Part shown: positions 1-64,000 of the stretch, piece after piece | How the letters are laid out: every line of letters begins with the position of its first letter | Numbering within the stretch: the first letter of the stretch is position 1 | Source: Bacteroidales bacterium | GTDB lineage: Bacteria > Bacteroidota > Bacteroidia > Bacteroidales > VadinHA17 | Direction: 5' to 3' | Length of the DNA stretch: 64,000 bases | Assembly (NCBI GenBank): GCA_034679225.1 | Contig: JAXDBC010000038.1 | Coordinates: 10,595 to 74,594 of the forward strand | Made by a program: the position numbers and the translations under genes | The notes under the pieces: generated by a model | Seen by the model: the letters and a program-made list of their open reading frames with translations, nothing else | Told to the model about the DNA's origin: nothing | The model's database searches: none

Positions 1-1
1 G

Positions 2-1885
2 GATGAGGATTACAAGATAAACATAATAGACACTCCAGGACACGTTGATTTCACAGTTGAGGTCGAACGTTCACTGAGAGTGCTTGACGGCGCTGTCGCA
101 ATATTCTGCGCTGTGGGAGGTGTTGAACCACAGTCGGAAACCGTGTGGAGACAGGCTAATACATATAGCGTTCCCCGAATCGCGTTCATAAATAAAATGG
201 ACCGGACCGGGGCAGATTTCTTCGGCGTCGTGAATGAGATAAATCAGAAACTGGATGCCAATCCAATACCGGTTCAAATCCCGATAGGAGCTGAAGAAAA
301 CTTCAGGGGAGTGGTCGACCTTATCAGGATGAAGGCAATAATCTGGTACAATAGCGATGTTACCGGAACCAGTTTCGAGATTGAAGATATTCAGGCAGAT
401 ATGCTTGAAGAAGCCAGGGAGTGGAGATCGAAACTTATTGAAGCTGTCGCGAGTGTCGACGACACCCTGCTTGAAAGGTATATCGACGACCAGGATTCAA
501 TTACGGAGTACGAAATTACCGCAGCCCTCAGGGAATCTACGCTCCGCGGGCTCGCGGTCCCGGTACTGTGCGGATCGGCATTCAAAAACAAAGGCATACA
601 GAGTCTTCTAAATTCAGTTGTGGCATTCCTCCCCTCACCGGTCGATATTGGTCCGGTAAAGGGAATAGACCCAAGAAACGACATCGAGGTCGTTAGAGAA
701 CCTGATGACCAGGCTCCACTTGCTGCCCTCGCTTTCAAGATCGCCACCGATCCTTTCGTGGGCCGGCTCGTGTTCCTCAGGATATACTCGGGAGTAATGA
801 ATGCCGGCGACACCCTACTGAATACCCGTACCGGCAAGAGGGAAAGGATAAACAGGCTCTTCGAGATGCATGCCAACAAACAGTCTCCGAAAGAACAGGT
901 CAGCGCCGGCGATATCTGCGCGGGAGTGGGATTCAAGGATCTCAAAACAGGTGATACCCTTTGCGCTATAAACAAGCCGGTAGTGCTCGAGTCAATGGAA
1001 TTTCCCGAACCCGTTATCGGCGTCGCGATAGAACCAAAGACTCAGGCTGATATCGACAAACTTTCGCTCGCGCTCGGAAAACTGGCAGAGGAGGATCCTA
1101 CCTTCCAGGTGAGAATCGATCCCGACAGCGGACAGACTATCATCAACGGCATGGGCGAACTCCACCTCGAAATACTCATCGACCGTCTGAAGCGTGAATT
1201 CAAGGTAGACTGCAACCAGGGTGTCCCCCAGGTGGCCTACAAGGAAGCTATCACAACCGTGATAGAGTTCAGGGAAGTATTCAGTAAGCAGACCGGGGGC
1301 AAGGGCAAATTCGCTGATATCTATGCAACACTGATGCCGGCAGAAAACGGAACAAGGGGACTGGAATTTGTAGATGAAGTAAAAGGAGGAAGAATACCGA
1401 AGGAATTTATTCCGGCGGTTGAAAAAGGATTCCGCGAGGCAATGTCGAACGGACCCCTTGCAGGGTTTCCTCTGGAAAATCTTAAAGTAATACTCAGAGA
1501 CGGTTCGTACCATCCGGTCGATTCGGATACCCTCTCTTTCGAAATAGTCGCCAAACAGGCATTCAGAAAATACGCCGGGAAATGCAATCCGGTGTTGCTG
1601 GAGCCCATTATGGCGACCGAGGTTATCACTCCCGAAGTATACGTGGGAGATGTGGTAAGCGATTTCAACAGGAGAAGAGGCAAGGTAGAAGGTATGGAAT
1701 CGAAAGCAGGTGCAAGGGTTGTAAAAGCAAAAGTACCTCTGGCAGAAAAATTTGGTTATGTCACCGTGCTGCGAACCCTTACTTCAGGAAGAGCAACTTC
1801 AACAATGGAATTCTCTCATTATGAGGAAGTGCCTGCAGAAATAGCTAAACGAATTGTAGAAATAACCAAAGGAAAATTTTTTTAA
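2..1885 (+). CDS. fusA: Elongation factor G, 5'-truncated by window edge
   Basis: Frame open from base 2 ([32 protein letters not shown]...). Full EF-G domain order up to the stop at 1885, directly upstream of rpsJ. Confidence 0.97.
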
Positions 1886-1887
1886 AG

Positions 1888-2193
1888 ATGAGTCAGAAAA
1901 TCCGTATCAAGCTGAAATCTTATGATCATAATCTGGTGGACAAATCTGCCGAAAAGATCGTGAAGACAGTGAAATCAACCGGTGCAGTTGTGAGCGGCCC
2001 GATTCCGCTTCCGACACATAAGAAGATCTATACTGTTCTTCGTTCTCCGTTTGTGAACAAAAAGGCCAGGGAGCAGTTCCAGCTTTCAAGCTACAAGAGA
2101 CTGCTCGACATATACAGCTCAACGCCAAAAACGATTGATGCTCTTATGAAACTCGAGCTTCCCAGCGGGGTTGAAGTGGAAATAAAAGTGTGA
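1888..2193 (+). CDS. rpsJ: 30S ribosomal protein S10
   Basis: 101 aa, [10 protein letters not shown]...[12 protein letters not shown], first gene of the S10 operon. Confidence 0.97.
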
Positions 2194-2214
2194 AACCAGT
2201 AAAGTATTATAGAG

Positions 2215-2835
2215 ATGCAGGGATTAATAGGAAAAAAGATAGGAATGACTTCCGTTTTCGATGAAGCCGGAAAGAATATTCCTTGCACTGTGCTCCAGGC
2301 AGGCCCGTGCGTGGTTACACAGATAAAAACCAGGGAAAAAGACGGGTATTTCGCTATTCAGCTGGGTTTCGGCGAAAAGAAGGAAAAACATACCACGAAG
2401 GCTGAACTCGGCCATTTCAAAAAGGCAGGCACAAGCCCCAAGAAAAAACTTGTTGAATTCAACGGCTTCCCAGAAGGCCAGTTCCGCGAAGGCGAGGTTC
2501 TTACCGCCGAGATATTTAATAACGAAGAATGGGTCGACGTTTGCGGATGGTCAAAGGGAAAAGGATTTCAGGGTGTCGTCAAACGTCATGGTTTCGGAGG
2601 AGTCGGTGACCAGAGTCACGGCCAGCATAACAGGGGCAGGGCACCGGGCTCACTGGGAGCATCATCTTTCCCCTCAAGGGTTCTGCCGGGTATGAAAATG
2701 GCAGGCCGCTTGGGCGGAACCAGAGTCTATGCCGAAAGCAAAAAAGTGATAAAGATCATGCCTGAAAGCAATATATTAATAGTAAAGGGATCAGTTCCGG
2801 GTCCCAAAGGTGGTTACGTAATAATTATAAAATAA
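2215..2835 (+). CDS. rplC: 50S ribosomal protein L3
   Basis: [14 protein letters not shown]-terminus and operon position. Confidence 0.97.
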
Positions 2836-3467
2836 TGGAATTAGCGATTCTTAATACCGAAGGCAAGGAGACCGGGAGAAAAGTCGTTCTTAACGACTCG
2901 ATCTTCGGCATCAAACCTAACGACCACGCCATTTATCTGGATACAAAGCAGTTTCTTGCAAACCAGCGACAGGGAACACATAAGGCCAAACAACGTGGAG
3001 AAGTTGCCGGCAGCAATAAGAAGATTAAAAGGCAGAAAGGAACCGGTACGGCGCGTGCCGGAAGCCTGAAAAACCCTCTTTTCCGCGGTGGTGGAAGAGT
3101 TTTCGGACCGCAACCAAGGTACTATGGTTTCAAGTTGAACAAAAAACTCAAGCAACTTGCCAGAAAATCAGCGCTTTCATATAAAGCTTCCGCGAATAAT
3201 ATCATTGTTCTGGAAGACTTCTCGTTTGAAGCACCAAAGACAAAGCAAATGGTCAGTTTGAACGATAAGCTGAATATCAGCAGGAAAAATTCGCTTATTG
3301 TTTTACCGGAACAAAATAAAAACATATATTTGTCATCCCGAAATGTACAAGGGGTTGAAGTTGTAACTGCCCATGAATTAAACACTTACAATATCATGAA
3401 AGCTTCAACACTGGTACTCGTGGAGAGTGCAATTGACGTTTTGCAGGCAACTTTTGAAAACATGTAA
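2835..3467 (+). CDS. rplD: 50S ribosomal protein L4
   Basis: [13 protein letters not shown]...[10 protein letters not shown] motif, start overlaps the rplC stop. Confidence 0.95.
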
Positions 3468-3477
3468 TATTTAAGTG

Positions 3478-3768
3478 ATGAATATTTTGCTTAAACCAAT
3501 AGTGACTGAAAAAATGACGAAAGACGGCGATAAATTCAATCGTTACGGTTTCGTCGTTGCCAGGTCGGCCAACAAGATCCAGATCAGGAAAGCGGTTGAG
3601 GAGCTTTACGGTGTCACGGTCGAATCGGTGAACACGATAAGATACGGCGGAAAGGTCAAGACAAGGAATACCAGGTCGGGTCTGCTCGTGGGCAAGTCGG
3701 CAGCTTTTAAAAAAGCTGTGGTCACCCTGGCTGAAGGGAATACAATAGATTTCTATAGCAACATTTAG
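3478..3768 (+). CDS. rplW: 50S ribosomal protein L23
   Basis: [10 protein letters not shown] motif. ATG at 3478 preferred over GTG at 3475. Confidence 0.93.
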
Positions 3769-3776
3769 CAACCAGT

Positions 3777-4604
3777 ATGGCAGTCAGAAAATTAAAACCT
3801 GTAACACCAGGTCAGCGACACAAAATCATCAGCGCCTTTGATACAATAACAAAGGCCGCGCCGGAGAAATCCTTGCTTCGACCGCTGAAGAAATCAGGAG
3901 GAAGGAACGTTAACGGCAGAATGACAATGAGGTACATCGGAGGCGGTCACAAAAAGATGTACAGGGTCATCGATTTCCTCAGGGATAAAGATGGCATACA
4001 TGCAACAGTGAAGACAATTGAATATGACCCCAACAGGTCATCGAGAATTGCACTTGTTGTTTATGAGGATGGAGAGAAAAGGTATATTATTGCCCCTAAC
4101 GGACTTAAGGTAGGGCAGGTTATAATCTCGGGAAAGGATGCCACACCCGAAATTGGCAACACCATGTTTCTGAATGACATCCCGCTAGGAACAGTTGTAC
4201 ACAACATCGAAATGAAACCCGGCAAGGGAGGAGCAATAGCCCGCAGCGCCGGTACTTTCGCGCAGCTTTCGGCAAGGGAAGGAAAGTATGCAACCATAAA
4301 GCTTCCCTCGGGTGAGACCAGGATGGTTCTGACTACCTGCCGCGCAACTATAGGAAGCGTGTCGAACTCCGATCATAACCTTGAGAAATCGGGCAAGGCT
4401 GGACGTTCACGCTGGAAAGGAAGGCGCCCGAGAGTAAGGGGTGTTGTGATGAACCCGGTCGACCACCCAATGGGCGGCGGCGAAGGAAGAGCTTCAGGAG
4501 GTCATCCCAGATCACGCAAAGGAATGCCGACAAAGGGCTACAAAACCCGCGACAGGAAGAAATATTCTTCAAAGCATATTCTTGAAAGAAGAAAAAATAA
4601 CTGA
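3777..4604 (+). CDS. rplB: 50S ribosomal protein L2
   Basis: 275 aa, GGGHKKMYR and [14 protein letters not shown] motifs. Confidence 0.97.
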
Positions 4605-4610
4605 TAAACT

Positions 4611-4874
4611 ATGAGCAGATCAATAAAGAAGGGCCCTTTCATCGAGTTCAAAATGGAAAAAAGGGTTCTTGAAATGAACAAGACAATGAAAAAGTCGGTC
4701 CTTAAGACATGGTCGAGAAGATCGGTAATCTCACCCGACTTTGTAGGACATACAATAGCTGTTCACAACGGCAATAAATTCATCCCTGTTTACATCACGG
4801 AGAACATGGTGGGACACAAACTCGGAGAATTTGCTCCCACGCGTACCTTCAGGGGTCACTCGGGCAACAAGTAA
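4611..4874 (+). CDS. rpsS: 30S ribosomal protein S19
   Basis: SRSIKKGPF...[23 protein letters not shown]. Confidence 0.97.
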
Positions 4875-4897
4875 TGTAAACTGAAAAACATTGAGAC

Positions 4898-5317
4898 ATG
4901 GGTGCAAGAAAAAGAAATAGTGCAGAAAAGAGAAAAGAAGCTGCAAAAGAAAGATACCAGGCGGTTCTGAGGAACTGTCCGACATCACCCCGTAAAATGA
5001 GACTGGTAACGGAACTTATCAGAGGAATGGAAGTAAACAGGGCTCTCGACGTTCTGAAATTAAGTCCTCAGCAGGCATCTCGCAGCCTCGAAAAACTCCT
5101 GCTTTCCGCTATAGCCAACTGGGAATTGAAGAACGAGGGTGTCAGGATTGAGGAGAGCAATCTGTATGTGAAAAATATCAATGTCGACGGCGGACGTACT
5201 ATGAAAAGGCTGCAGACAGCTCCCCAGGGCAGAGCTTACAGGATAAGAAAGAGATCAAACCATGTGACACTGGTGCTCGACAGTATGAACAAGGAAGGTG
5301 AAAATACATCAAAATAA
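4898..5317 (+). CDS. rplV: 50S ribosomal protein L22
   Basis: [11 protein letters not shown] motif and operon order. Confidence 0.95.
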
Positions 5318-5322
5318 TCCAG

Positions 5323-6021
5323 ATGGGACAAAAAACAAATCCGATAGGTAACAGATTAGGCATTATCAAAGGCTGGGATTCGAACTGGTATGGAGGAAAG
5401 GATTTCTCCGGAAAATTGGTCGAAGACACCAAGATCAGGGAATATCTGAATGCAAGGCTTGCAAAGGCAAGCCTTGCGAAGATAGTAATTGAGAGAACCC
5501 TGAAGCTCATAACCGTGACCGTTAACACCGCGCGACCGGGCATCATTATCGGAAAGGGAGGTCAGGAGGTTGACAAGCTTAAGGAGGAACTGAAAAAGAT
5601 AACAAAAAAAGAGGTTCAGATTAATATCTTCGAGGTCAAGCGCCCTGAACTTGATGCCAATATCGTTGCTAACAACATAGCCCGCCAGCTGGAAGGAAAG
5701 ATATCATACCGCAGGGCAATAAAGATGTCGATAGCCTCCACAATGAGAATGGGAGCTGAAGGTATCAAGGTCGTGATCTCAGGTCGCCTGGGAGGAGCTG
5801 AAATGGCAAGAACCGAAACCTACAAGGAAGGACGAATACCCCTTCACACCCTTCGAGCAGATATTGACTATGCCCTCGGCGAAGCACATACAAAGGTAGG
5901 CCTGATTGGTATCAAAGTGTGGATATGCAACGGAGAAGTCTACGGAAAAAGAGACCTCAGCCCCAACATCGGTATAAGGAATGCCAAGAGCAAAACACTT
6001 AAAAGGAAAGCAAAGAGGTAA
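5323..6021 (+). CDS. rpsC: 30S ribosomal protein S3
   Basis: [15 protein letters not shown]-terminus, KH domain. Confidence 0.97.
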
Positions 6022-6060
6022 ACCTCAGTGATTAGAAATTTTTTAAAAGATATTTGAGCC

Positions 6061-6483
6061 ATGTTACAACCGAAAAGGACCAAATACAGAAGAGCACAGA
6101 AAGGAAAGATGAAGGGAATAGCCCAGAGGGGAAATCAGCTTGCTTTCGGATCTTTTGGCATCAAGGCGCTTGAACAGTGCTGGATCACGGGAAGACAGAT
6201 TGAAGCTGCCCGCCAGGCTGTTACCCGTTATATGAAACGTGAAGGCCAGATATGGATCAGGGTGTTTCCCGACAAACCCATTACAAAGAAGCCTGCCGAG
6301 GTGCGTATGGGTAAGGGAAAAGGATCACCGGAAGGATTTGTTGTCCCCGTAACACCCGGAAGAATTATTATAGAAGCCGAAGGAGTACCCTTTGATGTGG
6401 CTAGGGAAGCCTTAAGGCTTGGTGCTCAGAAGCTCCCGATAACTACTAAATTCATTGTCAGGACGGATTACGTTCATGAATAA
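6061..6483 (+). CDS. rplP: 50S ribosomal protein L16
   Basis: [16 protein letters not shown]-terminus. Confidence 0.97.
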
Positions 6484-6498
6484 AACACGGAGAAAGAA

Positions 6499-6705
6499 AT
6501 GAAAACTTCAGAAATAAGGGAATTAAGCACACCGGATATTATTGAAAGAATAGATACCGAGAGAACCATGCTTGTCCGCATGAAGCTTAATCATGCAATA
6601 AACCCAATGGATAATCCGCAGAAGATGAAAGAGATCAAACTTACGATCGCGCGTCTTCTCACCGAACTCCGTTCAAGGGAACTAAAAGAAAAATCGAAAA
6701 TCTAG
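6499..6705 (+). CDS. rpmC: 50S ribosomal protein L29
   Basis: 68 aa, position between rplP and rpsQ, EIRELS start. Confidence 0.93.
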
Positions 6706-6712
6706 TCAGGCA

Positions 6713-6967
6713 ATGGAAAGGAATAACAGAAAAGAACGTATCGGTGTTGTTGTCAGCAACAAGATGGACAAATCGATAGTGGTAGCAATCAAGAGGAAGG
6801 TAAAACATCCCATTTATGGCAAGTTCGTGAACAAGACAAAGAAACTGATGGCTCACGATGAAGAGAATACTTGCAACATCGGCGATACGGTGAGGATCTC
6901 CGAAACCAGACCCTTGAGCAGGAATAAAACATGGAGATTGGTTGAAGTAATTGAAAGAGCGAAGTAG
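6713..6967 (+). CDS. rpsQ: 30S ribosomal protein S17
   Basis: [16 protein letters not shown]...HDEEN..GD motif. Confidence 0.95.
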
Positions 6968-6969
6968 TC

Positions 6970-7335
6970 ATGATACAGCAGGAAACCAGGTTAACAGTAG
7001 CCGATAACTCCGGAGCAAAGGAAGTCTTGTGCATAAGGGTGCTCGGCGGCAGTAGAAAGAGATATGCCTCAGTCGGCGATACCATCGTTGTCAGCGTCAA
7101 AAGCGCTCTCCCTTCCGGCGAAGCCAAAAAGGGAACGGTAAGCAAGGCTGTCGTTGTCAGAACAAAAAAAGAGATACGCCGTGCCGACGGATCATACATC
7201 AGATTCGACGACAATGCAGTGGTCCTTCTGAACAATATGAACGAAGTAAGGGGTACCCGTATCTTCGGCCCGGTGGCAAGGGAATTACGCGACAAGTATA
7301 TGAAAATCGTCTCTCTTGCACCTGAAGTACTTTAA
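6970..7335 (+). CDS. rplN: 50S ribosomal protein L14
   Basis: [18 protein letters not shown]-terminus. Confidence 0.97.
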
Positions 7336-7352
7336 TTTTTAAACCAAGAGCA

Positions 7353-7676
7353 ATGCAGAAGAAACTACATATCAAAAAGGGCGATACGGTAATGGTCATT
7401 TCCGGCGAATCGAAAGGTCAGAAAGGACGTGTCCTTAACGTTGACAGGGCTAAGGAACGTGCCATCGTCGAGGGAGTGAACACCGTCTCCAAGCACACGA
7501 AACCCAACGCGAAATCGCCCCAGGGAGGTATTATCAGGAAAGAAGCCCCGATTCACATTTCGAACCTCATGATCGTTGATCCGGCTTCCGGAAAGCCAAC
7601 CAGGATCGGCAGGAGGCTCAATGATAAAAATAAACTAGTGCGTTATTCTAAAAAATCAGGAGAGGAGATCAAGTAA
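7353..7676 (+). CDS. rplX: 50S ribosomal protein L24
   Basis: [21 protein letters not shown] motif. Confidence 0.95.
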
Positions 7677-8227
7677 TGTATACACCTGTATTGAAAACCA
7701 AATATAAGAAAGAGATAGTCCCCGCTCTAATGAAGGAGTTCAGCTACTCGACTGTTATGCAGGTACCGAGGCTGACCAAGATTGTCCTTAACCAGGGGGT
7801 CGGACAGGGAATAGCCGACAAGAAACTGCTCGAAGCCAGTGTTAAGGAATTAACAGATATCGCGGGCCAAAAAGCTGTGCAGACTTATTCCACAAAGGAC
7901 ATCTCAAATTTCAAACTAAGGAAAAACATGCCTATCGGCGTTATGGTAACACTACGCCAGGACAGGATGTACGAGTTCCTTGAAAGACTTATCGCTGTTG
8001 CATTGCCCAGGATCCGTGACTTCAAGGGGATCAGCTCAAAACTCGACGGAAGGGGAAATTATACTCTCGGGATCACCGAACAGATAATATTCCCGGAGAT
8101 TGACATCGACAAGGTTACCAAGATCATGGGTTTGCAGATGACTTTCGTGACAACTGCCAAAAGCGATGAGGAAGCCCTTTCACTGCTGAAACATTTCGGA
8201 TTACCTTTTAAAAACACTAAAAACTGA
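7676..8227 (+). CDS. rplE: 50S ribosomal protein L5
   Basis: 183 aa, NVMQVPRL-type N-terminus, TAATG overlap with rplX. Confidence 0.96.
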
Positions 8228-8231
8228 TTAT

Positions 8232-8501
8232 ATGGCTAAAGAATCAATGGTAGCCCGCGAAGTAAAACGCGCGAAACTGGTTGAAAAATACTCTGCTAAA
8301 AGAGCAAAACTGAAAGCAGAAGGCGATTATGTCGGGCTGAGCCGTCTGCCCAGAAACTCCAATCCCATAAGGCTGCGTAACAGGTGCAGGATCACAGGCC
8401 GTACAAGAGGCTACATGAGGCAGTTCGGAATAAGCAGGATAACATTCAGGGAGATGGCTTCCTTTGGTATTATACCGGGTGTAAAGAAAGCAAGCTGGTA
8501 A
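8232..8501 (+). CDS. rpsN: 30S ribosomal protein S14 (long form without the Cys pairs)
   Basis: 89 aa, [21 protein letters not shown]...ASW C-terminus. Confidence 0.95.
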
Positions 8502-8541
8502 AACAGATAATGAATATTAACAATAAGAAAGAATAATAGAA

Positions 8542-8940
8542 ATGACTGATCCCATTGCAGATTTGCTGACCAGAATCAGGAATGCCCTTATGGCTGGTCA
8601 TAAGGTTGTAGAAGCTCCGGCATCAAATCTAAAAAAGGAGATTGCCAGGATACTTTTCGAGAAAGGCTATATCCTGAGCTACAAACTGATCGAGGGAGAA
8701 AATGGCCAGGGTACGCTTAAAATAGCCCTGAAATACAATCCAAGGAGCAAGCAGCCGGCTATCAAAAGTATACAAAGGGCCAGTCGTCCCGGCCTGAGAA
8801 AATACTCCGGTGCCGATGAACTGCCACGAGTGCTAAACGGGCTGGGAATTGCCATTATCTCCACCTCCAGGGGACTTATGACCGACAAGGAGGCAAGAAA
8901 AGAAAATGTTGGTGGTGAAGTATTATGTTATGTATACTAA
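8542..8940 (+). CDS. rpsH: 30S ribosomal protein S8
   Basis: [16 protein letters not shown]-terminus. Confidence 0.97.
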
Positions 8941-8956
8941 ATAGGAGGATATTTTA

Positions 8957-9511
8957 ATGTCACGAATAGGAAAATTACCTGTAAACCTGCCCAAAGGAGT
9001 CAGCGTTGAGATCAGCGACTCCAATGTGATCAGTGTGAAAGGGCCTCTGGGAGAACTGAAGCAGAGTATTGCCAAAGATATAAAGGTTGAGGTTGAAAAT
9101 AATAGCATCATCGTTACAAGACCTTCGGAATCGAAGATCCATAAATCCCTTCACGGCCTTACAAGGGCACTGATCGCGAACATGGTGACAGGTGTTTCGG
9201 AGGGCTTTAAGAAGGAGCTTGAACTGGTGGGTGTCGGATTCCAGGCGGTAGCAAAGGGACAATTGCTTGAAATGAGCCTTGGCTATTCCCACGACATAAT
9301 CCTGGAACTTCCCCGGGAAGTAAAGGTGGAAACCAAAACCGAGAGAAGAAGCAATCCGATTATTACCCTTACCTGTACCGACAAGCAGCTGATCGGCCAT
9401 GTTGCCGCGAAGATAAGATCCCTGCGTCCACCGGAACCCTATAAGGGTAAGGGAATTAAATTTGTCGGTGAACAACTCAGAAGAAAAGCAGGCAAATCAG
9501 CTAGTGTATAA
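8957..9511 (+). CDS. rplF: 50S ribosomal protein L6
   Basis: MSRIGKLPV N-terminus, PEPYKGKGI motif. Confidence 0.97.
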   Translation: MSRIGKLPVNLPKGVSVEISDSNVISVKGPLGELKQSIAKDIKVEVENNSIIVTRPSESKIHKSLHGLTRALIANMVTGVSEGFKKELELVGVGFQAVAKGQLLEMSLGYSHDIILELPREVKVETKTERRSNPIITLTCTDKQLIGHVAAKIRSLRPPEPYKGKGIKFVGEQLRRKAGKSASV

Positions 9512-9532
9512 AACGGTTAAATAATAATTGAC

Positions 9533-9892
9533 ATGGCTTTAACCAAACTGGAAAAAAGAAACAGGATCCGGATGAGAATCCGGAAAAAAATAAACGGAAC
9601 TGCCGAAAAACCGCGTATTGCAGTATTCCGCAGCAACAAGCAGATCTACGCCCAGGTCGTTGATGACAACAAAGGAGTTACTATCCTTTCGGTCAGCTCA
9701 AGGGAAAAGGAATTGGCCGGACAGACGGGCCTTAAAAAGACCGAACAGGCTAAACTGGTTGGAAAATCACTTGCTGAAAAATGTAAGGAAAAAGGCATCG
9801 AGAATGTGGTTTTCGACAGAAGCGGTTATAAATATCATGGTAGAGTAAAATCATTGGCTGAAGCAGCCCGCGAAGGCGGTCTAAAATTCTGA
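9533..9892 (+). CDS. rplR: 50S ribosomal protein L18
   Basis: [18 protein letters not shown] motif. Confidence 0.96.
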
Positions 9893-9896
9893 TATT

Positions 9897-10412
9897 ATGG
9901 GAAACGGAATAAGAAAAGTAAAAACCAGCGATCTCGAACTCAAGGACAGACTTGTTAGCATACAAAGAGTTACAAAGGTTACAAAAGGAGGGCGCACCTT
10001 CAGTTTTTCGGCAATTGTTGTTGTGGGAAATGAAGACGGAATAGTAGGACACGGGCTCGGAAAAGCCAGTGAAGTGACCACTGCAATTGCAAAGGGTATT
10101 GAGGATGCCAAGAAAAACCTGATCAGGGTGCCGGTAATTCATGGAACAATTCCGCACGAGCAGCTTGCCAAATACGGAGGAGCAAAGGTGTTTATCAAAC
10201 CGGCCACCGAAGGAACCGGGGTAAAAGCCGGTGGAGCAATGCGTGCAGTGTTAGAGAGCGTAGGTGTAAAGAACGTGCTCGCGAAATCGAAGGGCTCTTC
10301 CAACCCGCACAACCTTGTAAAGGCAACTTTCGCAGCTCTTCTTGAGATGCGCGATGCAGTTACCGTTGCCGAACAAAGGGGTGTAACTCTGGAAAAAGTG
10401 TTTAACGGATAG
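9897..10412 (+). CDS. rpsE: 30S ribosomal protein S5
   Basis: [22 protein letters not shown] motif. Confidence 0.97.
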
Positions 10413-10426
10413 AAAAGCAAAGCACA

Positions 10427-10606
10427 ATGGCAAAAATTCGCATTACCCAGGTAAAAAGCAAAATCGGAAAACCCGAAAGACAGAAGAGAACTCTCGAAGC
10501 ACTGGGAATTAAAAAGCTTAACCATAGTGTTGAACATGAAGCCACTCCACAAATACTGGGAATGGTTGAAAAAGTGAAGCACCTGGTTAAAATTGAGAAT
10601 ATTTAG
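10427..10606 (+). CDS. rpmD: 50S ribosomal protein L30 (59 aa, below the ORF-track cutoff)
   Basis: Hand translation gives MAKIRITQVKSKIGKPERQKRTLEALGIKKLNHSVEHEATPQILGMVEKVKHLVKIENI with TAG at 10604-10606. Canonical slot between rpsE and rplO. Confidence 0.93.
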   Translation: MAKIRITQVKSKIGKPERQKRTLEALGIKKLNHSVEHEATPQILGMVEKVKHLVKIENI

Positions 10607-10635
10607 GATATTAACGGTATTATATTGATATTATA

Positions 10636-11082
10636 ATGGATCTAAGTAACTTAAAACCTGCGAAGGGATCAGTAAAGAAAAGCAAGCGCCTTGGCCGCGG
10701 ACAGGGTTCCGGAAAAGGCGGTACTTCCACCAGGGGACATAAGGGAGCCAAACAGCGTTCAGGTTATAAGAAGAAATTAGGCTTTGAGGGAGGTCAGATG
10801 CCCCTGCAGAGACGACTTCCAAAGGGCGGTTTCAAAAATATATCCCGCGTCGAGTATAAGGCTATAAACCTCAGTACCCTGCAGACACTTGCCGAAAAAA
10901 ATCAACTTGAAAGGATCGATATAGAGATTCTCAGATCGGCAGGGCTTGTTTCAAAAAATGCCCTTGTAAAAATTCTGGGCAGGGGAAAGCTTGAAAGAAA
11001 ACTGGAGGTCCATGCCCACTCATTCAGTAAATCGGCAGCAGAAGCAATTGAAGCTCAGAACGGTACCGTCGTAAAAATATAA
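10636..11082 (+). CDS. rplO: 50S ribosomal protein L15
   Basis: Gly/Lys-rich N-terminus (GRGQGSGKGGTSTRGHKG) and operon order. Confidence 0.96.
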   Translation: MDLSNLKPAKGSVKKSKRLGRGQGSGKGGTSTRGHKGAKQRSGYKKKLGFEGGQMPLQRRLPKGGFKNISRVEYKAINLSTLQTLAEKNQLERIDIEILRSAGLVSKNALVKILGRGKLERKLEVHAHSFSKSAAEAIEAQNGTVVKI

Positions 11083-11086
11083 GTTC

Positions 11087-12418
11087 ATGAGATTTTTCCA
11101 GACTATAAGAAACATTTTCAAGATCGAAGATCTTAGGGCAAGACTGATCTATACACTGGCCATAATTGCTCTTTACAGGCTTGGCAAGTATGTGACACTG
11201 CCGGGCGTCGATCCATCACAGCTCGGAGCTCTCAAGGCACAGACTTCCCAGGGGCTGATGGGACTTCTTGACATGTTCTCGGGAGGAGCCTTTTCGCAGG
11301 CATCAGTCTTTGCACTGGGTATAATGCCATATATATCAGCCTCAATCGTGGTACAGCTGCTGGGAATCGTATTCCCGTATTTCCAGAAACTCCAGAGGGA
11401 AGGAGAAAGCGGAAGAAGGAAAATGAACCAGTACACCAGATATCTTACTGTCGCTATCCTTGTTCTTCAGGCCCCAACATACCTTGTAAACCTTTCCGCT
11501 CAGCTTCCGGCAAGCGCTTTTGTTCTTGAGAACGGCTTCTTCTTCAAATTGTCGTCAACAATTATTCTTACCGCGGGAACCATGTTCGTGATGTGGCTCG
11601 GTGAAAGAATAACCGATAAAGGTATAGGAAACGGTATTTCGCTCATCATCATGATCGGGATCGTTGCACGACTGCCCCAGAACTTCATATTCGAAGCCGG
11701 AACCAGGATGAACGGTGCAGGAGGTCCTATCGGACTCATAGTTGAGATAGTGATTTTGTTTGTAATTATTCTTGGAACTATTCTTCTGGTTCAGGGAACA
11801 AGAAGGGTGCCGGTGCAGTATGCCAGACGAATTGTAGGCAACAAGCAGTACGGCGGCGTACGTCAGTACATACCCCTGAAAGTGAATGCCGCAGGTGTTA
11901 TGCCAATCATTTTTGCCCAGGCAATAATGATGCTTCCGATAATAATAGCAGGCTATGCTCAGTCAAGCTCGGGATTCGTGGTGGCTTTCTCAAACATGTA
12001 CGGGTTCTGGTATAACCTGGTTACAGCTATTCTGATCATTCTTTTTACATACTTCTACACTGCCGTCACAATCAATCCTGTACAGATGGCTGAGGATATG
12101 AAGAAGAACGGGGGATTCATCCCCGGCATCAAACCGGGAAGGAAAACGGTCGAGTTCTTCGACACAATAATGTCGAGAATCACATTGCCGGGTTCCATCT
12201 TCCTTGCACTTATTGCCGTTCTGCCGGCCATCGCCGTTAAATTCTCGGTAACGCCGCAGTTTGCTCAGTTTTACGGAGGTACTTCCCTCCTTATTCTTGT
12301 AGGGGTGGTGCTTGATACGCTGCAGCAGATAGAAAGCCACCTGCTTATGCGTCATTACGACGGTCTCATGAAATCGGGTCGTGTCAAGGGCAGATCCGGC
12401 TCCGTGAGGTCAGTTTAA
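11087..12418 (+). CDS. secY: Preprotein translocase subunit SecY
   Basis: 443 aa, 10-TM pattern, GIMPYISASIVVQLL motif. Confidence 0.97.
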   Translation: MRFFQTIRNIFKIEDLRARLIYTLAIIALYRLGKYVTLPGVDPSQLGALKAQTSQGLMGLLDMFSGGAFSQASVFALGIMPYISASIVVQLLGIVFPYFQKLQREGESGRRKMNQYTRYLTVAILVLQAPTYLVNLSAQLPASAFVLENGFFFKLSSTIILTAGTMFVMWLGERITDKGIGNGISLIIMIGIVARLPQNFIFEAGTRMNGAGGPIGLIVEIVILFVIILGTILLVQGTRRVPVQYARRIVGNKQYGGVRQYIPLKVNAAGVMPIIFAQAIMMLPIIIAGYAQSSSGFVVAFSNMYGFWYNLVTAILIILFTYFYTAVTINPVQMAEDMKKNGGFIPGIKPGRKTVEFFDTIMSRITLPGSIFLALIAVLPAIAVKFSVTPQFAQFYGGTSLLILVGVVLDTLQQIESHLLMRHYDGLMKSGRVKGRSGSVRSV

Positions 12419-12437
12419 CAAAGTTCAGCGTTCTTTG

Positions 12438-13214
12438 ATGTTGTATTTAAAAACTGATGAAGAGATCGGATTGTTGAGGGAAAGCAATTTGCTGGTGTCA
12501 AAAACACTTGGGGAACTTGCATCGCTTATCAAACCGGGAGTAACAACTCTTTATCTTGACAGTATCGCGGAGGAATTTATACGGGACAACGGTGGAATCC
12601 CTGCTTTCAAGGGATACGGAGGTTTTCCCGCGACACTCTGTACATCTGTCAACGATGAGGTGGTTCACGGAATCCCTTCATCATACATCCTCAGAGAAGG
12701 AGATATTGTATCGCTCGACTGCGGTGTGATCCTAAACGGATGGTACGGTGACAGCGCTTTTACTTTTGCAGTGGGCGATATAGACGAATCAGTCAGACGC
12801 CTTATGGATGTCACAAGAGAGGCTCTTGAGGAAGGAGTAAAGGAAGCTATCGCCGGCAACAGGATCGGGGATGTTTCCAGGGCAGTTCAAAATAAGGCTG
12901 AAAGCGGAGGATATTCGGTGGTAAGGGAGCTTGTCGGTCATGGAATCGGGAAAAGCCTTCACGAACCACCCGAAGTGCCGAACTACGGACGGAGAGGTAC
13001 AGGGTCCAAAATGGAAAAAGGGCTTGTTATTTGCATAGAACCCATGATCAATCTCGGAAAGAAGGAGACAATCCAGATGAGGGACGGATGGACGATAAAG
13101 ACAATCGACGGCTTACCGTCGGCTCATTATGAATATGCCGTGGCTGTCGACAGGGGAAGAGCAGATGTATTAACAACTTTTAAATTTATTGATGAAGTTC
13201 TAAATAAATCGTAA
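12438..13214 (+). CDS. map: Type I methionine aminopeptidase
   Basis: [13 protein letters not shown] and HYEYAV metal-ligand motifs. ATG at 12438 preferred over TTG at 12435. Confidence 0.95.
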
Positions 13215-13218
13215 TCGT

Positions 13219-13437
13219 ATGTCGAAGCAAGCATCAATCGAACAGGACGGTACTATCATCGAGGCTCTTTCCAATGCAATGTTCAGGGTAGAGCTCGAAA
13301 ACGGACACGTCATAACAGCACATATATCCGGCAAGATGAGGATGCATTATATCAAGATCCTCCCGGGTGACAAGGTCAAGGTGGAAATGTCGCCCTACGA
13401 CCTGACAAAGGGAAGAATAACATTCAGGTACAAATAA
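13219..13437 (+). CDS. infA: Translation initiation factor IF-1
   Basis: 72 aa, S1-like, [20 protein letters not shown]. Confidence 0.97.
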
Positions 13438-13452
13438 GAAATATAATAGAAA

Positions 13453-13569
13453 ATGAAAGTAAGAACATCCGTTAAAAAGCGCAGCGCCGACTGCAAGATA
13501 GTAAGGCGTAAAGGGCGCTTGTATGTAATAAGCAAGAAAAATCCCAAGTTTAAACAGAGACAGGGATAA
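13453..13569 (+). CDS. rpmJ: 50S ribosomal protein L36 (38 aa, below the ORF-track cutoff)
   Basis: Hand translation gives [38 protein letters not shown] with TAA at 13567-13569. Slot between infA and rpsM. Confidence 0.93.
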
Positions 13570-13607
13570 TTTATTTAATTTTGCAACTTATTTAAGAAAA
13601 GTAATAT

Positions 13608-13985
13608 ATGGCACGTATTGTTGGCATTGATTTACCAAGAAACAAAAGAGGTGAAGTAGGCCTTACCTATATCTATGGGGTGGGGAGAAGCACTGCTCAG
13701 AAAGTGCTTGATGAAGCCGGAGTCGACAGGAATACAAAGGTTTCGGAATGGACTGATGAGCAGATCAATTCAATTCGCCGCATCCTTGTTGATAATTACA
13801 AACTCGAGGGGGAGCTTCGTTCAGAAACCCAACTGAATATCAAACGACTTATGGATATAGGCTGTTACCGTGGTGTCCGTCACAGACTCGGCTTACCGGT
13901 CAGAGGACAAAGCACAAAAAACAATGCCAGAACGCGTAAAGGAAGAAAGAAGACCGTTGCTAACAAGAAAAAAGCTACTAAATAA
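13608..13985 (+). CDS. rpsM: 30S ribosomal protein S13
   Basis: [11 protein letters not shown]-terminus. Confidence 0.97.
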
Positions 13986-13992
13986 ATAGGAT

Positions 13993-14382
13993 ATGGCAAA
14001 GAAAACCGGAGCACAGAAGAAGCGGATCGTTAAGGTGGAACCGACCGGTCAGGCACACGTGCATTCATCATTCAATAACATCATTATAAGTCTGACAAAC
14101 AATTCAGGTCAGGTTATTTCATGGTCGTCAGCCGGTAAAATGGGCTTCAAGGGATCAAAGAAAAACACTCCTTATGCAGCTCAGATGGCTTCAGAAGAAT
14201 GCAGCAAGGTTGCCTACGACCTTGGCCTCAGGAAAGTGAAGGTATACGTTAAGGGACCGGGTGCAGGCCGTGAATCGGCAATAAGGTCGATACACAATTC
14301 AGGTATCGAAGTTACGGAAATCATCGATGTGACACCGATGCCTCATAACGGATGCCGCCCCCCGGCCAGAAGGAGAGTTTAA
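13993..14382 (+). CDS. rpsK: 30S ribosomal protein S11
   Basis: [14 protein letters not shown]...[11 protein letters not shown]. Confidence 0.97.
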
Positions 14383-14424
14383 TTTGTGACGCGAAGGATA
14401 GTAATTCAGTAAAATAATAGCACA

Positions 14425-15033
14425 ATGGCAAGATATACCGGCCCAAAATCAAGAATTGCACGAAAATTCGGGGAACCAATATTCGGACCCGACAAGCATC
14501 TCGACAGGAAAAACTTTCCTCCTGGCCAGCATGGTATGAACAAAAAAAGAAAAAAGACCTCGGAATACGGAATCCAGCTCAAGGAAAAACAAAAGGCCAA
14601 ATATACCTACGGAATCCTTGAAAGACAGTTTCACAGGACTTTCGACAAGGCCCAGAGAGCAAAAGGCGTAACCGGTGAGGTTCTCCTTCAACTCCTGGAG
14701 TCACGCCTCGATAACGTGGTATACCGGCTCGGGATTGCCCCGACAAGAGCAGCCGCGCGCCAGCTCGTTTCGCACAGACATATAACCGTTAACGGACAGG
14801 TGGTCAATATACCTTCATCCCAGCTGAAACCCGGAGATATTGTCGGAGTTCGCGAAAAATCAAAATCACTGGAGACAATAGTAGATTCACTTACAACAAG
14901 GAAATATTCAAAGCTTCCGTGGCTCGAGTGGGACGATGCCCAGATGGCAGGTAAGTTTATGACAGTACCTGAACGTTCTGATATTCCTGAAAACATCAGG
15001 GAACAGTTAATTGTTGAATTGTATTCGAAATAA
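14425..15033 (+). CDS. rpsD: 30S ribosomal protein S4
   Basis: [17 protein letters not shown]-terminus, S4 RNA-binding domain. Confidence 0.97.
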
Positions 15034-15050
15034 TTTTTAAGATAAGTTCT

Positions 15051-16043
15051 ATGGCCATTTTATCATTCCAGAAGCCCGACAAAGTTATAATGCTGGAAGC
15101 CACCGAGAGGTACGGCAAGTTCGAATTCCGTCCTCTGGAACCCGGCTATGGCATTACAGTGGGTAACGCCCTGAGAAGGATACTCCTGTCGTCGCTCGAA
15201 GGTTATGCCATCACTAGCGTGAAAATAGAAGGCATCGACCATGAGTTTTCCACTATAACAGGAGTCATCGAGGATGTTACGGAGATCATCCTGAACCTGA
15301 AACAGGTTCGCTTCAAAAGGACAGTCGAAGATGTTGATCACGAAAAGGTGATGATCAAGTTCACTGGCCAGGAAGTGTTCAAGGCCGGAGCACTGAACAG
15401 CGTTCTGAGCAGCTTCGAGGTTCTTAACCCCGATCAGGTAATACTGAGAATGGAAGCAGACGTCAAGCTCCAGATGGAACTTAATATAAACAAGGGAAGG
15501 GGATACGTACCGGCTGAGGAAAACCAGCCTGTCGACAGCGAATTCGGACTGATAGCAATCGATTCAATTTTCACCCCGATAAGGAATGTGAAATATACAG
15601 TTGAAAACTTCCGAGTTGAACAGAAAACCGACTACGAGAAACTTCTGCTCGAAATAGATACAGACGGATCAATCAATCCGAAGGAAGCATTGAAGGAGGC
15701 TGCAAAAATCCTGATATATCACTTCATGCTGTTCTCGGATGAGAAAATAACCATCGATTCGGAAGAAAAAATGGCAAACGAGGAATTTGATGAGGAAGTG
15801 CTTCATATGCGCCAGCTCCTCAAGAACAAGCTGGTCGACCTCGACCTCTCCGTAAGGGCTCTCAACTGCCTTAAGGCAGCTGAAGTGGAATCACTTGGTG
15901 ACCTTGTTAAGTTTAACAAGAATGATCTTCTCAAATTCAGGAATTTCGGGAAGAAATCACTCACCGAGCTCGAAGAATTGCTTGAGTCAATGAGCCTGAC
16001 ATTCGGAATGGATGTCAGTAAATACAAGTTAGACAGAGATTAA
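15051..16043 (+). CDS. rpoA: DNA-directed RNA polymerase subunit alpha
   Basis: 330 aa, N-terminal dimerisation domain and C-terminal [10 protein letters not shown] helix-hairpin-helix. Confidence 0.97.
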
Positions 16044-16070
16044 GTTGAAACAAGGTAAGGAAATAGAGAA

Positions 16071-16613
16071 ATGCGACATCAGAGAGTAATAAATCACCTT
16101 GGAAGAAAAAGCTCGCACAGGAAATCGATGATTTCCAATATGGCTTCATCGCTCATCCTTCACAAAAGGATAAAAACCACCACTGCAAAGGCTAAAGTGC
16201 TCAGGACATTCGTGGAACCCTTGATTACAAAATCGAAGGAAGACTCAACCCACTCGAGAAGGGTTGTCTTCGGATACCTGAAGGACAAAGAGGCAGTTGC
16301 TGAGCTTTTCAGGGAAATATCACCCAAAATAGCCGAAAGGCCGGGAGGATATACAAGAATACTGAAAACGGGGAACCGTATCGGCGACAACGCTGAAATG
16401 TGCATAATCGAACTGGTCGACTTCAACGAGACGATGCAGGGAACAGAAGCTGCCAAACCAAAAGCTGCCAGGAGAAGAAGATCATCAAAGAAAAGCGAAA
16501 CGGAAAAGGCTGATGCAAAAGCAGGAAAAACCGCGTCTGCAAAAGCAAAAAAGAGCACAAAGGAACCGAAGATTGAGGAGGAATCCGAATCCGGAGCGGA
16601 AGAAAAAGAATAG
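16071..16613 (+). CDS. rplQ: 50S ribosomal protein L17 with Lys/Glu/Ala-rich C-terminal tail
   Basis: [21 protein letters not shown]-terminus. About 55 aa of low-complexity tail. Confidence 0.96.
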
Positions 16614-16620
16614 CGGATGA

Positions 16621-17985
<1,365 letters not shown>

Positions 17986-18005
17986 GAGGATAATTTGATT
18001 TTTTC

Positions 18006-18040
18006 ATCCCCCGGAGTTTATGGCTACGGGGGATTTTTTT
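18006..18040 (+). terminator. Intrinsic terminator after eno
   Basis: ATCCCCCG / CGGGGGAT 8-bp stem followed by T7. Confidence 0.7.
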
Positions 18041-18170
18041 GAGCGTTATAACAATGTAATAACCTGGTTATTAATCTGATATAAAGTTATTAACAATTGT
18101 TGATAACTCATGTTTATATCGCGTGTACAATAACAGACATCCTCTCCATTGCCATATCATATTCTTAATG

Positions 18171-18178
18171 TACATTTG
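18171..18178 (+). promoter_or_regulatory. Bacteroidota-type -7 box (TAcaTTTG) preceding the structured segment
   Basis: Exact TAnnTTTG match about 8-12 nt before the AT-rich to GC-rich transition at about 18186. Confidence 0.4.
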
Positions 18179-18185
18179 TTCTATC

Positions 18186-18660
18186 AGGTGAGCGATAAAA
18201 GACTGCTCAAATGATGTGGAACAGGGAAAGGCTTCTTAACTGAAGCCCGAACAGGTTCGGTCAGACCTTCGGGACTGCATATCAGGAGAGCCGAAGCCCT
18301 GGAAAATGAACTCCGGTTCAGGATACCAGGCAGATCGATGAAACCGGAAACGTTCTTTCAACGATTCAGTCACAGGGCAGGCAGAAGAAAACGGGTTTCG
18401 GCACGTAAAATTTTCTGCAACTGGTACAGATCCTCCGGGAAATGACATCAGTCAGCCTGAATGACGCTTCGTCCCGGAAGCCCGGTCGCGGGACCGGACA
18501 AAAGGACAGCAGGAAGGTAAAGCTGTAACAGGCATTACCGGAACGCCAGGGGCTGATCCCGTATCAGGAAAATCAGCCGGTCAGAATAACAGTAACCTGA
18601 CGCCCGTCGCGGCTTCGGTTGCAAAAGGCGAATGGGAACTATTCAAACGAGTAGTTCCCA
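18186..18660 (+). ncRNA. Candidate large structured ncRNA, family not recognised
   Basis: About 470 nt with no credible ORF, GC and purine enrichment against about 30% GC flanks, and at least 10 local hairpins. One is a UUCG-loop stem needing G-U pairs on the + strand only. A terminal 8-bp hairpin lies at 18634-18659. Confidence 0.45.
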
Positions 18661-18772
18661 TTACTGTTTTATATACTTCCTTTGTTCAAATACACTACCC
18701 GGTTTTCCGAACCTTCCGGCAACATGCTTTTTTCACGTCTTTTACTAACTTTGATTCATTTATTTCCATTAT

Positions 18773-20665
18773 ATGCCTTATTCCGGACTTGCCGATTTTA
18801 TAACACAGCTTGAGAAGGCCGGTGAACTGCACCGGATAAGCTCCTTTGCCGATCCTGTTCTCGAAATAGCGGAAATAACCGACCGGATAGTGAAAACCGG
18901 GGGGAAAGCCCTCCTTTTTGAAAATAACGGTACCCGCTTCCCCCTTCTTATTAATGCCTACGGCTCGGAAAGACGACTTTCAATGGCACTCGGAACAGAC
19001 GATATCTCCGGCACAGCCGGGGAACTGGAAAAGCTGTTCAATATGCTCACCGGCCCCGCCGGATCGATGTCCGGCAGAATAAGATCACTGCCTGAACTGA
19101 TCAGGATTGCCGGGTATCTTCCCCTTAATGTCCGCGGGAGAGGAAGATGCCGGCAGGTGATTCACGGCAAACCCGACCTGACGATGTTTCCGGTTCTTAA
19201 ATGCTGGCCCCACGACGGGGGCAGATTCATAACACTGCCTGTCGTTCATACACGGCACCCTGTTACCGGAAAGACAAATGCCGGAATGTACCGGATGCAG
19301 GTGTTCGGACCCGATACTGCTGGAATGCACTGGCACAGGCACAAAACGGGTGCAAACCATTATGAGGAATGGAAGAAGACAGGAAAGAAAATGCCGGTTT
19401 CGGTTTCACTCGGGGGCGATCCCGTTTATGCATATTGTGCAACTGCACCTTTACCTGAAAATATAAACGAATACATACTTGCCGGCTTCCTCAGGAAAAA
19501 GAGAGTTAAAATGGTGAAATGCCTTACCAATGATCTATATGTTCCGGCTGATGCCGATATTGTAATCGAGGGATATGTCGATCCTGCTGAACCGCCGGTA
19601 TTGGAGGGACCTTTCGGGGATCATACAGGTTTTTACAGTCTGGCTGACCTGTATCCCATTTTTCATGTGACCTGCATCACGCACGCGGCCGATGCCGTTT
19701 ACCCTGCAACCATTGTAGGGATACCGCCCCACGAGGACGCGTGGCTCGCGCTGGCAACCGAAAAAATATTCCTGGCACCCCTGAAGCTGGCCATTCAGCC
19801 GGAAATAATCGATTTTCACATGCCGGTGGCCGGCGTTGCCCATAACCTGGTTATAGTGAAGATAAAAAAGAGCTTCCCCGGGCAGGGGATGAAGGTTATC
19901 AGCTCCCTTTCGGGAGCGGGACAGATGATGTTCACAAAATACATGGTAGTGGTAAGCGGCGATGTCGACATAAGGAATTACAGGGAGCTTGCAGCTCATG
20001 TTGCTGAGAACACGGTGCCGGAGAAGGATTTTGTGTTTAACTCCGGACCTATGGATGTCCTGGATCATTCGTCCGGCAGTTTTTCATTCGGAGGAAAGGC
20101 AGGGGTGGATGCTACGGTAAAACTCCCTGAAGAGACAGGGGGGATACGACCGGCCGGAATATCTTCGGATCCGCGTGACATTGATCCGGCAGGCATCCTG
20201 AATGTACCCTTCATAAAGGGATTCAGGGAATACAGGGTAAACGGCAGGAATAAAATTCTTTTGCTTGGCGCCAATCCTTCGGAAGACAGCGGAAGTGTTG
20301 ACAGGATATGCCGGTTTCTGAAAGAAAACTCCGGCTTGCTGAGCTATTGTCTGGTTTTGGTGCTCGATCACACTGTTGACCTTGATGATATGAATATTGC
20401 AGCCTGGCAGTTGCTTGGAAACTCCGATCCCGTGAGAGATCATTGCTTTATAGCCCCCGGATCGGTACTGATTGACGGAACCATGAAGGTTTACCGGGAG
20501 GGAGGCTTCCCGCGGCCGTGGCCGAATGTTGTATGTGCCGGCAGGGAAACAATAGAAAGCGTTGACAAAAAATGGGATTCCCTTGGTTTTGACCGTTTTG
20601 TACCTTCCTTTTCACTCAGGTACTCAGGTCTTTTAAGAGATGGCGGGGATACTGTATTCTTCTGA
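18773..20665 (+). CDS. UbiD-family (menaquinone/ubiquinone biosynthesis-type) decarboxylase, long 630-aa form
   Basis: N-terminal ADFITQLEKAGELHRIS and GGRFITLP, GMYRMQV, GPFGDHTGFY motifs typical of UbiD. Own TAacTTTG box at 18746-18753. Confidence 0.85.
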   Translation: MPYSGLADFITQLEKAGELHRISSFADPVLEIAEITDRIVKTGGKALLFENNGTRFPLLINAYGSERRLSMALGTDDISGTAGELEKLFNMLTGPAGSMSGRIRSLPELIRIAGYLPLNVRGRGRCRQVIHGKPDLTMFPVLKCWPHDGGRFITLPVVHTRHPVTGKTNAGMYRMQVFGPDTAGMHWHRHKTGANHYEEWKKTGKKMPVSVSLGGDPVYAYCATAPLPENINEYILAGFLRKKRVKMVKCLTNDLYVPADADIVIEGYVDPAEPPVLEGPFGDHTGFYSLADLYPIFHVTCITHAADAVYPATIVGIPPHEDAWLALATEKIFLAPLKLAIQPEIIDFHMPVAGVAHNLVIVKIKKSFPGQGMKVISSLSGAGQMMFTKYMVVVSGDVDIRNYRELAAHVAENTVPEKDFVFNSGPMDVLDHSSGSFSFGGKAGVDATVKLPEETGGIRPAGISSDPRDIDPAGILNVPFIKGFREYRVNGRNKILLLGANPSEDSGSVDRICRFLKENSGLLSYCLVLVLDHTVDLDDMNIAAWQLLGNSDPVRDHCFIAPGSVLIDGTMKVYREGGFPRPWPNVVCAGRETIESVDKKWDSLGFDRFVPSFSLRYSGLLRDGGDTVFF

Positions 20666-20736
20666 AAGTGCCGTGGAAAGTTTCCGGAACTGAACATGGA
20701 ATGGCCGGATATGAACACTTATGAATATTTATGTAG

Positions 20737-22077
20737 TCAGAGCAGCTGACTGATCTTTTCAAGCAGCATTTCAGGATGAAATGGCTTTGAAATATAATCA
20801 TCAATCCCTGACGAAAGGCATAATTCCTTGTCTCCTATCATTGCATTGGCAGTTATGGCAATTACCGGCACATGTTTCCCGGAACCTGCTTCCTTTTCAC
20901 GGATCTTTTCAGCCGCCTCTATCCCGTCCATCACCGGCATCACAATATCCATAAGGATCAGGTCATATTCCGATTCCCTGAGTTTTTCCATTGCTTCGCT
21001 GCCGTTTGAAGCCGTATCGACCGTGCCGGCGAAGGGTTTGAGCATTAACAGGGTAGTATCCCGGTTTAACAGGTTATCTTCAACAAGAAGTATCCTGGCA
21101 TCCTTTATTTCCTTCCGGACTCTTTCCTTTTCAGAGATGGTTTCCTTTTCAGAGTGTCCTGCCTGAAGCACTCCGGGGGAAGAACAGCTGAAAGGCATCC
21201 TGATATTCAGTACAGAGAAATTCTCACCCAGTTCCTGACTGAAACTGCCCTTTTTCCGGGATATCAGCCGTGCGGCAAGCTGACCGGCAGTACCTTCATG
21301 ATCAATGAAACTGATTCTTCTGTCGGTCTGTATTCTCAGGTATAGATTATTCAATTGCTTCGTTTGTTTCTCCTTCTTTACACTGATATTGACCTTTACA
21401 GGTATTCCCGATTGTCCAGCTTCTATGGTATTGAATATATCGAGAAGAATCTGTTTTATTATTATCGGATCGCCGCTGCATTCATATTCACTGAAATCCT
21501 TTTTGCTGAAGATAAAGTCGAGCTTTGCCTTCTCCTTTTGCCTGAAAAGGTCGATGGTGTTCTGAATCGTTGAAAGCATGTTGTATCTTATGGCTTTGCG
21601 TTTGCCAAAGCTTATGCTGCCTGCCGATTCCATAGTTAACTCATTGACAATTGTAACCATGTTGTTTGTAGAGGCAATGAAGGTTTCCAGCAGTTCCTTC
21701 TGCTTTTTCTGAAGTTCGGTGTTGAGAAGAAGGTCGGAAATTACAACGAGATTATTGAGCGGCTCACGGATCCTGTGAGAAAACCCGGTGATTACATCCT
21801 CTTTCTTCTCTCCAGAGCTTGAAGCTTCTTCAATCGATTCCCTGACGGTTTTCAGCAGGGAGCCGGTTTTGCGGAATACCAGGATCTGCATGGTGGCGCC
21901 TGCTATTATCAGGATGCCGCAGGGCAGGCGCACGTCGAACGACAGGAGAACTATTGCAAGAATAAGGCAGATGAGCGAAACTATTGAATAGACCTCGATC
22001 AGATTCCTTCTTCCGGCAAATTCTTCCCCGGAATACATACTTCCGGAATTAGCTGTGCCATTAACGTTTATTGTCAT
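20737..22077 (-). CDS. Hybrid sensor histidine kinase / response regulator with degenerate ATPase region
   Basis: One N-terminal hydrophobic membrane-anchor segment (possibly two TM helices), H-box [11 protein letters not shown]-terminal receiver (LLVEDN...[13 protein letters not shown]...KPF). Confidence 0.8.
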
Positions 22078-22229
22078 TGTACTATGTCAGATGTATTGTA
22101 GAAATGTAAAATAAATCTCATTGGTGATAAATATCCATTCAATTAGATAACGTTACTATGCAGGAAAATCTTATTTTTGTTTTTGTGGTATAGTTTTTGA
22201 ACCTTCAGATATATAAATCATCTGCCAAT

Positions 22230-23009
22230 ATGAAGACGATAATCAGGGTTTTGCTGGTGTTCGCGGTGATTTCCGCCGGCGGATCTTTTTATCCGGCTGC
22301 CGGGCAGGAAAATGACGGGATGGTCGAATATACACCCGACTTCCGGTTCGAAGACGGTATTTACCTGAATTTCGATCAGGTTAAGACAAACAAGCCCATA
22401 CCAAAGGCAAAGATTCTGACTTCGACCGATTACAATGACAAGGATTTTTTCAAGAATCTGCTGGAGTCGGACAAAATCTACTTTTACGACGCGATGGGAG
22501 TCAGACAGGAAATTGACAAGTCGGAGATATGGGCATTTGCCAGGAACGGTATACTGTATATTCAGGTACAGGGGAACTTCAACAGGATAACTTTTATAGG
22601 GAGTATCTGCCATTTTGTTGCCGACGTGACATCGTATGACAACAGGTACTACAATTATCCTTACGGGTATTACGATCCCTACATGTCCTATCCTTACTAC
22701 AGGTACCCTTACAGCCTTTACAGTCCCTATTCCTATGGTAACTACTATTCTCCGTACGGACCTTATTATTCTCCTTACAGAAATAATATCGGGCGCAATG
22801 AGCTAAGGCAGTATCTTATTGATTTTGACACGGGTAATGTCCTGGAATATGATGTTGAGAATACGGAGCTTTTGCTTATGAAGGACCAGGAGCTTTACGA
22901 GGAATACATGCATCTCGCGAGAAAAAAGAGAAAGGATTTGATGTTTGTTTACATACGCAAGTTTAACGAAAGGAATCCTCTGTATATTCCTTCAAACCAG
23001 GGACTTTAA
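22230..23009 (+). CDS. Secreted hypothetical protein with Tyr/Pro-rich low-complexity block
   Basis: Signal peptide MKTIIRVLLVFAVISAGG from the ATG at 22230. About 50 aa YxPY-type tract (YNYPYGYYDPYMSYPYYRYPYSLYSPYSYGNYYSPYGPYYSPY). Confidence 0.7.
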   Translation: MKTIIRVLLVFAVISAGGSFYPAAGQENDGMVEYTPDFRFEDGIYLNFDQVKTNKPIPKAKILTSTDYNDKDFFKNLLESDKIYFYDAMGVRQEIDKSEIWAFARNGILYIQVQGNFNRITFIGSICHFVADVTSYDNRYYNYPYGYYDPYMSYPYYRYPYSLYSPYSYGNYYSPYGPYYSPYRNNIGRNELRQYLIDFDTGNVLEYDVENTELLLMKDQELYEEYMHLARKKRKDLMFVYIRKFNERNPLYIPSNQGL

Positions 23010-23855
23010 ATGAAGAGACTTTTTTTGTTCTTTCAGCTGACAGTTTTCTGCGGATTACTGTCCGGGCAGGCGCCTTTTCCTTCAGGCAGTGAAATCAGGC
23101 AGTTTATGTCATCCACAACATGTGTCGTGCTTGAAAGCGGCAACACAATCTATAATGCATATATCAGGCAGGCAGTTACGGAATATTGGACCGTCACGCC
23201 TTTCGAGTTCATAAATCAGGACGATTTTGATGAAAAACGCGGCGACCCTGCCTTCTCCTTCCTTATCCTTACCGAAACACGTCCGGCCAACGACAAGTCG
23301 GGCTCCTCATATAATTTTTTAAACCTTCTACAGGGTAAGAATGTACCTGAAATAGGTAAAATGCCTGAGATATCGGCAATTCCCCTTTCAGCCGGCGGAG
23401 AGGACGATCTGGAATACGGGTATAAACTGGGTGCAATATTGTTGTTTATGCAGAATCATGCCCGTCTGATAGCTGAAAACCCCATGATGGTAGGCAGAAG
23501 ATTGCTAAGCTATTACAACCGGTTCACCCCCGAAGTAAGGAGCAGGAAGATACTTGCAACAGAGGCGGATCTTTCACCGGCTCTTGCTTCCGCGGATAAA
23601 ATAAAAGAACTGTATCCTTACGATTTTGAGATTGTTTCAGAAGATGAGATTGTCACGGCTATTCATGAAAAGACACCCAATATACTGATCCTGCATAAAG
23701 TAGGTCCCGGAGAGGATGCGACGGCAGGTTTCTGTTACAAGATGCTTTTCGGAACCGACGATTCGGGTTTATATTACTACAACCAGCACAGGATAGATGG
23801 GAATAACCCCAACGGACTGCTTCCCGCGGATCTGAAGCGTTTTATCAGGCCCTGA
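23010..23855 (+). CDS. Secreted hypothetical protein
   Basis: 281-aa ORF with signal peptide, TAAATG junction with the upstream gene. Confidence 0.7.
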   Translation: MKRLFLFFQLTVFCGLLSGQAPFPSGSEIRQFMSSTTCVVLESGNTIYNAYIRQAVTEYWTVTPFEFINQDDFDEKRGDPAFSFLILTETRPANDKSGSSYNFLNLLQGKNVPEIGKMPEISAIPLSAGGEDDLEYGYKLGAILLFMQNHARLIAENPMMVGRRLLSYYNRFTPEVRSRKILATEADLSPALASADKIKELYPYDFEIVSEDEIVTAIHEKTPNILILHKVGPGEDATAGFCYKMLFGTDDSGLYYYNQHRIDGNNPNGLLPADLKRFIRP

Positions 23856-23902
23856 AATGCAACATCTGCCGGGGAAAAGCGTCTTTTAGCAAAAGAGTCG
23901 TC

Positions 23903-23989
23903 ATGAAACCCATGTCTGTCGAACACAAAAACACGTATTTACATAATTTTCAGTCATGTGGCTTGCCCCGCCTGAGCGGGCACCTTTAA
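23903..23989 (+). repeat. ATG-headed repeat module, copy 2 (28-codon open frame MKPMSVEHKNTYLHNFQSCGLPRLSGHL)
   Basis: Aligns without indels over 26 codons to the copies at 62400 and 42656(-). Its stop lies 18 nt before the ATG at 24008. Confidence 0.6.
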
Positions 23990-24007
23990 ATCAAAAATAA
24001 TAACCCG

Positions 24008-24364
24008 ATGTACGAAATAAGAGAACTGTCGGAGAGCGAAAGGAACTGGGCAATGCTGTGTCATCTGTCCGCGTTTGCCGGATATTTTTTCCCCTTCGGA
24101 GGCATCCTGGGGCCGCTGATCTGCTGGCTGTTGAAGAAGGATGAGTCGCGATGGGTGGACTTTAACGGGAAATGGGCCCTGAATTTCCAGATTTCCATCT
24201 TATTATACATGGTGCTGGCAACCCCTCTTGCCTTTATAATAGTAGGTATTCCAATACTTCTGTTCCTCGGTTTCCTGGAAGTGATCTGTATTGTCATAGC
24301 AAGTGTCAGGGCATCGAAGGGCGAAGAATTCAGATATCCACTGTGTATCCCTTTCATTCAGTAA
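24008..24364 (+). CDS. Small integral membrane protein (DUF4870-like by recollection)
   Basis: 118 aa, 3-4 hydrophobic helices, NWAMLCHLSAF start typical of that family. Confidence 0.65.
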   Translation: MYEIRELSESERNWAMLCHLSAFAGYFFPFGGILGPLICWLLKKDESRWVDFNGKWALNFQISILLYMVLATPLAFIIVGIPILLFLGFLEVICIVIASVRASKGEEFRYPLCIPFIQ

Positions 24365-24434
24365 TTTTTTTGTTCATGCAAGTGTTGTCAGCTCAGAAAT
24401 TTGTATATTTCTGAGCTGATTAACCCGTTCTGCC

Positions 24435-25352
24435 ATGAAGAAAGAAACTGCCGCAAAGAAAGCATCTGCTTCAAAGAAAGCATCTGCCGTTAAGAAAAAC
24501 ACTAAGGGAAAGAAGGCCAGGGTAAAGGTTTTCGAGAAAAAGGATCTCTATCGCGACATCGAGGCTGAGAAACGAGATAAGATAGGAAGCGCCGAGTACC
24601 TGAAGAAACTCAGGGAGCTTGAGATTGAACTCGTCAAACTGCAGGAATGGGTGAAAGCTAATAAACTTAAGGTTGTAGTGGTTTTTGAGGGCCGAGATGC
24701 CGCCGGAAAGGGAGGAGTAATCAAGACCATTGCAGGCTGTCTGAATCCAAGAATATGCCGTATTGTTGCTCTTGGTATTCCCACCGAAAAGGAAAAGACG
24801 CAATGGTATTTCCAGCGCTATGTGTCTGAGCTTCCGTCAGGAGGTGAGATAGTCCTGTTTGACAGAAGCTGGTACAACAGGGCTGGGGTTGAAAAGGTGA
24901 TGGGATTCTGCACCGATGAGGAATACGAGGAGTTCCTGCGTTCGTGCCCGGAATTTGAAAGGATGCTTATCCGGTCCGGAATAATATTAATAAAGTACTG
25001 GTTCTCAATAAGTGACAAGGAGCAGGAAAAGAGGTTTCAGGACAGGATAAATGATCCTACAAAACGCTGGAAGATAAGTCAGATGGATGTGGAGTCTCGA
25101 GAAAAATGGGTTGAATATTCTATTGCCAAGGACAAGATGTTCTCCTACACCGATATCCGCCAGTCGCCCTGGTTTGTTGTTCCGGCTGACGACAAGAGAA
25201 GAGCCAGGCTGAACTGCATCGATCATCTGCTTTCATTGATCCCCTACGAGGACCTTACCCAAAAATCAATAAAGCTCCCGCCGCTGAAACATGAGGTAGC
25301 TTATGTCAGGCCTCCCATCACGGAGCAGAATTTTGTTCCGAACAAATATTAG
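24435..25352 (+). CDS. ppk2: Polyphosphate kinase 2 family protein
   Basis: VVVFEGRDAAGKGG Walker A, DRSWYNR and lid motifs. Confidence 0.9.
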   Translation: MKKETAAKKASASKKASAVKKNTKGKKARVKVFEKKDLYRDIEAEKRDKIGSAEYLKKLRELEIELVKLQEWVKANKLKVVVVFEGRDAAGKGGVIKTIAGCLNPRICRIVALGIPTEKEKTQWYFQRYVSELPSGGEIVLFDRSWYNRAGVEKVMGFCTDEEYEEFLRSCPEFERMLIRSGIILIKYWFSISDKEQEKRFQDRINDPTKRWKISQMDVESREKWVEYSIAKDKMFSYTDIRQSPWFVVPADDKRRARLNCIDHLLSLIPYEDLTQKSIKLPPLKHEVAYVRPPITEQNFVPNKY

Positions 25353-25356
25353 AATG

Positions 25357-25452
25357 GTCTTGCGGTCTGGCACGACCGCACGACTGCACGACCGCAGGAC
25401 CGCACGACCGCAAGACCGCAAGACCGCACGACCGAACGACAGGCGACCGCGG
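25357..25452. repeat. Octamer tandem array (NGACCGCA, about 9 units) preceded by one inverted unit
   Basis: cgaccgca cgactgca cgaccgca ggaccgca cgaccgca agaccgca agaccgca cgaccgaa, led by ggtcttgcggtc. Fills the gap between ppk2 and hisS. Confidence 0.9.
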
Positions 25453-25511
25453 GGAGCAAGACTATACGACTTTCCCTTTTTATTCCTACTTTTGTCCTTT
25501 ATCTTATTAAA

Positions 25512-26879
25512 ATGAAGCCTTCAATACCAAAAGGAACCCGCGATTTCTCACCGGAAGAGATAATGAAACGGGAAAGTATCTTTGAGACAATCAAAAAGGT
25601 TTTCAGGTACTATGGCTACCAGGCTATTGAGACGCCTGCAATGGAAAACCTGTCGACCCTGCTTGGAAAATATGGGGAAGAGGGTGACAAACTGCTGTTC
25701 AGGATTCTCAATTCAGGAAATTTCCTTTCAGGTGTAAGCGATGAGGAACTTCTTGACAGAGACCTGAATAAGATATCCTCAACTATCTGTGAACGGGGGC
25801 TCAGGTACGACCTCACGGTGCCCTTCGCACGTTATGTCGTTCAGCATCGCGATGAAATAGTCTTTCCGTTCAAGAGGTACCAGATACAACCGGTGTGGAG
25901 AGCCGACCGGCCCCAGAAAGGACGATACCGTGAATTCACCCAGTGCGATGCTGATGTAATTGGAAGTGATTCCCTGTTGAATGAGTATGAACTGATAAGA
26001 ATTATCGATGATATTTTCAGAGATCTCGGGATAAACATCGTGGTAAAGATCAACAACAGGAAGATACTTTCAGGCATTGCAGAGATAATCGGCGAATCGG
26101 GAAGGATCACCGATATAACGGTTGCTATCGATAAACTGGATAAGATCGGGACAGATGCGGTAAATGAAGAACTGAAGGCTAAAGGCGTATCATCTGATGC
26201 CATTTACAGGCTGCAGCCCATCCTGAAGCTTAAGGGAAGCGCTGAGAAAAAGCTGTCGGAACTTGAAGCGACGCTTTCAGAATCAGAGACAGGACTGAAA
26301 GGAATTGAGGAAATGAGGAAGCTCTTTTCGTATATCGGAAGTACATCACTGACAGCAGCGACAGAACTTGATCTGACACTTGCAAGGGGACTGAACTATT
26401 ACACCGGGGCCATCATTGAGGTCAAGTCGCGTGATGTCAGTATCGGCAGCATATGCGGCGGAGGGCGTTATGATAACCTTACGGGAGTTTTCGGTATGGA
26501 GGGAGTCTCCGGCGTGGGAGTCTCCTTCGGGGCCGACAGGATATATGATGTAATGACCCAGCTGAACCTTTTCAGCGCCAGGGATGTGGTGCAGACAAAA
26601 GTGATGATAGTCAATTTCGGCGAGAAAGAAACCGGATTTGCCCTGAAGCTAAGAAGCACGCTGATTGAGAACGTGATAAGCACCGAATTCTATCCAGATA
26701 CCGTCAAACTGAAAAAGCAGATGTCCTATGCCGGTTCGAGGAAGATACCCTATATCGTTCTCGCGGGTGAAGATGAAATCAGTAAAAACCTGGTTACCCT
26801 CAGGATAATGGCAACAGGAGAGCAGAAGAAGATGGATGTTGCTGAACTTTTAACTTTTCTGAAAAACGCTGCACACTAA
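25512..26879 (+). CDS. hisS: Histidine--tRNA ligase
   Basis: 455 aa, class II motifs ([23 protein letters not shown]). Confidence 0.96.
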
Positions 26880-26951
26880 ACACTTAACCCTGAATCACTT
26901 ACTCTCGTTGACCCCCTTTTCCTCCCGTCCCGTCCCGATTCCCCTGCATTC

Positions 26952-27091
26952 ACATACCCCCTTTCCCGTTTCCCCCAGGGGGGAAAGGCTTCTTCCAATG
27001 GAAGTTGCTGCTCAATTTGTTATATCAAGCATTGAAGTTCATATTTCTTTCCAATATTAGCAGAATCTTCTTGCTCCTTCACCCTAGGGGG
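26952..27091 (-). repeat. MITE-like 142-bp element, inverted copy (about 85% identity to the 46.4-kb copies)
   Basis: The reverse complement aligns end to end with 46364-46505, including both CCCCCAGGGG-type termini. Confidence 0.7.
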
Positions 27092-27128
27092 TTGGGGGTA
27101 AAGCCCCCTTGGGGGTTGGGGGTAAAGC
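27087..27128 (+). repeat. Tandem duplication of a GGGGGTTGGGGGTAAAGC module (four G5 tracts)
   Basis: gggggttgggggtaaagcccccttgggggttgggggtaaagc read directly. Confidence 0.85.
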
Positions 27129-27159
27129 TCCTTGCTGCTCAATTTATTATATAAAGCGA

Positions 27160-27217
27160 GCCGCGTGCCGCGTGCCGCCCGCCGCCCGCCGTTCTTTCGC
27201 CCTGTGCCCTACCCCCT
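27160..27217. repeat. Heptamer-periodic tract (GCCGCGT x2, GCCGCCC x2, then GTGCCCT-type units)
   Basis: Period-7 reading directly abutting and overlapping the stop codon of the thiamine pyrophosphokinase gene. Confidence 0.8.
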
Positions 27218-27856
27218 GAATTTCTGATAAACTATAACCGCTCCTTCGTCGAAGCGGATCTCGAATGAATCGCCTGTTGCTTCATTCAGGGTTCCCCGCC
27301 ACCAGTTCATGAGTTTAAGGCCTGAAAGTTCATATCTCAGACCTGAAGAACTGATTTCAGTTTCGGGGTTTACCGAGAACAGTGAAACCTGCTGACCAAC
27401 AAAGGAGTTTAGTGACCTGCTTCCCAGTATCGGGGTGAATATTCCGGTATCGGTTACCATCACGACGCTGACTTCCCTGGCATATTCAGCGAGGAGTGAT
27501 ATGTTGCCGATGGTATGGTCTTCCCTTTTTCCCGTGGCTCCGACAATCACAATATCCATATAACTATTATTAATACACCACCTGACTGCCTTTGTGAGGT
27601 CGTTGGTCTCCTGGTCGGGGTCTCTGAAGAGCCGGCCGGAATATTCCCGGGCAATTTCGCGGTCGATGGAATCAAGGTCGCCCACTATCGCTTCAGCTTC
27701 CAGTCCGGAACCGGCAAGGTTCTTAATACTGCCGTCGCAGCAGATTATATGTTCAGCTTTCCGGAGGTATGCAAGAGGCACCGGATGCATGGGAAAGTTC
27801 CCGTCAGCGAGTATTACAGTTCGCTGGATATCGAAAATGATGTTTTGATACATCAT
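27209..27856 (-). CDS. Thiamine pyrophosphokinase
   Basis: 215 aa, CCDGS and IVGDLDSI motifs, C-terminal thiamine-binding domain. Confidence 0.85.
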   Translation of the reverse strand: MMYQNIIFDIQRTVILADGNFPMHPVPLAYLRKAEHIICCDGSIKNLAGSGLEAEAIVGDLDSIDREIAREYSGRLFRDPDQETNDLTKAVRWCINNSYMDIVIVGATGKREDHTIGNISLLAEYAREVSVVMVTDTGIFTPILGSRSLNSFVGQQVSLFSVNPETEISSSGLRYELSGLKLMNWWRGTLNEATGDSFEIRFDEGAVIVYQKFRG

Positions 27857-28181
27857 TGCAGACAGTTAATTAATATTAAAAGCTGAAATTTAGTTATTCT
27901 GCATGGGAAAACAAGCGTCTGTAATGCATACAGCCCTATATAATTCAGCAAAACAAACTGAGTATCACATGACAAAAAAAAAAAATTGATTTGTAGTAAT
28001 CTATCGAAGATTCAACTATATTTGGACACCCTATAAACCTAACCCATGTTGCCTATGGTACAAACATTCATTTGCTATTTAATTTCAGTGGGAGTTTAAG
28101 ACTCCATTTTTTATCCACCAAGTAAATTTTACTTGGAACATTTTTTATTTAATTATCTAATCTAACTAACTTCTCAAAAGT

Positions 28182-31100
28182 ATGACGAAAAAAATCATGC
28201 GAATTGTTTCATTCCGTACAAGTTCAAGGCTTGTCATGAAACTTTTGACAGTGTTGGTATTGCTTGGCTCTCTGCCTGCATTTACTGCAAGCGCTGATCC
28301 GGGTGATATGCAACAGAAGAGGATCACCGGCCGCGTTACCGACAATTCGGGAGCGCCGTTGCCAGGTGTGAACATTCTGGAAAAAGGCACCATCAATGGC
28401 TCTATTACCGATGCCGACGGAAATTATGCACTTACCGTTGCCGGATCGAGCTCGGTGCTGACATTTTCATTCATCGGTTATACCAGTCAGGATGTGACTG
28501 TTGGTTCGCTTAACGCGGTTGACGTAGTTCTTCAGGAATCCTTATCGGCCCTTGATGAGATCGTGGTTGTAGGTTATTCGACCCAGGCAAGGAAGTCCCT
28601 TACAGGATCCGTGTCGCAGGTTGGTGCAGCCGCCTTATCAGAGAGTGCCGCCACCAACCCGATCACCCGTCTTCAGGGTAAGATCGCGGGTGTGACCATT
28701 CTGAACCAGCACACGCCCGGCGAGGGCTCGACGATCAGGATCCGAGGTATGACGACCATCAACGACGCCAGTCCTCTTTACGTTGTTGACGGTGTTCCCG
28801 GAGGTTCCTATTCACCAAACGACGTTGAAACAATCACTATACTGAAGGACGCTGCCGCGCAGTCGATCTACGGTGCAAGGGCAGCCAACGGTGTTGTTCT
28901 TATCACCACCAAGGGCGGTAAGAAAAACCAGAAAGTCCAGATGAACGTTAATGTAAGGCAGGGATTCACTTCTCCCGGTAAGTTCTATGACCTGCTCAAC
29001 ACGCAGGAATGGGCTGAGATGCTTTGGCTTGAAGCCAAAAACGGCGGTGTTTCAGGCTACAAACACCAGCAGTTTGGTAATGGTTCGAGCCCGGTTATCC
29101 CGGATTTCATCTTCCCGACGGCTGCAATGGCGGGTGACCCGCGTGCCGACATGAAGTTGTACGACAACAAGATCGCTGAAGAAGACGGCAGCGACACTTA
29201 CCTCATTACCAGAACCAGCCCGGGGACCGATTTCTACGGAGCTGCCACCAGGAATGCAGCCTACAAGGAGTACACCCTCGATATTGCCGGCGGTACACAG
29301 AACGCTGCCTATGCATTCATGCTTGGTTATACCAATGAGGAAGGTATATTCAAGTACACCGGCTTCGACAATTACAGCTTCCGCGCCAATGTGTCCGCGT
29401 CTCCTGCAAAATGGATTGATGTTGGAGCCAACGTGGGGATTCAGTACAGCACCGACCGCGGTGCACAGGGCGACAACTCTGAATCATCCCTTATCTCGTG
29501 GTGCTACAGGATGCCGACCGCTGTACCGGTTTACGACGAATCAGGTACCACGTTTGCCGGATCAAGGCCTTCAGCCATGGGTAATTCCAGTAATGCCGTC
29601 TTCGTTGCCTGGTCAAACCAGTATGACAAAACCACTCAGATGGACGTTAGCGGAAACACCTTCGTTAAATTCAACATACTGAAGGGACTCTCCGCGAAAT
29701 CCCTTATCGGTATCAACCAATACGGACGAAACACTGATAATTTTGACTATTTTGAAGTGGCAGCCGCGGAAAGGGGAAAATATGACAGCTTTACCAAGGA
29801 AAACAGAGCCAATCTGAACTGGACCTGGACAAACACCATTGAGTATGGTCTCAGGACCGGCAGCCATGACATCAAGCTTATCGCAGGTACTGAAGCATAC
29901 GCTAACAAATACACCAGGCTTACTGCAGGAAGGCAGCAGTTCCCTGTCAAGGATCCCAACTACATGAATCTTAACACCGGTCTTCGTAGTATAAGCAATT
30001 CCGACGACAACAATGCTTACAGCCTTTTCTCGATATTCGGACGTGCCAACTACACTTATGCCGACAAATACATGGTTGAAGCAGTAGTAAGACGTGACGG
30101 CTCATCCCGTTTCGGTAATGAAAAATACGGTATCTTCCCTGCATTCTCTGTTGGATGGAGAATGACCGAGGAAGCATTCATGGCTTCAACCAAGCAGTGG
30201 CTCAACGAACTGAAGATCCGTACAGGATGGGGTGCAGTCGGGAACGACCGTATGGGTAACTACAACAGCTACACCCAGATCATATACAGTGAAGGAAACG
30301 CCAGCTATGGTATGACCGGTGATCATAACAATTTCAGCAACACGGGTTTCTACCAGTCGACATTCGGTAACACCGATGTGAAATGGGAAGCCACCACGAC
30401 CACCAACCTTGGTATCGATGCATCTTTCTTCAACCACTGGACATTGACATTCGACGTATGGCAGCGTAAAACCCACGACATGCTTTACCAAAAGCAGCTG
30501 CCATTGGTTCTTGGTACAGCTACCAGGCCTTCAATCAACATCGGTGAAATGAAGAACACCGGTTTCGATCTTGAACTGGGATACTCGAATACAGCTTTGA
30601 ACGGCGATTTCTATTACAGCGCCGACCTTGTTTTATCGCGCTACAAGAATGAGCTGACCAAACTTACCGATGTCTCCACCGACTTCTACCAGGGATCGGG
30701 ATTTCGTGAGAAGTATTACACCAGGACTCAGACAGGCCACGCTTTCCCTGAATTCTACGGTTATGTAGTGGAAGGCATCTTCCAGAGCAACGAGGAAGCA
30801 GCTGCATGGGCTCCTGCATTCGGAACCTATAACAAGGCCGGTCACTTCAAATACAAAGATGTCAGCGGCCCCAACGGAGTTCCTGATAATGTGATCAATT
30901 CTTACGACCGTACCTACATCGGAACACCTCACCCGGATTTCACCGCCGGTCTCAGCCTGAACCTTGGTTACAAGGGAATTTCCCTTATGACTACTCTCTA
31001 TGCTTCAGTGGGCAATGATCTGGTTAACTATGTAAGTCGTTTCATCGATTACACGCAGTTCGAGTCGGGAAAGAGCAAGAGAAGGCTTTATGAATCATGG

Positions 31101-31430
31101 GGAAGCCCGCATCTGAAGAACAACGCGGATGCCACCATGCCCATCATTTACTCTAACGACACTCCTCACCAGGAGCCCTCCACGGCATTTATTGAGGATG
31201 CATCATTCCTTCGTATGAAGACCTTAAGGGTCGGCTATGACCTCAACAGGATACTGAACAACAAGTTCAGCTCGCTTCAGATCTACTTCCAGGGTTCCAA
31301 CCTTTTCACCATCACCAAGTATTCGGGACTTGATCCTGAAATCTCAGGTGCAGGAATCAACATGGGTATAGACTCCGGCGCATGGCCAACAAGAAGGCAG
31401 TTTATCTTCGGGATCTCTTTTGGCCTGTAA
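28182..31430 (+). CDS. SusC/RagA-family TonB-dependent outer-membrane transporter
   Basis: 1082 aa, CarboxypepD_reg-like N-terminus (ITGRVTDNSGAPLPGVNI), plug (DEIVVVGY), C-terminal ...FGISFGL. Confidence 0.95.
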   Translation: MTKKIMRIVSFRTSSRLVMKLLTVLVLLGSLPAFTASADPGDMQQKRITGRVTDNSGAPLPGVNILEKGTINGSITDADGNYALTVAGSSSVLTFSFIGYTSQDVTVGSLNAVDVVLQESLSALDEIVVVGYSTQARKSLTGSVSQVGAAALSESAATNPITRLQGKIAGVTILNQHTPGEGSTIRIRGMTTINDASPLYVVDGVPGGSYSPNDVETITILKDAAAQSIYGARAANGVVLITTKGGKKNQKVQMNVNVRQGFTSPGKFYDLLNTQEWAEMLWLEAKNGGVSGYKHQQFGNGSSPVIPDFIFPTAAMAGDPRADMKLYDNKIAEEDGSDTYLITRTSPGTDFYGAATRNAAYKEYTLDIAGGTQNAAYAFMLGYTNEEGIFKYTGFDNYSFRANVSASPAKWIDVGANVGIQYSTDRGAQGDNSESSLISWCYRMPTAVPVYDESGTTFAGSRPSAMGNSSNAVFVAWSNQYDKTTQMDVSGNTFVKFNILKGLSAKSLIGINQYGRNTDNFDYFEVAAAERGKYDSFTKENRANLNWTWTNTIEYGLRTGSHDIKLIAGTEAYANKYTRLTAGRQQFPVKDPNYMNLNTGLRSISNSDDNNAYSLFSIFGRANYTYADKYMVEAVVRRDGSSRFGNEKYGIFPAFSVGWRMTEEAFMASTKQWLNELKIRTGWGAVGNDRMGNYNSYTQIIYSEGNASYGMTGDHNNFSNTGFYQSTFGNTDVKWEATTTTNLGIDASFFNHWTLTFDVWQRKTHDMLYQKQLPLVLGTATRPSINIGEMKNTGFDLELGYSNTALNGDFYYSADLVLSRYKNELTKLTDVSTDFYQGSGFREKYYTRTQTGHAFPEFYGYVVEGIFQSNEEAAAWAPAFGTYNKAGHFKYKDVSGPNGVPDNVINSYDRTYIGTPHPDFTAGLSLNLGYKGISLMTTLYASVGNDLVNYVSRFIDYTQFESGKSKRRLYESWGSPHLKNNADATMPIIYSNDTPHQEPSTAFIEDASFLRMKTLRVGYDLNRILNNKFSSLQIYFQGSNLFTITKYSGLDPEISGAGINMGIDSGAWPTRRQFIFGISFGL

Positions 31431-31464
31431 CAGATGTTTTTATGAATAGTAAACTTAAACGAAT

Positions 31465-33234
31465 ATGAAAAGAATAACCAAATTATTATCAATCGCGATA
31501 CTTTTCGGAAGCTTGCTGATGATATATTCCTGCAGTGATGAGTACCTCACCAAGGAACCCCCGGGAGTTGTATCAAAAATTATTCTCGAGACACCTGATG
31601 GCGTTGAAGCTCTTCTTGTTGGTGTATATGAAAGGATGCAGAACGGAAGTTCAATGTTCGGAGGCGCCATGACAAGTGACTGGACTTATTCAGCCGGATG
31701 TTCGGATGATTGCTACAAGGGAACATCGAGCGGCGACCAGGCCAACTTCAACCTTCTCGAGAGGTACGAGGCTCTTCCAAACAATCCCTATCTAAGTGAC
31801 AGATGGACACTCTGCTATGACGGAGTTGCCCGCGCCAACGTCGCCCTGCAGTTCCTGTGGCAGACACAGGCAGGTCCTTCACCGCTTACAGCCGAGAGGG
31901 CAAAACAGGTAGAAGCTGAAGCCAAATTTCTGAGGGCATGGTTCCATATGCAGGCCAACAAAATCTTTGAAAGGATCCCTTATGTAAAGACCCAGGAAGA
32001 ACTTGGAGACATTACTCCGGAGGAAGTTCCCAACACCGATGCCGGCTGGGATGGCATTGAAGCCGACCTTCAGTATGCTATCGACAACCTGCCTGTAACT
32101 AAATACAATAATGAAAAGGGTCGCGCAGACAAGTATGTTGCCATGGCTTTCAAAGCCCAGGCTCACATGTACCAGAAAGAGTATCCTGCAGCAAAACTCC
32201 TTCTTGATGAGATTATCTCCAGTGGTAAGTACTCTCTTGCTCCCGAGTTTTCATGGAACTTTGATATGATGCATGAGAACAATGTCGAGTCGATCTTCGA
32301 ACTTCAGTGTACGACTACTGCAACAGCTCATTCGGCTGTTCACGGTTCGGGTTGCAACTTTCACCAGAAGGGGCCGGCAAGCTGCGGCGGCTGGGGATTC
32401 TTTCAGCCTTCACAGAACCTTTTCGAGGCATTCCAGACAACAGCTGAAGGGCTTCCCGTTCTTGATCCCGCGCTTCGCGATCCTCTCGAACATGACATGG
32501 GTGTTAAAAGCGATGAGGATTTCACCCCGACCAACCATCCTCTTGATCCGCGTGTAGACCATCTTATTGCACGCCGCGGTGTCGACTTCCTTGGCTGGGG
32601 AATCCACCCCGGAAACGACTGGATCCGTGAACAGAACAACGGCGGACCTTACATGACAAAGCTTTTCATGCACGCCAAGTCAGAACAGTCGCTCAATGTC
32701 AATGGAAGCGGCTTCTACAACGGCAAAAACTACAGGACCATGCGTTATGCAAGCATTCTCCTGTGGAGAGCGGAATGTGCCATCGCCGAAAACGATCTCG
32801 ACTATGCAAGGGAACTGGTGAACATGATCCGGAACCGTGCCAAAAACAGCACACCGGTCATGGGTCTGTGCACAAGCACCAAGAACCTCGAGAAAAACCC
32901 TGTTGTCGACTGGACCAGGCCGGCAGCGAACTATGTCATTGAGCCCTACCCGGATATTTCCGGCCAGTATCCTTTCAACAATGCAGCAAACGCGCTGCTT
33001 GCAGTACAGCACGAAACAAGGCTTGAGTTTGCCACCCAGAACCACCGTTTCTTCGATCTGAGGCGCTGGGGCATCATTACAGAGACACTCAATGCATATA
33101 TCCAGGATGATATTGGATTCAGGACATTCCTCCAGGGCGCTGTCTTTGTAGCGGGAGAGGATGAATACTGGCCAATCCACCAGAGCGTTATCGACCTTCA
33201 GCAAGGTATAATCCAACAGGATCCCGACTATTAG
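31465..33234 (+). CDS. SusD/RagB-family nutrient-binding lipoprotein
   Basis: Lipobox LMIYSC, C-terminal RLEFATQNHRFFDLRRWG motif, directly downstream of SusC. Confidence 0.93.
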   Translation: MKRITKLLSIAILFGSLLMIYSCSDEYLTKEPPGVVSKIILETPDGVEALLVGVYERMQNGSSMFGGAMTSDWTYSAGCSDDCYKGTSSGDQANFNLLERYEALPNNPYLSDRWTLCYDGVARANVALQFLWQTQAGPSPLTAERAKQVEAEAKFLRAWFHMQANKIFERIPYVKTQEELGDITPEEVPNTDAGWDGIEADLQYAIDNLPVTKYNNEKGRADKYVAMAFKAQAHMYQKEYPAAKLLLDEIISSGKYSLAPEFSWNFDMMHENNVESIFELQCTTTATAHSAVHGSGCNFHQKGPASCGGWGFFQPSQNLFEAFQTTAEGLPVLDPALRDPLEHDMGVKSDEDFTPTNHPLDPRVDHLIARRGVDFLGWGIHPGNDWIREQNNGGPYMTKLFMHAKSEQSLNVNGSGFYNGKNYRTMRYASILLWRAECAIAENDLDYARELVNMIRNRAKNSTPVMGLCTSTKNLEKNPVVDWTRPAANYVIEPYPDISGQYPFNNAANALLAVQHETRLEFATQNHRFFDLRRWGIITETLNAYIQDDIGFRTFLQGAVFVAGEDEYWPIHQSVIDLQQGIIQQDPDY

Positions 33235-33275
33235 CAGATAGCACTTTAAGCGAATAACAGCTTAATCTGACATAC

Positions 33276-33308
33276 AAGGGGCGATGCAGTGCATCGCCCC
33301 TTATTTTT
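33276..33308 (+). terminator. Intrinsic terminator after susD-like gene
   Basis: GGGGCGATGCA / TGCATCGCCCC stem followed by TTATTTTTT. Confidence 0.75.
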
Positions 33309-33402
33309 TCATAGTTAAATAAAGTTAATTAAAGAGATAGTCAGGAATATTTAATCAATTTTGTTGTCTATTATTTTGTTACAAGCAGAATTACCATTCC
33401 TG

Positions 33403-34749
33403 ATGAAGTACAGTATCGCACTGGTATTATTCTTTCTTGCCCCTTCAGCGCCCCTAATGGCTCAGTTGCAGATAAAGCCTCTTCCGGCGCCCGGTTTCGA
33501 TTCGCGCATCAGGGAATATATTGACACGCTGGAAATAATAGACACGCATGAACACCTGTTAGGTCCGGAACTTCTCAAAGATGGTTTCTTTCTTGATTTT
33601 TCACTTCTGCTTCTTCAGAACGGCTACGACGATCTTATCTCCGCGGGTATGCCTGACACCTTGTACGATGAACTTTTCAATGAGGAACTTTCACCCATGA
33701 CAAAATGGAAGATTATCGAACCATGGTGGCAGAACTCATTCAACACCTCTTTCAACAGGATAATCCTGTACGGCATAAAACATCTCTACAGTATCGACGA
33801 TCTCAACGCTTCAACCGTTGTTCCTCTTTCGGAAAAGATCCGGAATGCCTATGAAACAAACTGGTTCGACAGGATTCTCCGCGATTCGTGCCATATCAGT
33901 TACCTTATCAGTGACGGAAACTTCATACCCGGCAGGGAAAGCTACGTGAGATACGTCAAGCGGTTTGACAACTGGCTGATCCTAAGATCAAAGTATGGGC
34001 TTGACTCCCTTGCCATCAGGCAGCTCGATCCAATCTATTCACTTGATGATCTTGAGAAATCGCTGAGCACTGCCTTTGAAAAGGAGGTTAAAAACGGGAT
34101 GGTTGCCGTAAAGATCTTTGCTTCCTATTACAGAAGCCTCAACTTTGAAAAGGCCGACAAGGAATCGGCAAGAAAAGTTTTCCGCAACCTGGTAAACGGA
34201 GATATGGATCACATGATATCGATGAATGATGCCAAGCCTCTCCAGGATTATCTTTTTCACCATCTGATGGGCCTTTCGAGGAAATACGGCATGCCCGTGG
34301 CCATTCACACGGGGCTTCAGGCAGGGAAAGGCAAGCTGATCGACAATTCCAATCCCGAACACCTGACAGGCATTATAGCGCAGTATCCCGATATCAATTT
34401 CGTGCTGTATCACGGAAGCTTCCCTTACGGTGGAGAGCTGTCGGCCATTGCCAAGAATTACAGGAATGTATATATCGATATGAACTGGGCCTGGGCAGTC
34501 TCGCCCACCTATATCCGCCACCACCTGAATGAATGGCTTGAAATGGTTCCGGTAAACAGGCTTATTGCTTTCGGAGGAGATGCCATGGCTGTTGAAAACG
34601 TTTACAGCGAACTTGTTCTGGCAAAAAACATAATTTCCGGCGTGCTTTCCGAAAAGGTAAGTGATGGTTATTACACTGAAGAGGAATCAAAGACAATTGC
34701 CAGGATGATCTTCCACGACAACGCGGCAAGATTATACAAGCTGGAATGA
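33403..34749 (+). CDS. Secreted amidohydrolase-superfamily protein
   Basis: Signal peptide from the ATG at 33403, IDTHEHL metal-binding motif, later HTG and HGSFPYG motifs. Confidence 0.75.
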   Translation: MKYSIALVLFFLAPSAPLMAQLQIKPLPAPGFDSRIREYIDTLEIIDTHEHLLGPELLKDGFFLDFSLLLLQNGYDDLISAGMPDTLYDELFNEELSPMTKWKIIEPWWQNSFNTSFNRIILYGIKHLYSIDDLNASTVVPLSEKIRNAYETNWFDRILRDSCHISYLISDGNFIPGRESYVRYVKRFDNWLILRSKYGLDSLAIRQLDPIYSLDDLEKSLSTAFEKEVKNGMVAVKIFASYYRSLNFEKADKESARKVFRNLVNGDMDHMISMNDAKPLQDYLFHHLMGLSRKYGMPVAIHTGLQAGKGKLIDNSNPEHLTGIIAQYPDINFVLYHGSFPYGGELSAIAKNYRNVYIDMNWAWAVSPTYIRHHLNEWLEMVPVNRLIAFGGDAMAVENVYSELVLAKNIISGVLSEKVSDGYYTEEESKTIARMIFHDNAARLYKLE

Positions 34750-34751
34750 TG

Positions 34752-36125
34752 TTATTTCAGCCTGGCCGGTTTCTGAAATTTCCTTTTCATCTCATAGGGA
34801 AGTATCCTGACCCGCGTACCGCTTTCATTTGTAAAATAAAGGGAAGATGCGGACAACTCACTTGTGTTCCCGTCGGCCCACAGGGCGTAGAATTCCTTTG
34901 AGGCATTCATGGGTTTACTGACGAAGGAGTGGTTGAACCTGCTTTGTGAAGTAATCTGCACTTTTTTCTCCCAGCTCCCGCCCCGGTTGTTACTTACCCA
35001 CATTGCCACCTCTCCTCCGGTCGCGTATTTTTCAGGGCCGGGTTCAGTAGGACCTATCACTTTCCATTCGTCCTTTTCAATGTAAAGGGCTCCCCTGTCG
35101 AAATTATGTGTTGACTCGCACAGCTTGCTGAAATTCCACTTATTATCCTTTCTGCTGATCACCATCCACTCCCTTGGACCACCACGGGGCCCCGGTTCAA
35201 TATCGCGCGAGAGAATCACGAGCAGAACCGGATTGCCTTCAGTATCAAAGTCGATATCAGACAAATGAACCAGGAGTCCTTCCTTTTCAAAATTCCTTAC
35301 AATGGCATCATTGAGAACATCTCTCAGTGGAGTTTCAATGATCTTATCATCAATAGTTTTCCAGCTTTTCCCCTGATCGTCGGAATGAAGGAGATAAAGA
35401 TTTGTCTGGCGGTCGATATTGGCTTCCGGAAAGTAATTGAATGCCGTGTAGATCTTTCCGTTGCAGATACCTGAAAGCTGAAGATGTCCTCCCATGCTTG
35501 CCAGTGTACGGGAATCCGTCCAGTTCTGCCCGTCGGTGCTTGATGAGAAGCGAATCTCAAGTTCTTTTAACACCCTCGACCACAGAAGAAGGAAGCCGTT
35601 TCCCGGATCCCACCAGGGCTGGGGCGACAGCATTTCCAATTCCTTAACCTTATCAAAGCGTTCGATGGAATAAGGTTTGGAACTTCTGAAAATCAATCCG
35701 GGCCTTGTACGGCTGTTTCCGCTCACGAACACCCACAGGAATCCCATGCCATCGATTGAAAGTGAGGCATTGTCATATGGTTCCCTTACTCCTTCCTTAT
35801 CATGGACAACAACAGGTTTCGGAACAATATTCCTCGCGTGGTCATAATAAGAGACCATGATAAGCAGGTGACGTTCCTTCTCGCTTAAGGTACCGCCGTA
35901 AACAAAGAAGGTTTTATTCGCCTCCTTCGAGTATATTGCAATCGGACGGTAGCGGGAACCGAAGGTGGCAAAGCCTCCGGAAAGCTTGTAACCGTATTCG
36001 CCGCGATCTCCGGTACTGTACCAGATACCCTTGTATCCGTCTGCCACCCGGTTCTGGGCCAGAACAAAAGCGTTATCAGTTGCCACAAATAAGAAGAGGG
36101 CAAGAAGTAAAAACCTGCCAGACAT
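34752..36125 (-). CDS. BNR/Asp-box beta-propeller protein (BNR_4-like)
   Basis: Signal peptide. Asp-box-like SSTDGQNW, SDDQGKSW, SNNRGGSW. Confidence 0.75.
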   Translation of the reverse strand: MSGRFLLLALFLFVATDNAFVLAQNRVADGYKGIWYSTGDRGEYGYKLSGGFATFGSRYRPIAIYSKEANKTFFVYGGTLSEKERHLLIMVSYYDHARNIVPKPVVVHDKEGVREPYDNASLSIDGMGFLWVFVSGNSRTRPGLIFRSSKPYSIERFDKVKELEMLSPQPWWDPGNGFLLLWSRVLKELEIRFSSSTDGQNWTDSRTLASMGGHLQLSGICNGKIYTAFNYFPEANIDRQTNLYLLHSDDQGKSWKTIDDKIIETPLRDVLNDAIVRNFEKEGLLVHLSDIDFDTEGNPVLLVILSRDIEPGPRGGPREWMVISRKDNKWNFSKLCESTHNFDRGALYIEKDEWKVIGPTEPGPEKYATGGEVAMWVSNNRGGSWEKKVQITSQSRFNHSFVSKPMNASKEFYALWADGNTSELSASSLYFTNESGTRVRILPYEMKRKFQKPARLK

Positions 36126-36220
36126 GGTTCAGTTAATTAGGTGTAGGCGTAAATATAGGACTTTTATCCCGACCTTCAAATCTCCTGAAGATTTATAAAG
36201 TATCTGCAAACAGGCGGAAC

Positions 36221-38014
36221 TTATCTGAAGTGGAAATAATACCAGAAAGTTTTGCCGAACTGTTCCCTCATAAGCGCTTCGAGCCGTGCCGGATTTTGCC
36301 TGGCGCTCATAAAAGCGGCAAAATACTGCTCAAACCTCAATCTCGTCTCACTGCTCAGTTCCAATCCCCCAAGATCGGGAAAAACACCCTGGCTGTTATA
36401 GTATATAAGTATTGCTTCCTCTATGTATTTGGGTATCCTGGTGTATCCCATGTTTTTCATAAGTCGGACGTTGTCGACCAGCATTTCCACATCCTTGTTG
36501 AGCAGAAGCCAGGCCATCATGTATTCGAAGGCTTCCCTGTTGCCGGGATTCTGGTTCACAAGCCTGGGTAAATTGCTTTCAGGCGTTTCCAGGAAGATAA
36601 AGAAGTCCTGACCGGGAAGCAGGTTCATTTTCCTTCCCAGGTTCGGATCCGATTTAACCGCGAGCGGGTCGCCCGCGAGTTTTTCATGATCCATTGCCCA
36701 TTTTCTGTAAAAAAGCGTTTTTTTCAGGATTGAAGCATATTTGGCGGTCATGCTGTAATTGCCGTTGATAAGGCTCGTTTTTACAAGCAGTTTCATGTTC
36801 TGGGGCCTCTTGCCATAAACCACCATCTCCTCGTAGGCCCAACGCTGAGCTTCATTAATCAGTCCGATGGCATAAAAGGCTTGTGCACCCCAGTTGATAT
36901 GCTCACTGCTCCATGGGAGGAACAATGATGAAGTCCTGAAGTCCTGCCTTCCCTGGAACAACCTGTCGCACATCTGTCCGGTCGACGAAAGGGCAATGTT
37001 GTAAAAATACTGTCCTATAAGATTTTCTGAGGGTTTCTTTTCATGGTATTCAACTGCCTCCTGGTATTTCCCGGTGAAAACAAGCTTCTCGAGGTTTATG
37101 ACGCGGGCAGTCTGCGGCTTGAAAGCTGCTGCAAGAGCTGCAACGGCAGTACAAAGAATAATTGCCGGCAGTACAATTGTCGCGGCAAACCGTTCCCGCG
37201 GTCTTACTATCCTTAATCTCCCGGCCAGGCGGGTAATTACCGGATACAGCACAAGGAAGGCTGTCATTAACCGGAACATCAGCCTGTGCAGGCTGTCGTT
37301 TATATCCGGAAGGGGATAAAGGAAACGCTGTTTTATGTCATCGGTAATCAGGAACTTGTCGGATAAGAGCACGCATAATCCTGCCAGGCCTGCAAGCATC
37401 AGCGGCATTAGATACCTGTGGCGTCCTTTCAGGTAAACAAGACTGTAAACAATGAACATCCCGGTGAATATCAGGCCAAAAGCGCCAGCAAGGTAATATA
37501 GGACAGGGAAAAAGGTCAGGGCGATGTACATATCCCCGGTCTTTTCACGGCTTACCACTATAAGGAAGAAGAAAAGAAGCAGTACAAATCCTGCATTGTA
37601 GAGCATCAGGTGATAATAATGAGTCTGCATGATGAGCAGCAGGCAGGATGGAATGATTGCCAGGCCCGATCCCGGCATCAGCCCGCGGTTTATCCCGTGC
37701 ATTATCACAGCCGGTAATGACAGTACCAGGGCCAGGATCAGGGCTCCCGCGAAACTATTAATATAAAATTGGGTAAGGAATTTTGCTATCAGGTCGGCAG
37801 GGGCACCCGGTTTATCAAAAAACTCAAGGATATAGTCAGCTGAATACAGGAACAGCGACTGTTGTTCCTGGAAGAAGAGGACATAATTGCCGGGGATCAG
37901 GAAATAGATAAAGGCAATAAGGAAGAAAGCGGCAAAGAAATACCAGCTCCGGTCAGGGGCCGGTACAGGCACCTGCTTTTTGGGGGTTGTTTTCTTATTA
38001 CGGTTCTTTGTCAT
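36221..38014 (-). CDS. Polytopic membrane protein with soluble C-terminal domain, function unknown
   Basis: Start set to the ATG at 38014 (MTKNRNKK...). About 9-10 hydrophobic helices, then a helical-looking (alpha-rich by eye) C-terminal half. The 101 codons upstream in the track ORF are tandem-repeat read-through. Confidence 0.75.
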   Translation of the reverse strand: MTKNRNKKTTPKKQVPVPAPDRSWYFFAAFFLIAFIYFLIPGNYVLFFQEQQSLFLYSADYILEFFDKPGAPADLIAKFLTQFYINSFAGALILALVLSLPAVIMHGINRGLMPGSGLAIIPSCLLLIMQTHYYHLMLYNAGFVLLLFFFLIVVSREKTGDMYIALTFFPVLYYLAGAFGLIFTGMFIVYSLVYLKGRHRYLMPLMLAGLAGLCVLLSDKFLITDDIKQRFLYPLPDINDSLHRLMFRLMTAFLVLYPVITRLAGRLRIVRPRERFAATIVLPAIILCTAVAALAAAFKPQTARVINLEKLVFTGKYQEAVEYHEKKPSENLIGQYFYNIALSSTGQMCDRLFQGRQDFRTSSLFLPWSSEHINWGAQAFYAIGLINEAQRWAYEEMVVYGKRPQNMKLLVKTSLINGNYSMTAKYASILKKTLFYRKWAMDHEKLAGDPLAVKSDPNLGRKMNLLPGQDFFIFLETPESNLPRLVNQNPGNREAFEYMMAWLLLNKDVEMLVDNVRLMKNMGYTRIPKYIEEAILIYYNSQGVFPDLGGLELSSETRLRFEQYFAAFMSARQNPARLEALMREQFGKTFWYYFHFR

Positions 38015-38015
38015 G

Positions 38016-38135
38016 GTCTTGCAGTCTTGCGGTCTTGCGGTCTTGCAGTCTTGCGGTCTTGCGGTCTTGCAGTCTTGCGGTCTTGCAGTCTTGCGGTCTT
38101 GCAGTCTTGCGGTCTCTTCGTCCCGCAGTCTCTTA
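38016..38135. repeat. Octamer tandem array GTCTTGCR (12 perfect + 3 degenerate units)
   Basis: Begins 2 nt from the ATG at 38012-38014. Reverse-complement family of the array at 25373. Confidence 0.95.
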
Positions 38136-38145
38136 GTTTCACTCT

Positions 38146-38290
38146 GTGCCCTGCGCCCTGTGCCCTGTGCCCTGAGTCCTGTGCCCTGCGCCCTGTGCCC
38201 TGTGCCCTGAGTCCTGTGCTCTGTGCCCTGCGCCCTGTGCCCTGTGCCCTGAGTCCTGTGCTCTGAGCCCTGTGCCCTGAGCCCTGAGCC
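38146..38290. repeat. Heptamer tandem array G[TAC]G[CT]CCT (20 units) with 35/42-nt higher-order periodicity
   Basis: gtgccct gcgccct gtgccct gtgccct gagtcct repeated. The minus (sense) strand reads (AGGGCAC)n, which is G3N4G3N4. Confidence 0.95.
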
Positions 38291-38328
38291 ATAACCTACC
38301 CCTCCCAGGGGATCCATCCGGTACAGCC

Positions 38329-39915
38329 TTATTCATGAATCGACTTTTCTCCCGGGTTTCGCTTCATTCCTGCCTTTTTCATTTTTTCCGTCGAGAGCGA
38401 TCTTTCGGGATTTCCAGGTTTAGCCTCCACCGGCTCAATTGCAGTTGCCTTTGCAAAATCGCGTGGTCCGAGGGGTATTTTTCCATTTACAAATTCTGGT
38501 ATATTATATGATTCCATGAGTTTATCGTAGTATGCCGGGTCTTTCTGCGGGAGGATAAAAGGCTTTCCCGTTTTATTCCACCCTCCGAAGTAAGCCAGGA
38601 AGGGCCGGGTTGTTCTGCCGTCGGTCCTTTTACTACTGAAGACCAGCCATTTCCCGTTCGACGACCAGGTATGGTAGCTGTCCGTCTCGCTGCTGTTGAT
38701 ATCCATTTTCCTGCTTTCCCCGGTGTTCAGGTCGATTATATGAAGATCGGCCTCCCTGTGCCAGATGGGGAAAGTGCCGAAATCATGCAGTGTAATCACC
38801 AGGTATCTGCCGTCGGGGGATATCCTGGGGAAGGATGCGCTTTTCCCCTTTAGCGATGCATTGAAAACCATTTCCGTCTTTCCGAAGCCCGCGGTTTCGG
38901 GATCAAAGGGTATCCTCACTATGTCGTATCTTGTTTCTTCGATATCATCGAGTGTCATGGCCGCTTGGCTGCCGGTCTGGAGGGCCCTGCAAAAGTAGAG
39001 CCAGCGTCCGTCGGGCGACCACGAGGGAAATGTTTTAAGGTAGCCGGTGGTATCACCGTCGTCAGCGTGGTAGGTGAGATTTCTTTCAATGTCGTACACC
39101 ACGATATCCGAAACAAGGTCAAAGACCTCTATCAGTTTTTCGGGTTTTGCATAAAAGCCCTGGCGAACCTGGTTTGATGAAAAGGCGATATACTTTCCGC
39201 CGGGATGCCATGATGGATATGTTGCTCCGCCGGGCATCGATTCAATCTTCGGATCGACTCTGAGGAAACGGCCTTTATCGGAAATATAGGTTCCGTTGTT
39301 TGATCCCCTTATGTGTACCATGAACTTGCCGGGGTTGTACTGATTGAACGAATGGCAGTTGATGCAGTTCATATCGAGTATTTTATTGTCGATAAGAGTT
39401 TCTTCGCTGAAACTCTCTATCGACCTCTGCATTATCCTGATACGCGACCAGTTGTAGTATCCCGGATAGATAAGCCTGTAGGCAAGGTAAGGATCGGCCG
39501 GTTCTTCCGAGACATTCATATGGAAAGGCTCAAACTTTTCAAGCTTCCCCGAGCTTTTCCGTGATGCGGAAATTTCTATTCTGATCCTGCTTCCGGCAGA
39601 AGCCCCGGTAAGATTTTTCCATGATTTCGCGGGGAACTTAATGACACCATCCGACGATCTGACATCAATACTAAAAGCGCCGGATTCGGATGTTGCTGTA
39701 AGCCAGAAGCAATCGCCCTCCTCCTCTATCCTGAAATTCATTGGCGCTATATTCGGAGGAATGGTGACATCAGTATAATCAGGCTCAATCGCGGGAAGTC
39801 TGCCTGTGTCCGAAGGCTCCAGACCCGGCTTGCCGCTGCAACCCGTCAACAGAATGATGACTGACACAACCAGAATTGACTGAAATATTTCCCTCGCTTT
39901 TCTCAACCTGTACAC
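38329..39915 (-). CDS. Lipoprotein with one CxxCH haem-c motif and PD40/TolB-like propeller repeats
   Basis: Lipobox LLTGCSG, CINCHS, repeated W(S/H)P(D/G)G(R/K)(W/Y) and ISPDGRY blades. Confidence 0.75.
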   Translation of the reverse strand: MYRLRKAREIFQSILVVSVIILLTGCSGKPGLEPSDTGRLPAIEPDYTDVTIPPNIAPMNFRIEEEGDCFWLTATSESGAFSIDVRSSDGVIKFPAKSWKNLTGASAGSRIRIEISASRKSSGKLEKFEPFHMNVSEEPADPYLAYRLIYPGYYNWSRIRIMQRSIESFSEETLIDNKILDMNCINCHSFNQYNPGKFMVHIRGSNNGTYISDKGRFLRVDPKIESMPGGATYPSWHPGGKYIAFSSNQVRQGFYAKPEKLIEVFDLVSDIVVYDIERNLTYHADDGDTTGYLKTFPSWSPDGRWLYFCRALQTGSQAAMTLDDIEETRYDIVRIPFDPETAGFGKTEMVFNASLKGKSASFPRISPDGRYLVITLHDFGTFPIWHREADLHIIDLNTGESRKMDINSSETDSYHTWSSNGKWLVFSSKRTDGRTTRPFLAYFGGWNKTGKPFILPQKDPAYYDKLMESYNIPEFVNGKIPLGPRDFAKATAIEPVEAKPGNPERSLSTEKMKKAGMKRNPGEKSIHE

Positions 39916-40059
39916 TTGAAACTGAATTGAGCTCTAAAGGTAAAATTTTATTTCACATTACACATTCTGCCTGCTACGCTAAAAGCTGCAGGAAATCGGT
40001 GAAACACTTCGGGAACATTTTTCTTTTCTTTACATTTGAAATTAATAAAGCCTTTTATC

Positions 40060-40108
40060 ATGAAACCCATATGTGTCAAATGCATAAAAACAACCTGGCG
40101 GGGCAGGC
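40060..40108 (+). repeat. ATG-headed repeat module, truncated copy 4 (fused in frame to the next gene)
   Basis: atgaaacccatatgtgtcaaatgcataaaaaca...ggcggggcaggc matches the 5' end and 3' end of the other copies. A TAcaTTTG box lies at 40031-40038. Confidence 0.5.
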
Positions 40109-40137
40109 ATAAGATTTTTAAAATAAATTATATACGA

Positions 40138-40665
40138 ATGAAACCATTGCTTATTTTTTTGATTACCTCCGGGATCATCGTGTCATGTTCCGGTAAGGGA
40201 TCAGGAGGCGGAAAGGAAGGCGCTTCGGGGGATATAATAACAGCTGCAAGGGATTATTCCTCGGCTTATTTTGCCAGGAAGCTTGGTAATGCAAGGATTT
40301 TTACCGACGAAGAGGACGGATTGCTAACCATCACCAATGATATCAGCGGTTACAAGATAAATCATGGAAAGATTGTAACCGGGCTCATAGACGATGATGA
40401 AGCTGAAGACGGCATAGTTCCCTTTTACGCCATGCAGGGCAGGTCGATCATGGGATATTATCATATGATACTACTGGCTTCAGCCGATACCTTCAGGGTT
40501 GCGAAGACCGTCAGTGGGATTTTTACTGTTCACGATATCAGGGACAGGAAGATAATTGCCGAGGTATCTACCGTATCTCCCGATTCACCCGGATATGGTT
40601 GTGATAATTGCCGGGAGGTAATTAGTTACCTGTGGAATAATGGCAATCTGGAGAAGGAGGAATAA
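40138..40665 (+). CDS. Hypothetical lipoprotein
   Basis: MKPLLIFLITSGIIVSCSG lipobox from the ATG at 40138. The track ORF starts at an upstream TTG. Confidence 0.65.
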   Translation: MKPLLIFLITSGIIVSCSGKGSGGGKEGASGDIITAARDYSSAYFARKLGNARIFTDEEDGLLTITNDISGYKINHGKIVTGLIDDDEAEDGIVPFYAMQGRSIMGYYHMILLASADTFRVAKTVSGIFTVHDIRDRKIIAEVSTVSPDSPGYGCDNCREVISYLWNNGNLEKEE

Positions 40666-40694
40666 AAAAGGGGCTGAATCAGCCCCTTTTTTTA
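40665..40694. terminator. Bidirectional intrinsic terminator between convergent genes
   Basis: AAAAAGGGGCTGAATCAGCCCCTTTTTTT, A-run and T-run flanking a GC stem. Confidence 0.75.
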
Positions 40695-40716
40695 TTCCGG
40701 CCAAGCCGGTTATCTG

Positions 40717-42543
40717 TTACAAGTAATCAGGATTCTGAACAAGTACGCCTTTCTGCAGGTCGATCTGACCTTGTGGAACAGGCATGAATTTATCCCTGTT
40801 TTCGAAGCTTGCACCATGCATGAAAGACCTGATTCTCAGGTCGCCCCTCTGGAAAGCATTAAGAGTGGCTGCCATGTCAACTCTCAAACCTGCAGGAAGG
40901 TCGTCCCAGCGTCTGAGGTCGAAGAAGCGTCTTCCTTCCATCGCGAACTCAAGTCTCTGCTCCCACTGAACAGCTCTCATGGCTTCTTCCTTGGTTGCAA
41001 AAGGAGGATAGAGTCCGATCTTATAATTTGCTGCAGGCTGAGTCCAGTCGACAGCACCACCTACACCGTAGTCGGCATCTGTTGATCCCTCTCCCCACGG
41101 GTATACTGAAGGCGGCAGGACATTAATGGTCACCCTTCCCATAACAACCTGGTTATCGGCTCTGTCGCGGATCTGGTTAACATAATTTCTTGCTGTCACC
41201 AGGTCGTTTTCAAATGCAGCGACTTCAGCTCTCCATAGAAGGATATGTGCATACCTGATATAGCGCCAGTTATTGGCATTTACACCGGTCTGCCAACCGG
41301 TTGTGGTTGAGAGAGTGTAGCGTTCCGATTTTTTAAAGAAAGGTTTTGTTGAAGGCATGTAAGGTCCCCCTTCCGACTGTTTGCGGATCCAGTTACTACC
41401 GCGCATTATTCCCCAGTCTTTATATGGAATTCCCCTGCGGCCAACCGTCCAGTCGAGACGGGGGTCAACTTCATCTGTAAAAGGTACGAATGGCTGATCG
41501 GATGATATTCCCTGATCGTTCTTCAGGTCCACGTCATTAAATGTGTCGAACATTGGCAATCCGTTCGCATCTACCTTAAATGCATTTACAAGGTTCTGCG
41601 ATGGCTGGTGGAAGCCGCAGCACATACCTATGTCGCCCCCGTGAGGCCAGTTAAGGCCTATGCCCATCTCTGCATTCAGCGATTCATTTATGTCATTGAC
41701 ATTTGCCTGAATCTCGAAAATGGACTCTTCGTTATTTTCGGTAGCAATATTGAAGTTGTCAATAAAATGGGGCATCAATTTGAACTGTCCGCTATTTATA
41801 ATTTCATCAAGCAGTGGTTTAGCCTCGGCATATTTCAGTTTCTGCAGGTATGCCCTTGCGGCAACGGCCTTTGCTGCCCACTTTGTAGGACGGCCGGGCT
41901 GTGCCTGTGTGGCAGGCAACTTACTTGCAGCATATTCCAGATCGGCAATGATAAAATTAAGCACGGCTCCATCGGCATTCTCATTTGAAACGGATGCCGG
42001 ATCCAATTCTGTCTCATCAATAATCGGGATATAATCTCCGAACACCAGCCAGGCTTCAAAATAAAACAGTCCCCTGAGGAAGCGGACCTCGGACCTGAAT
42101 CTGTCTGCAACCTCTTGAGTTATTGTTCCGTCTTCGAGAGTTTTATCTATCACTCTCAGAGTTTTGTTGGCACGGTCAACTCCCATACCCAGGCAAAGTC
42201 TCCACTTGTCGGCCGGATAGCCGTTATCGGTGGTCACTTCCCATCGTTCGATAAAATTGACGGGAACCTGGTCGGTAATTTCCGAACCCTTGTAGGCGTC
42301 GTCCGATGCAACTGATCCGTAAGTCCAGTTCTGGATAGAGGCGCCCCAGGACACGGTCCAGAGTGCGCTTCCTTTGACCATCCCGTATGTTCCTGTCAAC
42401 AGCGCATCAATACCTTTCTCGCTATAGAAGACATTCTCTGATGTTTGTCCCTGGGGAGTTTTTGTCAGAAAATCTTCCGAGCAGGAATAGAACATGGCCA
42501 CGAGAAAGAATGCAGCCAGTATCATTGATAATTTTTTCATCAT
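40717..42543 (-). CDS. SusD/RagB-family nutrient-binding lipoprotein
   Basis: Lipobox MFYSC, RLEFAMEGRRFFDLRRW motif. Confidence 0.93.
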   Translation of the reverse strand: MMKKLSMILAAFFLVAMFYSCSEDFLTKTPQGQTSENVFYSEKGIDALLTGTYGMVKGSALWTVSWGASIQNWTYGSVASDDAYKGSEITDQVPVNFIERWEVTTDNGYPADKWRLCLGMGVDRANKTLRVIDKTLEDGTITQEVADRFRSEVRFLRGLFYFEAWLVFGDYIPIIDETELDPASVSNENADGAVLNFIIADLEYAASKLPATQAQPGRPTKWAAKAVAARAYLQKLKYAEAKPLLDEIINSGQFKLMPHFIDNFNIATENNEESIFEIQANVNDINESLNAEMGIGLNWPHGGDIGMCCGFHQPSQNLVNAFKVDANGLPMFDTFNDVDLKNDQGISSDQPFVPFTDEVDPRLDWTVGRRGIPYKDWGIMRGSNWIRKQSEGGPYMPSTKPFFKKSERYTLSTTTGWQTGVNANNWRYIRYAHILLWRAEVAAFENDLVTARNYVNQIRDRADNQVVMGRVTINVLPPSVYPWGEGSTDADYGVGGAVDWTQPAANYKIGLYPPFATKEEAMRAVQWEQRLEFAMEGRRFFDLRRWDDLPAGLRVDMAATLNAFQRGDLRIRSFMHGASFENRDKFMPVPQGQIDLQKGVLVQNPDYL

Positions 42544-42656
42544 AATAAGATTTTTATTTTTAATGGAATGATTCCTTCCCCGCTCAGGCGGAGGAACTCA
42601 CATGACTGAAAATCATACAAATGTAGGTTTGTATATTTGACACATGTGGGTTTCAT
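42540..42656 (-). repeat. ATG-headed repeat module, copy 3 (38-codon frame MKPTCVKYTNLHLYDFQSCEFLRLSGEGIIPLKIKILL)
   Basis: Lies in the susC-susD intercistronic gap. Its TGA overlaps the susD ATG as ATGA. Confidence 0.6.
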
Positions 42657-42690
42657 ATCGTTCCAGTGTTAATGTAACAATTATTAATCA

Positions 42691-45600
42691 CTACAAACCA
42701 AGGCTGATTCCGAACATTAGCTGTTTTGAAGTCGGCCATGAGCCATTATCCAGACCCATTCCATCGCCTGTTCTGTATAATTCGGGATCGAGTCCGCTGT
42801 ACCTGGTAAGAGTAAAAAGATTGGTCAGCTGCACATAAAAATTAACGCTCCTTATCTGTGCCTTGCCTACAAAATCTCTCGGAAGTGTATAACCCAGTCT
42901 CAGTGTCTTAAACCTCAGGAAGGAACCATCCTCGACAAAAGCGGAGTTGGAGTTCTGGGAGTTGGCGTCCTGGTCAAGCATGGGAAGTTTTGCATCTGCA
43001 TTATTTTCGAGATGCGGGCTGCCCCATGATTTATAAAGGGCATCCTTGCTTAATCCGCCATTGAACTGGCCATAATCTATCCATCTGCTGACGTAGTTGA
43101 TGATATCATTTCCATAGCTTCCATAGAAGAACATATTCAGGTCAAAATTCCCATAGCCAAGGTCAATATTCAGACCACCGGTCAGATCGGGATGAGGGTT
43201 CCCGATGAATGTCATGTCATTGGGATCTATTATATTATCTGCTCTATCCATCACTCCGTCTCCGTCGGAATCAATTGTCAGCTGGTTCTTGAATTTGAAA
43301 TGACCAGGAACATTGTAACCTGTGTTTCCGAAAGGCTGATGAGCTGCAGCTTCTTCCGCGGTTTGGAAAATACCCTCAACTTCATACCCGTAGAACACCG
43401 GGAAAGGGGTTCCGACATAAGCACGGGTATATTCAACCTGCCGTTCGGATGTTCCCGCGATGTAGCTGACACCCGGAGCAATCTTGGTGATCTCATTCTT
43501 GTAATGCGAGAGTGTCAGTTTCAGGTTATACCTGAATTTGCCGTCCATGGCTGAGTTCCTGTAGCCGAGTTCCAGATCGAAACCCTTGTTTATCATCTCG
43601 GCAATGTTGATAAAAGGCGGCCTTGCAAGGCCCACAACGTTTGGTATTGGCTGCTGGAATAGCATGTCGCTTGTATTTCTCTGCCAGATGTCAAATGCAA
43701 AGGTCATATTGTTATTAAGAAACATGGCATCAACACCCAAGTTCATGGTGGTCGTGGTTTCCCATGTCACGTCGGGGTTACCGAGCGTGGAAGGCTCGAA
43801 TCCGGTTATAGCGGCCGTGTTTGAACCGTCCAGCGCGTAGGAGGCGGTGTATTTGTTGGAACCGTATGTGGAATAGGAGTTATAGTTTCCAATCCTGTCA
43901 TTTCCCGACATCCCCCAGCCTGCTCTCAACTTCAGGAAGTTAAGCCAATTCTGTGAACCCTGCATAAAGCTCTCTTCCGAGAGTGTCCATCCTACTGAAG
44001 CAGCCGGGAAAACACCATACCTGTGGGCGGCGCTAAACCTTGATGAACCGTCGCGACGAATAGTTCCCTCAACAAGATATTTTCCCTTGTAGTCATAGTT
44101 AACTCGTCCGAACAGTGAAAACAATGACCAGGATGAACCTGATCCGGAATTATCCTTATTGATCTCACCGGAGCTGAGCCACATATAACTCGGGTCTTCT
44201 GAAAAATACTGGCTCCTGCTTGCATTTACCCATTCATCCTTGCTTTCGATGGCTTCGGTGCCGAGAACAACATTGAGTTTGTGATCGTTGGCGATTGTAG
44301 TGATGTAGTTAATCGTATTTGTCCAGTTCCATTGCAAGCCAAAGCTGGAACTGATATTATGCCCGTTAACTTTGTTAGGTTCAGAAAACTCAAAATCGGG
44401 GATTGTATAACCCTTATAGTTCCACTGGCCGAAGTTGTAACCAAACAAACTTTTAGCGGTAAGCCCTTTCAGTATTGTAAACTCACCATAAAAGTTCCCC
44501 AGAGCTCTCGCCCACTGGCCCTGATTATTTCTTGCCCTGTAAAGGCCTGCCACAGGATTGGAGCCATTGCCCATTTCAGGGGCTCTTGAACCTGCAAAGT
44601 TTCCGGCGATATCATAAACGGGGATTATAGATTGTGTACGGTATGCATTTGAAATAGGAGTTCCTTCACCGCTTTGGGAAAGGTTGCCATGTTCATTAAT
44701 ATATATTGCCTGCAGTGACTGACCTGCCTTAAACCAGTTATTTACCTGAACGTCGGAATTAACCCTGAAGGTATAACGCTTGAAGTTCGTGTGGATCAGC
44801 AATCCATTTTCATTAAGATAATTACCTGAGAACGCGTAGCTTGACCTGTTTCCGCCCCCGCGTACTGAAAGGTCATATTCCTGGGAAATGCCTTTCCTGT
44901 ATATCTCATCATACCAGTTTGTACCTTCCTTGTTGGCTTTATAAATCGTTTCGTCGGGGTAGCTGTAACGCGACGGATCTACCTGGGGATCGCCTTCCAT
45001 CTTTCCGGCAGGAAGAATATAATCAGGCATAACCGGGGTGGAGCCGTTTCCGTACTGTTGATGTTGCGGCGGAACCCCTCTGTTCTTGAAAGAAAGCCAC
45101 ACGGCTTCCATGTATTCGGTTGGATTAAGAAGATCATACTGGTTTGCACTCATGTGTACTCCTGAGCGGAAGTTGAAGTCGATATTGGCTGCCTGACCTG
45201 CACGACCGCGCTTGGTAGTTATAATAATAACACCGTTTGCGCCCCTGGCTCCGTATATTGCAGCTGAGGCAGCATCCTTAAGTATTGAGATCGATTCAAT
45301 GTCGTTTGCGCTGATGTTATTGCCTGTGCTGGTAGGTACACCGTCAATCACGTACAATGGTTCGGAGTCATTTATGGTACCGATACCACGGATCCTGATA
45401 ATGGCATCGCCTCCCGGGCGGTTGGCTGAACTCACGGTAACACCCGAAGCCTGCCCCTGAAGGCGCGACATTACGGAAGGAGCGGGCACAGCAGCCTGAA
45501 GTGCATCGTCCTGAACGGTTGATATGGAACCGGAGAGGTTTTTCCTGACCTGGGTGGTATAACCAACAACCACGATTTCATCAAGGCTGGAAACCGTTTC

Positions 45601-45972
45601 TGCCAGAACAACATTTATGGAAGTCATGCTTCCCACGGTAATCTCCTGGCTTGTATAACCAACGAATGAAAATGAAATAACCGAAGCGGCAGAAGATACT
45701 GTCAGGGAGTAGCCCCCGTCGATGTTCGTGATCGTTCCGTTTGTTGTTCCTTTTTCAATCACGTTGACACCGGGCAGCCCGGCACCCGTGTTATCAGTAA
45801 CACGACCTGCAACAGATATCCTCTGTGGGTCGTCAGAAGGGACACTCCCCGCGTAGGCGGTTGACATAAGAAGTATCCACACCATTGGCAGAATTGCCAT
45901 CTGTTTCAGGGCCAATCCCGGTGTTTTCAGGACGGACCTTAGAAAGACAGATGCTTTTTGTTTTTTTGTCAT
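42691..45972 (-). CDS. SusC/RagA-family TonB-dependent outer-membrane transporter
   Basis: 1093 aa, same domain order as 28182-31430, C-terminal FGISLGL. Confidence 0.95.
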   Translation of the reverse strand: MTKKQKASVFLRSVLKTPGLALKQMAILPMVWILLMSTAYAGSVPSDDPQRISVAGRVTDNTGAGLPGVNVIEKGTTNGTITNIDGGYSLTVSSAASVISFSFVGYTSQEITVGSMTSINVVLAETVSSLDEIVVVGYTTQVRKNLSGSISTVQDDALQAAVPAPSVMSRLQGQASGVTVSSANRPGGDAIIRIRGIGTINDSEPLYVIDGVPTSTGNNISANDIESISILKDAASAAIYGARGANGVIIITTKRGRAGQAANIDFNFRSGVHMSANQYDLLNPTEYMEAVWLSFKNRGVPPQHQQYGNGSTPVMPDYILPAGKMEGDPQVDPSRYSYPDETIYKANKEGTNWYDEIYRKGISQEYDLSVRGGGNRSSYAFSGNYLNENGLLIHTNFKRYTFRVNSDVQVNNWFKAGQSLQAIYINEHGNLSQSGEGTPISNAYRTQSIIPVYDIAGNFAGSRAPEMGNGSNPVAGLYRARNNQGQWARALGNFYGEFTILKGLTAKSLFGYNFGQWNYKGYTIPDFEFSEPNKVNGHNISSSFGLQWNWTNTINYITTIANDHKLNVVLGTEAIESKDEWVNASRSQYFSEDPSYMWLSSGEINKDNSGSGSSWSLFSLFGRVNYDYKGKYLVEGTIRRDGSSRFSAAHRYGVFPAASVGWTLSEESFMQGSQNWLNFLKLRAGWGMSGNDRIGNYNSYSTYGSNKYTASYALDGSNTAAITGFEPSTLGNPDVTWETTTTMNLGVDAMFLNNNMTFAFDIWQRNTSDMLFQQPIPNVVGLARPPFINIAEMINKGFDLELGYRNSAMDGKFRYNLKLTLSHYKNEITKIAPGVSYIAGTSERQVEYTRAYVGTPFPVFYGYEVEGIFQTAEEAAAHQPFGNTGYNVPGHFKFKNQLTIDSDGDGVMDRADNIIDPNDMTFIGNPHPDLTGGLNIDLGYGNFDLNMFFYGSYGNDIINYVSRWIDYGQFNGGLSKDALYKSWGSPHLENNADAKLPMLDQDANSQNSNSAFVEDGSFLRFKTLRLGYTLPRDFVGKAQIRSVNFYVQLTNLFTLTRYSGLDPELYRTGDGMGLDNGSWPTSKQLMFGISLGL

Positions 45973-46218
45973 AAGATTTCTTGGTTTAATTTAGTAAAAT
46001 ACTTACAATACCACAATTGTAATAATGCGATTATGAGCTAAAGTTAGAGAGATTGGCAAAACCGGTTTCCCGGCTACCTTACAGGATCATCATGAGGAAT
46101 TAAATGTTTTCATAGTTTCAGGTTTTAGGTGGGTAAATATTAAAATATCATAAAAAAACTAAAAATACTAAAAAAGTTTGATATAAAGAAAAAATATGTT
46201 AAATGTTAGTTTTATTAA

Positions 46219-46312
46219 GTGCGGTCTTGCAGTCCTGCTTGCCCTGAGCCCTGAGCCCTGAGCCCTGAGCCCTGTGCCCTGTGCCCTGTGCCCTGAGCCC
46301 TGAGCCTTCCTG
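46219..46312. repeat. Mixed array: 2-3 octamer units (GTCTTGCA-like) then about 10 heptamers (GAGCCCT/GTGCCCT)
   Basis: gtgcggtcttgcagtcctgcttgccctgagccctgagccctgagccctgagccctgtgccctgtgccctgtgccctgagccctgagcc. Confidence 0.9.
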
Positions 46313-46363
46313 CAACATCCTCGTTGGTTATTTACCCCCTTCCCTCCCGATAGTTATCGGGAT

Positions 46364-46505
46364 TTCCCCCAGGGGTGAAGGAGCAAGAAGATTCTGCTAA
46401 TATTGGAAAGGAATATAAATTGTAATATTTGATATAACAGATTAAGCAGTAACTTTCATAGGAAGAAGCTTTTCCCCCCTGGGGGAAACGGGAAAGGGGG
46501 TGAGT
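46364..46505 (+). repeat. MITE-like 142-bp element, copy 1
   Basis: Termini TTTCCCCCAGGGGTGAAGG ... CTTTTCCCCCCTGGGGGAAA are inverted repeats. Differs at one position from copy 2. Confidence 0.75.
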
Positions 46506-46616
46506 GACTGCAGGGAGGTAACAAAAAAGAGGGTACGTGAATAAGGGGGTTCTGAGGTCTTTTTGTAATTATTTAATCACCTGTAGTTCCCTGCCGGTTA
46601 TACCCCCTTCCCAACC

Positions 46617-46758
46617 TTCCCCCAGGGGTGAAGGAGCAAGAAGATTCTGCTAATATTGGAAAGGAATACAAATTGTAATATTTGATATAACAGATTAAGC
46701 AGTAACTTTCATAGGAAGAAGCTTTTCCCCCCTGGGGGAAACGGGAAAGGGGGTGAGT
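46617..46758 (+). repeat. MITE-like 142-bp element, copy 2
   Basis: Direct repeat of 46364-46505 at a 253-bp offset. Confidence 0.75.
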
Positions 46759-46883
46759 AAATGCGGGGAGCTCCCGATAGCTATCGGGACGGGATGGAAA
46801 GGGGGTATGTGACTGCAGGGGATAACAGTAAATAGGGTAAATGAATGCAGTGTGAAACAAGAATGCGGGTGAGTGAAAGTAAG

Positions 46884-46988
46884 AGGTTCGAGGTTTAGCG
46901 TTCAGCGCAGAAAGTTGACCTTGCGCCTTGTGACTTGAACCTTGCGGTATTTGCTAATTGTAAATTGCTAATTGCAAATTGCAATTGA
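46884..46988. repeat. Drifting heptad mosaic (15 units; the 7-nt phase is kept while the unit sequence changes)
   Basis: aggttcg aggttta gcgttca gcgcaga aagttga ccttgcg ccttgtg acttgaa ccttgcg gtatttg ctaattg taaattg ctaattg caaattg caattga. Confidence 0.8.
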
Positions 46989-47063
46989 GTCATATTTTAC
47001 ATTTTTAACTCTTAATTAGCATAATTAATAGTAATTTTGCAGTCCTGATTTTATAAAAATCTG

Positions 47064-47924
47064 ATGGTTGCCGATTTTTACAATGATTCGCTGAATGCAA
47101 GATGTTCCATCCCACCCCTTGTAAACAGGAAGGCCAAATCCAATCCCACGAAGGTCATTGCCGGAGGAATATGCTTTGGAGGGGATGAAGTTGTTATAAT
47201 TGCCGGACCATGTGCTGTTGAGAATCACGCACAGCTTTCCGAGACTGCCGGGATAGTTAAGTCCGGAGGAGCATCCATGCTCAGGGGCGGGGCTTTCAAG
47301 CCAAGGTCGTCTCCCTATAATTTTCAGGGACTGGGTCAGGAAGGAGTATTAATGCTTAAAGAAATAAGCCGCGTTAACGCTATTCCATTCGTGACGGAAG
47401 TAATGGATACCCGCCAGGTGGAATTTGTTGCACAGCATGCCGACATGCTGCAGATTGGCTCACGGAACATGCAGAACTATCCGCTTCTAAAGGAAGCAGG
47501 AATGTCGCGCAAGCCTATCCTCCTGAAGAGGGGCATGATGGCCACTATAGAGGAATTCCTGCTTGCCGCGGAATATATCCTCAGCCAGGGCAACGACCAG
47601 GTGATACTTTGCGAGCGCGGGATCCGCACTTTTGAACCCACCACCAGGAACACCCTCGACCTCAATGCAGTTCCCATGCTCAAGTATATGTCACATCTCC
47701 CGGTGATAGTCGACCCGAGTCACGGAACAGGTCACAGCTGGATGGTTCCGACCATGGCACGGGCTGCTGTTGCAGCCGGTGCCGACGGCCTAATCATGGA
47801 AGTGCATTACAAGCCCGGCGAAGCTCTCTGCGACGGCTACCAGTCGCTTGATCCCGACGACTTCAGACAGCTTATGACAAGCCTGAGAAAAGTTGCAGAG
47901 GCGACGGGCAGGAAGATTCTGTAA
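47064..47924 (+). CDS. 3-deoxy-7-phosphoheptulonate (DAHP) synthase, KDO8PS-like type I-beta
   Basis: VIIAGPCAVEN, LRGGAFKPRSSPY, DPSHGTG motifs. TAatTTTG box at 47032-47039. Confidence 0.88.
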   Translation: MVADFYNDSLNARCSIPPLVNRKAKSNPTKVIAGGICFGGDEVVIIAGPCAVENHAQLSETAGIVKSGGASMLRGGAFKPRSSPYNFQGLGQEGVLMLKEISRVNAIPFVTEVMDTRQVEFVAQHADMLQIGSRNMQNYPLLKEAGMSRKPILLKRGMMATIEEFLLAAEYILSQGNDQVILCERGIRTFEPTTRNTLDLNAVPMLKYMSHLPVIVDPSHGTGHSWMVPTMARAAVAAGADGLIMEVHYKPGEALCDGYQSLDPDDFRQLMTSLRKVAEATGRKIL

Positions 47925-48002
47925 CAATTCTTTATTCAGTTCTTAAGGAACGCGGCCGGCTTTAACCTCTGAAGCTTCAGCTAAAGAAGGTTGCCGGTGA
48001 TT

Positions 48003-48658
48003 TTATGCAGAAATGGATCTCTTCCATACTTTAAGTCCGGCGAACGACATTACAAGGTACACCGCGTAGAGAATAACCGTGGGATAAAGCCCCCGCGTAA
48101 CGAAGATCATCACGGACGCGGCATTTACAGCGATCCAGAGGTACCAGTGTTCATATATCTTTCTTGCAAGCATCCAGGTTGCTATTGCCGACAGTGCTGT
48201 TATGAAGGAATCCCATCCCGGCACAGGTGAATCGGTAAACCTCGACAGGATAAACCAGATACCGGAATACGACAAAATGAACACAGCAGTGAGCACTAAA
48301 CCTGTTAACAATTTTAACCTCGTTACCTGAAGTCCCCCGGACTCCGCGCCCTGTGCCCTGTGCCCTGTGCCCCGTGCCCTGAGCCCTGTGCCCCGTGCCC
48401 CGTGCCCTGTGCCCCGCGCCCTGTGCCCTTCACCCACCAATACCATCCTATGCAGCTCATAGCCAGGTAGTATCCCTGAAGGCTCATATCAGCATAGAAC
48501 TTGCTTGTAAAAAAAACAACAATATAAACGGCGCTGGTTACTATGCCAACCGGCCACAACCATATATTCTGTCTTATCTCGAGAAACACGTAGATTATGC
48601 CGCTTAAGGCTCCGAATATCTCTATCCAGTTTGTTGCTATCCAGACGTTAATGCTCAT
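48003..48658 (-). pseudogene. PnuC-family (PnuT-like, thiamine-regulon) transporter split into two frames by a heptamer array
   Basis: 48323-48658 encodes the N-terminal TMs (...CIGWYWWVKG). 48003-48446 encodes the C-terminal TMs in a different frame. Both frames are open across the 84-nt array. Confidence 0.8.
48346..48429. repeat. Heptamer tandem array (12 units, GTGCCCT/GTGCCCC/GAGCCCT/GCGCCCT) inside the pnuT-like gene
   Basis: Read directly. The sense strand is (AGGGCAC)-type G3N4 repeats. Confidence 0.95.
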
Positions 48659-48662
48659 ATCA

Positions 48663-51086
48663 TCAGAATTCCAGTCCCAGCCTCAGCATAAAATTGGTTC
48701 CTGCCTGGGGAAAATAATATGCCCAGCTAAGTTCCTTTCCGTCTTCAAACCAGTTGCCTCCATATGCATTGCTCACATATCTTGCATTGAAGACATTGTT
48801 TACAAGAAGTTGAATACCGGCGCTCCTGAGGTTTTTAATCACCGGTTCGAAATCGATCATAATGTCGCTGACCATGTATGGATCCAGCATCCTTTCACTG
48901 TTCATGGTGTTGTCGAAATACTGCTTCCCGACATATTTTGTAATGAAATGCAGTTTCAGGGAAGGGAGGATATTTGCATACAGATTGCTGCTTCCTGTAA
49001 TTGAAGGCGAGTAGGCTATATCAACCTTACCGAGATGAAGGCTCTTGTATTCCTCCGACCAGTCGGATGTATTATAATCAATATAATGCTCTACAAAATC
49101 AACTATCTTGTTGCTGCTCAGTGTCAGGTTCAAATCGAGACCGATGAAATCTGCCGGTTTGAAGCCTGCTGTCAGTTCGGCTCCTATCCGGTAGCTTTTT
49201 TCGACATTTGTCATTATTGAATAGCCCACATTGCTTAGTTCGCCCGTCGGCACCAACTGGTCGCGATACAGCATTCCGTACAGGTTGAGCCCTGCCGAGC
49301 TCTTTGCCGCTCTTACAACATAGCCGGCCTCAATGTCGTAAAGCCGCTCAGGTTTTGGTGTTGCCTCACTGTCGCCCGAAGCCTCCTTGAAATCGGTTCG
49401 TGTCGGTTCCCTGTTAGCCACCGACAACGAAAGGAAAGCCTCCTGTCCTGGAAAGAGCCTGAGGAAGAGTCCTGCCTTAGGATTGAAAAAATGGAATTCA
49501 TGAGTCTGCCCGATATCCTTTAGATCGTCGTCTTCGCCCCTGAGCGAGTAGTTGACATGCCTGTACTGAAGGTCGCCAAAAGCCGACAGTTTATCTGTTA
49601 ATGAATAGTTTATCTTCCCGTAAAGGCTTGCTTCCTTTTTTTCACCATTGTTGAAATACCATTGATAATTGTTCTCCGCTGATCCGGGGTATCTCGTCCA
49701 GATAATCCTTCCATAATGGTCGCCTGAATAGAGATTAATTCCGCCTCCGATCTTTGAGTCAATTTTATCTTTACGGTAATTCAGCGACCAGACAAGTCCG
49801 TGAAAACCGTTTGACATCCATTTTCTCCGGATCAGGTCGGTTTCATCCATTGTAAGGCTTCCGATGGTCACTTCCGGAAGGCCGTATTTGCTGTACTTTT
49901 CATCCTCCCTGAACTCTTCGTAATAGCCTTTGCCGTAAGTATAGTGAAGGGCGGAATTTAAGGAAACAAAATCATTTATTTTCCTGCCGAATATCAGGTG
50001 ATAGTGATTCTGGGTGTAGTTATCGCTTTCGTTGTCATAATAATGCACCTTTCCCAGGTCATCGGAGTATTCTCCGGCCGGATTATAACGTCTGTCGATG
50101 TTAAGCATCTCTTTCGGCACTCCCCACCATCCTATCCCTGTTTTTTCCTTTCCAAGTATAACATTAGCTTTTATAAGCGATTTTCCAGTCCGGAACAGAG
50201 CGCTGAACAAGGCCGAATTATGTTCCGATCCTGTTCTGGCAATATATCCATTGCTTCTAAGATCGGACCAGCGCATCTGGAATGCAAACCTCTCTTTCAG
50301 CAATCCTGTTCCGGCTGTAATGCTGTTTCTGAAAGTTCCGTAGGAGCCGGCAGCCGAACTGATCCCTGCAAATGGTTCGTTTTCAATACCTTTAGTTTGG
50401 ATGTTTATTGAAGCCCCGAAGGCACCGGCCCCGTTAGATGAAGTTCCCACTCCTCTCTGTACCTGAATATTGTCGACAGAGGAAGCCAGGTCGGGCAGGT
50501 CGACCCAGAAGACCTGTTGCGATTCGGGATCATTTAGGGGAATTCCGTCAATGGTGACATTTATCCTTGAAGCATCGGTTCCCCTTATCCTCAGACTGGT
50601 ATATCCGATTCCGTTTCCAGATTCCGATGTCCCGACAAATGAAGGTGTAAGATTCAAAAGAAAAGGTATTCCCTGGCCGGAATTATTTTTTTCCAGTTTT
50701 TCTCCCGTCACATTTGAATAAGCGAGCGGAGTTTGTTCCCCGGCCCTTGTCGCGCTTATTATGACATCGTTGGTTACAATGGTTTTCAGTCGCAGACTCA
50801 CATCCTCTTTCATATCTCCTGTCACATGTATCTCCCTGATCTGTGTTTCATATCCCATGAAGGAATATCTCAGGGTGTAATACCCGGATTTAAGTCGTGC
50901 GAGCATGTAGTTCCCGGAGGCATCGGTATGGACACCGGTAAAAGTTCCCTCAATAATCACGGCGGCACCCGCGAGTGCTTCGCCAGCAGAGTCGGTAACT
51001 TTGCCGCTGAGGCTCTGGCCTGTCATATGAAAGGAAAAGGAACCCAGCAGAATAAGTGACGACAGAAAAAGCAGTTTTTTCCTCAT
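48663..51086 (-). CDS. TonB-dependent receptor (thiamine-regulon outer-membrane transporter type)
   Basis: 807 aa, CarboxypepD_reg N-terminus, plug, C-terminal ...LRLGLEF. Preceded by a TPP riboswitch and followed 4 nt later by the pnuT-like gene. Confidence 0.9.
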   Translation of the reverse strand: MRKKLLFLSSLILLGSFSFHMTGQSLSGKVTDSAGEALAGAAVIIEGTFTGVHTDASGNYMLARLKSGYYTLRYSFMGYETQIREIHVTGDMKEDVSLRLKTIVTNDVIISATRAGEQTPLAYSNVTGEKLEKNNSGQGIPFLLNLTPSFVGTSESGNGIGYTSLRIRGTDASRINVTIDGIPLNDPESQQVFWVDLPDLASSVDNIQVQRGVGTSSNGAGAFGASINIQTKGIENEPFAGISSAAGSYGTFRNSITAGTGLLKERFAFQMRWSDLRSNGYIARTGSEHNSALFSALFRTGKSLIKANVILGKEKTGIGWWGVPKEMLNIDRRYNPAGEYSDDLGKVHYYDNESDNYTQNHYHLIFGRKINDFVSLNSALHYTYGKGYYEEFREDEKYSKYGLPEVTIGSLTMDETDLIRRKWMSNGFHGLVWSLNYRKDKIDSKIGGGINLYSGDHYGRIIWTRYPGSAENNYQWYFNNGEKKEASLYGKINYSLTDKLSAFGDLQYRHVNYSLRGEDDDLKDIGQTHEFHFFNPKAGLFLRLFPGQEAFLSLSVANREPTRTDFKEASGDSEATPKPERLYDIEAGYVVRAAKSSAGLNLYGMLYRDQLVPTGELSNVGYSIMTNVEKSYRIGAELTAGFKPADFIGLDLNLTLSSNKIVDFVEHYIDYNTSDWSEEYKSLHLGKVDIAYSPSITGSSNLYANILPSLKLHFITKYVGKQYFDNTMNSERMLDPYMVSDIMIDFEPVIKNLRSAGIQLLVNNVFNARYVSNAYGGNWFEDGKELSWAYYFPQAGTNFMLRLGLEF

Positions 51087-51109
51087 CTCTGTATCAGTTA
51101 AAACTATAT

Positions 51110-51205
51110 ACCGGGTGCATTTGTTCCCTACGCCGGCATTACCCGGATCAGGTGCAAGGGTATGATCTCAGCCCGTAATAATAAGGCACCCCGTAAATGA
51201 CGATG
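51110..51205 (-). promoter_or_regulatory. TPP (THI-box) riboswitch
   Basis: The minus strand reads CAUUUACGGGGUGCC...GGGCUGAGAUCAUACCCUUGCACCUGAUCCGGGUAAUGCCGGCGUAGGGAACAAAUG. It shows the canonical CUGAGA, ACCUGAUC.GG.UAAUGCC.GCGUAGGGAA core and a CAUUU/AAAUG P1, about 25 nt before the ATG at 51086. Confidence 0.9.
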
Positions 51206-51283
51206 TAAAGTTACATCTTTTAAGGGAAAGATAACAATCAATTACATTTTTTGTTAAATTGCCATTTAAAAGCGGGTATCCGT

Positions 51284-51709
51284 ATGAGTACTCTTCTTGA
51301 AAAACTTAATTACAAGGGGCAGAAAAGGATAGTAGTCATGAATTCCGGCAGGGATTTTATCCTGGGTTCAGACGATGAGATCAGGGGTATTCAGATCGAC
51401 AGTGAAATAGACCAGAGATTTCCCTACGAGTTCATGCTTATTTTTGTAAGGAAGATTACCGAAGTTAAAGCATTTGCCCCGCTTGCATTGCATAATCTAG
51501 TTGATAACGGAGTTTTATGGTTCTGTTATCAGAAGAGTTCCGGGAAATGCAGTTCGGAACTGAACCGGGAAAATGGCTGGAAGTCGCTGAATGACATGGA
51601 TTTCTATGGAACGAGAGTAATTTCGGTAAATGATGAGTGGTCGGCTCTCCGGTTCAGGAACATCAAGTATATCAAGTCAAAATCCGCGAGGTACCCGAAG
51701 AAGAAATAA
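51284..51709 (+). CDS. Hypothetical protein
   Basis: 141-aa ORF from the ATG at 51284, no recognisable motif. Confidence 0.55.
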   Translation: MSTLLEKLNYKGQKRIVVMNSGRDFILGSDDEIRGIQIDSEIDQRFPYEFMLIFVRKITEVKAFAPLALHNLVDNGVLWFCYQKSSGKCSSELNRENGWKSLNDMDFYGTRVISVNDEWSALRFRNIKYIKSKSARYPKKK

Positions 51710-51729
51710 GTCATTGAAAGGTCTGCATT

Positions 51730-52260
51730 ATGATCAGGACCATCACAATAGAGACGCCCCTTGGAGATATGGCAGCAGCTGCCATGAAAGAGGGCATATG
51801 TTTTCTTGAATTCACGAGCAGGCCTGCCCTGGAATCTGAAATCAACAAACTCGCGCTTGCTTTTAACGCGACAATCAAACCCGGCAGCAACAGGCATCTC
51901 AGGGCTCTCAGGAGACAGCTTAAGGAGTATTTCAGGGGAAAACGCAAGGAATTCACTCTTAAACTGGTAACCCCGGGTACCGACTTTCAGCGTGAGGTAT
52001 GGGAAACTCTTAAGAAGATCCCTTACGGAGAGACAATCTCGTACCTGGAACAGGCTAAAATGATGAACAATCCCGGGGCATTCAGAGCTGTCGCGGGTGC
52101 AAACGGATCAAACCGGATCGCCATTGTGATTCCATGTCACAGGGTAATCGGTTCCGACGGCGACATGGTTGGATATGGAGGCGGCCTCGACAAGAAGAAA
52201 TGGCTTATAGATCATGAAAGGAAATTTTCAGGGAAGCCTGTCAACGGCATCCTGTTCTGA
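51730..52260 (+). CDS. ogt: Methylated-DNA--protein-cysteine methyltransferase
   Basis: IPCHRVIGSDG active-site motif. Confidence 0.92.
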   Translation: MIRTITIETPLGDMAAAAMKEGICFLEFTSRPALESEINKLALAFNATIKPGSNRHLRALRRQLKEYFRGKRKEFTLKLVTPGTDFQREVWETLKKIPYGETISYLEQAKMMNNPGAFRAVAGANGSNRIAIVIPCHRVIGSDGDMVGYGGGLDKKKWLIDHERKFSGKPVNGILF

Positions 52261-52321
52261 GTGCCGGAAGCAAACAAAAAGACTGAAGGGTTTCCAGACG
52301 AATAAACCAACTATCTGTTTT

Positions 52322-52735
52322 ATGCTAAACATTATCAGGTATCCGACTATTGTCATAACAATCCTGTCCGCCTTTGTCACAGGTTTTTCAGGATGCTCCT
52401 CTTCCATGACAAGCCTGTCGGGAGAACCTTCCTCCTCCCGCGAACGGAAGGACCTTTACTATTTCCATTCGGGTGACAGCACCTGGATCGTCAGGCCTGT
52501 AACCGAAGCCGGAACCCATTTTGCAGGAATTATTTATAAAGCCGGAGATATCAGTAAAAACCCTCAGGTAAGGATCTATGCCGAACCACTCACGTCAGTA
52601 AAGGTTGAAAATGGCCGTCTAACTGTTCCTATGGAGAATATAATCAAGGTTGAGAACCACAGGATAGGTCCCGGAGTAATAATCGGATCCATCGGAGTTC
52701 TCGGCCTTTTGTTTTTATTACCTGCAATACTTTAA
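52322..52735 (+). CDS. Hypothetical lipoprotein with C-terminal hydrophobic anchor
   Basis: Lipobox FSGCSS from the ATG at 52322. The track ORF extends upstream into ogt. Confidence 0.55.
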   Translation: MLNIIRYPTIVITILSAFVTGFSGCSSSMTSLSGEPSSSRERKDLYYFHSGDSTWIVRPVTEAGTHFAGIIYKAGDISKNPQVRIYAEPLTSVKVENGRLTVPMENIIKVENHRIGPGVIIGSIGVLGLLFLLPAIL

Positions 52736-52767
52736 TATCCCGGGCCGGCTTCCGCGAAATGAAGGGA

Positions 52768-53388
52768 TTATACCTTACGTGATTTCCTCTTTTTAATCCC
52801 TTTCACCACCAAATAAGCCACAAACAGGATACCCAGCGCGATAAGTATTTTATCGATATAGGGGAATATCTTATCCTTCAGGTCGTAAATAAAATAGCCT
52901 GTCACGGCAAGGATAATGTTCCATATTCCCGCACCCAAGGTGGTATAGATAATAAAATCCCTCATATTCATTCTTGCCAGGCCTGCAGGTATTGAAATAA
53001 GCTGCCTGACTGCAGGAACGAGTCTTCCGATGAAAGTTGATGATTTACCGTTGCGGACAAAATACTCTTCAGCGTGGACCACTTTTTCCTTTGAAAGAAG
53101 CAGCATTTTCCCGAGGGTTGAATCTGCAAATCTGTAAACCAGCGGTCTGCCCAGATACAATGCCAGGTAATAGTTTACAACTGCTCCTGCAAGAGCTCCA
53201 ACCGTACCGGCCAGTACCACCAGAAAGACATTCAGTTCACCCTCGGCAGCCTTGTATGCTGCAAAAGGTATTACAACTTCCGAAGGAAAAGGTATGAATG
53301 AGCTTTCGATAGTCATCAGAAGCCCGATTGTAAAATAGTTCAGATTGACCATGTACCAATCAACCACGGTGTGAATCAAGTCCATCAT
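52768..53388 (-). CDS. DedA-family membrane protein
   Basis: 206 aa, GRLVPAVRQLISIPAG motif. Confidence 0.88.
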   Translation of the reverse strand: MMDLIHTVVDWYMVNLNYFTIGLLMTIESSFIPFPSEVVIPFAAYKAAEGELNVFLVVLAGTVGALAGAVVNYYLALYLGRPLVYRFADSTLGKMLLLSKEKVVHAEEYFVRNGKSSTFIGRLVPAVRQLISIPAGLARMNMRDFIIYTTLGAGIWNIILAVTGYFIYDLKDKIFPYIDKILIALGILFVAYLVVKGIKKRKSRKV

Positions 53389-55364
53389 CTTGTCTTAAAG
53401 TCTATGATTATTAAATTGACCGAGAGCGGTTCCATTGTTGCATCCACTCTCCTGCCGTTCATCCTGACCGGTGTTGTGACCGGTTTTATTATTTCGCCCC
53501 CGGAAACGGAATTAAAGTCCTCTTTATTTTCTGACTTGAGTATTTGCTGCACCGCGGATCTTGTATAGGGCATCCTTCCGAGGTCGAGTTGCACCGGAAC
53601 AGGCTTTTCATTTGCATTTACAATTTTCACATACAATTTTCCCTTATTCCTGTCGAGTGAAGCGCTTGCATAGATTCCGTCCCGGCCCGTGAGCGCCTTG
53701 CCTTCCGAGAGTGCCGGAACGATGTGGGTTCCACTGTAGTTTGAGAATAATTTCTGGACGTAATAGTTGGGACTTCCTATTACATTAAGGTTATCGAACC
53801 ATATCAGGTCGGGGCGCCACTGCCAGGCATCGACGTGGGCAAGAAGAGGCGCGTATGATGCCATATGAACCACATCGGCGTTTCGTTCAAGACCTGTCAT
53901 GAATGCTGCCTCGCACAAGGCGCTCCACCATGTATTCCTCGATTCCGGGTCGCTGTCTTCCTTCCCGTGGGCTGCATATTCCCCTGCAAAGACCTTGATA
54001 CCGCTCCTGTCGTAGTTGTCATACCTCGCGGCATTCTGAAGGAACCATTCGGGAGGCATGTAGTAATGTTCGTCAATCAGGTCGGGTGAAAGTTTGCTCA
54101 GTTCAGTCCAGCCGTACTCGAACATCCTGCCGGCAGCCGACGGACCTGAACCGGATATAATCTTGATTTCAGGATGCTTATCCTTGAGAACCTTTTCAAA
54201 CTCCCTGTATCTTTCAATATACTGCACATCCCATTGTTCATTACCTACTCCAATGTATTTAAGATTGAATTTTTCAGGATGTCCCATCTCAGCCCTTAAT
54301 CCTCCCCATCGGGTTGATGTTTCGCCATTGGCAAATTCAATAAGGTCGAGTGCATCCTGAATATAGATGTCAAGTTCTTCAAGAGGCACCACTTCAGCAG
54401 CATTGTACTGGCACGACATTCCGCAATTGACAATAGGCAGGGGTTCTGCGCCGATATCTTCTGCAAGAAGAAAATACTCATAGAATCCCAGTCCGAACGA
54501 CTGGAAGTAATCCGGAGCCTGGCGGTTTCTTATCTCAAGGTTCCAACGGTTCATTATCAATTTCCTGTCCTCAACTGGCCCGACTGTTGTTTTCCACTGG
54601 TAACGGTTCTCAATTGTCCTGCCCTCAACTATGCAGCCCCCAGGGAATCTCAGGAAACCGGGTTTAAGGTCAGCTATCATCCGGACTAAATCCTTCCGGA
54701 GTCCGTTTTCGCGTCCTTTCCAGGTATCCGCCGGAAACAGAGAGATCATGTCGAGGTCGATGGCTCCCTTACCTTCGAGAGTGATTCTCAGCAAGGCTTT
54801 GGGCTCGGTTTCAGAGGCTGCAAATGACACCTTATGATTTGTCCATTCAGTTGTAAAACCTGAAATCACTGCAGTTCCAATAATCTGACCGGAGGCGCTT
54901 AGGAGTTCCACCTTCATTATTAAGCCGGAGCTTTCATGAAGCCTTGCCTTAACTGAAAAGTTATACTGAGCATCTTTTCTTATACCCATTCCACGGAAGC
55001 CTTCGTTTGTAATTCCGAAGGAACCTGCGGCCGCATCGGGAAATATGCTTACGTAATGAGGGTTTCCTGGATTATATGGATAATAGAAGCCGGGGACTAT
55101 CCTTCCCGTTCCGTTCTGCTGCGACAACTGCCTCCAGCCGCTGAGCGGAAACTCAAATTCAAAGGAACGGTTCTTGACAAGTTCGGCATAAACACCGCCG
55201 TCGGCTGCAAAATTGATATCCTCAAAAAAAACACCCCACATGGTGGGCCGGATCTCAGCTCCGGGCTTGTCGGCCTGAACTGCAATCCGGAAGCTTTCCT
55301 GGGCTGTGCCTGTCAGTAAAGCCAGTATGAACATCAATAACAGGCAGGACAGAATTCTTCTCAT
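53385..55364 (-). CDS. GH51-type alpha-L-arabinofuranosidase
   Basis: GGVYAELVKNRSFEF, YIGVGNEQWD and FAGEYA motifs. Signal peptide from the ATG at 55364. Confidence 0.85.
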   Translation of the reverse strand: MRRILSCLLLMFILALLTGTAQESFRIAVQADKPGAEIRPTMWGVFFEDINFAADGGVYAELVKNRSFEFEFPLSGWRQLSQQNGTGRIVPGFYYPYNPGNPHYVSIFPDAAAGSFGITNEGFRGMGIRKDAQYNFSVKARLHESSGLIMKVELLSASGQIIGTAVISGFTTEWTNHKVSFAASETEPKALLRITLEGKGAIDLDMISLFPADTWKGRENGLRKDLVRMIADLKPGFLRFPGGCIVEGRTIENRYQWKTTVGPVEDRKLIMNRWNLEIRNRQAPDYFQSFGLGFYEYFLLAEDIGAEPLPIVNCGMSCQYNAAEVVPLEELDIYIQDALDLIEFANGETSTRWGGLRAEMGHPEKFNLKYIGVGNEQWDVQYIERYREFEKVLKDKHPEIKIISGSGPSAAGRMFEYGWTELSKLSPDLIDEHYYMPPEWFLQNAARYDNYDRSGIKVFAGEYAAHGKEDSDPESRNTWWSALCEAAFMTGLERNADVVHMASYAPLLAHVDAWQWRPDLIWFDNLNVIGSPNYYVQKLFSNYSGTHIVPALSEGKALTGRDGIYASASLDRNKGKLYVKIVNANEKPVPVQLDLGRMPYTRSAVQQILKSENKEDFNSVSGGEIIKPVTTPVRMNGRRVDATMEPLSVNLIIIDFKTR

Positions 55365-55502
55365 AACAGTCTGAATTATATTTTCACTGCAAATAATCGC
55401 GGCTAAAATAGCATATTTAAGCTTTGAACAGGTATTCCAGATCACGGATTTGCCGAAATGTCTCCGGGGCTGGCATTCTCAGAAAAACAACAAGCCGCGA
55501 AA

Positions 55503-57461
55503 CTATTCAGGAGCGGTCATCCTTCTGATCCGTCGCCCCACAGGCTGATCAATTGTTATAGGAACCTTCTCCTCGATGGTATTTACAGAATCGAGCTGAA
55601 GTGCCCTGACGTCCGAAATGCAGATTAGCCTCGAGAAGCTGTGAAGCGTCAGTGTCAGTGTATCAAGGTTTGACAATTTGTAATCGCGCGGCATAACCCT
55701 GTCTATCAGGGTAAACCTGAAGTCGGCGGGAATCTGATGCTTTTTCAGGGAGTCGTAACTGCTTTCCAGCTTTATTTCCCCAGATTCTGTCATATCTTCA
55801 AGAACCTCCCTGAAAAACAGATTGATTTTAGGTTCAACCTTGAAACCGATGTGGAAGTCGACCCTGATCAGTATCCCGGGGATTATGTGAGTCACCTTAT
55901 AATCCATCCTGTCGGGTTCATCTGTCTTGTCAACGTGAAGTAACCAGTATGTCTCCGCCCTCTTGGGCTGTTTAAGGAAAATGGAATGTATCACCTTTGA
56001 CTCAACCTGATCAATCCTGTTTGCCTTGATAATATAGACCAGGTTTGTAGCAGTTTTCGGAACTGACTCATCCATAGCCAGATCCCTGAACATATCGGTA
56101 TATTTGTTCAGGTTTGTAAAGGTCACATACCTGTTCTTCAGCTTTCTCCCGAAATACCATCCATACATGATCACGAAGAAAAACGAAGCTGCAAGGATAG
56201 TGAACCAGCCACCGTTTACAAATTTATGCAGGTTTGCTATCAGGAAGCTTCCCTCGATTGTCAGGTAGACCATCATAAGCAGCAGTATGAGCCTGTGGTT
56301 TACTCCCTTCTGCAACAGGTAATACGAGAGCAGGACAGTCGTCATCAATTCGGTAATTGTGATTGCCAGACCGTATGCTGCACTCATGTTATCCGACTTT
56401 TTGAAGGAAAGCACCACAATTGTGCAGGCGATCCATAGGAACCAGTTCACTACAGGGAGGTATACCTGTCCCTTTATTCTCGTTGGGTTCAGAACATTAA
56501 GCTTGGGCCAGAAGTTTAGTGAGATAGCCTCACTGACCAGGGTGAAAGATCCGCTTATTATAGCCTGGCTGGCAATTATAGCTGCTGCTGTTGCCAGTAT
56601 TATGCCGGGCAGAAGCAGCCAGCCCGGCATAATTTCAAAGAAAGGGTTTACATCGGATCCTTGTGTGTAATTCAGGATAAGCCATGCTCCCTGTCCGAAG
56701 TAATTAAGCAGCAGACAAAGTTTGACGTATATCCACGATACCCTTATATTGGACCTTCCGCAATGACCGAGATCGGCATACAGTGCTTCAGCTCCGGTTG
56801 TGCAAAGGAATACCGCACCCAGAAGTATGAATCCTCCGGGGTACTCCGTAAGAAACCTGCCGGCATAAACAGGATTTACCGCTTTAAGAATGAAAGGATG
56901 ATGGACCAGCTGGGATATCCCTATGGCTCCGAGCATAAAAAACCAGACCATCATTATCGGGCCGAAGTATGATCCGACAAGGTTTGTGCCGAACTGTTGT
57001 ATGAAAAACAGGGCTGCCAGTATCACTATCACAATTGGAACTACCGGAATATCGCTGTTTATCATACCTAATCCCTCAACAGCTGATGTAACTGTGATCG
57101 AAGGAGTGATCACACCGTCGGCAAGCAGTGCCGCCCCTCCGATCATGGTCAGTATGGCTGCCCATGATGACTTCTTTTTCAGAAGTGCAAAGAGTGCAAA
57201 GATACCTCCCTCGCCGTTGTTATCGGCTCTGAGTACGATAATGACGTACTTGATAGTAGTTGATAAGGTGAGCGTCCAGAAAATGCACGACAGGGAACCG
57301 TAAATAAGAAGTTCTGAAAAGTTTTCCCTTCCGCCTATCAGGACGGCCCTCATTGTATAAAGAGGACTTGTGCCCAGATCGCCGAACACTATCCCCATCG
57401 TAACAATAACTCCCAGAAGAGAGAGTTTTTTAATATCCGGACGCCTGACAGAGAAGCTCAT
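55503..57461 (-). CDS. kup: KUP/HAK/KT potassium transporter
   Basis: 652 aa, GDLGTSPLY and NGEGGIFAL motifs. Confidence 0.93.
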   Translation of the reverse strand: MSFSVRRPDIKKLSLLGVIVTMGIVFGDLGTSPLYTMRAVLIGGRENFSELLIYGSLSCIFWTLTLSTTIKYVIIVLRADNNGEGGIFALFALLKKKSSWAAILTMIGGAALLADGVITPSITVTSAVEGLGMINSDIPVVPIVIVILAALFFIQQFGTNLVGSYFGPIMMVWFFMLGAIGISQLVHHPFILKAVNPVYAGRFLTEYPGGFILLGAVFLCTTGAEALYADLGHCGRSNIRVSWIYVKLCLLLNYFGQGAWLILNYTQGSDVNPFFEIMPGWLLLPGIILATAAAIIASQAIISGSFTLVSEAISLNFWPKLNVLNPTRIKGQVYLPVVNWFLWIACTIVVLSFKKSDNMSAAYGLAITITELMTTVLLSYYLLQKGVNHRLILLLMMVYLTIEGSFLIANLHKFVNGGWFTILAASFFFVIMYGWYFGRKLKNRYVTFTNLNKYTDMFRDLAMDESVPKTATNLVYIIKANRIDQVESKVIHSIFLKQPKRAETYWLLHVDKTDEPDRMDYKVTHIIPGILIRVDFHIGFKVEPKINLFFREVLEDMTESGEIKLESSYDSLKKHQIPADFRFTLIDRVMPRDYKLSNLDTLTLTLHSFSRLICISDVRALQLDSVNTIEEKVPITIDQPVGRRIRRMTAPE

Positions 57462-57551
57462 GGATTAAGTAATCAGTATTTGGTTCACGCGAATAAAGCC
57501 GGCAAATTTAATAATTCTTATTTTTACCTATTCTTTATTCAGGATTATTTT

Positions 57552-58685
57552 ATGTTGAGAAAATTTTTGCTCATTATCTGCCTGGCACCGGCTGCATTAA
57601 TGCTTGCCGCCCAGGAGGACAGTGTTAACATCAGCCATCTCTCCCTCCTTTTCATTGGTGACATTATGGGGCATGATGAGCAGATTGCTTCGGCATTTAA
57701 TCCCGGGACCGGCAATTATGAATATGATGATGTTTTCAGCTATGTAAGGGATGAGATATCCGAATCCGATATAGCTATTGCCAATCTGGAAGTCACCTTA
57801 GGCGGAACTCCCTACAAGGGTTATCCGGCTTTCAGTTCTCCGGCTTCTCTTGCAGCGGCCTGCAGTAACGCGGGGATTGATGTTCTGGTTACAGCCAACA
57901 ATCACTCGGTCGACAGGGGCAGGAAAGGGATCCTCAGCACCATTCAGCGGCTCGACAGCCTGGGCATAATGCATACAGGCACATTTGCCGACAGTGCCGC
58001 GAGGGACAGCCTCAGTCCGTTAATTATTAAAAAGAACGGCATCTCTGTCGCAATTCTGAACTATACATATGGAACCAACGGGCTTAAAGTGCCGGCACCT
58101 ACAATAGTAAACATGCTCGATACTTCAGTTATAAGCTCCGATATTAAAAAGGCCCTTGCCCTCAATGCCGATGTTATAATCCCCTTCGTACACTGGGGTA
58201 TAGAATATGATACACTGCCGTCGGCCGAACAGAAAAGGCTGGCACGCTTTTTTTTCAGCAAGGGAGCCGATCTGATTATCGGTTCTCATCCCCATGTACT
58301 TCAGCAGATGGAATGGACCCCGGCTGATTCGAGCCGTGGCGACAGTCTTGTTGTATATTCACTTGGCAATTTTGTCTCGAACCAGCGAACCATAAGAAGG
58401 GACGGAGGGGCGATGGTGAGGATTGAACTTGAAAAACCGGATAGCCTCACCAGGGTTTCACGTGCAGGTTACTATCTCACCTGGGTTTACACTCCTGTTG
58501 AGAACGGCAGGAAAAAGTTTTATGTACTCCCTTGTTCGGTATACGAAAACAGGCCGGAACACTTTCCCCGACCAACGGATTATCAGAAAATGAAGCTTTT
58601 CATACGTAATTCCCGGAGACTGCTCAACACATTGAATACGGGGATCGGGGAGATTATTTGCACGGAAGAAGGCTGGGTATATTGA
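57552..58685 (+). CDS. CapA-family (PGA_cap) metallophosphatase-like protein
   Basis: Signal peptide from the ATG at 57552, GDIMGHD, ANNHSVD, GSHPHV motifs. Confidence 0.8.
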   Translation: MLRKFLLIICLAPAALMLAAQEDSVNISHLSLLFIGDIMGHDEQIASAFNPGTGNYEYDDVFSYVRDEISESDIAIANLEVTLGGTPYKGYPAFSSPASLAAACSNAGIDVLVTANNHSVDRGRKGILSTIQRLDSLGIMHTGTFADSAARDSLSPLIIKKNGISVAILNYTYGTNGLKVPAPTIVNMLDTSVISSDIKKALALNADVIIPFVHWGIEYDTLPSAEQKRLARFFFSKGADLIIGSHPHVLQQMEWTPADSSRGDSLVVYSLGNFVSNQRTIRRDGGAMVRIELEKPDSLTRVSRAGYYLTWVYTPVENGRKKFYVLPCSVYENRPEHFPRPTDYQKMKLFIRNSRRLLNTLNTGIGEIICTEEGWVY

Positions 58686-58744
58686 ATTAATTCCTATCAT
58701 TGTAGCTTTAAGCGAAAATAAGCGGGCTGTAATATATTTGATTT

Positions 58745-59455
58745 ATGGAAAACTCCATCGCTTTACTGTCGGCAACAGCAATAACGCTGGGTTTCGTTCA
58801 CACAATACTCGGGCCCGATCATTACCTTCCTTTCATAGTGCTGAGCGAGGCGCGAAAATGGAGTCTCAGGAAAACGATGCTGATCACATTCCTGTGCGGG
58901 CTGGGGCATGTTTTTAGTTCGGTTGTGCTGGGATTAGCCGGGATAGCCATCGGCATCTCGGTCAATCGTCTCGTATCGCTAGAGTCGTTCAGGGGTGATA
59001 TCGCGGCCTGGCTTTTCATTGCATTCGGGCTTGTATACACGGTTATCAGTATCAGGAACCTGTACCGCCGTAAAAAGCATTCCCATCCTCACTTTCATGC
59101 AGACGGTGTAAGCCATGTTCATGAACACGACCATTTTTCCGATCACAGTCATGTTCATGAGTCGTCTGCTGCCAGGACCACACCATGGATCCTTTTCCTG
59201 ATTTTCGCATTCGGTCCCTGCGAACCTCTGATCCCGGTTCTTATGTACCCGGCAGCCAGTAACAATATACCGGGCGCTGTGCTTGTTGCTCTTCTTTTCT
59301 CGATAGTCACCATCGCCACCATGATGGCTGTTGTGCTTGCCTTCAAGCTGGGCTTCAGCAAAATAAATCTTAAGCCTGTTGAAAAGTACAGCAACGTGAT
59401 TGCCGGAGCCATGATATTGTTATCGGGGTTAGGTATAAAGTTTCTGGGGCTCTAG
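58745..59455 (+). CDS. Metal-transporter-like membrane protein with His-rich loop (NicO/RcnA-like)
   Basis: Six hydrophobic helices, GPDH motif in TM1, loop HSHPHFHADGVSHVHEHDHFSDHSHVH. Confidence 0.55.
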   Translation: MENSIALLSATAITLGFVHTILGPDHYLPFIVLSEARKWSLRKTMLITFLCGLGHVFSSVVLGLAGIAIGISVNRLVSLESFRGDIAAWLFIAFGLVYTVISIRNLYRRKKHSHPHFHADGVSHVHEHDHFSDHSHVHESSAARTTPWILFLIFAFGPCEPLIPVLMYPAASNNIPGAVLVALLFSIVTIATMMAVVLAFKLGFSKINLKPVEKYSNVIAGAMILLSGLGIKFLGL

Positions 59456-59460
59456 CCTAT

Positions 59461-59558
59461 GAACACTAAACGCTTCGAACCTTGAACTTGAACAGCTAGC
59501 CGCTAGCCGCACGCCGCGTGCCGTTCAACTTTTAACTTAACCCCGAACCCCGAATCTA
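59461..59558. repeat. Drifting heptad mosaic (14 units)
   Basis: gaacact aaacgct tcgaacc ttgaact tgaacag ctagccg ctagccg cacgccg cgtgccg ttcaact tttaact taacccc gaacccc gaatcta. Confidence 0.8.
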
Positions 59559-59622
59559 TTATGATTCTTAGTTATCAGACTTTCTATATATTTTATTAGT
59601 TTTGCATAAAACTGATGTCCTG

Positions 59623-60270
59623 ATGAATTACGATTACAATACACAACGGAAAAGCATGACATTGCCTGAATATGGAAGGAATGTCCAGAAGATGGTTGAT
59701 CACATAAAGACCATTGAAGACAGGGAGGAACGGAACCGTGCTGCAAAGACCATAATTCAGATTATGGGGAATCTGAATCCCCAGATCCGGGATACAGGTG
59801 ACTTCAAGCACAAGTTATGGGATCACCTTGCTATCATTGCTGATTTCAACCTCGACATCGATTCGCCCTATCCTCCTCCGGAACGCGAGAAATTCATTGA
59901 GAAGCCCCTGCAGGTACCCTATCCTCAGGGTGACATACGTTTTCTTCACTACGGAAGGATCATTGAGCTGATGATAGAAGCAGCCATAGAGATGGAAGAA
60001 GGCAAGGAAAAGGAATATCTCACCAATCTGATCGTGAACCAGATGAAGAAATCATACATTACCTGGAACCGCGGCCAGGTAAGTGATGAGGTGATCATAA
60101 GCGATCTCAAATTCCTTTCGCGCGGAAATCTGAAAATAACCGAAGGCATCAGGATTCTCGAGGTCAAGGAACTCATCCCTCCTGTCAAGAAGAAGCCTCT
60201 GACGGGCAAGTCGCAGGGTAACAGGCAGAACAAGCCTTTCAACAGGAAGAAAATGCATAACCGCCATTAA
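59623..60270 (+). CDS. DUF4290-like protein (conserved neighbour of murA in Bacteroidota, by recollection)
   Basis: MNYDYNTQRKSMTLPEYGRNVQKMV from the ATG at 59623. Its stop overlaps the murA start. Confidence 0.7.
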   Translation: MNYDYNTQRKSMTLPEYGRNVQKMVDHIKTIEDREERNRAAKTIIQIMGNLNPQIRDTGDFKHKLWDHLAIIADFNLDIDSPYPPPEREKFIEKPLQVPYPQGDIRFLHYGRIIELMIEAAIEMEEGKEKEYLTNLIVNQMKKSYITWNRGQVSDEVIISDLKFLSRGNLKITEGIRILEVKELIPPVKKKPLTGKSQGNRQNKPFNRKKMHNRH

Positions 60271-61574
60271 TGGGCAGTTTTATAGTAGAGGGAGGCAAGC
60301 CGCTCAGGGGTGAGATAATCCCCCAGGGTGCAAAGAATGAAGCCCTGCAGGTAATCTGTGCCACTCTTCTTACCGATGAAAAAGTAACTATTTCCAATAT
60401 ACCTGATATCAGTGACGTAAACAAGCTGATAGAGTTGATAAGCTGTCTTGGCGTCAGAATCTCAAGAGAATCAGGATCAGCTATAAGCTTTGAGGCTGTC
60501 GACATCAACCTTGATTATCTTCAGACAGCTCATTTCAGGGCCCTTAGTTCGAGCATCAGGGGGTCGATAATGATAGTGGGGCCACTGCTCGCGCGTTTTG
60601 GCCGTGCTTTTATTCCGAAGCCCGGCGGCGACAAGATTGGCCGCAGAAGAGTTGACACTCATTTCACGGGTTTCATGAAGCTTGGGGCCTTATTCGAATT
60701 CGATACCGCCGATCCGTTTTACAGGGTCAGTGCCGGTTCACTTACAGGATGCTACATACATCTTGATGAGGCATCAGTGACGGGAACGGCAAACATTATA
60801 ATGGCAGCGGCGCTGGCAAAGGGAAGGACCACGATATACAATGCGGCATGCGAACCCTACATACAGCAGCTCTGCCGGATGCTGGTGTTGATGGGAGCAC
60901 GGATAGAAGGGATCGGATCGAACCTTCTTCATATCGACGGCACATCGCGTCTTGGAGGCTGCCGCCATTCCATACTTCCCGACATGATCGAAATAGGATC
61001 CTTCATCGGTCTTGCAGCCATGATCGGATCAGGAATCACCGTCAGAAATGTGTCATACGAAAACCTCGGGATAATACCCGATTCCTTCCGCCGTCTGGGC
61101 ATACAGATTGAAAGGATTGACGACGACATTTACATACCGGAACACGACCACTATGAGATCGAGACTTTTATCGACGGCTCGATAATGACCATAGCTGATG
61201 CCATCTGGCCCGGACTGACTCCCGACTTGCTCAGCGTCTTCCTGGTCACAGCTACCCAGGCAAAGGGAGCCGTGCTGATACATCAGAAAATGTTCGAAAG
61301 CAGGTTGTTCTTTGTCGACAAGCTTATCGACATGGGAGCTCAGATCATCCTTTGCGATCCTCACAGGGCAACAGTTATCGGTCTCGACAAGATGATCAGG
61401 CTGAGAGGAACAACCATGTCGTCGCCCGACATCAGGGCAGGCGTTGCCCTTCTTATCGCCGCGCTGTCGGCCGAAGGCAAAAGCGTTATTCACAATATTG
61501 AGCAGATCGACCGGGGTTACCAGGAGATAGATACCCGTCTGAATGCCCTAGGGGCATCAATAACAAGGAGCTGA
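60270..61574 (+). CDS. murA: UDP-N-acetylglucosamine 1-carboxyvinyltransferase
   Basis: 434 aa, GAKNEALQ, KPGGDKIGRRRVDTH and GASIT C-terminus. Confidence 0.95.
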   Translation: MGSFIVEGGKPLRGEIIPQGAKNEALQVICATLLTDEKVTISNIPDISDVNKLIELISCLGVRISRESGSAISFEAVDINLDYLQTAHFRALSSSIRGSIMIVGPLLARFGRAFIPKPGGDKIGRRRVDTHFTGFMKLGALFEFDTADPFYRVSAGSLTGCYIHLDEASVTGTANIIMAAALAKGRTTIYNAACEPYIQQLCRMLVLMGARIEGIGSNLLHIDGTSRLGGCRHSILPDMIEIGSFIGLAAMIGSGITVRNVSYENLGIIPDSFRRLGIQIERIDDDIYIPEHDHYEIETFIDGSIMTIADAIWPGLTPDLLSVFLVTATQAKGAVLIHQKMFESRLFFVDKLIDMGAQIILCDPHRATVIGLDKMIRLRGTTMSSPDIRAGVALLIAALSAEGKSVIHNIEQIDRGYQEIDTRLNALGASITRS

Positions 61575-61667
61575 AATAAATCCGGACTGCAGGAATAATC
61601 ATTCTGACATCAATTGTTTCCGGACCGCCCGCTTAAGCTATACTGTCAAATTGGCAAACAACGGGTG

Positions 61668-61684
61668 TTGGCAGATTATTTGCT
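61668..61684 (+). promoter_or_regulatory. Possible sigma-54-type -24/-12 element upstream of grpE
   Basis: TTGGCAGATTATTTGCT has the GG and GC dinucleotides exactly 12 nt apart, 36 nt before the grpE ATG. Confidence 0.3.
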
Positions 61685-61719
61685 GACAAGAAGTGTAAAT
61701 CAGAAAAAACTATTGCTAA

Positions 61720-62364
61720 ATGGTCAAGAAAAGAAAAATCCAGGACGGCGAGGATAAAGATATAAACCACCCTGAAACATCTGAAAATAAAAGCAATGCG
61801 AATGCTCATGACTCTGAGGCTACCGTAGCATCAAAGCCGGGCGCTGAAGATGAACCAAAGGCAGGTCAGTCTGACCCGGAAACAGCAGCCAGTGAAGAAG
61901 CTGACAAAAGGAAAGAAGAAGACAGGGCAATACTGGAAAAACTGGCAGAGATGCAGGACAAGTATCTGAGGCTTTCAGCCGAGTTTGACAATTACAGAAA
62001 ACGCACCTTAAAGGAAAAGATGGATATTTCCAAATATGCCGGAGAAGAAATAATGAAAGACATCCTTCCTATCATTGACGATTTCGACAGGGCTCTGAAG
62101 CATATGGAATCATCGCCTGATTGTGAAGGGATCAAGGAAGGCATTGACCTGATCTACAATAAGTTTATTGATTACCTGAAGCGTCAGGGAATTAAAGAGA
62201 TAGAGTCGCTGAATGAAGTATTCAATGTTGACATTCATGATGCAACCGCGAAGCTCCAGGTTGAGGAAGAAGAAAGGAAGGGCAAGGTGGTGGAAGTGCT
62301 TCTGAAAGGCTATTACCTTAAGGATAAGGTACTCAGACATTCAAAGGTTGTTATAGGAGAATAA
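61720..62364 (+). CDS. grpE: Nucleotide exchange factor GrpE
   Basis: Acidic N-terminus, RLSAEFDNYRKR motif. Confidence 0.94.
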   Translation: MVKKRKIQDGEDKDINHPETSENKSNANAHDSEATVASKPGAEDEPKAGQSDPETAASEEADKRKEEDRAILEKLAEMQDKYLRLSAEFDNYRKRTLKEKMDISKYAGEEIMKDILPIIDDFDRALKHMESSPDCEGIKEGIDLIYNKFIDYLKRQGIKEIESLNEVFNVDIHDATAKLQVEEEERKGKVVEVLLKGYYLKDKVLRHSKVVIGE

Positions 62365-62399
62365 TCAGGATTGCTGTTATAATTCCTGTTGAACAGGAA

Positions 62400-62516
62400 A
62401 TGAAACCCACATGTATTGCATACACAAACACGTATCTATATAATTTTCAAACATGTGGGTTCCCCCGCTTGAGCGGGGCAGGCTATCATACCATTGAAGT
62501 CAATATTATATTATGA
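62400..62516 (+). repeat. ATG-headed repeat module, copy 1 (38-codon frame MKPTCIAYTNTYLYNFQTCGFPRLSGAGYHTIEVNIIL)
   Basis: Lies between grpE and dnaJ. Contains an AACCCACATGT/ACATGTGGGTT inverted repeat and a CCCCGC-TTGA-GCGGGG hairpin. Its stop lies 18 nt before the dnaJ ATG. Confidence 0.6.
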
Positions 62517-62534
62517 TGAAATAAAGGAGTCGGG

Positions 62535-63689
62535 ATGGAAAAAAGAGATTATTATGAAGTGCTTGGCGTGTCGAAGGAAGCGACTAAGGAGGAAATAAAG
62601 AAAGCATACCGCAAGCAGGCATTGAAATATCATCCCGACAAGAATCCCGGCGACAAGGCTGCCGAGGAGAAATTCAAAGAGGCTGCAGCGGCATACGAAG
62701 TTCTGAGCAATGATGAAAAGCGTGCCAGGTACGATCGCTTCGGACATGCAGGAGTAAGCGGAGCCGGTGAAGGATTCGGCGGTCCGGGAGGTATGACCAT
62801 GGAGGATATCTTTTCGTCATTCGGGGATATTTTCGGTGATGCCTTCGGAGGATTTGCCGGATTCGGATCTTCGAGAAGAAGCGGTGGAAGGAGGGTTAAT
62901 AAAGGCACCAATTTAAGGGTCAGGGTAAAACTGGACCTTCAGGAAATTTCGGCAGGCACCGAAAAAAAGATCAAGGTAAGCAAATATGTAAGCTGCAGCA
63001 AATGTGACGGTTCAGGTGCAGCCGATGCAAACAGCATCACGAACTGCACCACCTGCCACGGTTCGGGGCATATTACCCGTATTGCCAATACGCTTCTTGG
63101 GCAGATGCAAACCACTTCGGTATGCCCCTCGTGCAACGGCGAGGGAAAGACCGTTACTAAAAAGTGTGCTTCATGCTATGGTGAGGGAATTGTTCGGAAG
63201 GATGAGATAATAAATATCAATATCCCTGCCGGTGTCTCCAGGGGTATGCAGATGAACCTTGAGGGAAAGGGCAACGCGGCACGACGCGGAGGTATCAACG
63301 GTGATCTCATCGTGGTCATCGACGAGGAAGAACACCCCGAACTCATAAGGGAAGGCAAGGACCTTATCCACAATCTCTTCATCAGCATACCTGATTCAAT
63401 CCTTGGATCCAATGTTGAAGTACCGACAGTCGAGAACAGGGTGAAAATAAAGATAGAGCCCGGCACCCAGCCAGGGAAGATACTGAGGCTCAGGGGCAAG
63501 GGATTGCCTGAAGTAAACGGCTACGGGAGAGGCGATCTGCTTGTTAACGTTAATGTCTGGATTCCGAAAAATATCACAAGGGAAGAATCTAGAATAATTG
63601 AAAAGTTTAAGGACAGTGAGTCCTTCGTCCCTAAGCCCGACAAGGATGACAAGGGATTCTTTGAAAGGATGAGAGGCTATTTCCAGTAG
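62535..63689 (+). CDS. dnaJ: Molecular chaperone DnaJ
   Basis: J domain (HPDKNPGD), G/F region, four CxxCxGxG zinc motifs. Confidence 0.97.
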
Positions 63690-63854
63690 CCGCCGCCAAG
63701 CTGTATAGCCATAAACGGAATGTCACCGTTTCACCGGCTGTACGCTGATTCTTTAGGATAATTTCACTGTTTTAAATATGCATTGCCGAAACCGCTGTAG
63801 TTTTTGAGAGTTTCCTATATTTACATCTCTGTTTTATCCATACCTCAAATTAAT

Positions 63855-64000
63855 ATGGCACTTTTTGAAGCAAGAAACGTCACAAAGCAGTTCGGATCGC
63901 TTTATGCTTTAAACAAAGTAAGCATATCGGTTCCCGAACAGTCGATCTTCGGATTGCTTGGGCCGAACGGAGCCGGTAAGACTACTCTTATCAGGATAAT
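63855..64000 (+). CDS. ABC transporter ATP-binding protein, 3'-truncated by window edge
   Basis: MALFEARNVTKQFGSLYALNKVSISVPEQSIFGLLGPNGAGKTTLIRI with Walker A. Confidence 0.85.
   Translation, partial: MALFEARNVTKQFGSLYALNKVSISVPEQSIFGLLGPNGAGKTTLIRI

Follow-up and report, generated by a model that had tools for sequence, protein, structure and literature searches.

Bacterial noncoding RNAs longer than ~400 nt and with rRNA-like complexity are very rare, the examples being RNase P, tmRNA, OLE, GOLLD, ROOL, and HEARO. Earlier large RNA classes opened new biology in the form of RNP machines, RNA cages, and guide RNAs; among them, ROOL and GOLLD are large ornate RNAs that form RNA-only multimers. 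OLE RNA has its own promoter, lies in tandem with a downstream gene, occurs in anaerobes, and was without a known function at its discovery (PMC9723947). Here, we describe a structured RNA predicted to be ~490 nt long and encoded directly upstream of a ubiD gene in a 64-kb window (the whole 64,000-nt stretch of Bacteroidales DNA that was analyzed). The RNA family is new in the sense that it is without a detectable relative in Rfam 15 or in the searched literature.

OLE (RF01071), which is found in anaerobic or extremophilic Firmicutes, resembles the present RNA in its length of several hundred nucleotides, its intricate multi-junction fold, and its invariant sequence blocks, as well as in having a promoter of its own (here predicted), a fixed tandem arrangement with one downstream gene, and an occurrence in anaerobes. 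However, OLE matches the present RNA neither in sequence nor in structure, is longer (~610 nt versus ~490 nt), and precedes oapA rather than a gene for a UbiD-family decarboxylase, and the phylum concerned here is Bacteroidota. Moreover, oapA is present only in RNA-bearing genomes, while the long form of ubiD also occurs without the RNA (loci L201 to L206). ROOL and GOLLD (RF03087 and RF01998) are likewise large, supported by covariation, rich in tetraloops, and found from metagenomes. By contrast, their models do not match here, and they are often associated with phages or tRNAs, while the present RNA matches nothing in the phage and viral collections and resides at a housekeeping chromosomal locus. 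Bacterial RNase P RNA (RF00010 and RF00011) is similar in size, in having a fold closed by pairing of the 5′ and 3′ ends, and in having conserved strands at a central junction. It differs in that its P4 and CR-I to CR-V sequences are absent here (the P4 strands GAGGAAAGUCC...ACAGAAnCCGGCUUA occur neither in the sequence nor in a consensus of 58 sequences), in that its covariance models give no match at E ≤ 10, and in that RNase P RNA is universal while the present RNA is confined to one clade.

The searches for known families covered the 4227 covariance models of Rfam 15, including those for OLE, ROOL, GOLLD, HEARO, raiA, RNase P, tmRNA, SRP, 6S, group I and II introns, and riboswitches. At gathering thresholds, cmscan on the 64-kb window returned nothing in 18183-18672; at E ≤ 10 on 17950-18850 (901 nt), it returned terminator-like noise on the eno terminator and no match inside the element. 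The same models gave no match in 15 divergent homologous loci or in two contigs, L083 and L089, which carry only part of the RNA. ARAGORN detected neither a tRNA nor a tmRNA in 17900-18900, and the hallmarks of RNase P and tmRNA, which an earlier note on this DNA had sought by eye and not found, are indeed missing. A blastn search of a phage collection and a pattern scan of a viral-contig collection detected nothing similar. The RNA is not described in the accessible text of the literature retrieved by topic and by sequence strings, which included the 2024 "50 genomes" ncRNA paper.

The RNA gene and its homologues

The earlier note was made from the sequence alone and pointed to an ORF-free, GC-rich, and purine-rich island at 18186-18660, between a terminator hairpin of eno and a ubiD gene with its own −7 box, as a candidate large structured noncoding RNA of unrecognized family. 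The island is there: Across 18184-18672, GC content is 51% and purine content 57.5%, compared to 32% GC in the flanks, and the + strand holds no ORF ≥40 aa between the eno terminator and the ATG of ubiD (18773). Likewise, the eno hairpin and the ubiD box are present at the positions given, and the interpretation as a large structured RNA of an unrecognized family is supported by strong covariation and by the lack of an Rfam 15 match. The unit is slightly larger than proposed, extending from about 18183 to 18672 (Table 1). It coincides with a block of conservation at 18180-18675, outside of which identity falls to 0.3-0.5 in both flanks, and it is present in a single copy in the 64-kb window and once per locus in the homologues.

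Homologues were identified in about 178 related loci. First, loci were fetched by means of the UbiD-family protein, using one genome per GTDB species, and searched with an nhmmer profile of the element in the window. This fetch yielded 63 Bacteroidales loci and 15 loci from other phyla, mostly Verrucomicrobiota. The element was found on the same strand and just upstream of ubiD in all 59 Bacteroidales loci with enough upstream DNA (E values of 1e-150 to 1e-54; 57-93% nucleotide identity), while nhmmer did not detect it in the 15 loci of other phyla. Second, a three-block pattern of invariant residues (GATAAARGnnnGC...GGAAACG...AATAACAGTA), which matched 55 of the known loci, retrieved at least 120 metagenome contigs, and the element was present in 119 of 120 among the matches listed. 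The sources of these listed contigs are peat, fen, wetland, freshwater sediments, digesters, and activated sludge. Overall, at least 155 unique full-length sequences were obtained, of which 134 are <95% identical. The clade is narrow (rpoA at least 78% identical). As judged from the sequences retrieved, the RNA is restricted to one family-level clade of environmental, anaerobic Bacteroidales.

The homologues also inform on the ends of the transcript. In 152 of 155 unique homologues, the −7 box that the earlier note had assigned to the element is found as TAnnTTTG at a fixed distance from GAGCGAT (−19 or −20). Because this offset is so constant, transcription is predicted to start at A18183, which is nearly invariant. 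The eno terminator stands between eno and the RNA gene. At the 3′ end, the predicted terminator P18 is a 14-bp hairpin, perfectly palindromic and followed by a T-run. Its stem (18633-18639/18654-18660) is identical in 134 of 134 sequences while the other helices covary freely, which suggests a role beyond termination. Thus, P18 is probably also a functional element in addition to being the candidate terminator.

Table 1. Positions of the RNA, its structural elements, and neighboring features in the 64-kb window
Feature	Position	Strand	Observation
eno intrinsic terminator, CCCCCGGAG...CTACGGGGG, then T-run	18006..18040	+	Sequence; terminator-like sub-threshold Rfam matches
Bacteroidetes −7 promoter box of the RNA gene, TACATTTG	18171..18178	+	TAnnTTTG at fixed offset
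Structured RNA, predicted primary transcript (~490 nt)	18183..18672	+	Ends read from motifs
P1	18184-18189/18595-18600	+	18186:18598 AU in 103, GC in 29
5′ junction strand, GAGCGAUAAAAG	18190-18201	+	Residues invariant in 58/58 sequences
P2	18201-18204/18579-18582	+	18202:18581 AU in 88, GC in 35, GU in 10
3′ junction strand, AGAAUAACAGUA, flanked by P2 and P1 3′ strands	within 18579-18600	+	Invariant
Domain 1 (P3-P6)	18205..18291	+	Helices 91-100% paired
P3	18205-08/18288-91	+	Domain 1
P4	18213-18/18278-83	+	Domain 1
P5	18219-26/18251-58	+	6 pairs with double changes
P5a, invariant CUUAAnUG loop	18231-35/18242-46	+	3 pairs with double changes
Antisense 70-aa ORF, not a gene	18236..18448	−	Intact in 3/134; no 3-base periodicity
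P6, UUCG loop	18262-67/18272-77	+	Domain 1
Domain 2 (P8-P13a), closed by P7 (18293-96/18467-70)	18293..18470	+	Covariation
P8 and P8a	18298-303/18325-30	+	All 6 P8 pairs with double changes
P9	18333-43/18356-66	+	Invariant GAAA-tetraloop hairpin 18345-52 inside
P10, P11, P12, P12a (UUCG)		+	Domain 2; P12a 18395:18402 GC in 94, AU in 36
P13 and P13a (UUCG)		+	Domain 2
Domain 3 (P14, P14a, P15, P15a, P16)	18471..18578	+	Covariation
P14	18471-74/18504-07	+	Domain 3
P14a	18482-87/18492-97	+	18484:18495 GC in 64, CG in 52; 18482:18497 CG in 81, UA in 31, AU in 9
P15	18509-10/18545-46	+	Domain 3
P15a	18516-23/18532-39	+	6 pairs with double changes
P16	18551-54/18575-78	+	Domain 3
P17 hairpin, UUCG-type loop, outside P1-closed core	18601-13/18618-30	+	95% of cells paired; 8/11 pairs with double changes
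P18 intrinsic terminator, hairpin AAUGGGAACUA...UAGUUCCCAUU, then UUGUUUUAU	18631..18672	+	Terminator scan
−7 promoter box of ubiD, TAACTTTG	18746..18753	+	TAnnTTTG conserved in spacer
UbiD-family menaquinone biosynthesis decarboxylase (SCO4490 type), long form	18773..20665	+	TIGR03701, 566 bits

Fold, strand, and coding potential

Using 58 sequences, RNAalifold returned a fold of 97 pairs, 50 of which have compensatory double changes. A fuller model was then derived by RNAalifold from the 134 nonredundant sequences, mapped onto alignment A1, and counted independently. This consensus fold comprises 27 helices with 136 pairs, and its pairing was compared to that of slid controls in which the 3′ partners were moved by 1-3 columns. 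In the fold, 94.0% of cells are paired compared to 27-44% in the controls; double changes are found in 74 pairs and 393 cells compared to 27-41 pairs and 65-117 cells; and the covariation score is 0.220 compared to ≤0.071. None of 500 shuffles reached any of the observed fold measures. Because the sequences are related, there are fewer independent covariation events than the cell counts suggest, and the narrowness of the clade (rpoA ≥78% identical) also limits their number; nevertheless, three or four pair types are seen in many helices despite the relatedness.

The strand can be assigned. G·U cells outnumber A·C cells by about 5:1 (1621 versus 309), which together with the promoter box and the T-run establishes that the RNA is read from the + strand, as the earlier note had argued from the G-U pairs of a single hairpin. 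The MFE z-score is −4.7 for the + strand and −3.75 for the − strand.

In the consensus fold, the molecule is closed by the covarying long-range helices P1 and P2, between which lie the two invariant junction strands; these strands may pair in part, as P1a. Domains 1 to 3 follow each other within this closure. GGAAACGUUCUUUCA, which contains the GAAA-tetraloop hairpin of P9, is nearly invariant, and four hairpins end in UUCG-type loops. P17 and the P18 hairpin (18631-18662) are both located outside P1. Covarying and Watson-Crick-compatible columns outside the nested fold, which were inspected for pseudoknots and extra helices, are isolated pairs and do not form a consecutive run; we attribute these pairs to shared ancestry.

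Of nine helices drawn by hand in the earlier note, the covariation-supported consensus retains six and replaces three. The helices at 18230-18247, 18298-18330 with its inner hairpin, 18482-18497, 18609-18622, and 18634-18659 are recovered, while only the base of the helix at 18551-18578 remains. As for the other three, the strands of 18434-18478 take part in P14 and in a local CCUUCGGG hairpin, the helix at 18506-18526 gives way to P15 and P15a, and the strands of 18580-18601 pair with the 5′ end to form P1 and P2, the long-range helices.

A protein-coding gene or pseudogene was considered as a source of the conservation and rejected. Variability by codon phase is flat (0.167/0.162/0.169), and the lengths of gap runs are mostly not multiples of three (142, 2099, and 760 runs with remainders of 0, 1, and 2, respectively). 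The sole ORF inside the element is the antisense frame of 70 aa, which the earlier note had already judged to be noncoding, and this frame is lost in almost all homologues. In public assemblies of the same organism, the RNA interval is left without a gene call.

The RNA and the adjacent ubiD gene

We consider it probable, with a rough probability of 0.6, that 18183-18672 on the + strand gives rise to its own transcript, which acts in trans as a folded RNA. In this scheme, transcription would start from the RNA's own σA-type promoter with the −7 box at 18171-18178 and would end at its own hairpin plus U-tract, i.e., P18. In the fold, P1 and P2 bring the invariant single strands GAGCGAUAAAAG and AGAAUAACAGUA together, and three multi-helix domains with UUCG and GAAA tetraloop caps radiate from the P1/P2 junction. 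By analogy with OLE, ROOL, and GOLLD, large ornate RNAs of the same general kind, the conserved core at this junction and the 3′ hairpin, whose sequence is invariant, would provide the binding or active sites of a ribonucleoprotein or an RNA-only particle. Based on the promoter and terminator motifs and the distribution of homologues, the RNA is best read as independently transcribed, lineage-specific, and trans-acting rather than as a leader of ubiD. The RNA may be functionally connected to the adjacent gene for quinone biosynthesis, although this reading does not depend on such a connection.

The constant neighbor of the RNA has to be accounted for by any explanation of its function. The order eno-element-ubiD is conserved, and the usual arrangement is rpoA-rplQ-eno-RNA-ubiD followed by a gene for a hybrid histidine kinase on the other strand. 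In five loci (L008, L090, L105, L122, and L151), eno is missing and the order is rplQ-RNA-ubiD. In three others (L055, L109, and L127), the upstream region is unrelated, with L127 having an ORF for a group II intron-type reverse transcriptase upstream of the RNA. In all of these rearranged loci, the RNA is still directly before ubiD, which is the strongest point in favor of a link between the two. The RNA and ubiD are never apart in about 175 loci among the matches listed. Because the clade is narrow, synteny by descent accounts for much of this adjacency; the adjacency would also fit cis-regulation or co-function.

An unlikely alternative in our assessment is that the RNA is a cis-acting leader of the ubiD mRNA, i.e., a giant riboswitch or attenuator in which P18 is a regulated terminator and which would sense a prenyl-quinone or prFMN metabolite, or a protein. 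Like riboswitch and attenuator leaders, the RNA directly precedes a metabolic gene in the same orientation, and a hairpin plus U-tract forms its 3′ end. This arrangement holds in the about 175 loci, including those with rearranged upstream contexts, and the terminator is immediately before ubiD, in some loci 19-60 nt from the ATG. However, the RNA differs from such leaders in having its own predicted promoter and in that a second predicted promoter, that of ubiD, follows. A strict TAnnTTTG box is found in the spacer between the RNA and ubiD in 123 of 163 loci, and 115 of these boxes end 15-24 nt before the ATG; in most loci without a strict box, TATCTTTA is found at its place. Thus, as far as motifs tell, nearly all loci have a conserved −7 box for ubiD itself, placed at promoter distance, even where only 32-60 nt follow the RNA or where the box abuts the T-run of the RNA. 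The spacer from P18 to the ATG is not conserved and varies from 19 to >350 nt. Also, typical riboswitch expression platforms differ from P18, the stem of which is invariant, and the only candidate antiterminator seen by eye is a weak 6-bp pairing of GUUCUU (18352-57) with GGGAAC (18634-39). Finally, at 490 nt, the RNA is about twice the size of the largest known riboswitch aptamers, it is found in one gene context only, and sister lineages have the long form of ubiD but not the RNA. It is possible that transcription reads through P18 into ubiD.

Also improbable is that the RNA is a dedicated partner of its neighbor, forming an OLE-like ribonucleoprotein with the long-form UbiD or with the membrane machinery for quinone biosynthesis. 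Three observations are in favor of such a partnership. First, the RNA-ubiD pair is intact across at least three different upstream contexts. Second, the adjacent enzyme is an unusual long form with a C-terminal extension of ~175 aa. Third, ole likewise has its own promoter and is in tandem with its partner gene (PMC9723947). On closer inspection, the extension argues against this possibility. Pfam detects UbiD_N, UbiD, and UbiD_C in the protein, with UbiD_C matched in two stretches. The extension resembles a second UbiD_C-like repeat, and the idea that it is an RNA-binding domain was dropped. It is also widespread, with an exhaustive search returning 290 cluster representatives, many of them proteins of 600-660 aa. 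A word-indexed protein search for the extension returned only seven fragments.

Importantly, the long form is found without the RNA in other lineages. In the six distant long-form loci L201 to L206, nhmmer detected no RNA, and the next upstream gene is 33-85 nt away, leaving no room for it. The arrangement in L201 is rpoA-rplQ-citrate synthase-ubiD and its UbiD is 52% identical; L204 has an eno-ubiD arrangement with a UbiD that is 37% identical; identity is 46% in L202 and L203 and 31% in L205 and L206. The idea that the RNA is a constant companion of long-form UbiD was, therefore, rejected. Thus, the eno/rplQ-ubiD neighborhood predates the RNA, and the RNA is dispensable for the enzyme. Unlike oapA, the partner gene would not be exclusive to RNA-bearing organisms. 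Two conserved neighboring ORFs of unknown family (22197-23855) were also considered as partners; both have signal peptides and look secreted, and they were set aside.

More speculatively, and with somewhat less confidence than we place in either a leader or a partner function, the RNA could be the first representative of a new class among the large ornate RNAs of bacteria. The invariant P1/P2 junction, with GAGCGAUAAAAG opposite AGAAUAACAGUA, and the conserved three-domain scaffold would then make up a catalytic or ligand-binding center, and the RNA would be a ribozyme, an RNA-based enzyme cofactor, or an RNA-only assembly, possibly coupled to prenyl-quinone biosynthesis by way of its UbiD-type neighbor. 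Should the RNA prove to be tied to the UbiD-type decarboxylase, it would be the first to be linked to the biosynthesis of quinones. If it is not, it would still be a new lineage-specific RNA of the housekeeping type in a phylum in which little RNA biology is known. In either case, over 150 different natural sequences are available, the secondary structure is well constrained, the gene boundaries are clear, and the RNA has a fixed genomic address in abundant, uncultured Bacteroidales of wetlands, sediments, and digesters.

Core-only contigs and DNA-level explanations

Two of the metagenome contigs, L083 and L089, carry a segment of ~407 nt that corresponds to the window from 18192/18194 to 18599/18602 and is without the 5′ strand of P1 and without P17 and P18. 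The contigs represent two species with full RNAs that are 87% identical. Full-length copies with 100% identity to these segments exist in L025 (also in L124 and L193) and in L009. Outside the segment, the two contigs do not match each other, and neither matches the usual locus.

It is very unlikely that these contigs reveal the functional unit to be an internal core of ~407 nt (~18194-18600) that is processed out or self-copying, with the 5′ strand of P1 and P17-P18 being precursor parts. Two species carry exactly this core, and the breakpoints agree within 3 nt. However, the core alone is seen in only 2 of 120 contigs among the matches listed, and the 100% identity together with the shortness of the contigs suggests assembly or cDNA chimeras. 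Moreover, P1, P17, and P18 are all conserved, with covariation in P1 and P17, indicating that they are under selection at the RNA level, and there is no sign of a transposase, a reverse transcriptase, or a target site. The shared breakpoints could reflect processing to a stable RNA whose ends were captured in chimeric assemblies, possibly from metatranscriptomes.

The last alternative, that there is no RNA and that the locus is a protein-coding gene, degraded or atypical, or else an operator, repeat, or other element that acts as DNA, could draw on P18, which as a perfect and invariant palindrome is a possible protein-binding site on DNA, and on the existence of one antisense ORF, but it is effectively refuted by compensatory changes that keep the pairing, the excess of G·U over A·C, the lack of codon periodicity, an ORF that is intact in 3 of 134 sequences, indels that are not in threes, and gene callers that place nothing here.

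Elsewhere in the 64-kb window, cmscan detected a TPP riboswitch at 51107-51203, which is the sole match at gathering thresholds.

Age and lineage-specific variation of the RNA gene

In the distant locus L204:3-2411, where the UbiD protein is 37% identical, eno lies directly upstream of ubiD with a gap of 85 nt, and the RNA is absent between the two genes. The adjacency of eno and ubiD therefore predates the RNA gene. The RNA itself shows lineage-specific expansions. In L050:3353-3924, an insertion of ~57 nt duplicates the CCUUCGGGA hairpin region (P13 of the consensus fold), and in a subgroup of seven related loci (L037, L039, L043, L057, L058, L036 and L034) hairpin P8a is extended by 9-11 nt (GGUCCCAGACCA; columns 147-157 of the homologue alignment A1).

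Partial copies and rearranged neighborhoods

In two short contigs, L083 and L089, the RNA is represented by its internal ~407 nt only. Each segment is 100% identical to the full-length RNA of a species, a different one in each contig; the flanking sequences are unrelated, whereas the breakpoints are almost the same. They may be chimeras formed at the ends of processed RNA or, alternatively, ectopic copies. In a third contig, L127, the eno position upstream of the RNA (1251-1762) is taken by an ORF for a reverse transcriptase/maturase of the group II intron type, which points to a mobile-intron insertion beside the RNA gene.

The ubiD gene and other genes of the window

The sequence of the ubiD promoter box is strikingly uniform, reading TATCTTTG or TATCTTTA in most of the loci compared, and in some of them the box immediately adjoins the T-run of the RNA terminator. 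The distance from box to ATG is 15-24 nt, a spacing implying that the ubiD mRNA would have a very short 5' UTR. The decarboxylase encoded in the window is a long form by virtue of a C-terminal extension, which no Pfam or NCBIfam model names and which resembles a second UbiD_C-like repeat. This extension is present in 290 cluster representatives, and the proteins are often 600-660 aa long.

Two adjacent ORFs have no NCBIfam match, and the called genes that correspond to them carry no recorded Pfam hit; both are kept near the RNA/ubiD locus in 86-100 related contigs. One of them contains a Tyr/Pro-rich repeat region. Elsewhere in the window, a TonB-dependent receptor ORF lies directly downstream of a TPP riboswitch, and together they probably make up a Bacteroidetes-type arrangement for thiamine uptake.

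Coordinates of features in the window and in related contigs
Feature	Location	Strand or orientation	Remarks
ubiD promoter box	window 18746-18753		equivalent position in about 160 loci
UbiD-family C-terminal extension	window 20135-20662	+	~175 aa, residues 455-630
ORF, one of adjacent pair (270 and 281 aa)	window 22197-23009	+	signal peptide
ORF, other of the pair	window 23010-23855	+	signal peptide
TonB-dependent outer-membrane receptor gene	window 48663-51086	-	
TPP riboswitch	window 51107-51203	-	RF00059, 60.7 bits
Internal segment of RNA	L083:862-1268	RNA orientation	~407 nt
Internal segment of RNA	L089:860-1266	RNA orientation	~407 nt
Reverse transcriptase/maturase ORF	L127:2-947	RNA orientation	group II intron type; upstream of RNA

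Follow-up and report, generated by a model that had tools for sequence, protein, structure and literature searches.

In heterocystous cyanobacteria, the tandem heptamers known as STRR, reportedly described by Mazel and colleagues in 1990, have the consensus units CCCCAGT (STRR1), TTGGTCA (STRR2) and CAACAGT (STRR3). Heptanucleotide repeats of Calothrix are cited in PMC4692102. For the repeats termed LSSR5-11 (Mrazek, Guo and Shah 2007), the summary given in PMC4679880 names heptamers as dominant, intergenic DNA as the main location, free-living bacteria as hosts and polymerase slippage as the proposed origin. The G-rich heptamers GGGNATC and GGGGAYT lie near stop codons in Xanthomonas and Nostoc (Rehm et al. 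2015, PMC4692102); GGGNATC repeats form G-quadruplexes (G4s) in vitro, and the Xanthomonas study established no function for the G-rich repeats. Direct repeats of the heptamer TAACTGA are found in Beggiatoaceae, cyanobacteria and five Bacteroidetes, with TAACTGA “and other heptamer direct repeats” in Paludibacter, Gramella, Aequorivita and Flexibacter (MacGregor 2015, PMC4679880). In other bacteria, phase variation driven by slipped-strand mispairing at simple-sequence repeats (SSRs) is well established (PMC3315296, PMC2651432). The arrays described here are STRR-like long simple-sequence repeats with units of 5–11 nt, a kind known from cyanobacteria and Xanthomonas. The initial annotation, which knew of no equivalent in Bacteroidota, has to be corrected by the heptamer direct repeats already reported in Bacteroidetes; G-rich heptamers with apparently the same placement near stops are, moreover, known from Xanthomonas and Nostoc.

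The window, i.e., the whole 64-kb stretch of DNA analysed, belongs to an uncultured member of the Bacteroidales from anaerobic digesters, and the proteins flanking the arrays match Bacteroidales MAGs. TRF and our own scan (periods 4–12) found tandem arrays at all seven loci listed in the initial annotation; only periods 7 and 8 give arrays, which are 28–156 nt long. Five loci are strong, the one at 27.16 kb is short and the one at 59.5 kb marginal (Table 1). As 0.01 arrays are expected per Markov-1 random window, chance is excluded, and the arrays are real. Period 7, the STRR unit length, occurs at 27.16, 38.14, 46.24, 46.95, 48.35 and 59.5 kb, and period 8 is present too; in having a unit of 5–11 nt iterated beyond chance, the arrays conform to LSSR5-11. 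Five of the 15 spacers of at least 100 nt contain arrays. The view that the same two unit families recur throughout holds for four to five loci, but overall at least five families are present. A CRISPR array was considered and ruled out; the units are 7–9 nt long and contiguous, without spacers, whereas CRISPR repeats measure ~24–48 nt and alternate with unique spacers.

Table 1. Repeat arrays of the window, and the transporter gene interrupted by one of them
Feature	Position	Strand	Strength	Remarks
Octamer array, ~9 units	25356..25462	+		Between PPK2 stop (25352) and HisS promoter region; flanked by GGTCTTGCGGTCTGG (left) and motif M1 (GCGACCGCGGGGAGCAAG, 25443-25460; right)
GCACGACC/GCAAGACC 8-mer core	25370-25440	+	strong	8.9 copies
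Short GCCGCNN heptamers, then junction J1 (27188-27208), then a single unit GGGCACA (GTGCCCT on +)	27156..27217	-		GGGCACA unit begins at TAG stop of thiamine pyrophosphokinase (TPK) gene (27209-27856, minus strand)
Module C octamers, (GCAAGACY)x12.6 on sense strand (RGTCTTGC on +)	38015..38115	-	strong	Adjoins ATG (38014) of DUF6057 gene
Module B / junction, degenerate GAGACNAA-type octamers	38111..38143	-		Between modules A and C
Module A heptamers, (GGGCNCA)x21 on sense strand (CTGNGCC on +)	38144..38290	-	strong	35/42-nt higher-order period; three G4 motifs; begins ~38 nt past stop of PD40-repeat gene (38329-39915)
Two octamer units (46219-46240), then module A heptamers x9.4 (46241-46306)	46219..46312	-	strong (heptamers)	Within divergent SusC/KdsA-like spacer; SusC sense strand is the G-rich one
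Degenerate CCTTGNG-type units, then AATTGCN 7/14-mers (module E)	46884..46988	+		Directly upstream of promoter region of KdsA-like gene (47064)
PnuC/NMN_transporter-family gene	48003..48658	-		Two overlapping ORFs, 48323-48658 and 48003-48446
Module A heptamers, 12 units	48346..48429	-	strong	Inside the PnuC/PnuT-type transporter gene
Three mini-arrays of ~2.3 copies each: CTTGAAC x2, GCTAGCC/GCCGCNN, AACCCCG x2	59461..59558	+	weak	Between DsbD_2-family gene and DUF4290 gene; module order is that of a longer composite downstream of HisS in relative contig L006

The resemblance to STRR proposed in the initial annotation is supported: both systems comprise several heptamer families in tandem, with families juxtaposed and with length differences between strains, and STRR have no known function. 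Within the window and ~110 kb of close relatives, the families are also dispersed over many mostly intergenic loci. Unlike STRR, the present arrays occur in another phylum, have octamer and nonamer families mixed in and include one array translated in frame; none of the three STRR consensus units is found in tandem in the 64-kb window, and the host is not a cyanobacterium. With LSSR5-11 they share heptamer dominance, mainly intergenic position and a free-living host, whereas that survey, as summarised, does not single out Bacteroidales; evidence for multi-module block dispersal and for a coding array limited to 21-nt steps is added here. Common to the repeats of Rehm et al. and those of the window are a 7-nt unit made of a G tract of 3–4 nt and a loop of 3–4 nt, variation at a single loop position, rarity between divergent genes and a fit to the G4 motif (here predicted from sequence); the GGGCNCA unit, the up to 21–30 units per array (theirs prefer four) and the occurrence across many phyla set the present ones apart. 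TAACTGA repeats likewise reside in Bacteroidetes spacers, are mixed with other heptamers, differ between strains in 7-nt steps and are tolerated within ORFs only in the stop-free orientation. No TAACTGA tandems exist in the 64-kb window, and in contrast to TAACTGA the arrays are not concentrated directly upstream of start codons; moreover, TAACTGA carries stop codons, whereas the G-rich strand of a GGGCNCA array is stop-free in any frame.

Relatives carry the unit families of the window at orthologous loci and elsewhere, so that the copies in the window are not the only ones. In species with flanking proteins 75–98% identical, arrays at orthologous sites have altered units and copy numbers; all copy-number variation described here consists of differences between metagenome assemblies, in which mixed strains can yield chimeric repeat counts. 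The PPK2-HisS spacer has ~9 octamers in the window versus ~4 in L001–L006, and a 9-mer (GCAAGACCT) is present 12 times in L007; the PD40-DUF6057 spacer has ~12 octamers in the window versus ~2 in the 98% relatives L209–L214, and the orthologous 114-nt spacer of the 75% relative L216 is without array. At the 3′ end of the TPK gene, one unit in the window compares with (GGCACAG)x8 across the stop codon in L215, and the SusC/KdsA-like spacer contains a different set of arrays in the same-species contigs L217–L220. Even among contigs with a 100% identical KdsA-like protein, the 14-mer at this gene ranges from ~2 to 5.5 copies, and within-species indels of 7 and 14 nt are found. Changes between strains comprise whole units, in steps of 7, 8 or 14 nt, which is the polymorphism associated with LSSR5-11; slippage is in all likelihood the main source of array variation. 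The window has 0.17 arrays per kb, close relatives have 0.38 (~110 kb scanned) and relatives at 68–79% have 0.056; in all three, period 7 is dominant and CAGGGCN the commonest unit. GGG-containing units make up about 16 of the 26 heptamer arrays of close relatives, far above what base composition predicts. These spacers also harbour a distinct element of 150 nt that bears terminal inverted repeats and is clearly mobile.

Several short sequences tie non-orthologous loci together. Junction J1 (21 nt) is located at the TPK 3′ end as well as in the SusC-KdsA spacer, and motif M1 (18 nt) in three unlinked spacers. The boundary ...GCAAGACCAT recurs in the PPK2-HisS spacer and in the PD40-DUF6057 spacer, the latter having one copy in the window and three in L215. 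A multi-module composite of ~158 nt is tandemly duplicated in L215 and also lies downstream of HisS in L001–L005. The module order A (GGGCACA)n, B (GAGACNAA)n, C (GCAAGACC)n is the same in spacer and PnuC loop; the motif of module B also turns up in L209 and L215, past the HisS gene of L001, and within the PnuC loops of L134, L135 and L216. The recurrence of junction motifs and module order at unlinked loci points to blocks that disperse from locus to locus in addition to slipping in place. The earlier proposal of a spreading composite in place of independent slippage gains evidence as regards spreading, but slippage continues to fit the data.

It is possible, if on balance unlikely, that the arrays were carried by, or are remnants of, a non-autonomous MITE-like element which inserts into spacers, array growth being secondary. 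The junction motifs and the duplicated composite common to unlinked loci would agree with such an origin, as would the recurring boundary and the mobility of the 150-nt inverted-repeat element in the same spacers. However, the array composites have neither definable terminal inverted repeats nor target-site duplications nor fixed ends, and module content varies by locus; the 64-kb window shows no transposase and no other enzyme that could mobilise them. Ectopic recombination between arrays accounts for the same data.

GTGCCCT-type units of the window number 21 on the plus and two on the minus strand, in keeping with the initial remark that the C-rich strand is the plus strand; this follows gene orientation, not a replication-strand rule. 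All four GTGCCCT sites of the window are in or beside minus-strand genes, and in the relative L001 the array following the plus-strand HisS gene is G-rich on the plus strand; orientation is not tied to one DNA strand. Sense G-rich arrays start 0–33 nt after the upstream stop codon at eight independent Bacteroidales loci, and three antisense Bacteroidales arrays lie 27–136 nt before a start codon, both figures deriving from a small sample with crude ORF calls; the position of the former hints at selection or a targeting mechanism. The window contains 10 G4 motifs versus 1.1 expected, eight of them in three A arrays. The GGGCNCA arrays, 9–21 units long, are G-tract heptamers (at least three G plus a short loop, in at least four consecutive units), and runs of at least four units fit the motif G3N4; unit variation is concentrated at one loop position, the G tract being nearly invariant. 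ViennaRNA with quadruplex terms predicts G4s in two of the three A arrays.

These properties, together with the over-representation of GGG-containing units and a placement as reported for GGGNATC (PMC4692102), would suit G-rich arrays acting as functional G4 elements, or as i-motifs on the opposite strand; sited on the sense strand directly behind stop codons, they would work at the level of transcript or DNA and shape 3′ ends, mRNA stability or read-through into the following gene. Such a role is nevertheless unlikely. The predicted folds are only marginally better with the quadruplex terms, and the orientation bias is weak, with eight sense versus three antisense arrays in Bacteroidales (the repeated PnuC locus counted once) and, for other phyla, 16 sense arrays against 22 antisense ones. 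G4 formation is impossible for the octamer, AATTGCN and GCCGCNN families, which nonetheless behave alike, and the array is dispensable in L216 because the orthologous spacer there has none; even in Xanthomonas no function was established (PMC4692102). At least 119 stretches of unrelated genomes across many phyla contain (GWGCCCT)4, i.e., at least four exact copies, where ~3e-4 would be expected by our own arithmetic, and the GGGCWCA unit is found across Acidobacteriota, Bacteroidota, Xanthomonadales, Actinomycetota and cyanobacteria; the spread of (GWGCCCT)4 over phyla fits a general bacterial tendency to heptamer repeats (Mrazek 2007, as summarised in PMC4679880).

The array at 48 kb lies within a PnuC gene located downstream of a TonB-dependent receptor gene (48663-51086) and a TPP riboswitch (51107-51203). 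In the window this gene is split by a frameshift within the array, and the full reading frame is regained by adding one unit or removing two. In relatives, the array is translated as a (G-x-G-H-R/G-A-Q)n loop after a GWYWW motif; among 17 related loci carrying both gene halves, 16 have an intact ORF with the array in frame. In the close clade the loop measures 210, 168, 147, 105, 84 or 42 nt, each a multiple of 21; the lengths in the window (98 nt) and in the independent contig L221 (49 nt) are multiples of 7 only, which puts both alleles out of frame by one heptamer and cuts the protein short. The exact frameshifted ORF of the window was not found in any other assembly searched, and this allele might result from misassembly. 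As for L221, its array spans 52 nt between anchors, less than the k of 119 given by the contig name. Invasion of coding DNA, as claimed initially, is thus upheld for the PnuC gene, but not for an ORF (36221-38317) which appeared to read through the 38-kb arrays; that ORF is a mechanical extension, as a start at 38014 is supported by the DUF6057 profile and by P0121, a homologue of 597 aa.

As in contingency loci, a repeat whose unit is not a multiple of three lies within a gene, alleles differ by whole units, a unit change alters the frame, and out-of-frame alleles truncate the protein. The arrays might accordingly be true contingency loci, i.e., selected reversible switches that turn the PnuT-type transporter on or off and adjust adjoining promoters in a graded manner. 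In addition to the precedent of SSR phase variation elsewhere, the two independent out-of-frame alleles, each one heptamer off, among eight close-clade allele lengths are what such a switch would produce, as is the restoration of the window's gene by a single unit; at 25.4, 38.0, 46.9 and 59.5 kb, arrays abut promoter regions or start codons. We regard this explanation as decidedly unlikely. Classical contingency tracts are near-perfect, whereas the PnuC units are impure and encode a mid-gene loop; the gene is of a housekeeping type, for an inner-membrane vitamin transporter and not a surface antigen, and its alleles are known from assemblies. The preponderance of in-frame alleles is what plain purifying selection against frequent slippage errors predicts, and the intergenic arrays lie upstream of promoter elements, not between them, so that unit changes leave promoter spacing unaltered. 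The host is a free-living digester organism, and Mrazek's survey, as summarised, ties repeats with 5–11-nt units to non-pathogens without known phase variation.

It is hardly credible that assembly or sequencing errors produced the arrays or their copy numbers: short-read contigs do often break in arrays (L209–L214 begin in a heptamer array; L220 and L222–L226 end in the PnuC array) and the window's frameshifted ORF has no second record, but many independent assemblies, made by different projects with different assemblers, have the same arrays at the same sites, several arrays are, like that of L221, shorter than the k in the contig name, and random mis-assembly would not leave PnuC arrays in frame at nearly all related loci.

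The explanation we consider probable is that long simple-sequence repeats with units of 7, 8 and 9 nt fill a large share of the longer spacers in one digester clade of Bacteroidales, by slippage and by dispersal of blocks. Copy number would change through slipped-strand mispairing or unequal recombination; multi-module blocks would move between spacers via ectopic recombination, or else be mobilised in some other way, before growing in place. The majority of the intergenic arrays may be tolerated spacer DNA without dedicated function. Inside a gene, only the G-rich orientation would survive because it has no stop codon in any of its frames, and the PnuC array would be a slippage-prone on/off hotspot at which selection keeps most alleles in frame. 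It is very doubtful that a single dispersing element, G4 marks at transcript ends, a PnuT switch and a shared cross-phylum function or enzyme all apply jointly. If they did, the GGGCNCA, GAGACNAA, GCAAGACC, GCCGCNN and AATTGCN modules would all belong to a single intergenic element in active dispersal, whose G-rich arrays would form quadruplexes marking transcript ends; the occurrence of GGGCWCA across phyla would stem from a selected function, or from an enzyme generating the repeats, that the phyla have in common, and the PnuT loop, once invaded, would have become a heptamer-driven on/off switch of thiamine uptake in an environmental anaerobe.

Tandem arrays lie at all seven loci that the initial annotation had reported in the window, as confirmed by TRF and by direct reading; by the same means five arrays are strong and three loci are weak or contain other units (see table). 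Our own period scan detected arrays with periods of 7 and 8 only, and the chance level is a mean of 0.01 arrays per Markov-1 random window. The C-rich GTGCCCT strand had been assigned to the plus strand, which agrees with counts of 21 on plus and 2 on minus in the window. Of the window's 15 spacers of at least 100 nt, five contain arrays; gene settings were taken from Pfam annotation and Rfam.

Tandem arrays of the window, their make-up and their gene setting
Position	Array	Copies	Basis	Setting
25370-25440	strong octamer array, GCACGACC/GCAAGACC	8.9	TRF and direct reading	PPK2-HisS spacer, after the PPK2 stop and before the promoter of HisS
27156-27217	weak locus, short GCCGCNN heptamers and one GTGCCCT unit			at the stop codon of the thiamine pyrophosphokinase (TPK) gene
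38015-38115	strong octamer array, RGTCTTGC	12.6	TRF and direct reading	spacer that separates a PD40-repeat gene from a DUF6057 gene; arrays of 38.0-38.3 kb abut the DUF6057 ATG
38144-38290	strong heptamer array, CTGNGCC	21; higher-order period 35/42 nt	TRF and direct reading	as preceding
46241-46306	strong heptamer array	9.4; two octamer units before	TRF and direct reading	1.1-kb divergent spacer, SusC-like versus KdsA-like gene
46884-46988	weak or other-unit locus, AATTGCN 7/14-mers and degenerate CCTTGNG			as preceding
48346-48429	strong heptamer array	12	TRF and direct reading	inside a PnuC/NMN_transporter-family gene
59461-59558	weak locus, three mini-arrays	~2.3 each		spacer, DsbD_2-family versus DUF4290 gene

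A 698-aa ORF that spans the 38 kb arrays was not accepted as a coding sequence; the DUF6057 profile and a 597-aa homologue (P0121) put the start at 38014, and the longer frame is mechanical since the array units contain no stop codons. Rfam at gathering thresholds yielded only a TPP riboswitch in the whole window, and at permissive settings gave only matches at chance level in the 45.9-47.1 kb spacer; tRNA or tmRNA genes were not found in the window, nor was a transposase, reverse transcriptase or recombinase among the ORFs scanned against Pfam. Scans for intrinsic terminators and for sigma-70 promoters, the latter ill-suited to Bacteroidetes, showed little or no enrichment and none linked to arrays. 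The region with the largest arrays is bracketed by two paralogous SusC/SusD pairs, 28182-33234 (plus) and 40717-45972 (minus), inverted relative to each other and sharing 71-75% identical stretches in the inverted-repeat pairs I3, I12 and I14. The 787-nt spacer at 17986-18772, from an enolase-like gene region to a UbiD-family gene, has no array, Rfam match or long ORF.

The closest relatives of the window's HisS, DUF6057 and KdsA-like protein are uncultured Bacteroidales MAGs; those with a stated sample type come from anaerobic digesters and activated sludge. Repeated sampling of the species is evident from ten contigs (L217-L226) that encode a KdsA-like protein 100% identical to that of the window; neither the window's HisS nor its frame-broken PnuC ORF has an exact match in the assembly index. 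The search of related genomes, proposed in the initial annotation, revealed the same arrays in orthologous spacers with differing contents; the feature is real and lineage-wide. The PPK2-HisS spacer holds ~9 octamers in the window, ~4 in the related contigs L001-L006 and twelve copies of a 9-mer (GCAAGACCT) in L007, an 86% relative (identity in flanking proteins). In the PD40-DUF6057 spacer, 12 octamers of the window stand against ~2 in L209-L214 (98% relatives); a far more complex version is seen in L215 (93%), and L216 (75%) has no array in this spacer. The 3′ end of TPK carries a single GGGCACA unit in the window and eight such units in L215, and 7- and 14-nt indels occur upstream of the KdsA-like gene among contigs with identical KdsA-like protein. 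At loci picked without regard to repeats, array density per kb is 0.17 for the window, 0.38 for close relatives and 0.056 for relatives at 68-79%; all three are dominated by period 7, with CAGGGCN as the commonest unit. The PPK2 N-terminus (24438-24497) contains an in-frame 18-nt coding repeat for (KKASAA)n, with ~2-3 copies in the window, five in L001, four in L003 and L006 and none in L007; these differences account for PPK2 gene calls of 323 versus 317 aa. The octamer array of L001 (9881-9951) is flanked by inverted copies of an 18-nt motif (M1, see below), which would place it in the loop of a ~20-bp stem; for the window (25356-25425), the predicted fold has GGTCTTGCGGTC on the left paired with units of the array instead (-42.6 kcal/mol over 118 nt). 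This may be a post-PPK2 hairpin.

The array at 48.35 kb is located in a coding region. The PnuC-family gene is probably a PnuT-type thiamine transporter, because it follows a TonB-dependent receptor gene and the TPP riboswitch (51107-51203, minus; both genes 48003-51086, minus). With the TPK gene (27209-27856, minus), 20 kb from that locus, arrays touch two thiamine-related genes. The N- and C-terminal halves of the window's PnuC lie in different frames; in all 13 relatives from the metagenome scan with both halves, the anchor-to-anchor loop length is divisible by 3 and the ORF intact, and PnuC of the 75% relative L216 is in frame. Normalised loop lengths in the close clade (same-species contigs included) are 210, 168, 147, 105, 84 and 42 nt, all multiples of 21 nt (three heptamers, seven codons), with (G-x-G-H-R/G-A-Q)n as the encoded sequence. 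The off-frame loops, 98 nt in the window and 49 nt in L221, are multiples of 7 only and truncate the gene. Six of eight distinct lengths are therefore in frame (binomial probability ~0.02 if frame were irrelevant), as is PnuC in 8/8 more distant relatives. The window's frame is restored by gain of one unit or loss of two; loss of one fails. Its allele was not found in other assemblies and the frameshift could be real or an assembly error; that of L221 is probably real, as the array is shorter than the k of 119 in the contig name. Slippage demonstrably yields single-unit errors at this array, and frame conservation together with natural frameshift alleles indicates that selection keeps the frame against it. 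The PnuC halves of L217, L218 and L221, contigs with the identical KdsA-like protein, match the window at just 91-94% (protein), those of L224 and L225 exactly, which suggests a recombination boundary or raised divergence beside the array.

Non-periodic sequences beside arrays recur at unlinked loci. A 21-nt junction (J1, GCCGTTCTTYCGCCCTGYGCC) is shared by the 3′ end of TPK (window, L215) and the SusC-KdsA spacer (L129, L217-L219), with a chance expectation in the sequence examined of ~3e-4 by our own arithmetic. M1 (GCGACC-N4-GGGAGCMAG) was seen at three sites: the PPK2-HisS spacer, the region 3′ of HisS (L001) and the SusC-KdsA spacer (L129-L131, L217-L218). A ~158-nt composite, present as a tandem duplicate in L215 and inverted, downstream of HisS, in L001-L005, contains GCAAGACC units, ATG-TAA/TGA, a 16-nt repeat in two copies, AATTGNN heptamers and GAGACGAA octamers. 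The PD40-DUF6057 spacer has the module order (GGGCACA)n, (GAGACNAA)n, (GCAAGACC)n, of which the first two modules are also found inside the PnuC loop of L134, L135 and L216, where the degenerate octamers are translated as GGLRDEETE. These junction motifs, the composite and the shared module order support the initial suspicion of a composite that spreads; element ends, target duplications or a mobilising gene could not be defined for the array composites. In L215 (5876-6190), each ~158-nt copy opens with GCAAGACC-ATG directly followed by TAA or TGA, a start-stop pair, and the last copy leads into the true DUF6057 start, GCAAGACC-ATG-ACA. A separate ~150-nt dispersed element (26942-27091, minus; 46366-46515 and 46619-46768, plus), 87-97% identical among its three window copies, looks like a MITE; it has G/C-tract terminal inverted repeats CCCCCAGGGG...CCCCCCTGGGGG whose ends pair in the predicted fold (z = -1.9 and -2.6), has no Rfam match, and upstream of the KdsA-like gene is present in L130, L131 and L223 and absent from L129 and L217-L220.

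An exact (GWGCCCT)4 search in one genome per species gave at least 119 stretches (chance expectation far below 1); hosts among the matches listed include many Acidobacteriota, about two dozen Bacteroidales/Bacteroidia MAGs, Lysobacterales/Xanthomonadales, Streptomyces and other actinomycetes, alphaproteobacteria, Phormidium and one Synergistaceae MAG. The GGGCWCA unit is thus recurrent across bacteria and not private to the source genome; the Bacteroidales loci carry other 7-9-mer arrays too. STRR, described in 1990, are heptamer repeats of cyanobacteria. They are among the closest known systems, along with the LSSR5-11 (Mrazek 2007), summarised in PMC4679880 as having 5-11 nt units with heptamers as the most abundant class and polymerase slippage as the proposed origin, the G-rich GGGNATC/GGGGAYT repeats (PMC4692102), and the TAACTGA direct repeats that, with “other heptamer direct repeats” and 7-nt strain indels, are reported from five Bacteroidetes (PMC4679880). 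Tandem copies of the STRR, GGGNATC/GGGGAYT or TAACTGA units are absent from the window. The arrays belong to a known category, not a new one; new here are the dispersal of blocks, the combination of 7-, 8- and 9-nt units, and a heptamer array that is translated and has natural frameshift alleles.

A quadruplex function of the G-rich heptamers would be in keeping with ten canonical G4 motifs in the window versus 1.1 expected, eight of them in the GGGCNCA arrays, of which quadruplex-aware energy models predict modestly favourable folds only; octamer and AT-rich families cannot form quadruplexes, yet show the same dynamics, and such a function is therefore ranked as a minority hypothesis. A 24-nt unit CCCTWGGGGGTTGGGGGTAAAGCY in two copies (27082-27129), with the MITE-like element on one side and the 27.16 kb array on the other, has four G5 tracts and a predicted fold of -40.8 kcal/mol with and -22.5 without G4 terms. 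As the heptamer unit has no T on its G-rich strand, that strand has no stop codon in any frame; in the GAGCCCT variant, TGA is present on the C-rich strand. These features are enough to explain why the coding array is G-rich on the sense strand. At co-directional gene pairs of Bacteroidales, 13 arrays have the G-rich strand in sense and three in antisense orientation; six of the 13 are the PnuC locus. A rule that the G-rich strand is always sense is only suggestive there (independent loci, 8 versus 3), and other phyla do not show it (16 versus 22). In a small sample of eight independent loci with crude ORF calls, sense arrays of Bacteroidales start 0-33 nt past the upstream stop codon, like the placement reported for G-rich heptamers in Xanthomonas and Nostoc (PMC4692102). 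CRISPR (arrays without spacers), iterons (no replication genes) and telomere-like synthesis (no reverse transcriptase) were dropped.

The arrays inform on MAG annotation as well as on repeat dynamics. Short-read contigs repeatedly stop in or just past heptamer arrays (starts of L209-L214, ends of L220 and L222-L226), which makes them assembly breakpoints, likely under-represented in MAGs; they also inflate ORF calls, as at 38 kb and possibly in HisS homologues of 482-513 aa. Annotation of these Bacteroidales is thus systematically affected, and frameshifts in such arrays need read-level checks before they are read as pseudogenes. Why heptamer repeats are common in some bacteria has been asked since STRR (1990) and the Mrazek survey (2007). 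This clade is a dense natural data set for that question, with many public metagenomes that hold the same loci with differing repeat numbers; in the coding array the selective filter can be seen directly, with steps of 21 nt kept and steps of 7 nt truncating the protein, and the junction motifs let the movement of blocks between loci be followed.

Follow-up and report, generated by a model that had tools for sequence, protein, structure and literature searches.

The gap between a PD40 lipoprotein gene and a DUF6057 membrane protein gene in this Bacteroidales genome is built of two tandem arrays, one of heptamers and one of octamers, and its length differs between strains of one species. It is probably a hypervariable intercistronic spacer composed of two long SSRs from widespread, position- and orientation-specific families, with a graded effect at most on the downstream gene. 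Judged on sequence comparison, the arrays are real and variable, and a dedicated switch role for DUF6057 is unsupported. The analysis covered the 64-kb stretch of DNA as a whole (hereafter the window) together with a collection of conspecific, related and metagenomic loci.

Organisation and length variation of the gap

The intercistronic gap spans 314 nt (38015-38328) between the TAA stop codon of the PD40 gene (38331-38329) and the ATG of the DUF6057 gene (38014-38012). The upstream cistron (38329-39915, minus strand) encodes a lipoprotein with PD40 beta-propeller repeats (Pfam PD40, E 2e-21) and a CxxCH motif, and the identical protein occurs on 8 public contigs. The downstream cistron (36221-38014, minus strand) encodes a polytopic membrane protein of 597 aa matching Pfam PF19529 (E 1e-129), for which PDB sequence and NCBIfam searches returned no match. 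Exact-sequence look-ups found no entry for this protein, in a 597-aa or a 698-aa version, or for the ppk2 of the window. The gene order PD40 - DUF6057 - BNR_4 is conserved across other species.

In the direction of transcription, the gap opens just 3' of the PD40 stop with a short hairpin, CCCCT-GGG-AGGGG (38299-38311, minus strand), followed by GGGGTAGG. This hairpin forms a stem in both computed folds; it is kept in strains L001 and L132, and L133 and L137 carry a related form. The heptamer array (38144-38290, minus strand) begins about 38 nt past the PD40 stop and is G-rich on the coding strand. Its 21 units read (CAGGGCW)n in the sense direction, or CTGWGCC on the plus strand, and include three copies of a 35-nt block (CTGTGCC CTGCGCC CTGTGCC CTGTGCC CTGAGTC), partly extended to 42 nt. 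Octamer-related, degenerate units (38111-38143, minus strand; sense GAGTGAAACTAAGAGACTGCGGGACGAAGAGACC) form a transition, and GAGACNNN-type transitions are also present in L001 and L132 and, within the PnuC-like gene, in L134. The octamer array proper (38015-38110, minus strand) has 12 perfect units, (GCAAGACY)n in sense, and ends with GCAAGACC directly 5' of the ATG; read on the plus strand, 12 perfect RGTCTTGC units are followed by three degenerate ones up to 38134. In the GGTCTTGC register, the distance between octamers and ATG is 0 nt.

Direct reading thus confirmed the original prediction that the gap is made of such arrays, that the heptamers are organised in 35/42-nt higher-order blocks and that the octamers abut the DUF6057 start codon; the count is 12 perfect and three degenerate octamers and 21 heptamers. 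TRF gave scores of 167 (12.6 copies at period 8) and 196 (21 copies at period 7). Two-unit patterns had 36 and 20 matches in the window, where shuffles predict 0.14 and 0.25. Over its first ~100 nt, variant units included, the heptamer array is identical in six independent short-read contigs (L003-L008), so this array is not an assembly artefact; exact unit counts beyond that point come from the window assembly alone. Contigs L002-L008 all terminate within the array. The gap matched no Rfam family, either at the gathering threshold or at E <= 1, scans of it for sigma-70-type promoters and terminators found nothing, and the Bacteroidetes TAnnTTTG motif is absent from it. A tRNA scan of the 64-kb window found none.

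The expectation that array length would differ between strains was borne out. In three conspecific strains the gap measures 149, 314 (window) and ~435 nt (L132), and the repeat region (38015-38295) is 281 nt long in the window as against 116 nt in L001. Heptamer units number 21 in the window, ~11 in L001 and ~6 in L132. The L132 gap has a different internal structure, with two extra units of ~158 nt at the junction between octamers and ATG, part of which recurs in L013. Since the length differences fall within the repeat tracts, we infer that the arrays lengthen and shorten by slipped-strand mispairing, which would account for the differences between strains. At 80% and 75% protein identity, two sister species share the gene order, but their gap of ~110 nt is free of repeats, so the arrays are recent and dispensable at this locus. 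Distant orthologous loci (L135 and L136) carry octamer-like GAAGACCG units after the PD40 stop; these could represent an old, maintained element of the PD40-DUF6057 locus.

The sequence evidence places the true start of DUF6057 at ATG 38014. The PF19529 profile aligns from its position 9 to 569 with residues 26-597 of the protein, and close homologues, among the best 120 listed, measure 597-605 aa and have an N-terminus in common with this start. A second ATG at 38317 lies in frame, 101 codons upstream, and it had been proposed that a 101-aa repeat peptide might be translated from it. The arrays are indeed stop-free in the DUF6057 frame as claimed. However, all three sense frames of the arrays are free of stops, as they are of ATG, GTG and TTG, so that an open reading frame through them is uninformative. 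In L001 the in-frame upstream extension runs into TGA and TAA, and the L132 gap holds stop triplets, counted there without assignment to a reading frame. With an upstream frame that is not conserved, and with profile and homologues beginning at 38014, the repeat peptide is unsupported and an N-terminal repeat extension of DUF6057 was rejected.

Position and orientation of the two repeat families

The repeat units of the gap recur at four other places in the window. Heptamers occupy four loci in the 64 kb; three of these lie between genes and the fourth in a coding loop. Between ppk2 and hisS, an octamer-family array (GCACGACC/GCAAGACC)n (25356-25445, plus strand) is sense to the plus-strand genes; it is preceded by an inverted GGTCTTGCGGTCT arm able to form a 13-bp stem and is 19 nt shorter in a conspecific contig. 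The thiamine pyrophosphokinase gene has a short array of related GC-rich heptamers (GCGTGCC, GCCGCCC and GCCCTGT in plus-strand letters) at its 3' end (27156-27211, minus strand). A second composite, nine CAGGGCW units followed by GCAGGACTGCAAGACCGC, stands ~250 nt upstream of a SusC-like gene (46221-46306, minus strand), and other GC-rich heptamers take its place in L001. The SusC/SusD genes of the window, together with homologues named 'Bacteroidales bacterium', point to an uncultured member of the Bacteroidales. The heptamer-then-octamer composite is found even inside a coding loop: the PnuC-like (NMN_transporter) gene holds 12 heptamer units (48348-48429, minus strand), one unit (7 nt) fewer than in L001, and its reading frame is shifted in the window.

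Scanning the whole collection located heptamer arrays in many phyla, with at least about 31 Bacteroidota loci, where those listed are almost all intergenic, and at least 153 octamer arrays in at least 120 metagenome loci. Genes at these comparison loci are crude ORF calls, 18 flanking ORFs having been tested against Pfam, and many of the metagenome loci come without taxonomy. Among the matches listed, eight heptamer arrays lie no more than 6 nt from a stop codon, and in all eight the coding strand is the G-rich one (p = 0.008); up to 50 nt the split is 11 against 3. Seven of the eight ORFs upstream of the stop-adjacent arrays contain Pfam domains. The octamers follow a rule at the other end of genes. 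Where a long ORF starts within 40 nt, the listed arrays are AAGAC-sense in 24 cases and opposite in 3, or 21:3 after removal of redundant loci (p = 3e-4). Nine of ten downstream ORFs were confirmed by Pfam, several with profiles beginning at the N-terminus, and locus L202 shows the same junction of GCAAGACC with ATG as the DUF6057 gap. This orientation rule is not universal, since octamer arrays located 3' of stop codons occur in both orientations (35 versus 52 among the matches listed). The loci compared thus suggest two families that are widespread in Bacteroidales-like genomes, each with its characteristic position and orientation. The gap carries heptamers and then octamers presumably because a gap between same-strand genes offers both the after-stop and the before-start positions.

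Octamer arrays contain 3-44 units with no favoured number among the matches listed, and their distance to the ATG ranges from 0 to 30 nt across loci; heptamer arrays at other loci have 4-28 units. In ~1 Mb of collected loci, arrays of period 7 (178) and period 8 (169) predominate, and many further units of 7-8 nt form arrays in these genomes. Arrays of both families flank unrelated genes, housekeeping genes included (hisS, rlmN, acrB-like). Searches of the literature returned no description of these repeat units in Bacteroidales, nor of the paired orientation rules.

Two further ideas were rejected. Hairpins between inverted arrays are not a common theme, an opposite-orientation partner within 200 nt accompanying only 15 of 154 octamer arrays. 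Replication strand does not account for the orientation either: GC and AT skew in the window simply track gene direction, and the octamer array at 25.4 kb and that at 38.0 kb, found on opposite strands, both read in the sense direction of the genes around them.

Possible array function and competing explanations

The arrays would be transcribed as part of a PD40-DUF6057 polycistronic mRNA. The sense RNA of the gap contains 5% U and folds with a minimum energy of -82.8 kcal/mol, against -95.2 +/- 4.5 kcal/mol for shuffles (z = +2.7), which is weaker than all 100 of them. A long hairpin of the hmw type was rejected for the gap on this ground and for want of a complementary arm. Bacteroidia initiate translation without Shine-Dalgarno sequences, and A-3, A-6, A-12/-13, low structure and AUG avoidance favour initiation in this class (PMC6847099). 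The octamer leader has A at -3, -5, -6, -11, -13 and -14 relative to the DUF6057 ATG, and the sequence at -3, -6 and -13 suits Shine-Dalgarno-independent initiation. The suggestion that octamers displace a ribosome-loading (Shine-Dalgarno) region is consequently unsupported, as such sequences are not used in Bacteroidia and the octamer itself supplies A-3, A-6 and A-13. The orientation bias observed next to start codons may reflect what is tolerated there, namely U-poor, purine-loaded, start- and stop-free and weakly structured RNA. For the octamer, the tolerated orientation would place A at -3, -6 and -13, in bacteria that appear to depend on open, A-containing and AUG-free leaders.

Any effect on DUF6057 would most likely be graded, through the length of the spacer and the number of potential RNA or DNA G4 modules, with no dedicated switch and presumably no translation of the repeats as an N-terminal extension. 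The regulation specific to DUF6057 that had been anticipated found no support: the same arrays flank unrelated genes, and sister species lack arrays at the locus.

That the gap is a cis-regulatory device for DUF6057, in which expression is set by G4s of the heptamer tract (whether in RNA or in the non-template DNA), by array length or by the two together, seems to us rather unlikely. As predicted, the sense strand satisfies the G3N4 quadruplex rule: GGG is intact in 15 of the 21 heptamers, in runs of 3, 4, 4 and 4, and three canonical four-tract motifs result (38149-38172, 38184-38207 and 38226-38249; G4Hunter 0.80). The G4 model of ViennaRNA bears this out in silico: the window allele has two predicted G4s in its minimum-energy fold (-90.9 as against -82.8 kcal/mol), and the L001 allele has one. 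Length variation among strains also favours such a device, as do two precedents, a transcribed heptamer SSR upstream of hmw1A in H. influenzae, where expression is inverse to length (PMC12721329), and similarly positioned GGGNATC repeats that form G4s in vitro (PMC4692102). However, G4Hunter scores reach just 0.8-1.0, and the four-tract runs are not independent evidence of selection because they are copies of one duplicated 35-nt block. The operon of sister species does without arrays, and arrays of these families flank unrelated metabolic and housekeeping genes. Moreover, Rehm et al. saw no regulatory role for analogous repeats (PMC4692102), and the hmw-type long hairpin is missing from a gap that folds less well than its shuffles.

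Units and composite are conserved so strongly that a sequence-specific function, or the copying of a module, would explain them better than slippage starting independently from random seeds, which counts against the spacer reading. In the first case, the arrays would offer a sequence-specific RNA- or DNA-binding protein a row of tandem sites, in post-transcriptional regulation or as a ribosome-recruiting platform. The octamer unit is conserved at more than 150 loci and abuts genuine starts in one orientation, the same heptamer occurs across phyla, and the same model was proposed for an analogous configuration of TAACTGA repeats in Beggiatoaceae (PMC4679880). We nevertheless hold it to be improbable, given that no candidate binding protein was identified, that arrays of 3-44 units show no preferred number at distances of 0-30 nt from the ATG, that the orthologous gaps of sister species have no arrays and that many other 7-8 nt units also make arrays in these genomes.

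In the second, decidedly improbable in our estimation, heptamers and octamers would have arrived together as a module that was copied or that moved, whether through recombination or through some unknown mode of insertion, instead of expanding in situ. The order of heptamers, GAGACNNN transition and octamers is indeed shared by the gap, the array upstream of the SusC-like gene and the PnuC-like gene, where the composite lies in frame in two species. Heptamers precede octamers in 8 of 8 adjacent same-strand pairs among the metagenome matches listed, and the ~158-nt units of L132, with their partial recurrence elsewhere, also point to copying. Yet terminal inverted repeats, target duplications and an associated transposase are all missing, unit variants differ from locus to locus, and the order follows equally from the two position rules, after stop and before start.

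A classical phase-variation locus or repeat-peptide extension, in which unit number sets the frame of an extended DUF6057 or of an upstream ORF, has a very slight probability, for although a 698-aa ORF from ATG 38317 stays open through the arrays, a 93-codon ORF from ATG 38292 ends in a TGA overlapping the DUF6057 ATG (ATGA) and a one-unit change does shift the PnuC-like frame, open frames are automatic in stop-free arrays, profile and homologues begin at 38014, the L001 extension meets TGA and TAA, ATG 38292 is CTG in L001 and L132, and longer calls, P0002 (621 aa) among them, run on through octamers. Of the features of phase variation, the locus has a hypermutable SSR, with three length alleles within one species; this array lies between a stop and the true ATG, in neither a reading frame nor a promoter, no promoter motifs having been found in the gap.

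The variable spacer that we favour is one case of a larger pattern, that of some uncultured Bacteroidales with many 7- and 8-nt arrays and strict stop/start orientation. The orientation rule offers a testable handle on the constraints acting on leaders and intercistronic regions in bacteria that initiate without Shine-Dalgarno pairing, and bears on the possible function of G-rich repeats at gene ends. In practice, such arrays break short-read assemblies (contigs L002-L008), mislead gene callers to N-terminal extensions (the 698-aa ORF here, P0002 called at 621 aa) and can shift coding frames, as in the PnuC-like gene. A bolder proposal, which we regard as doubtful, is that the two families form a lineage-wide, position-specific system of 3'-end marks and leader rheostats tuning many genes in SD-independent Bacteroidales. 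Under it, the role of the (CAGGGCW)n tracts, which are G4-prone, would be to mark or insulate cistron 3' ends; (GCAAGACY)n tracts, lacking structure and AUG, would provide landing pads or 5'-leader rheostats for SD-independent initiation; and slippage-driven changes of length would provide heritable graded tuning of many genes, housekeeping ones included. The PD40-DUF6057 gap would then be the textbook case, with both modules back to back.

Comparison with known repeat systems

Cyanobacterial STRR heptamers are among the long SSRs with 7-nt units. Mrazek et al. (2007) surveyed long prokaryotic SSRs with units of 5-11 nt; according to the summary in PMC4679880, arrays of 7-nt units abound in the genomes of certain lineages, mostly between genes, and polymerase slippage was proposed as their source. 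In that summary, the present units, the Bacteroidales lineage and the paired after-stop and before-start orientation rules are not reported.

In H. influenzae, the (ATCTTTC)n SSR in the 5'-UTR of hmw1A varies in unit number and tunes expression gradually (PMC12721329, PMC8262952). Both there and in the gap, an array of variable unit number stands between upstream sequence and start codon, in a region that here would likewise be transcribed. However, hmw acts through a long hairpin with a G-rich arm cut by RNase III, whereas the gap folds worse than shuffles; hmw is also a gene-specific control of an adhesin, whereas the present arrays are dispersed and flank housekeeping genes.

The octamers resemble the TAACTGA heptamer direct repeats of marine Beggiatoaceae, some cyanobacteria and five Bacteroidetes (MacGregor 2015, PMC4679880). 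Those repeats are intergenic and 'forward', they end a few nt from the starts of functionally unrelated genes, and a role at the level of translation was proposed for them (PMC4679880). The gap octamer is similarly forward-oriented, at 0 nt from the ATG, with a 24:3 sense bias among the matches listed. It differs by its unit, GCAAGACY, with a period of 8, and its family forms arrays of up to 44 units as opposed to mostly 2-6.

The closest likeness of the heptamers is with the G-quadruplex-forming heptameric SSRs GGGAATC and GGGGA(C/T)T of Xanthomonas and Nostoc (Rehm et al. 2015, PMC4692102). Both consist of heptamers that combine a G3 tract with a 4-nt loop, are dispersed in the genome and mostly non-coding (here as seen in the window and the loci listed), vary much in unit number between close relatives (here 21, ~11 and ~6) and neighbour genes of all functional classes. 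G4s formed in vitro in the one case and are predicted in the other, where arrays reach 20-28 units and the GGG runs are 3, 4, 4 and 4, the fours being copies of one block. The present host belongs to the Bacteroidota and is SD-independent, and beyond its heptamers a non-G4 octamer array continues up to the following start codon. With a unit of CAGGGCW (CAGGGCA/T) in place of GGGNATC or GGGGAYT, the gap heptamer is a different member and not the family of Rehm et al. itself.

The spacer and the DUF6057 start codon

The 314-nt gap between a lipoprotein gene with PD40 repeats (38329-39915, minus strand) and the gene of a DUF6057 membrane protein (36221-38014, minus strand; Pfam E = 1e-129, profile from residue 26) is built from two tandem-repeat families, which the original prediction described accurately. 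Read directly on the plus strand, 12 perfect RGTCTTGC octamers (38015-38110) are followed at once by three degenerate units up to 38134, and 21 CTGWGCC heptamers, built on a 35-nt block present three times, occupy 38144-38290. Tandem Repeats Finder scores the octamer array at 167 and the heptamer array at 196, and two-unit pattern matches in the window number 36 and 20, where shuffled sequence would give 0.14 and 0.25. In the sense direction the final octamer reads GCAAGACC and abuts the DUF6057 ATG without spacing. Six independent short-read contigs match the initial ~100 nt of the heptamer array exactly, each terminating within it, so the array is real yet difficult to assemble.

Close DUF6057 homologues (597-605 aa) share an N-terminus of the form M-T/A-K/R..., which matches the ATG at 38014 and shows it to be the true start. 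The gap arrays, first noted as stop-free in the frame of the gene, are free of stop codons in all three sense frames, and the 698-aa ORF opening at ATG 38317 is thus an automatic product of the repeat units. The N-terminal repeat peptide once suggested from it is unsupported, since homologues begin at 38014 and the equivalent frame in the public contig L001 hits TGA and TAA ahead of the DUF6057 ATG; in the gap of another contig, L132, stop triplets occur in one frame or another. In the window allele only, a second upstream ATG (38292) opens a 93-codon ORF across both arrays (38292-38011, minus strand), and its TGA overlaps the DUF6057 start (ATGA) in a termination-reinitiation geometry. L001 and L132 have CTG in its place and thus do not share the arrangement. 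Such arrays evidently mislead gene callers, as the gene call of one DUF6057 homologue (P0002) runs through octamers and is 24 residues too long.

Dispersal and variation of the arrays

The repeat units of the gap occur at four further places in the window. Octamer-family units form an array at 25356-25445, between ppk2 and hisS and sense to both of these plus-strand genes; related GC-rich heptamers stand at 27156-27211; a second composite, again heptamers followed by octamers, lies 5' of a SusC-like gene (46221-46306); and 12 heptamers fall within a PnuC-like transporter gene (48348-48429). When four heptamer units were scanned against one genome per species, the matches listed spanned many phyla and included at least ~31 loci in Bacteroidales, Rikenellaceae, Prolixibacteraceae and Marinilabiliaceae MAGs. 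The octamer scan of metagenomes recovered at least 153 arrays in at least 120 loci, those listed having a median GC of 44% and 3 to 44 units per array. Across ~1 Mb of collected loci, periods 7 (178 arrays) and 8 (169) far exceed every other period, and dozens of units besides the CAGGGCW-type heptamer and the GCAAGACY octamer form arrays. Given this dispersal and the recurrence within the window, the proposed gene-specific coupling of the arrays to DUF6057 finds no support.

Contigs from public databases that share 93-97% identity with the window were taken as conspecific strains, and their gaps bear out a variable array length. The 149-nt gap of L001 (with L129-L131) holds ~11 heptamers with 2 perfect and 2-3 degenerate octamers; in L132, with a gap of ~435 nt, ~6 heptamers lead into octamers and these into a pair of additional ~158-nt tandem units. 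Relative to the window, the conspecific L171 has 19 nt less of the ppk2-hisS array, and other GC-rich heptamers replace the 46.2-kb array in L001. Two sister species, L133 and L134 (DUF6057 identity 80% and 75%), keep the gene order PD40 - DUF6057 - BNR_4 with a purine-rich, repeat-free gap of ~110 nt. The arrays evolve rapidly, and this locus can do without them. At the more distant orthologous loci L135 and L136, three or four GAAGACCG units stand directly behind the PD40 stop, so octamer-like seeds at that spot are either old or recurrent.

Several further observations concern these loci. The ~158-nt units of L132 (5860-6195) lie exactly at the octamer/ATG junction (window 38014/38015), each starting with ATGTRACATGTATWATAGGCGATGTATWATAGGCGATG and closing with units of the GAGAC type and GCAAGAC; L013 shares part of this sequence, and similar GATGTATTATTTATG repeats lie 5' of an octamer array in L202. 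The BNR_4-like gene 3' of DUF6057 (34752-36125) is present in the window, L133, L134, L136 and L137, and is deleted in L001, L129 and L132, leaving a 131-nt remnant. In distant species, heptamer arrays of (AGCAACC)4, CTCCCAG- and GCCCCCR-type units lie in the DUF6057 5' coding region (L135 ~1880-1930, L136 ~2235-2275, L137 ~4060-4110) and encode a Pro/Ser/Gln-rich low-complexity N-terminal tail, where a one-unit change would shift the frame. The ppk2-hisS array sits in a terminator-like hairpin with a T-rich tract behind it, upstream of the essential hisS; inverted octamers form a 13-bp stem in the window and a 12-bp stem, GTCTGGCTCCCT/AGGGAGCCAGAC, in L171 (reverse strand, about 3689-3760).

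The PnuC-like gene (Pfam NMN_transporter; 48003-48660, minus strand; equivalents L001 440-1102 and L134 357-1043) carries its array in a loop-coding region. The ORF is intact in L001 (220 aa, the repeat encoding GTGHRAQGTGHGAQ...); the window array has one unit (7 nt) fewer, with a broken reading frame, and in L134 five heptamers plus GAGACNNN units occupy this site without loss of frame. The gene could be phase-variable, a pseudogene or an assembly error. It lies 3' of a TPP riboswitch (51107-51203, minus strand; Rfam RF00059, 60.7 bits) and a TonB-dependent receptor gene (48663-51086), and together with a thiamine pyrophosphokinase gene (27209-27856) these suggest a thiamine-uptake operon.

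Other repeats are also dispersed. A ~120-nt element (62397-62521, 42574-42659 in reverse and 23901-23990, with a partial copy at 40058-40091; L053 481-602, L013 1273-1337, L228 524-645) comprises two hairpins, AACCCACATG...CATGTGGGTT and CCCCGC-TTGA-GCGGGG, stands directly 5' of start codons, including between SusC-like and SusD-like genes, and is 93% identical in other Bacteroidales MAGs; it matches no Rfam family and may be a structured leader or small RNA. A 253-nt tandem repeat with G-rich GGAAAGGGGGTGAGTGACTGCAGGGG segments lies 5' of the SusC-like gene (46364-46770), in two copies in the window and ~4 in L001 (reverse-complement coordinates about 18010-19030). A 150-nt inverted copy (26942-27091) adjoins the 27.1-kb arrays, where a duplicated 24-nt G-rich unit, CCCTWGGGGGTTGGGGGTAAAGCY (27082-27129), separates this dispersed element from the GC-rich heptamers.

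Position, orientation and transcript properties

Comparison loci were read with our own ORF calls, a sample of which was verified against Pfam. Among the matches listed, all eight heptamer arrays that begin within 6 nt after a stop codon have the G-rich strand as coding strand (p = 0.008), and within 50 nt the ratio to the opposite orientation is 11:3. Pfam domains were found in seven of the eight upstream ORFs (HAD hydrolase, HlyD, M20 peptidase, carboxyl transferase, DUF2141, ECF-type sigma factor, class-V aminotransferase). Octamer arrays followed within 40 nt by the start of a long ORF are GCAAGAC-sense in 24 of the matches listed versus 3 in the opposite orientation (21:3 without redundant loci, p = 3e-4), and the L202 junction, GCAAGACC|ATG, is identical to that of the window. 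Nine of ten downstream ORFs were confirmed by Pfam, with several profiles starting at the N-terminus, which indicates that these start codons are genuine; they include RlmN, an AcrB-type pump, a SIS-domain protein, UDP-GlcNAc 2-epimerase, UDP-glucose dehydrogenase, a flavoprotein and a nucleotidyl transferase. After stop codons, octamers listed occur in both orientations (35 vs 52). Same-strand pairs of the two families within 150 nt are ordered heptamer to octamer in 8/8 of the matches listed. The window gap thus reads as both rules combined in one same-strand spacer, heptamers after the stop and octamers before the start.

The sense strand of the arrays (31.5% A, 28.6% C, 34.8% G, 5.1% T) is devoid of ATG, GTG and TTG in every frame. 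The 344-nt sense RNA is predicted to fold at -82.8 kcal/mol versus -95.2 +/- 4.5 for dinucleotide shuffles, worse than 100/100 of them (z = +2.7). The G-quadruplex (G4) compatibility proposed earlier is borne out in silico: three 4-tract motifs of the sense strand satisfy the G3N1-7 rule, G4Hunter scores are moderate (array 0.80, perfect unit 1.0), and ViennaRNA with quadruplex energies includes two G4s in its minimum-energy fold for the window allele and a single one for L001. Scans of the gap for sigma-70-like sites, terminator-like sites and the Bacteroidetes TAnnTTTG motif gave no hit, nor did a comparison with Rfam, which points to co-transcription with the PD40 gene.

In Flavobacterium johnsoniae, Shine-Dalgarno-independent initiation is determined by A at -3, -6, -12 and -13, by weak RNA folding and by a scarcity of AUG around the start (PMC6847099). 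After GCAAGACC, A stands at -3, -5, -6, -11, -13 and -14, and the sense octamer fits these requirements, which leaves the supposed displacement of a ribosome-loading site wrong or unsupported; the inverted octamer is U/G-rich, with TTG in each unit.

Interpretation and known systems

The gap is probably an operon spacer of simple-sequence repeats prone to slippage, with two repeat families tolerated only at positions and in orientations harmless to expression. Slippage would be the mutational process, the arrays would be co-transcribed and the orientation bias would have a translational cause; any effect on DUF6057 may be graded and non-essential, exerted by the length of the spacer and perhaps by G4 modules. 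Of the original prediction, variable length and G4-compatible sequence stood, and the repeat peptide, the displaced loading site and gene-specific coupling were wrong or lacked support. A genuine regulator dependent on G4 or on length would suit those same two properties; we find it unlikely beside the repeat-free gaps of the sister species. The strongest argument against simple neutrality is the conservation of both units across hundreds of loci, which a protein-binding platform might explain, an improbable reading for a dispensable array. A heptamer-then-octamer composite in frame within the PnuC-like gene of two species is a further such point, and a copied composite module, compatible with the fixed order of the pairs, appears quite improbable given unit variants that change between loci. 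A frame-dependent peptide or phase switch, for all its open frame in the window, deserves hardly any credence after the L001 stops. The PD40-DUF6057 locus itself is ordinary for its lineage; what deserves attention is that orientation follows rules at the level of the repeat families, and that these rules may connect with Shine-Dalgarno-independent translation.

In the literature searched, neither the two repeat units (CAGGGCW, GCAAGACY) nor the rules that pair them are described for Bacteroidales. The best experimentally understood analogue is the transcribed (ATCTTTC)n tract 5' of hmw1A in Haemophilus influenzae, which acts via a long RNase III hairpin (PMC12721329) that is absent from the gap. 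The octamers behave in parallel with the TAACTGA repeats of Beggiatoaceae, which stop within a few nucleotides of start codons (PMC4679880). The closest class is that of the G4-forming heptamers GGGAATC / GGGGAYT of Xanthomonas and Nostoc, which differ in length among close relatives, are transcribed, neighbour all gene classes and have no known function (PMC4692102). The gap heptamer array agrees with this class in positional and structural properties, among them the G3 tract of its units, its dispersal, its place after a stop codon and its varying unit number, its G4s being predicted, and differs from it in unit and host.

Follow-up and report, generated by a model that had tools for sequence, protein, structure and literature searches.

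A putative thiamine transporter gene of uncultured Bacteroidales split by a length-variable heptanucleotide array, a probable frame-constrained coding repeat

The contingency loci of Haemophilus and Neisseria, built from tetra- or pentanucleotide units, mostly encode surface structures, restriction-modification systems and iron receptors of host-adapted pathogens. Their tracts are perfect, as is usual for known repeat switches, and OFF states are frequent. To our knowledge, Bacteroidales are known for invertible promoters rather than for repeat tracts. A heptanucleotide switch has been described in neuO of E. coli K1 (CUS-3 prophage): its unit, AAGACTC, is present in 3-53 copies depending on the strain; of 64 genomes, 65.6% carry an OFF allele, and n-1 and n+1 variants occur within clonal populations (PMC13001214).

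Heptamers of another kind, the TAACTGA repeats known from Beggiatoaceae, Cyanobacteria and some Bacteroidetes, form many arrays per genome; these are mostly intergenic, often lie just upstream of start codons and attain tens of copies (PMC4679880). In most gut Bacteroidetes the OMthi and PnuT genes of thiamine uptake share one operon, and the pnuT of B. thetaiotaomicron, about 186 aa long, carries no repeat, judged by its deletion coordinates (PMC5613172). Here we analyse a pnuT gene that is interrupted by a heptanucleotide array.

A pnuT gene in two frames

The window (the whole 64,000-nucleotide stretch analysed) comes from a lineage of uncultured Bacteroidales that is abundant in anaerobic digesters and wastewater. 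The operon contains the following features:

51107..51203, minus strand: TPP (THI-box) riboswitch aptamer (RF00059, E 1.9e-9, model positions 1-105, untruncated), with the receptor start codon 20 nt downstream
48663..51086, minus strand: TonB-dependent outer-membrane receptor gene, 807 aa (Pfam CarboxypepD_reg (CarbopepD_reg_2), Plug and beta-barrel matches)
48434..48658, minus strand: 5' part of pnuT, helices 1-3, to the conserved GWYWW motif, 75 codons (PF04973 positions 1-70)
48345..48428, minus strand: heptanucleotide array, 12 units GGGCNCN, 84 nt, encoding GTGHRAQ-type heptads (TRF and manual unit list)
48323..48344, minus strand: out-of-frame tail of the 5' ORF (..RSPGDFR) with the G5 run CCGGGGGAC and the stop TAA at 48325-48323 (ORF list and sequence)
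48003..48332, minus strand: 3' part of pnuT, helices 4-7, LQVTRLK to stop (PF04973 positions 71-175; frame beginning at 48446)

The aptamer that heads the operon (51203-51107, minus strand) scores 60.7 bits against RF00059, for a gathering score of 54.3. The first gene, whose protein is identical on 11 other contigs, encodes a receptor that the context marks as OMthi-like; 4 nt separate its stop from the pnuT ATG. A promoter and terminator scan of the operon, including the space between receptor and pnuT, gave no signal beyond the shuffled background. The thiamine pyrophosphokinase gene (27209-27856) is outside the operon, 21 kb off. TPP riboswitch control and an operon shared with a TonB-dependent receptor, by which a PnuT is recognised, are both found in the window, and the RF00059, Pfam and TIGR01528 matches agree with the original prediction, which had placed a PnuC/PnuT-family gene in such an operon. 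From the riboswitch, the sole basis used here, we infer that the substrate is probably thiamine.

Both halves of the gene were recognised independently. The ORF at 48658-48323 (111 aa) matches positions 1-70 of the PF04973 profile (E 2.5e-23, 83.4 bits) and the ORF at 48446-48003 (147 aa) matches positions 71-175 (E 1.4e-29, 103.7 bits; cut-off 27.3 for both), and each passes the TIGR01528 PnuC cut-off of 42.45 (N half, 52.2 bits; C half, 56 bits). The profile is thus covered with no loss and split exactly at 70/71, the N- and C-terminal parts being in different frames as had been claimed. A single continuous seven-helix ORF, present in 23 of the 24 array-bearing relatives retrieved without regard to frame, is absent in the window, and the deposited record annotates pnuT as fragments of 111 aa and 97 aa.

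From ATG through stop, pnuT measures 656 nt. An addition of 7 nt gives 663 nt (220 aa) and a removal of 14 nt gives 642 nt (213 aa), and natural alleles with exactly 220 aa and 213 aa exist; the proposal that gain of one unit or loss of two restores the frame therefore holds. It had also been pointed out that neither frame meets a stop within the array. This is true but uninformative: (GGGCACA)n reads as one cyclic heptapeptide, GTGHRAQ, in each of its three sense-strand frames, so that the absence of stops is automatic. Compared with the intact allele P0161, the 5' part shows 100% amino-acid identity and the 3' part 1 amino-acid difference; against intact same-species alleles, each half has 0-1 nonsynonymous and 0-2 synonymous differences. 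In the sequence as deposited, the view that unit number is the sole lesion of this pnuT is supported.

The array, 12 x 7 nt with a unit length that is not a multiple of 3, lies within the ORF, between codon 77 and the 3' half. TRF reported it at 48348-48429 with a period of 7, 11.7 copies, 86% matches and a score of 122 (alternatively, period 21, 90% matches, score 136), in agreement with the manual count and with the 12 tandem units first noticed between the halves. On the gene strand, units 1-6 are GGGCACA, GGGCGCG, GGGCACA, GGGCACG, GGGCACG and GGGCACA, and units 7-12 are GGGCTCA, GGGCACG, GGGCACA, GGGCACA, GGGCACA and GGGCGCG. The tract is therefore impure: positions 5 and 7 of the unit vary and the longest perfect run in the window allele is 3 units. 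A three-unit pattern occurs 33 times in the window, where shuffles predict 0.01 matches.

The Pnu family has a 3+1+3 helix architecture. In the AlphaFold model of the in-frame allele P0002 (mean pLDDT only 52.7), helices span residues 11-29, 34-51, 58-76, 119-143, 149-191 and 194-219. Residues 77-118 are coil between helices 58-76 and 119-143, with a block-mean pLDDT of about 30-40. The array-coded loop, from helix 3 to helix 4, is predicted with low confidence to be unstructured, and it is probably cytoplasmic. The junction had been placed in a hydrophilic connector tolerant of extra residues, which fits the loops of 21-354 nt that relatives carry there.

Unit number and reading frame among relatives

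Comparison of orthologous pnuT loci, a check suggested together with the original prediction, found the array across the clade, with in-frame alleles of 4 to 28 units, and unit numbers that differ among near-identical strains (7, 12 and 19). The 7-unit allele was present on 14 contigs, drawn from many samples, the 19-unit allele on 3 contigs and the 12-unit allele in the window, the flanks of these strains being 98.3-99.7% identical in nucleotides; the 7-unit and 19-unit alleles, in sister strains at 98-99.5% identity, are intact. Counts in the sister clade were 4, 5, 10, 13, 19, 22 and 28.

Locus L104, with 13 units on a 1.2-Mb scaffold at 33x coverage, has the same array as the window from unit 4 on, apart from GGGCACA x4 in place of x3. 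As assembled, the window's 12-unit allele was shown to be one GGGCACA short, in the longest perfect run, of a 13-unit in-frame allele. The window strain also occurs, at 99.97-100% identity, in the samples SRR24058005, SRR24057994 and SRR14932674. Another contig, L101 (4 samples), matches the window over 1,497 nt at 100% identity. It starts with ACA + 3x GGGCACA + GGGCGCG, the corresponding stretch of the window being ACG + 3x GGGCACA + GGGCGCG. Its 31-mer fits one extra GGGCACA unit, and the first base past the perfect run differs from the window. A single-base sequencing error was rejected as the cause of the break, the array being an exact multiple of 7 and its differences from neighbours being of whole units. 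The mosaic contigs L001, L003 and L004 were discarded as evidence of recombination because a k=31 contig can switch between strains.

Intact close homologues are 199, 206, 213, 220, 227, 234, 241, 248 and 255 aa long. These 7-aa steps correspond to 4, 7 ... 28 units. Such in-frame alleles, which are abundant and conserved, encode an intact, putatively functional PnuT carrying one to nine heptads of the GTGHRAQ type. In 54 species-representative loci, loops of 21-354 nt occupy the array position and 52 are in frame; where the heptamer is repeated four times or more, the frame is kept in all 19 loci (P 8.6e-10 against 1/3). Four of five further array-spanning loci, found via the neighbouring DAHP synthase gene, were also in frame. 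Retrieval that was blind to frame thus gave 23 of 24 array-bearing loci in frame and 1 OFF; note that alleles other than that of the window come from consensus assemblies, which can collapse arrays and mask minority OFF cells, so that real switching could be frequent yet invisible in this count. A species-specific 27-mer scan of a metagenome collection returned only 6 loci, all in frame.

The out-of-frame relatives are of several kinds. L098 is one unit above the 4-unit allele of L095; L014 and L060, both MFD-series MAGs, have loops with little or no heptamer array; and L092 (3.3x coverage) has lost one base in a G run. Short protein fragments were rejected as out-of-frame alleles, nearly all being genes cut at contig ends within the array. 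Judged by these alleles, a clade of uncultured Bacteroidales has long had, in the PnuT loop, a coding microsatellite of hypervariable length. Many species carry the repeat at one and the same codon position, with turnover of its units in both sequence and number. The 23 in-frame loci of 24, set against about 66% OFF for neuO, argue that selection keeps pnuT ON, a behaviour that would be unlike that of a balanced contingency locus.

Arrays of the same type occur elsewhere in the window:

38144..38290, minus strand: heptamer array with the pnuT-type unit, about 21 units, intergenic, in the leader of a DUF6057 gene (TRF; control array)
38015..38115, minus strand: octanucleotide array GCAAGACC/GCAAGACT, about 12.6 units, abutting the DUF6057 start codon (TRF)
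46241..46306, minus strand: heptamer array GGGCTCA/GGGCACA, 9 units, intergenic, upstream of a SusC-like gene (TRF)
25370..25440, plus strand: octanucleotide array GCACGACC, 8.9 units, between ppk2 and hisS (TRF; ORF context)

On its sequence, the pnuT array is a member of this genome-wide G-rich 7/8-nt family, which elsewhere is intergenic. All 3 heptamer arrays of the window have the G-rich strand as sense strand, and both octamer arrays are oriented likewise relative to their genes. In the DUF6057 leader, where the DUF6057 profile begins at the ATG at 38008-38010, the heptamer array has 20.9 units in the window, 24.9 in L089 and 14.9 in L063, and the octamer array measures 129, 105 and 169 nt across three strains. 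The SusC-upstream array has 9 units in the window versus 6 in L089-L091; it failed as a wider control, other sequence occupying that place in the sister clade. Length differences were +28, -42 and -21 nt for the intergenic G-rich heptamer arrays and -24, +40 and +8 nt for the octamer arrays, and an A/T-rich intergenic array changed in 14-nt steps. These few comparisons, in which 2 of the 3 G-rich heptamer differences coincide with multiples of three units, suggest that the intergenic arrays are not frame-bound. A heptad-peptide search for other repeat-bearing genes returned only short domain-less ORFs; since it missed the PnuT proteins themselves, it cannot show pnuT to be unique. G-quadruplexes are predicted in the mRNA over the pnuT array (MFE -43.3 vs -33.6 kcal/mol).

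We favour, at a probability of roughly 60%, a long-resident, frame-constrained, hypervariable coding VNTR in the pnuT loop, of which the window carries a recent one-unit-short allele. The array would long have been seated between helix 3, which would close the first three-helix bundle, and helix 4 of the inner-membrane partner of the TPP-riboswitch-controlled TonB receptor. Slipped-strand mispairing or unequal exchange between units would change the unit number rapidly and, 7 not being divisible by 3, two thirds of such changes would put the halves out of frame. Purifying selection, acting for a functional transporter, would purge these, and assembled alleles are indeed nearly always 1 mod 3 (4, 7, 10 ... 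28 units). If the count is real, the window allele would be a null allele, switched off, and probably of very recent origin because it has no other lesion. We give an even chance to its being a real one-unit slippage variant dominant in the sampled population. Any ON/OFF switching would thus be an unavoidable by-product of the repeat, and the data do not show its upkeep as an adaptive switch.

Alternative readings of the 12-unit allele

A substantial possibility, raised with the original prediction and somewhat short of even odds, is that the assembler lost one unit and that the true allele is in frame, most simply with 13 units and four GGGCACA. In support of this, every k=31 Logan contig of the window strain and of the sister strain ends within the array, and a 1.2-Mb SPAdes scaffold has an N10 gap in another array. 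The start of L101, with ACA before 3x GGGCACA + GGGCGCG, is as expected from a 4-unit run; however, a single G-to-A substitution also explains the difference. In-frame alleles are the overwhelming rule (23/24), and no match to the window's split ORFs was found in any other assembly searched. Nor were the predicted in-frame proteins of the window strain found: the exact 13-unit and 10-unit products (+1 or -2 units; 10 variants) had 0 matches in a collection of 15 billion proteins, which speaks against a miscount. The window is also gap-free over 10.3 kb against a same-species contig, and it contains a 4-unit perfect run elsewhere (46245-46272) and a 147-nt array; therefore the assembler could handle such runs. 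Moreover, common random miscounts would put most assembled alleles out of frame, which is not the case.

The original prediction saw here the classic design of a contingency locus. In such a reading, selection maintains the tract as a stochastic ON/OFF switch of thiamine uptake, with a benefit such as avoidance of toxic thiamine analogues or of the cost of the transporter, and the window is the OFF phase. We consider this unlikely. Part of the design is present: the unit is not a multiple of 3 and lies within an ORF, unit number differs between close and near-identical strains, and the repeat's position is conserved across many species despite the turnover of unit sequence and number, a long persistence of a non-triplet coding repeat that could itself mean selection for the repeat. 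Two independent OFF alleles by unit count are seen (the window and L098), and L101 and L102 hint at more than one array variant in one strain background. An OFF phase could be affordable, since B. thetaiotaomicron comes to no harm when it lacks only pnuT and its biosynthesis is intact (PMC5613172). However, ON and OFF alleles are not both common: only 1 of the 24 frame-blind array-bearing loci is OFF, the other 23 being ON, compared with 65.6% OFF in neuO (PMC13001214). Neither is there a long perfect tract, the window array being a mosaic of variant units with 86% TRF matches and a longest run of 3 units (perfect runs are only 3-5 units). Similar repeats fill intergenic DNA, the array family not being special to pnuT, so a genome-wide mutational process and a permissive loop suffice without selection for switching; and PnuT is an inner-membrane protein, neither a surface antigen nor a phage receptor. 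The impure tract and the in-frame majority thus count against the contingency design.

An extension of that idea, which we regard as more doubtful still, is that the G-rich heptamer arrays are a functional, G-quadruplex-forming family of elements placed in gene leaders and, in one case, inside pnuT, that copy being a true slippage switch. Were it so, pnuT would be the first vitamin transporter gene known to vary in phase through a simple-sequence tract and, among Bacteroidales, the first contingency locus of this type to be described, and the rare OFF alleles (window, L098) would be snapshots of the switch.

Expression of the frameshifted gene, either by -1 slippage of tRNA-Gly on the G5 run or by separate translation and assembly of the halves, is very improbable. 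The run (CCG GGG GAC) lies directly past the array and three codons ahead of the stop, it permits perfect re-pairing, a -1 shift joins the frames, and G-quadruplexes are predicted in the mRNA over the array. Split SWEET-type transporters can assemble from separate halves, the break coincides with the predicted boundary of the first three-helix bundle and the linker helix, and an ATG at 48446 opens the 3' frame. However, the G5 run and this ATG, a by-product of Gly-Trp codons, also occur in all in-frame alleles, and therefore neither is a special adaptation. The site is not a canonical X XXY YYZ slippery site, internal initiation within a translated ORF is usually weak, and working split or shifted genes would make out-of-frame alleles commoner than seen.

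Finally, a fixed pseudogene, long dead in the lineage and with the array as debris, had been offered as an alternative to switching and accounts for the split in the deposited record (111 aa + 97 aa), but it is barely credible and was set aside: neither half has a stop codon or indel, the nonsynonymous differences from intact same-species alleles are 0-1, and intact 7- and 19-unit alleles persist in sister strains at 98-99.5% identity.

Implications and comparison with described systems

If the 12-unit allele is real, the frame-constrained repeat that we favour would allow single-unit slippage to switch a B1 uptake gene off and back on; thiamine scavenging would then vary from cell to cell within a strain, and this has a bearing on community cross-feeding. 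Even if it is an artefact, a non-triplet microsatellite has persisted in a transporter loop across a clade, probably under strict frame selection, and these genomes hold a large, strand-oriented, G-quadruplex-prone family of 7/8-nt arrays beside start codons. The natural PnuT series, with 1-9 heptads between the halves of the fold, offers a ready test of linker tolerance in Pnu/SWEET-type transporters. Assemblers and gene callers systematically fail at these arrays, giving broken contigs, spurious ORFs of 40-100 aa and split genes, and MAG annotation should allow for such errors.

The structurally described relative is PnuC of Neisseria mucosa, a nicotinamide riboside transporter (PDB 4QTN) of the same family as the window PnuT. 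Residues 9-188 of the array-free relative P0075 align with it (E 2.9e-5, low identity), and the alignment puts the array position past the end of helix 3 and before the helix that follows; unlike the window PnuT, 4QTN has no repeat loop. With the OMthi/PnuT system of B. thetaiotaomicron the window shares the TPP riboswitch, the TonB-dependent receptor and the inner-membrane Pnu-family transporter, the comparison with BT2390 and BT2396 being one of operon make-up.

As with the TAACTGA and cyanobacterial STRR repeats, the window has dispersed heptamer arrays upstream of genes, and its octamer array abuts an ATG. Unlike the TAACTGA repeats, the unit here is the G-rich GGGCNCA, with a G-quadruplex motif, and is paired with an octamer array; a frame-constrained coding copy is not described in the available part of that report (PMC4679880).

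The Haemophilus and Neisseria contingency loci resemble pnuT in having a non-triplet tandem repeat within the ORF, where slipped-strand mispairing shifts the frame reversibly. They differ from it in that pnuT is a vitamin transporter gene of digester and wastewater Bacteroidales, with an impure tract and a strong ON bias. The neuO tract lies at the 5' end of its gene, whereas that of pnuT is mid-gene, in a loop between the structural halves of a membrane transporter. Unlike that of neuO, the tract of pnuT mixes variant units, and its unit is common to many intergenic arrays of the genome; 65.6% of neuO alleles are OFF, whereas 23 of 24 pnuT alleles, counted from assemblies, are ON. In other respects neuO and pnuT are alike: both have a 7-nt unit within the ORF, make a full-length protein by a mod-3 rule, encode a variable number of heptads in their in-frame alleles and span a wide range of units, 3-53 in neuO and 4-28 in pnuT.

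The split pnuT gene and its predicted thiamine uptake operon

The original prediction, that a putative thiamine transporter gene of the PnuC/PnuT family in a TPP-riboswitch operon is split by twelve heptamer units, and that 7 nt more or 14 nt less would restore its frame, was confirmed by the following features.

51203-51107, minus strand: TPP riboswitch aptamer (RF00059, 60.7 bits against a gathering score of 54.3)
51086-48663, minus strand: TonB-dependent receptor gene, 807 aa (CarboxypepD_reg, Plug and barrel domains)
48658-48323, minus strand: pnuT 5' ORF, 111 aa (Pfam PF04973, profile positions 1-70)
48446-48003, minus strand: pnuT 3' ORF, 147 aa, in a different frame (PF04973, profile positions 71-175)
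48428-48345, minus strand: array of 12 GGGCNCN heptamers between the pnuT halves (TRF: 11.7 copies at period 7, with a period-21 reading too)

The receptor gene starts 20 nt downstream of the aptamer, and the pnuT ATG (48658) lies 4 nt past the receptor stop. Both pnuT halves pass the TIGR01528 cut-off separately. Since pnuT measures 656 nt from ATG through stop, a single ORF is regained by +7 nt or -14 nt. Moreover, a pattern of three consecutive units has 33 matches in the window, where chance alone would give 0.01. The sole caveat concerns the claim that both frames are open across the array: this is true but uninformative, because each of the three sense frames of a GGGCACA repeat reads as one and the same heptapeptide cycle, GTGHRAQ, which makes the lack of stops automatic.

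The break falls at profile position 70/71, right behind the conserved GWYWW motif that closes helix 3. Neisseria mucosa PnuC (4QTN) aligns with an array-free relative (E 2.9e-5), and a low-confidence AlphaFold model of the 13-unit protein P0002 (mean pLDDT 52.7) shows helices 58-76 and 119-143 joined by a coil whose block-mean pLDDT is about 30-40. The array loop is Arg- and His-rich and, given the topology of Pnu transporters and the positive-inside rule, should face the cytoplasm.

Apart from the missing kinase gene, the operon corresponds to the OMthi/PnuT thiamine uptake genes of Bacteroides (PMC5613172). In most gut Bacteroidetes the thiamine pyrophosphokinase gene directly follows pnuT; here it lies 21 kb from the operon (27209-27856, minus strand; TPK catalytic and substrate-binding domains).

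Reading frame in relatives and in intergenic arrays

Using the two halves fused without the array as query, we found ~3,800 homologues. The closest have flanks nearly identical to those of the window, loops made of runs of GTGHRAQ-like heptads, and lengths of 199, 206, 213, 220, 227, 234 and 255 aa; cluster members of 241 and 248 aa extend this series, whose steps are 7 aa, that is 21 nt or three units. More distant relatives without the array measure 191-195 aa.

DNA loci were also retrieved blind to frame, in three ways. When one genome of each species was searched with the C-terminal half, 54 loci had both halves. Of these, 52 are in frame, including one (L010) whose loop contains an in-frame stop; the two that are not come from MFD-series MAGs and have little or no heptamer array. 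A scan of metagenome contigs with species-specific 27-mers added six loci, all in frame. Of the 60 loci gathered in these two ways, 19 have four or more heptamer units, and every one of the 19 keeps the frame (P 8.6e-10 against one third). Finally, the neighbouring DAHP synthase gene led to five further contigs spanning the array: four are in frame (one with 4 units, three with 28), and the fifth, L098, exceeds the 4-unit allele by exactly one unit and is frameshifted. Thus, 23 of the 24 array-bearing loci are in frame, whereas neuO, a heptanucleotide gene of E. coli K1 whose phase variation is proven, is OFF in 65.6% of 64 complete genomes (PMC13001214). The classic contingency locus originally proposed is therefore not indicated.

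Loop DNA in the 54 loci ranges from 21 to 354 nt (the longest in L012), and this natural range is the best evidence that insertions are tolerated there. The loop DNA consists of heptamer arrays with various kinds of unit, together with hexamers, octamer-like text and translated REP-like palindromes. Note that loops of other species (L012, L027, L029, L040, L057 and others) hold other repeat material, all kept in frame: KLPSLEGLGVG and SPFEGGQGDV (from the palindromes), GGGAGAA heptamers, GAGAGT hexamers and RDEETE octamer-like text.

The window also carries intergenic arrays.

38144-38290, minus strand: same heptamer, about 21 units, DUF6057 gene leader
38015-38115, minus strand: octamer array, about 12.6 units (GCAAGACC/GCAAGACT)
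46241-46306: same heptamer, 9 units, SusC leader
46951-46987: A/T-rich 7/14-nt array (TTGCAAA / CTAATTGTTCATTG), upstream of the DAHP synthase gene
25370-25440: octamer array (GCACGACC, 8.9 copies) in the 159-nt ppk2-hisS spacer, on the sense strand of both genes

In the composite DUF6057 leader (38015-38290, minus strand), heptamers are followed by octamers, the last of which abuts the start codon (38008-38010). The DUF6057 Pfam profile starts at this ATG, so the upstream arrays are noncoding leader; a gene caller would stretch the ORF through them to 38317 (698 aa). In three strains this leader has 20.9, 24.9 and 14.9 heptamer units and an octamer part of 129, 105 and 169 nt; the SusC leader array has 9 or 6 units, and the A/T-rich array about 3, 4, 5 or 6 copies of 14 nt in sister strains. 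Where no frame needs keeping, array lengths thus do shift by steps other than multiples of 3 nt. The control sample is small, however, and in two of its three G-rich heptamer comparisons the difference is a multiple of three units.

The 12-unit allele

Within the window's own species there are intact alleles of 7 units (protein P0001; found in many samples, on 14 contigs with 98.9-99.7% identity to the window) and of 19 units (three contigs, 98.3-99.5% identical around pnuT and about 97% further downstream). The window halves differ from these by 0-1 nonsynonymous and 0-2 synonymous changes; therefore, the frameshift is either very recent or not real. A 13-unit in-frame allele, L104, lies on a 1.2-Mb scaffold with 33x coverage. 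Its array equals that of the window from unit 4 to the end, except that the perfect GGGCACA run has four units instead of three. Thus, the window allele lacks exactly one unit, in the stretch most prone to slippage.

We give the 12-unit allele about an even chance of being real. An assembly miscount of the array is a serious possibility, to which we assign a little under even odds. In its support, k=31 Logan contigs of the window strain and its sister all end inside the array, the L104 scaffold has an N10 gap inside another array (the A/T-rich one), and no other assembly carries the split ORFs. Moreover, L101, found in four samples and with 100% identity to the window across 1,497 nt, opens with a 31-mer reading ACA, where the window has ACG, just ahead of three perfect units, exactly as a four-unit run predicts. 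However, the window is ungapped against a same-species contig over 10.3 kb, and at other sites it contains a perfect run of four units and an array of 147 nt. The strong in-frame excess implies that assemblies usually count units correctly, L098 is a second unit-count OFF allele, and the protein collection lacks the exact proteins that +1 or -2 units would give in the window strain.

Unit numbers probably change by slipped-strand mispairing or unequal exchange, and purifying selection probably acts on the pnuT frame; the 12-unit allele would have a null phenotype. Because the unit is 7 nt, ON/OFF switching is a necessary consequence of such changes; the population data indicate a mutation-selection balance with ON strongly favoured, and not a maintained switch. 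Three minor alternatives have no specific support: tRNA-Gly could slip by -1 on the G5 run that shortly precedes the premature stop, PnuT halves made separately could assemble, or the predicted RNA G-quadruplexes could have an effect. A pseudogene, whether decaying or fixed as had been suggested, is excluded by the near-identity of the halves to intact same-species alleles.

Three Logan contigs (L001, L003, L004; pnuT nt 1-285) match the window at every position of the 8,428 nt upstream of pnuT but, from pnuT nt 39 on, carry the sister-clade allele including its array, a pattern of either allelic recombination inside pnuT or a chimeric k=31 contig.

The repeat family and known systems

Every window array of the heptamer/octamer family has its G-rich strand in the sense orientation of the gene next to it. 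The three GGGCNCA arrays (48345-48428, 46241-46306 and 38144-38290) each fit the G3N4 G-quadruplex motif, and the strand opposite has no GGG tracts; the pnuT array RNA is predicted to fold at -43.3 kcal/mol with G-quadruplexes allowed, against -33.6 kcal/mol. A heptad-peptide search matched 132 proteins. Among the 120 listed, all have 37-97 aa and no Pfam domain, and those with a named source come nearly all from Bacteroidales MAGs. We read them as spurious calls over intergenic arrays, and the heptamer thus as a lineage-wide satellite.

Dispersed repeats of about 150-290 nt (46364-46517, 46617-46905, 26940-27091) include REP-like palindromes (CCCCTGGGGGAA... and GGGTTGGGGGTAAAG). The SusC-DAHP synthase spacer has them in duplicate, and they recur near 27 kb. 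This spacer is rearranged among strains (1,091 nt in the window, 964 nt in L089). In contig L069 (JGI 3300028241, 1480-2037), the DAHP synthase gene and the repeat-rich spacer that separate pnuT from the SusC-like gene are absent (559 nt, versus 2,031 nt), which points to either a misjoin or a structural variant.

Scattered in this way, the arrays are reminiscent of the TAACTGA heptamer repeats of Beggiatoaceae, Cyanobacteria and some Bacteroidetes (PMC4679880). The pnuT array is a coding microsatellite with a non-triplet unit and a constrained frame; it occupies a transporter loop, derives from a genome-wide repeat family, and has in the window an OFF allele that may or may not be real. Among known systems the neuO heptanucleotide VNTR comes closest, as it shares the mod-3 rule and the variable heptad peptides; however, the neuO tract lies at the 5' end and the pnuT array in a mid-gene loop, and the two also differ in tract purity, OFF frequency and biology.
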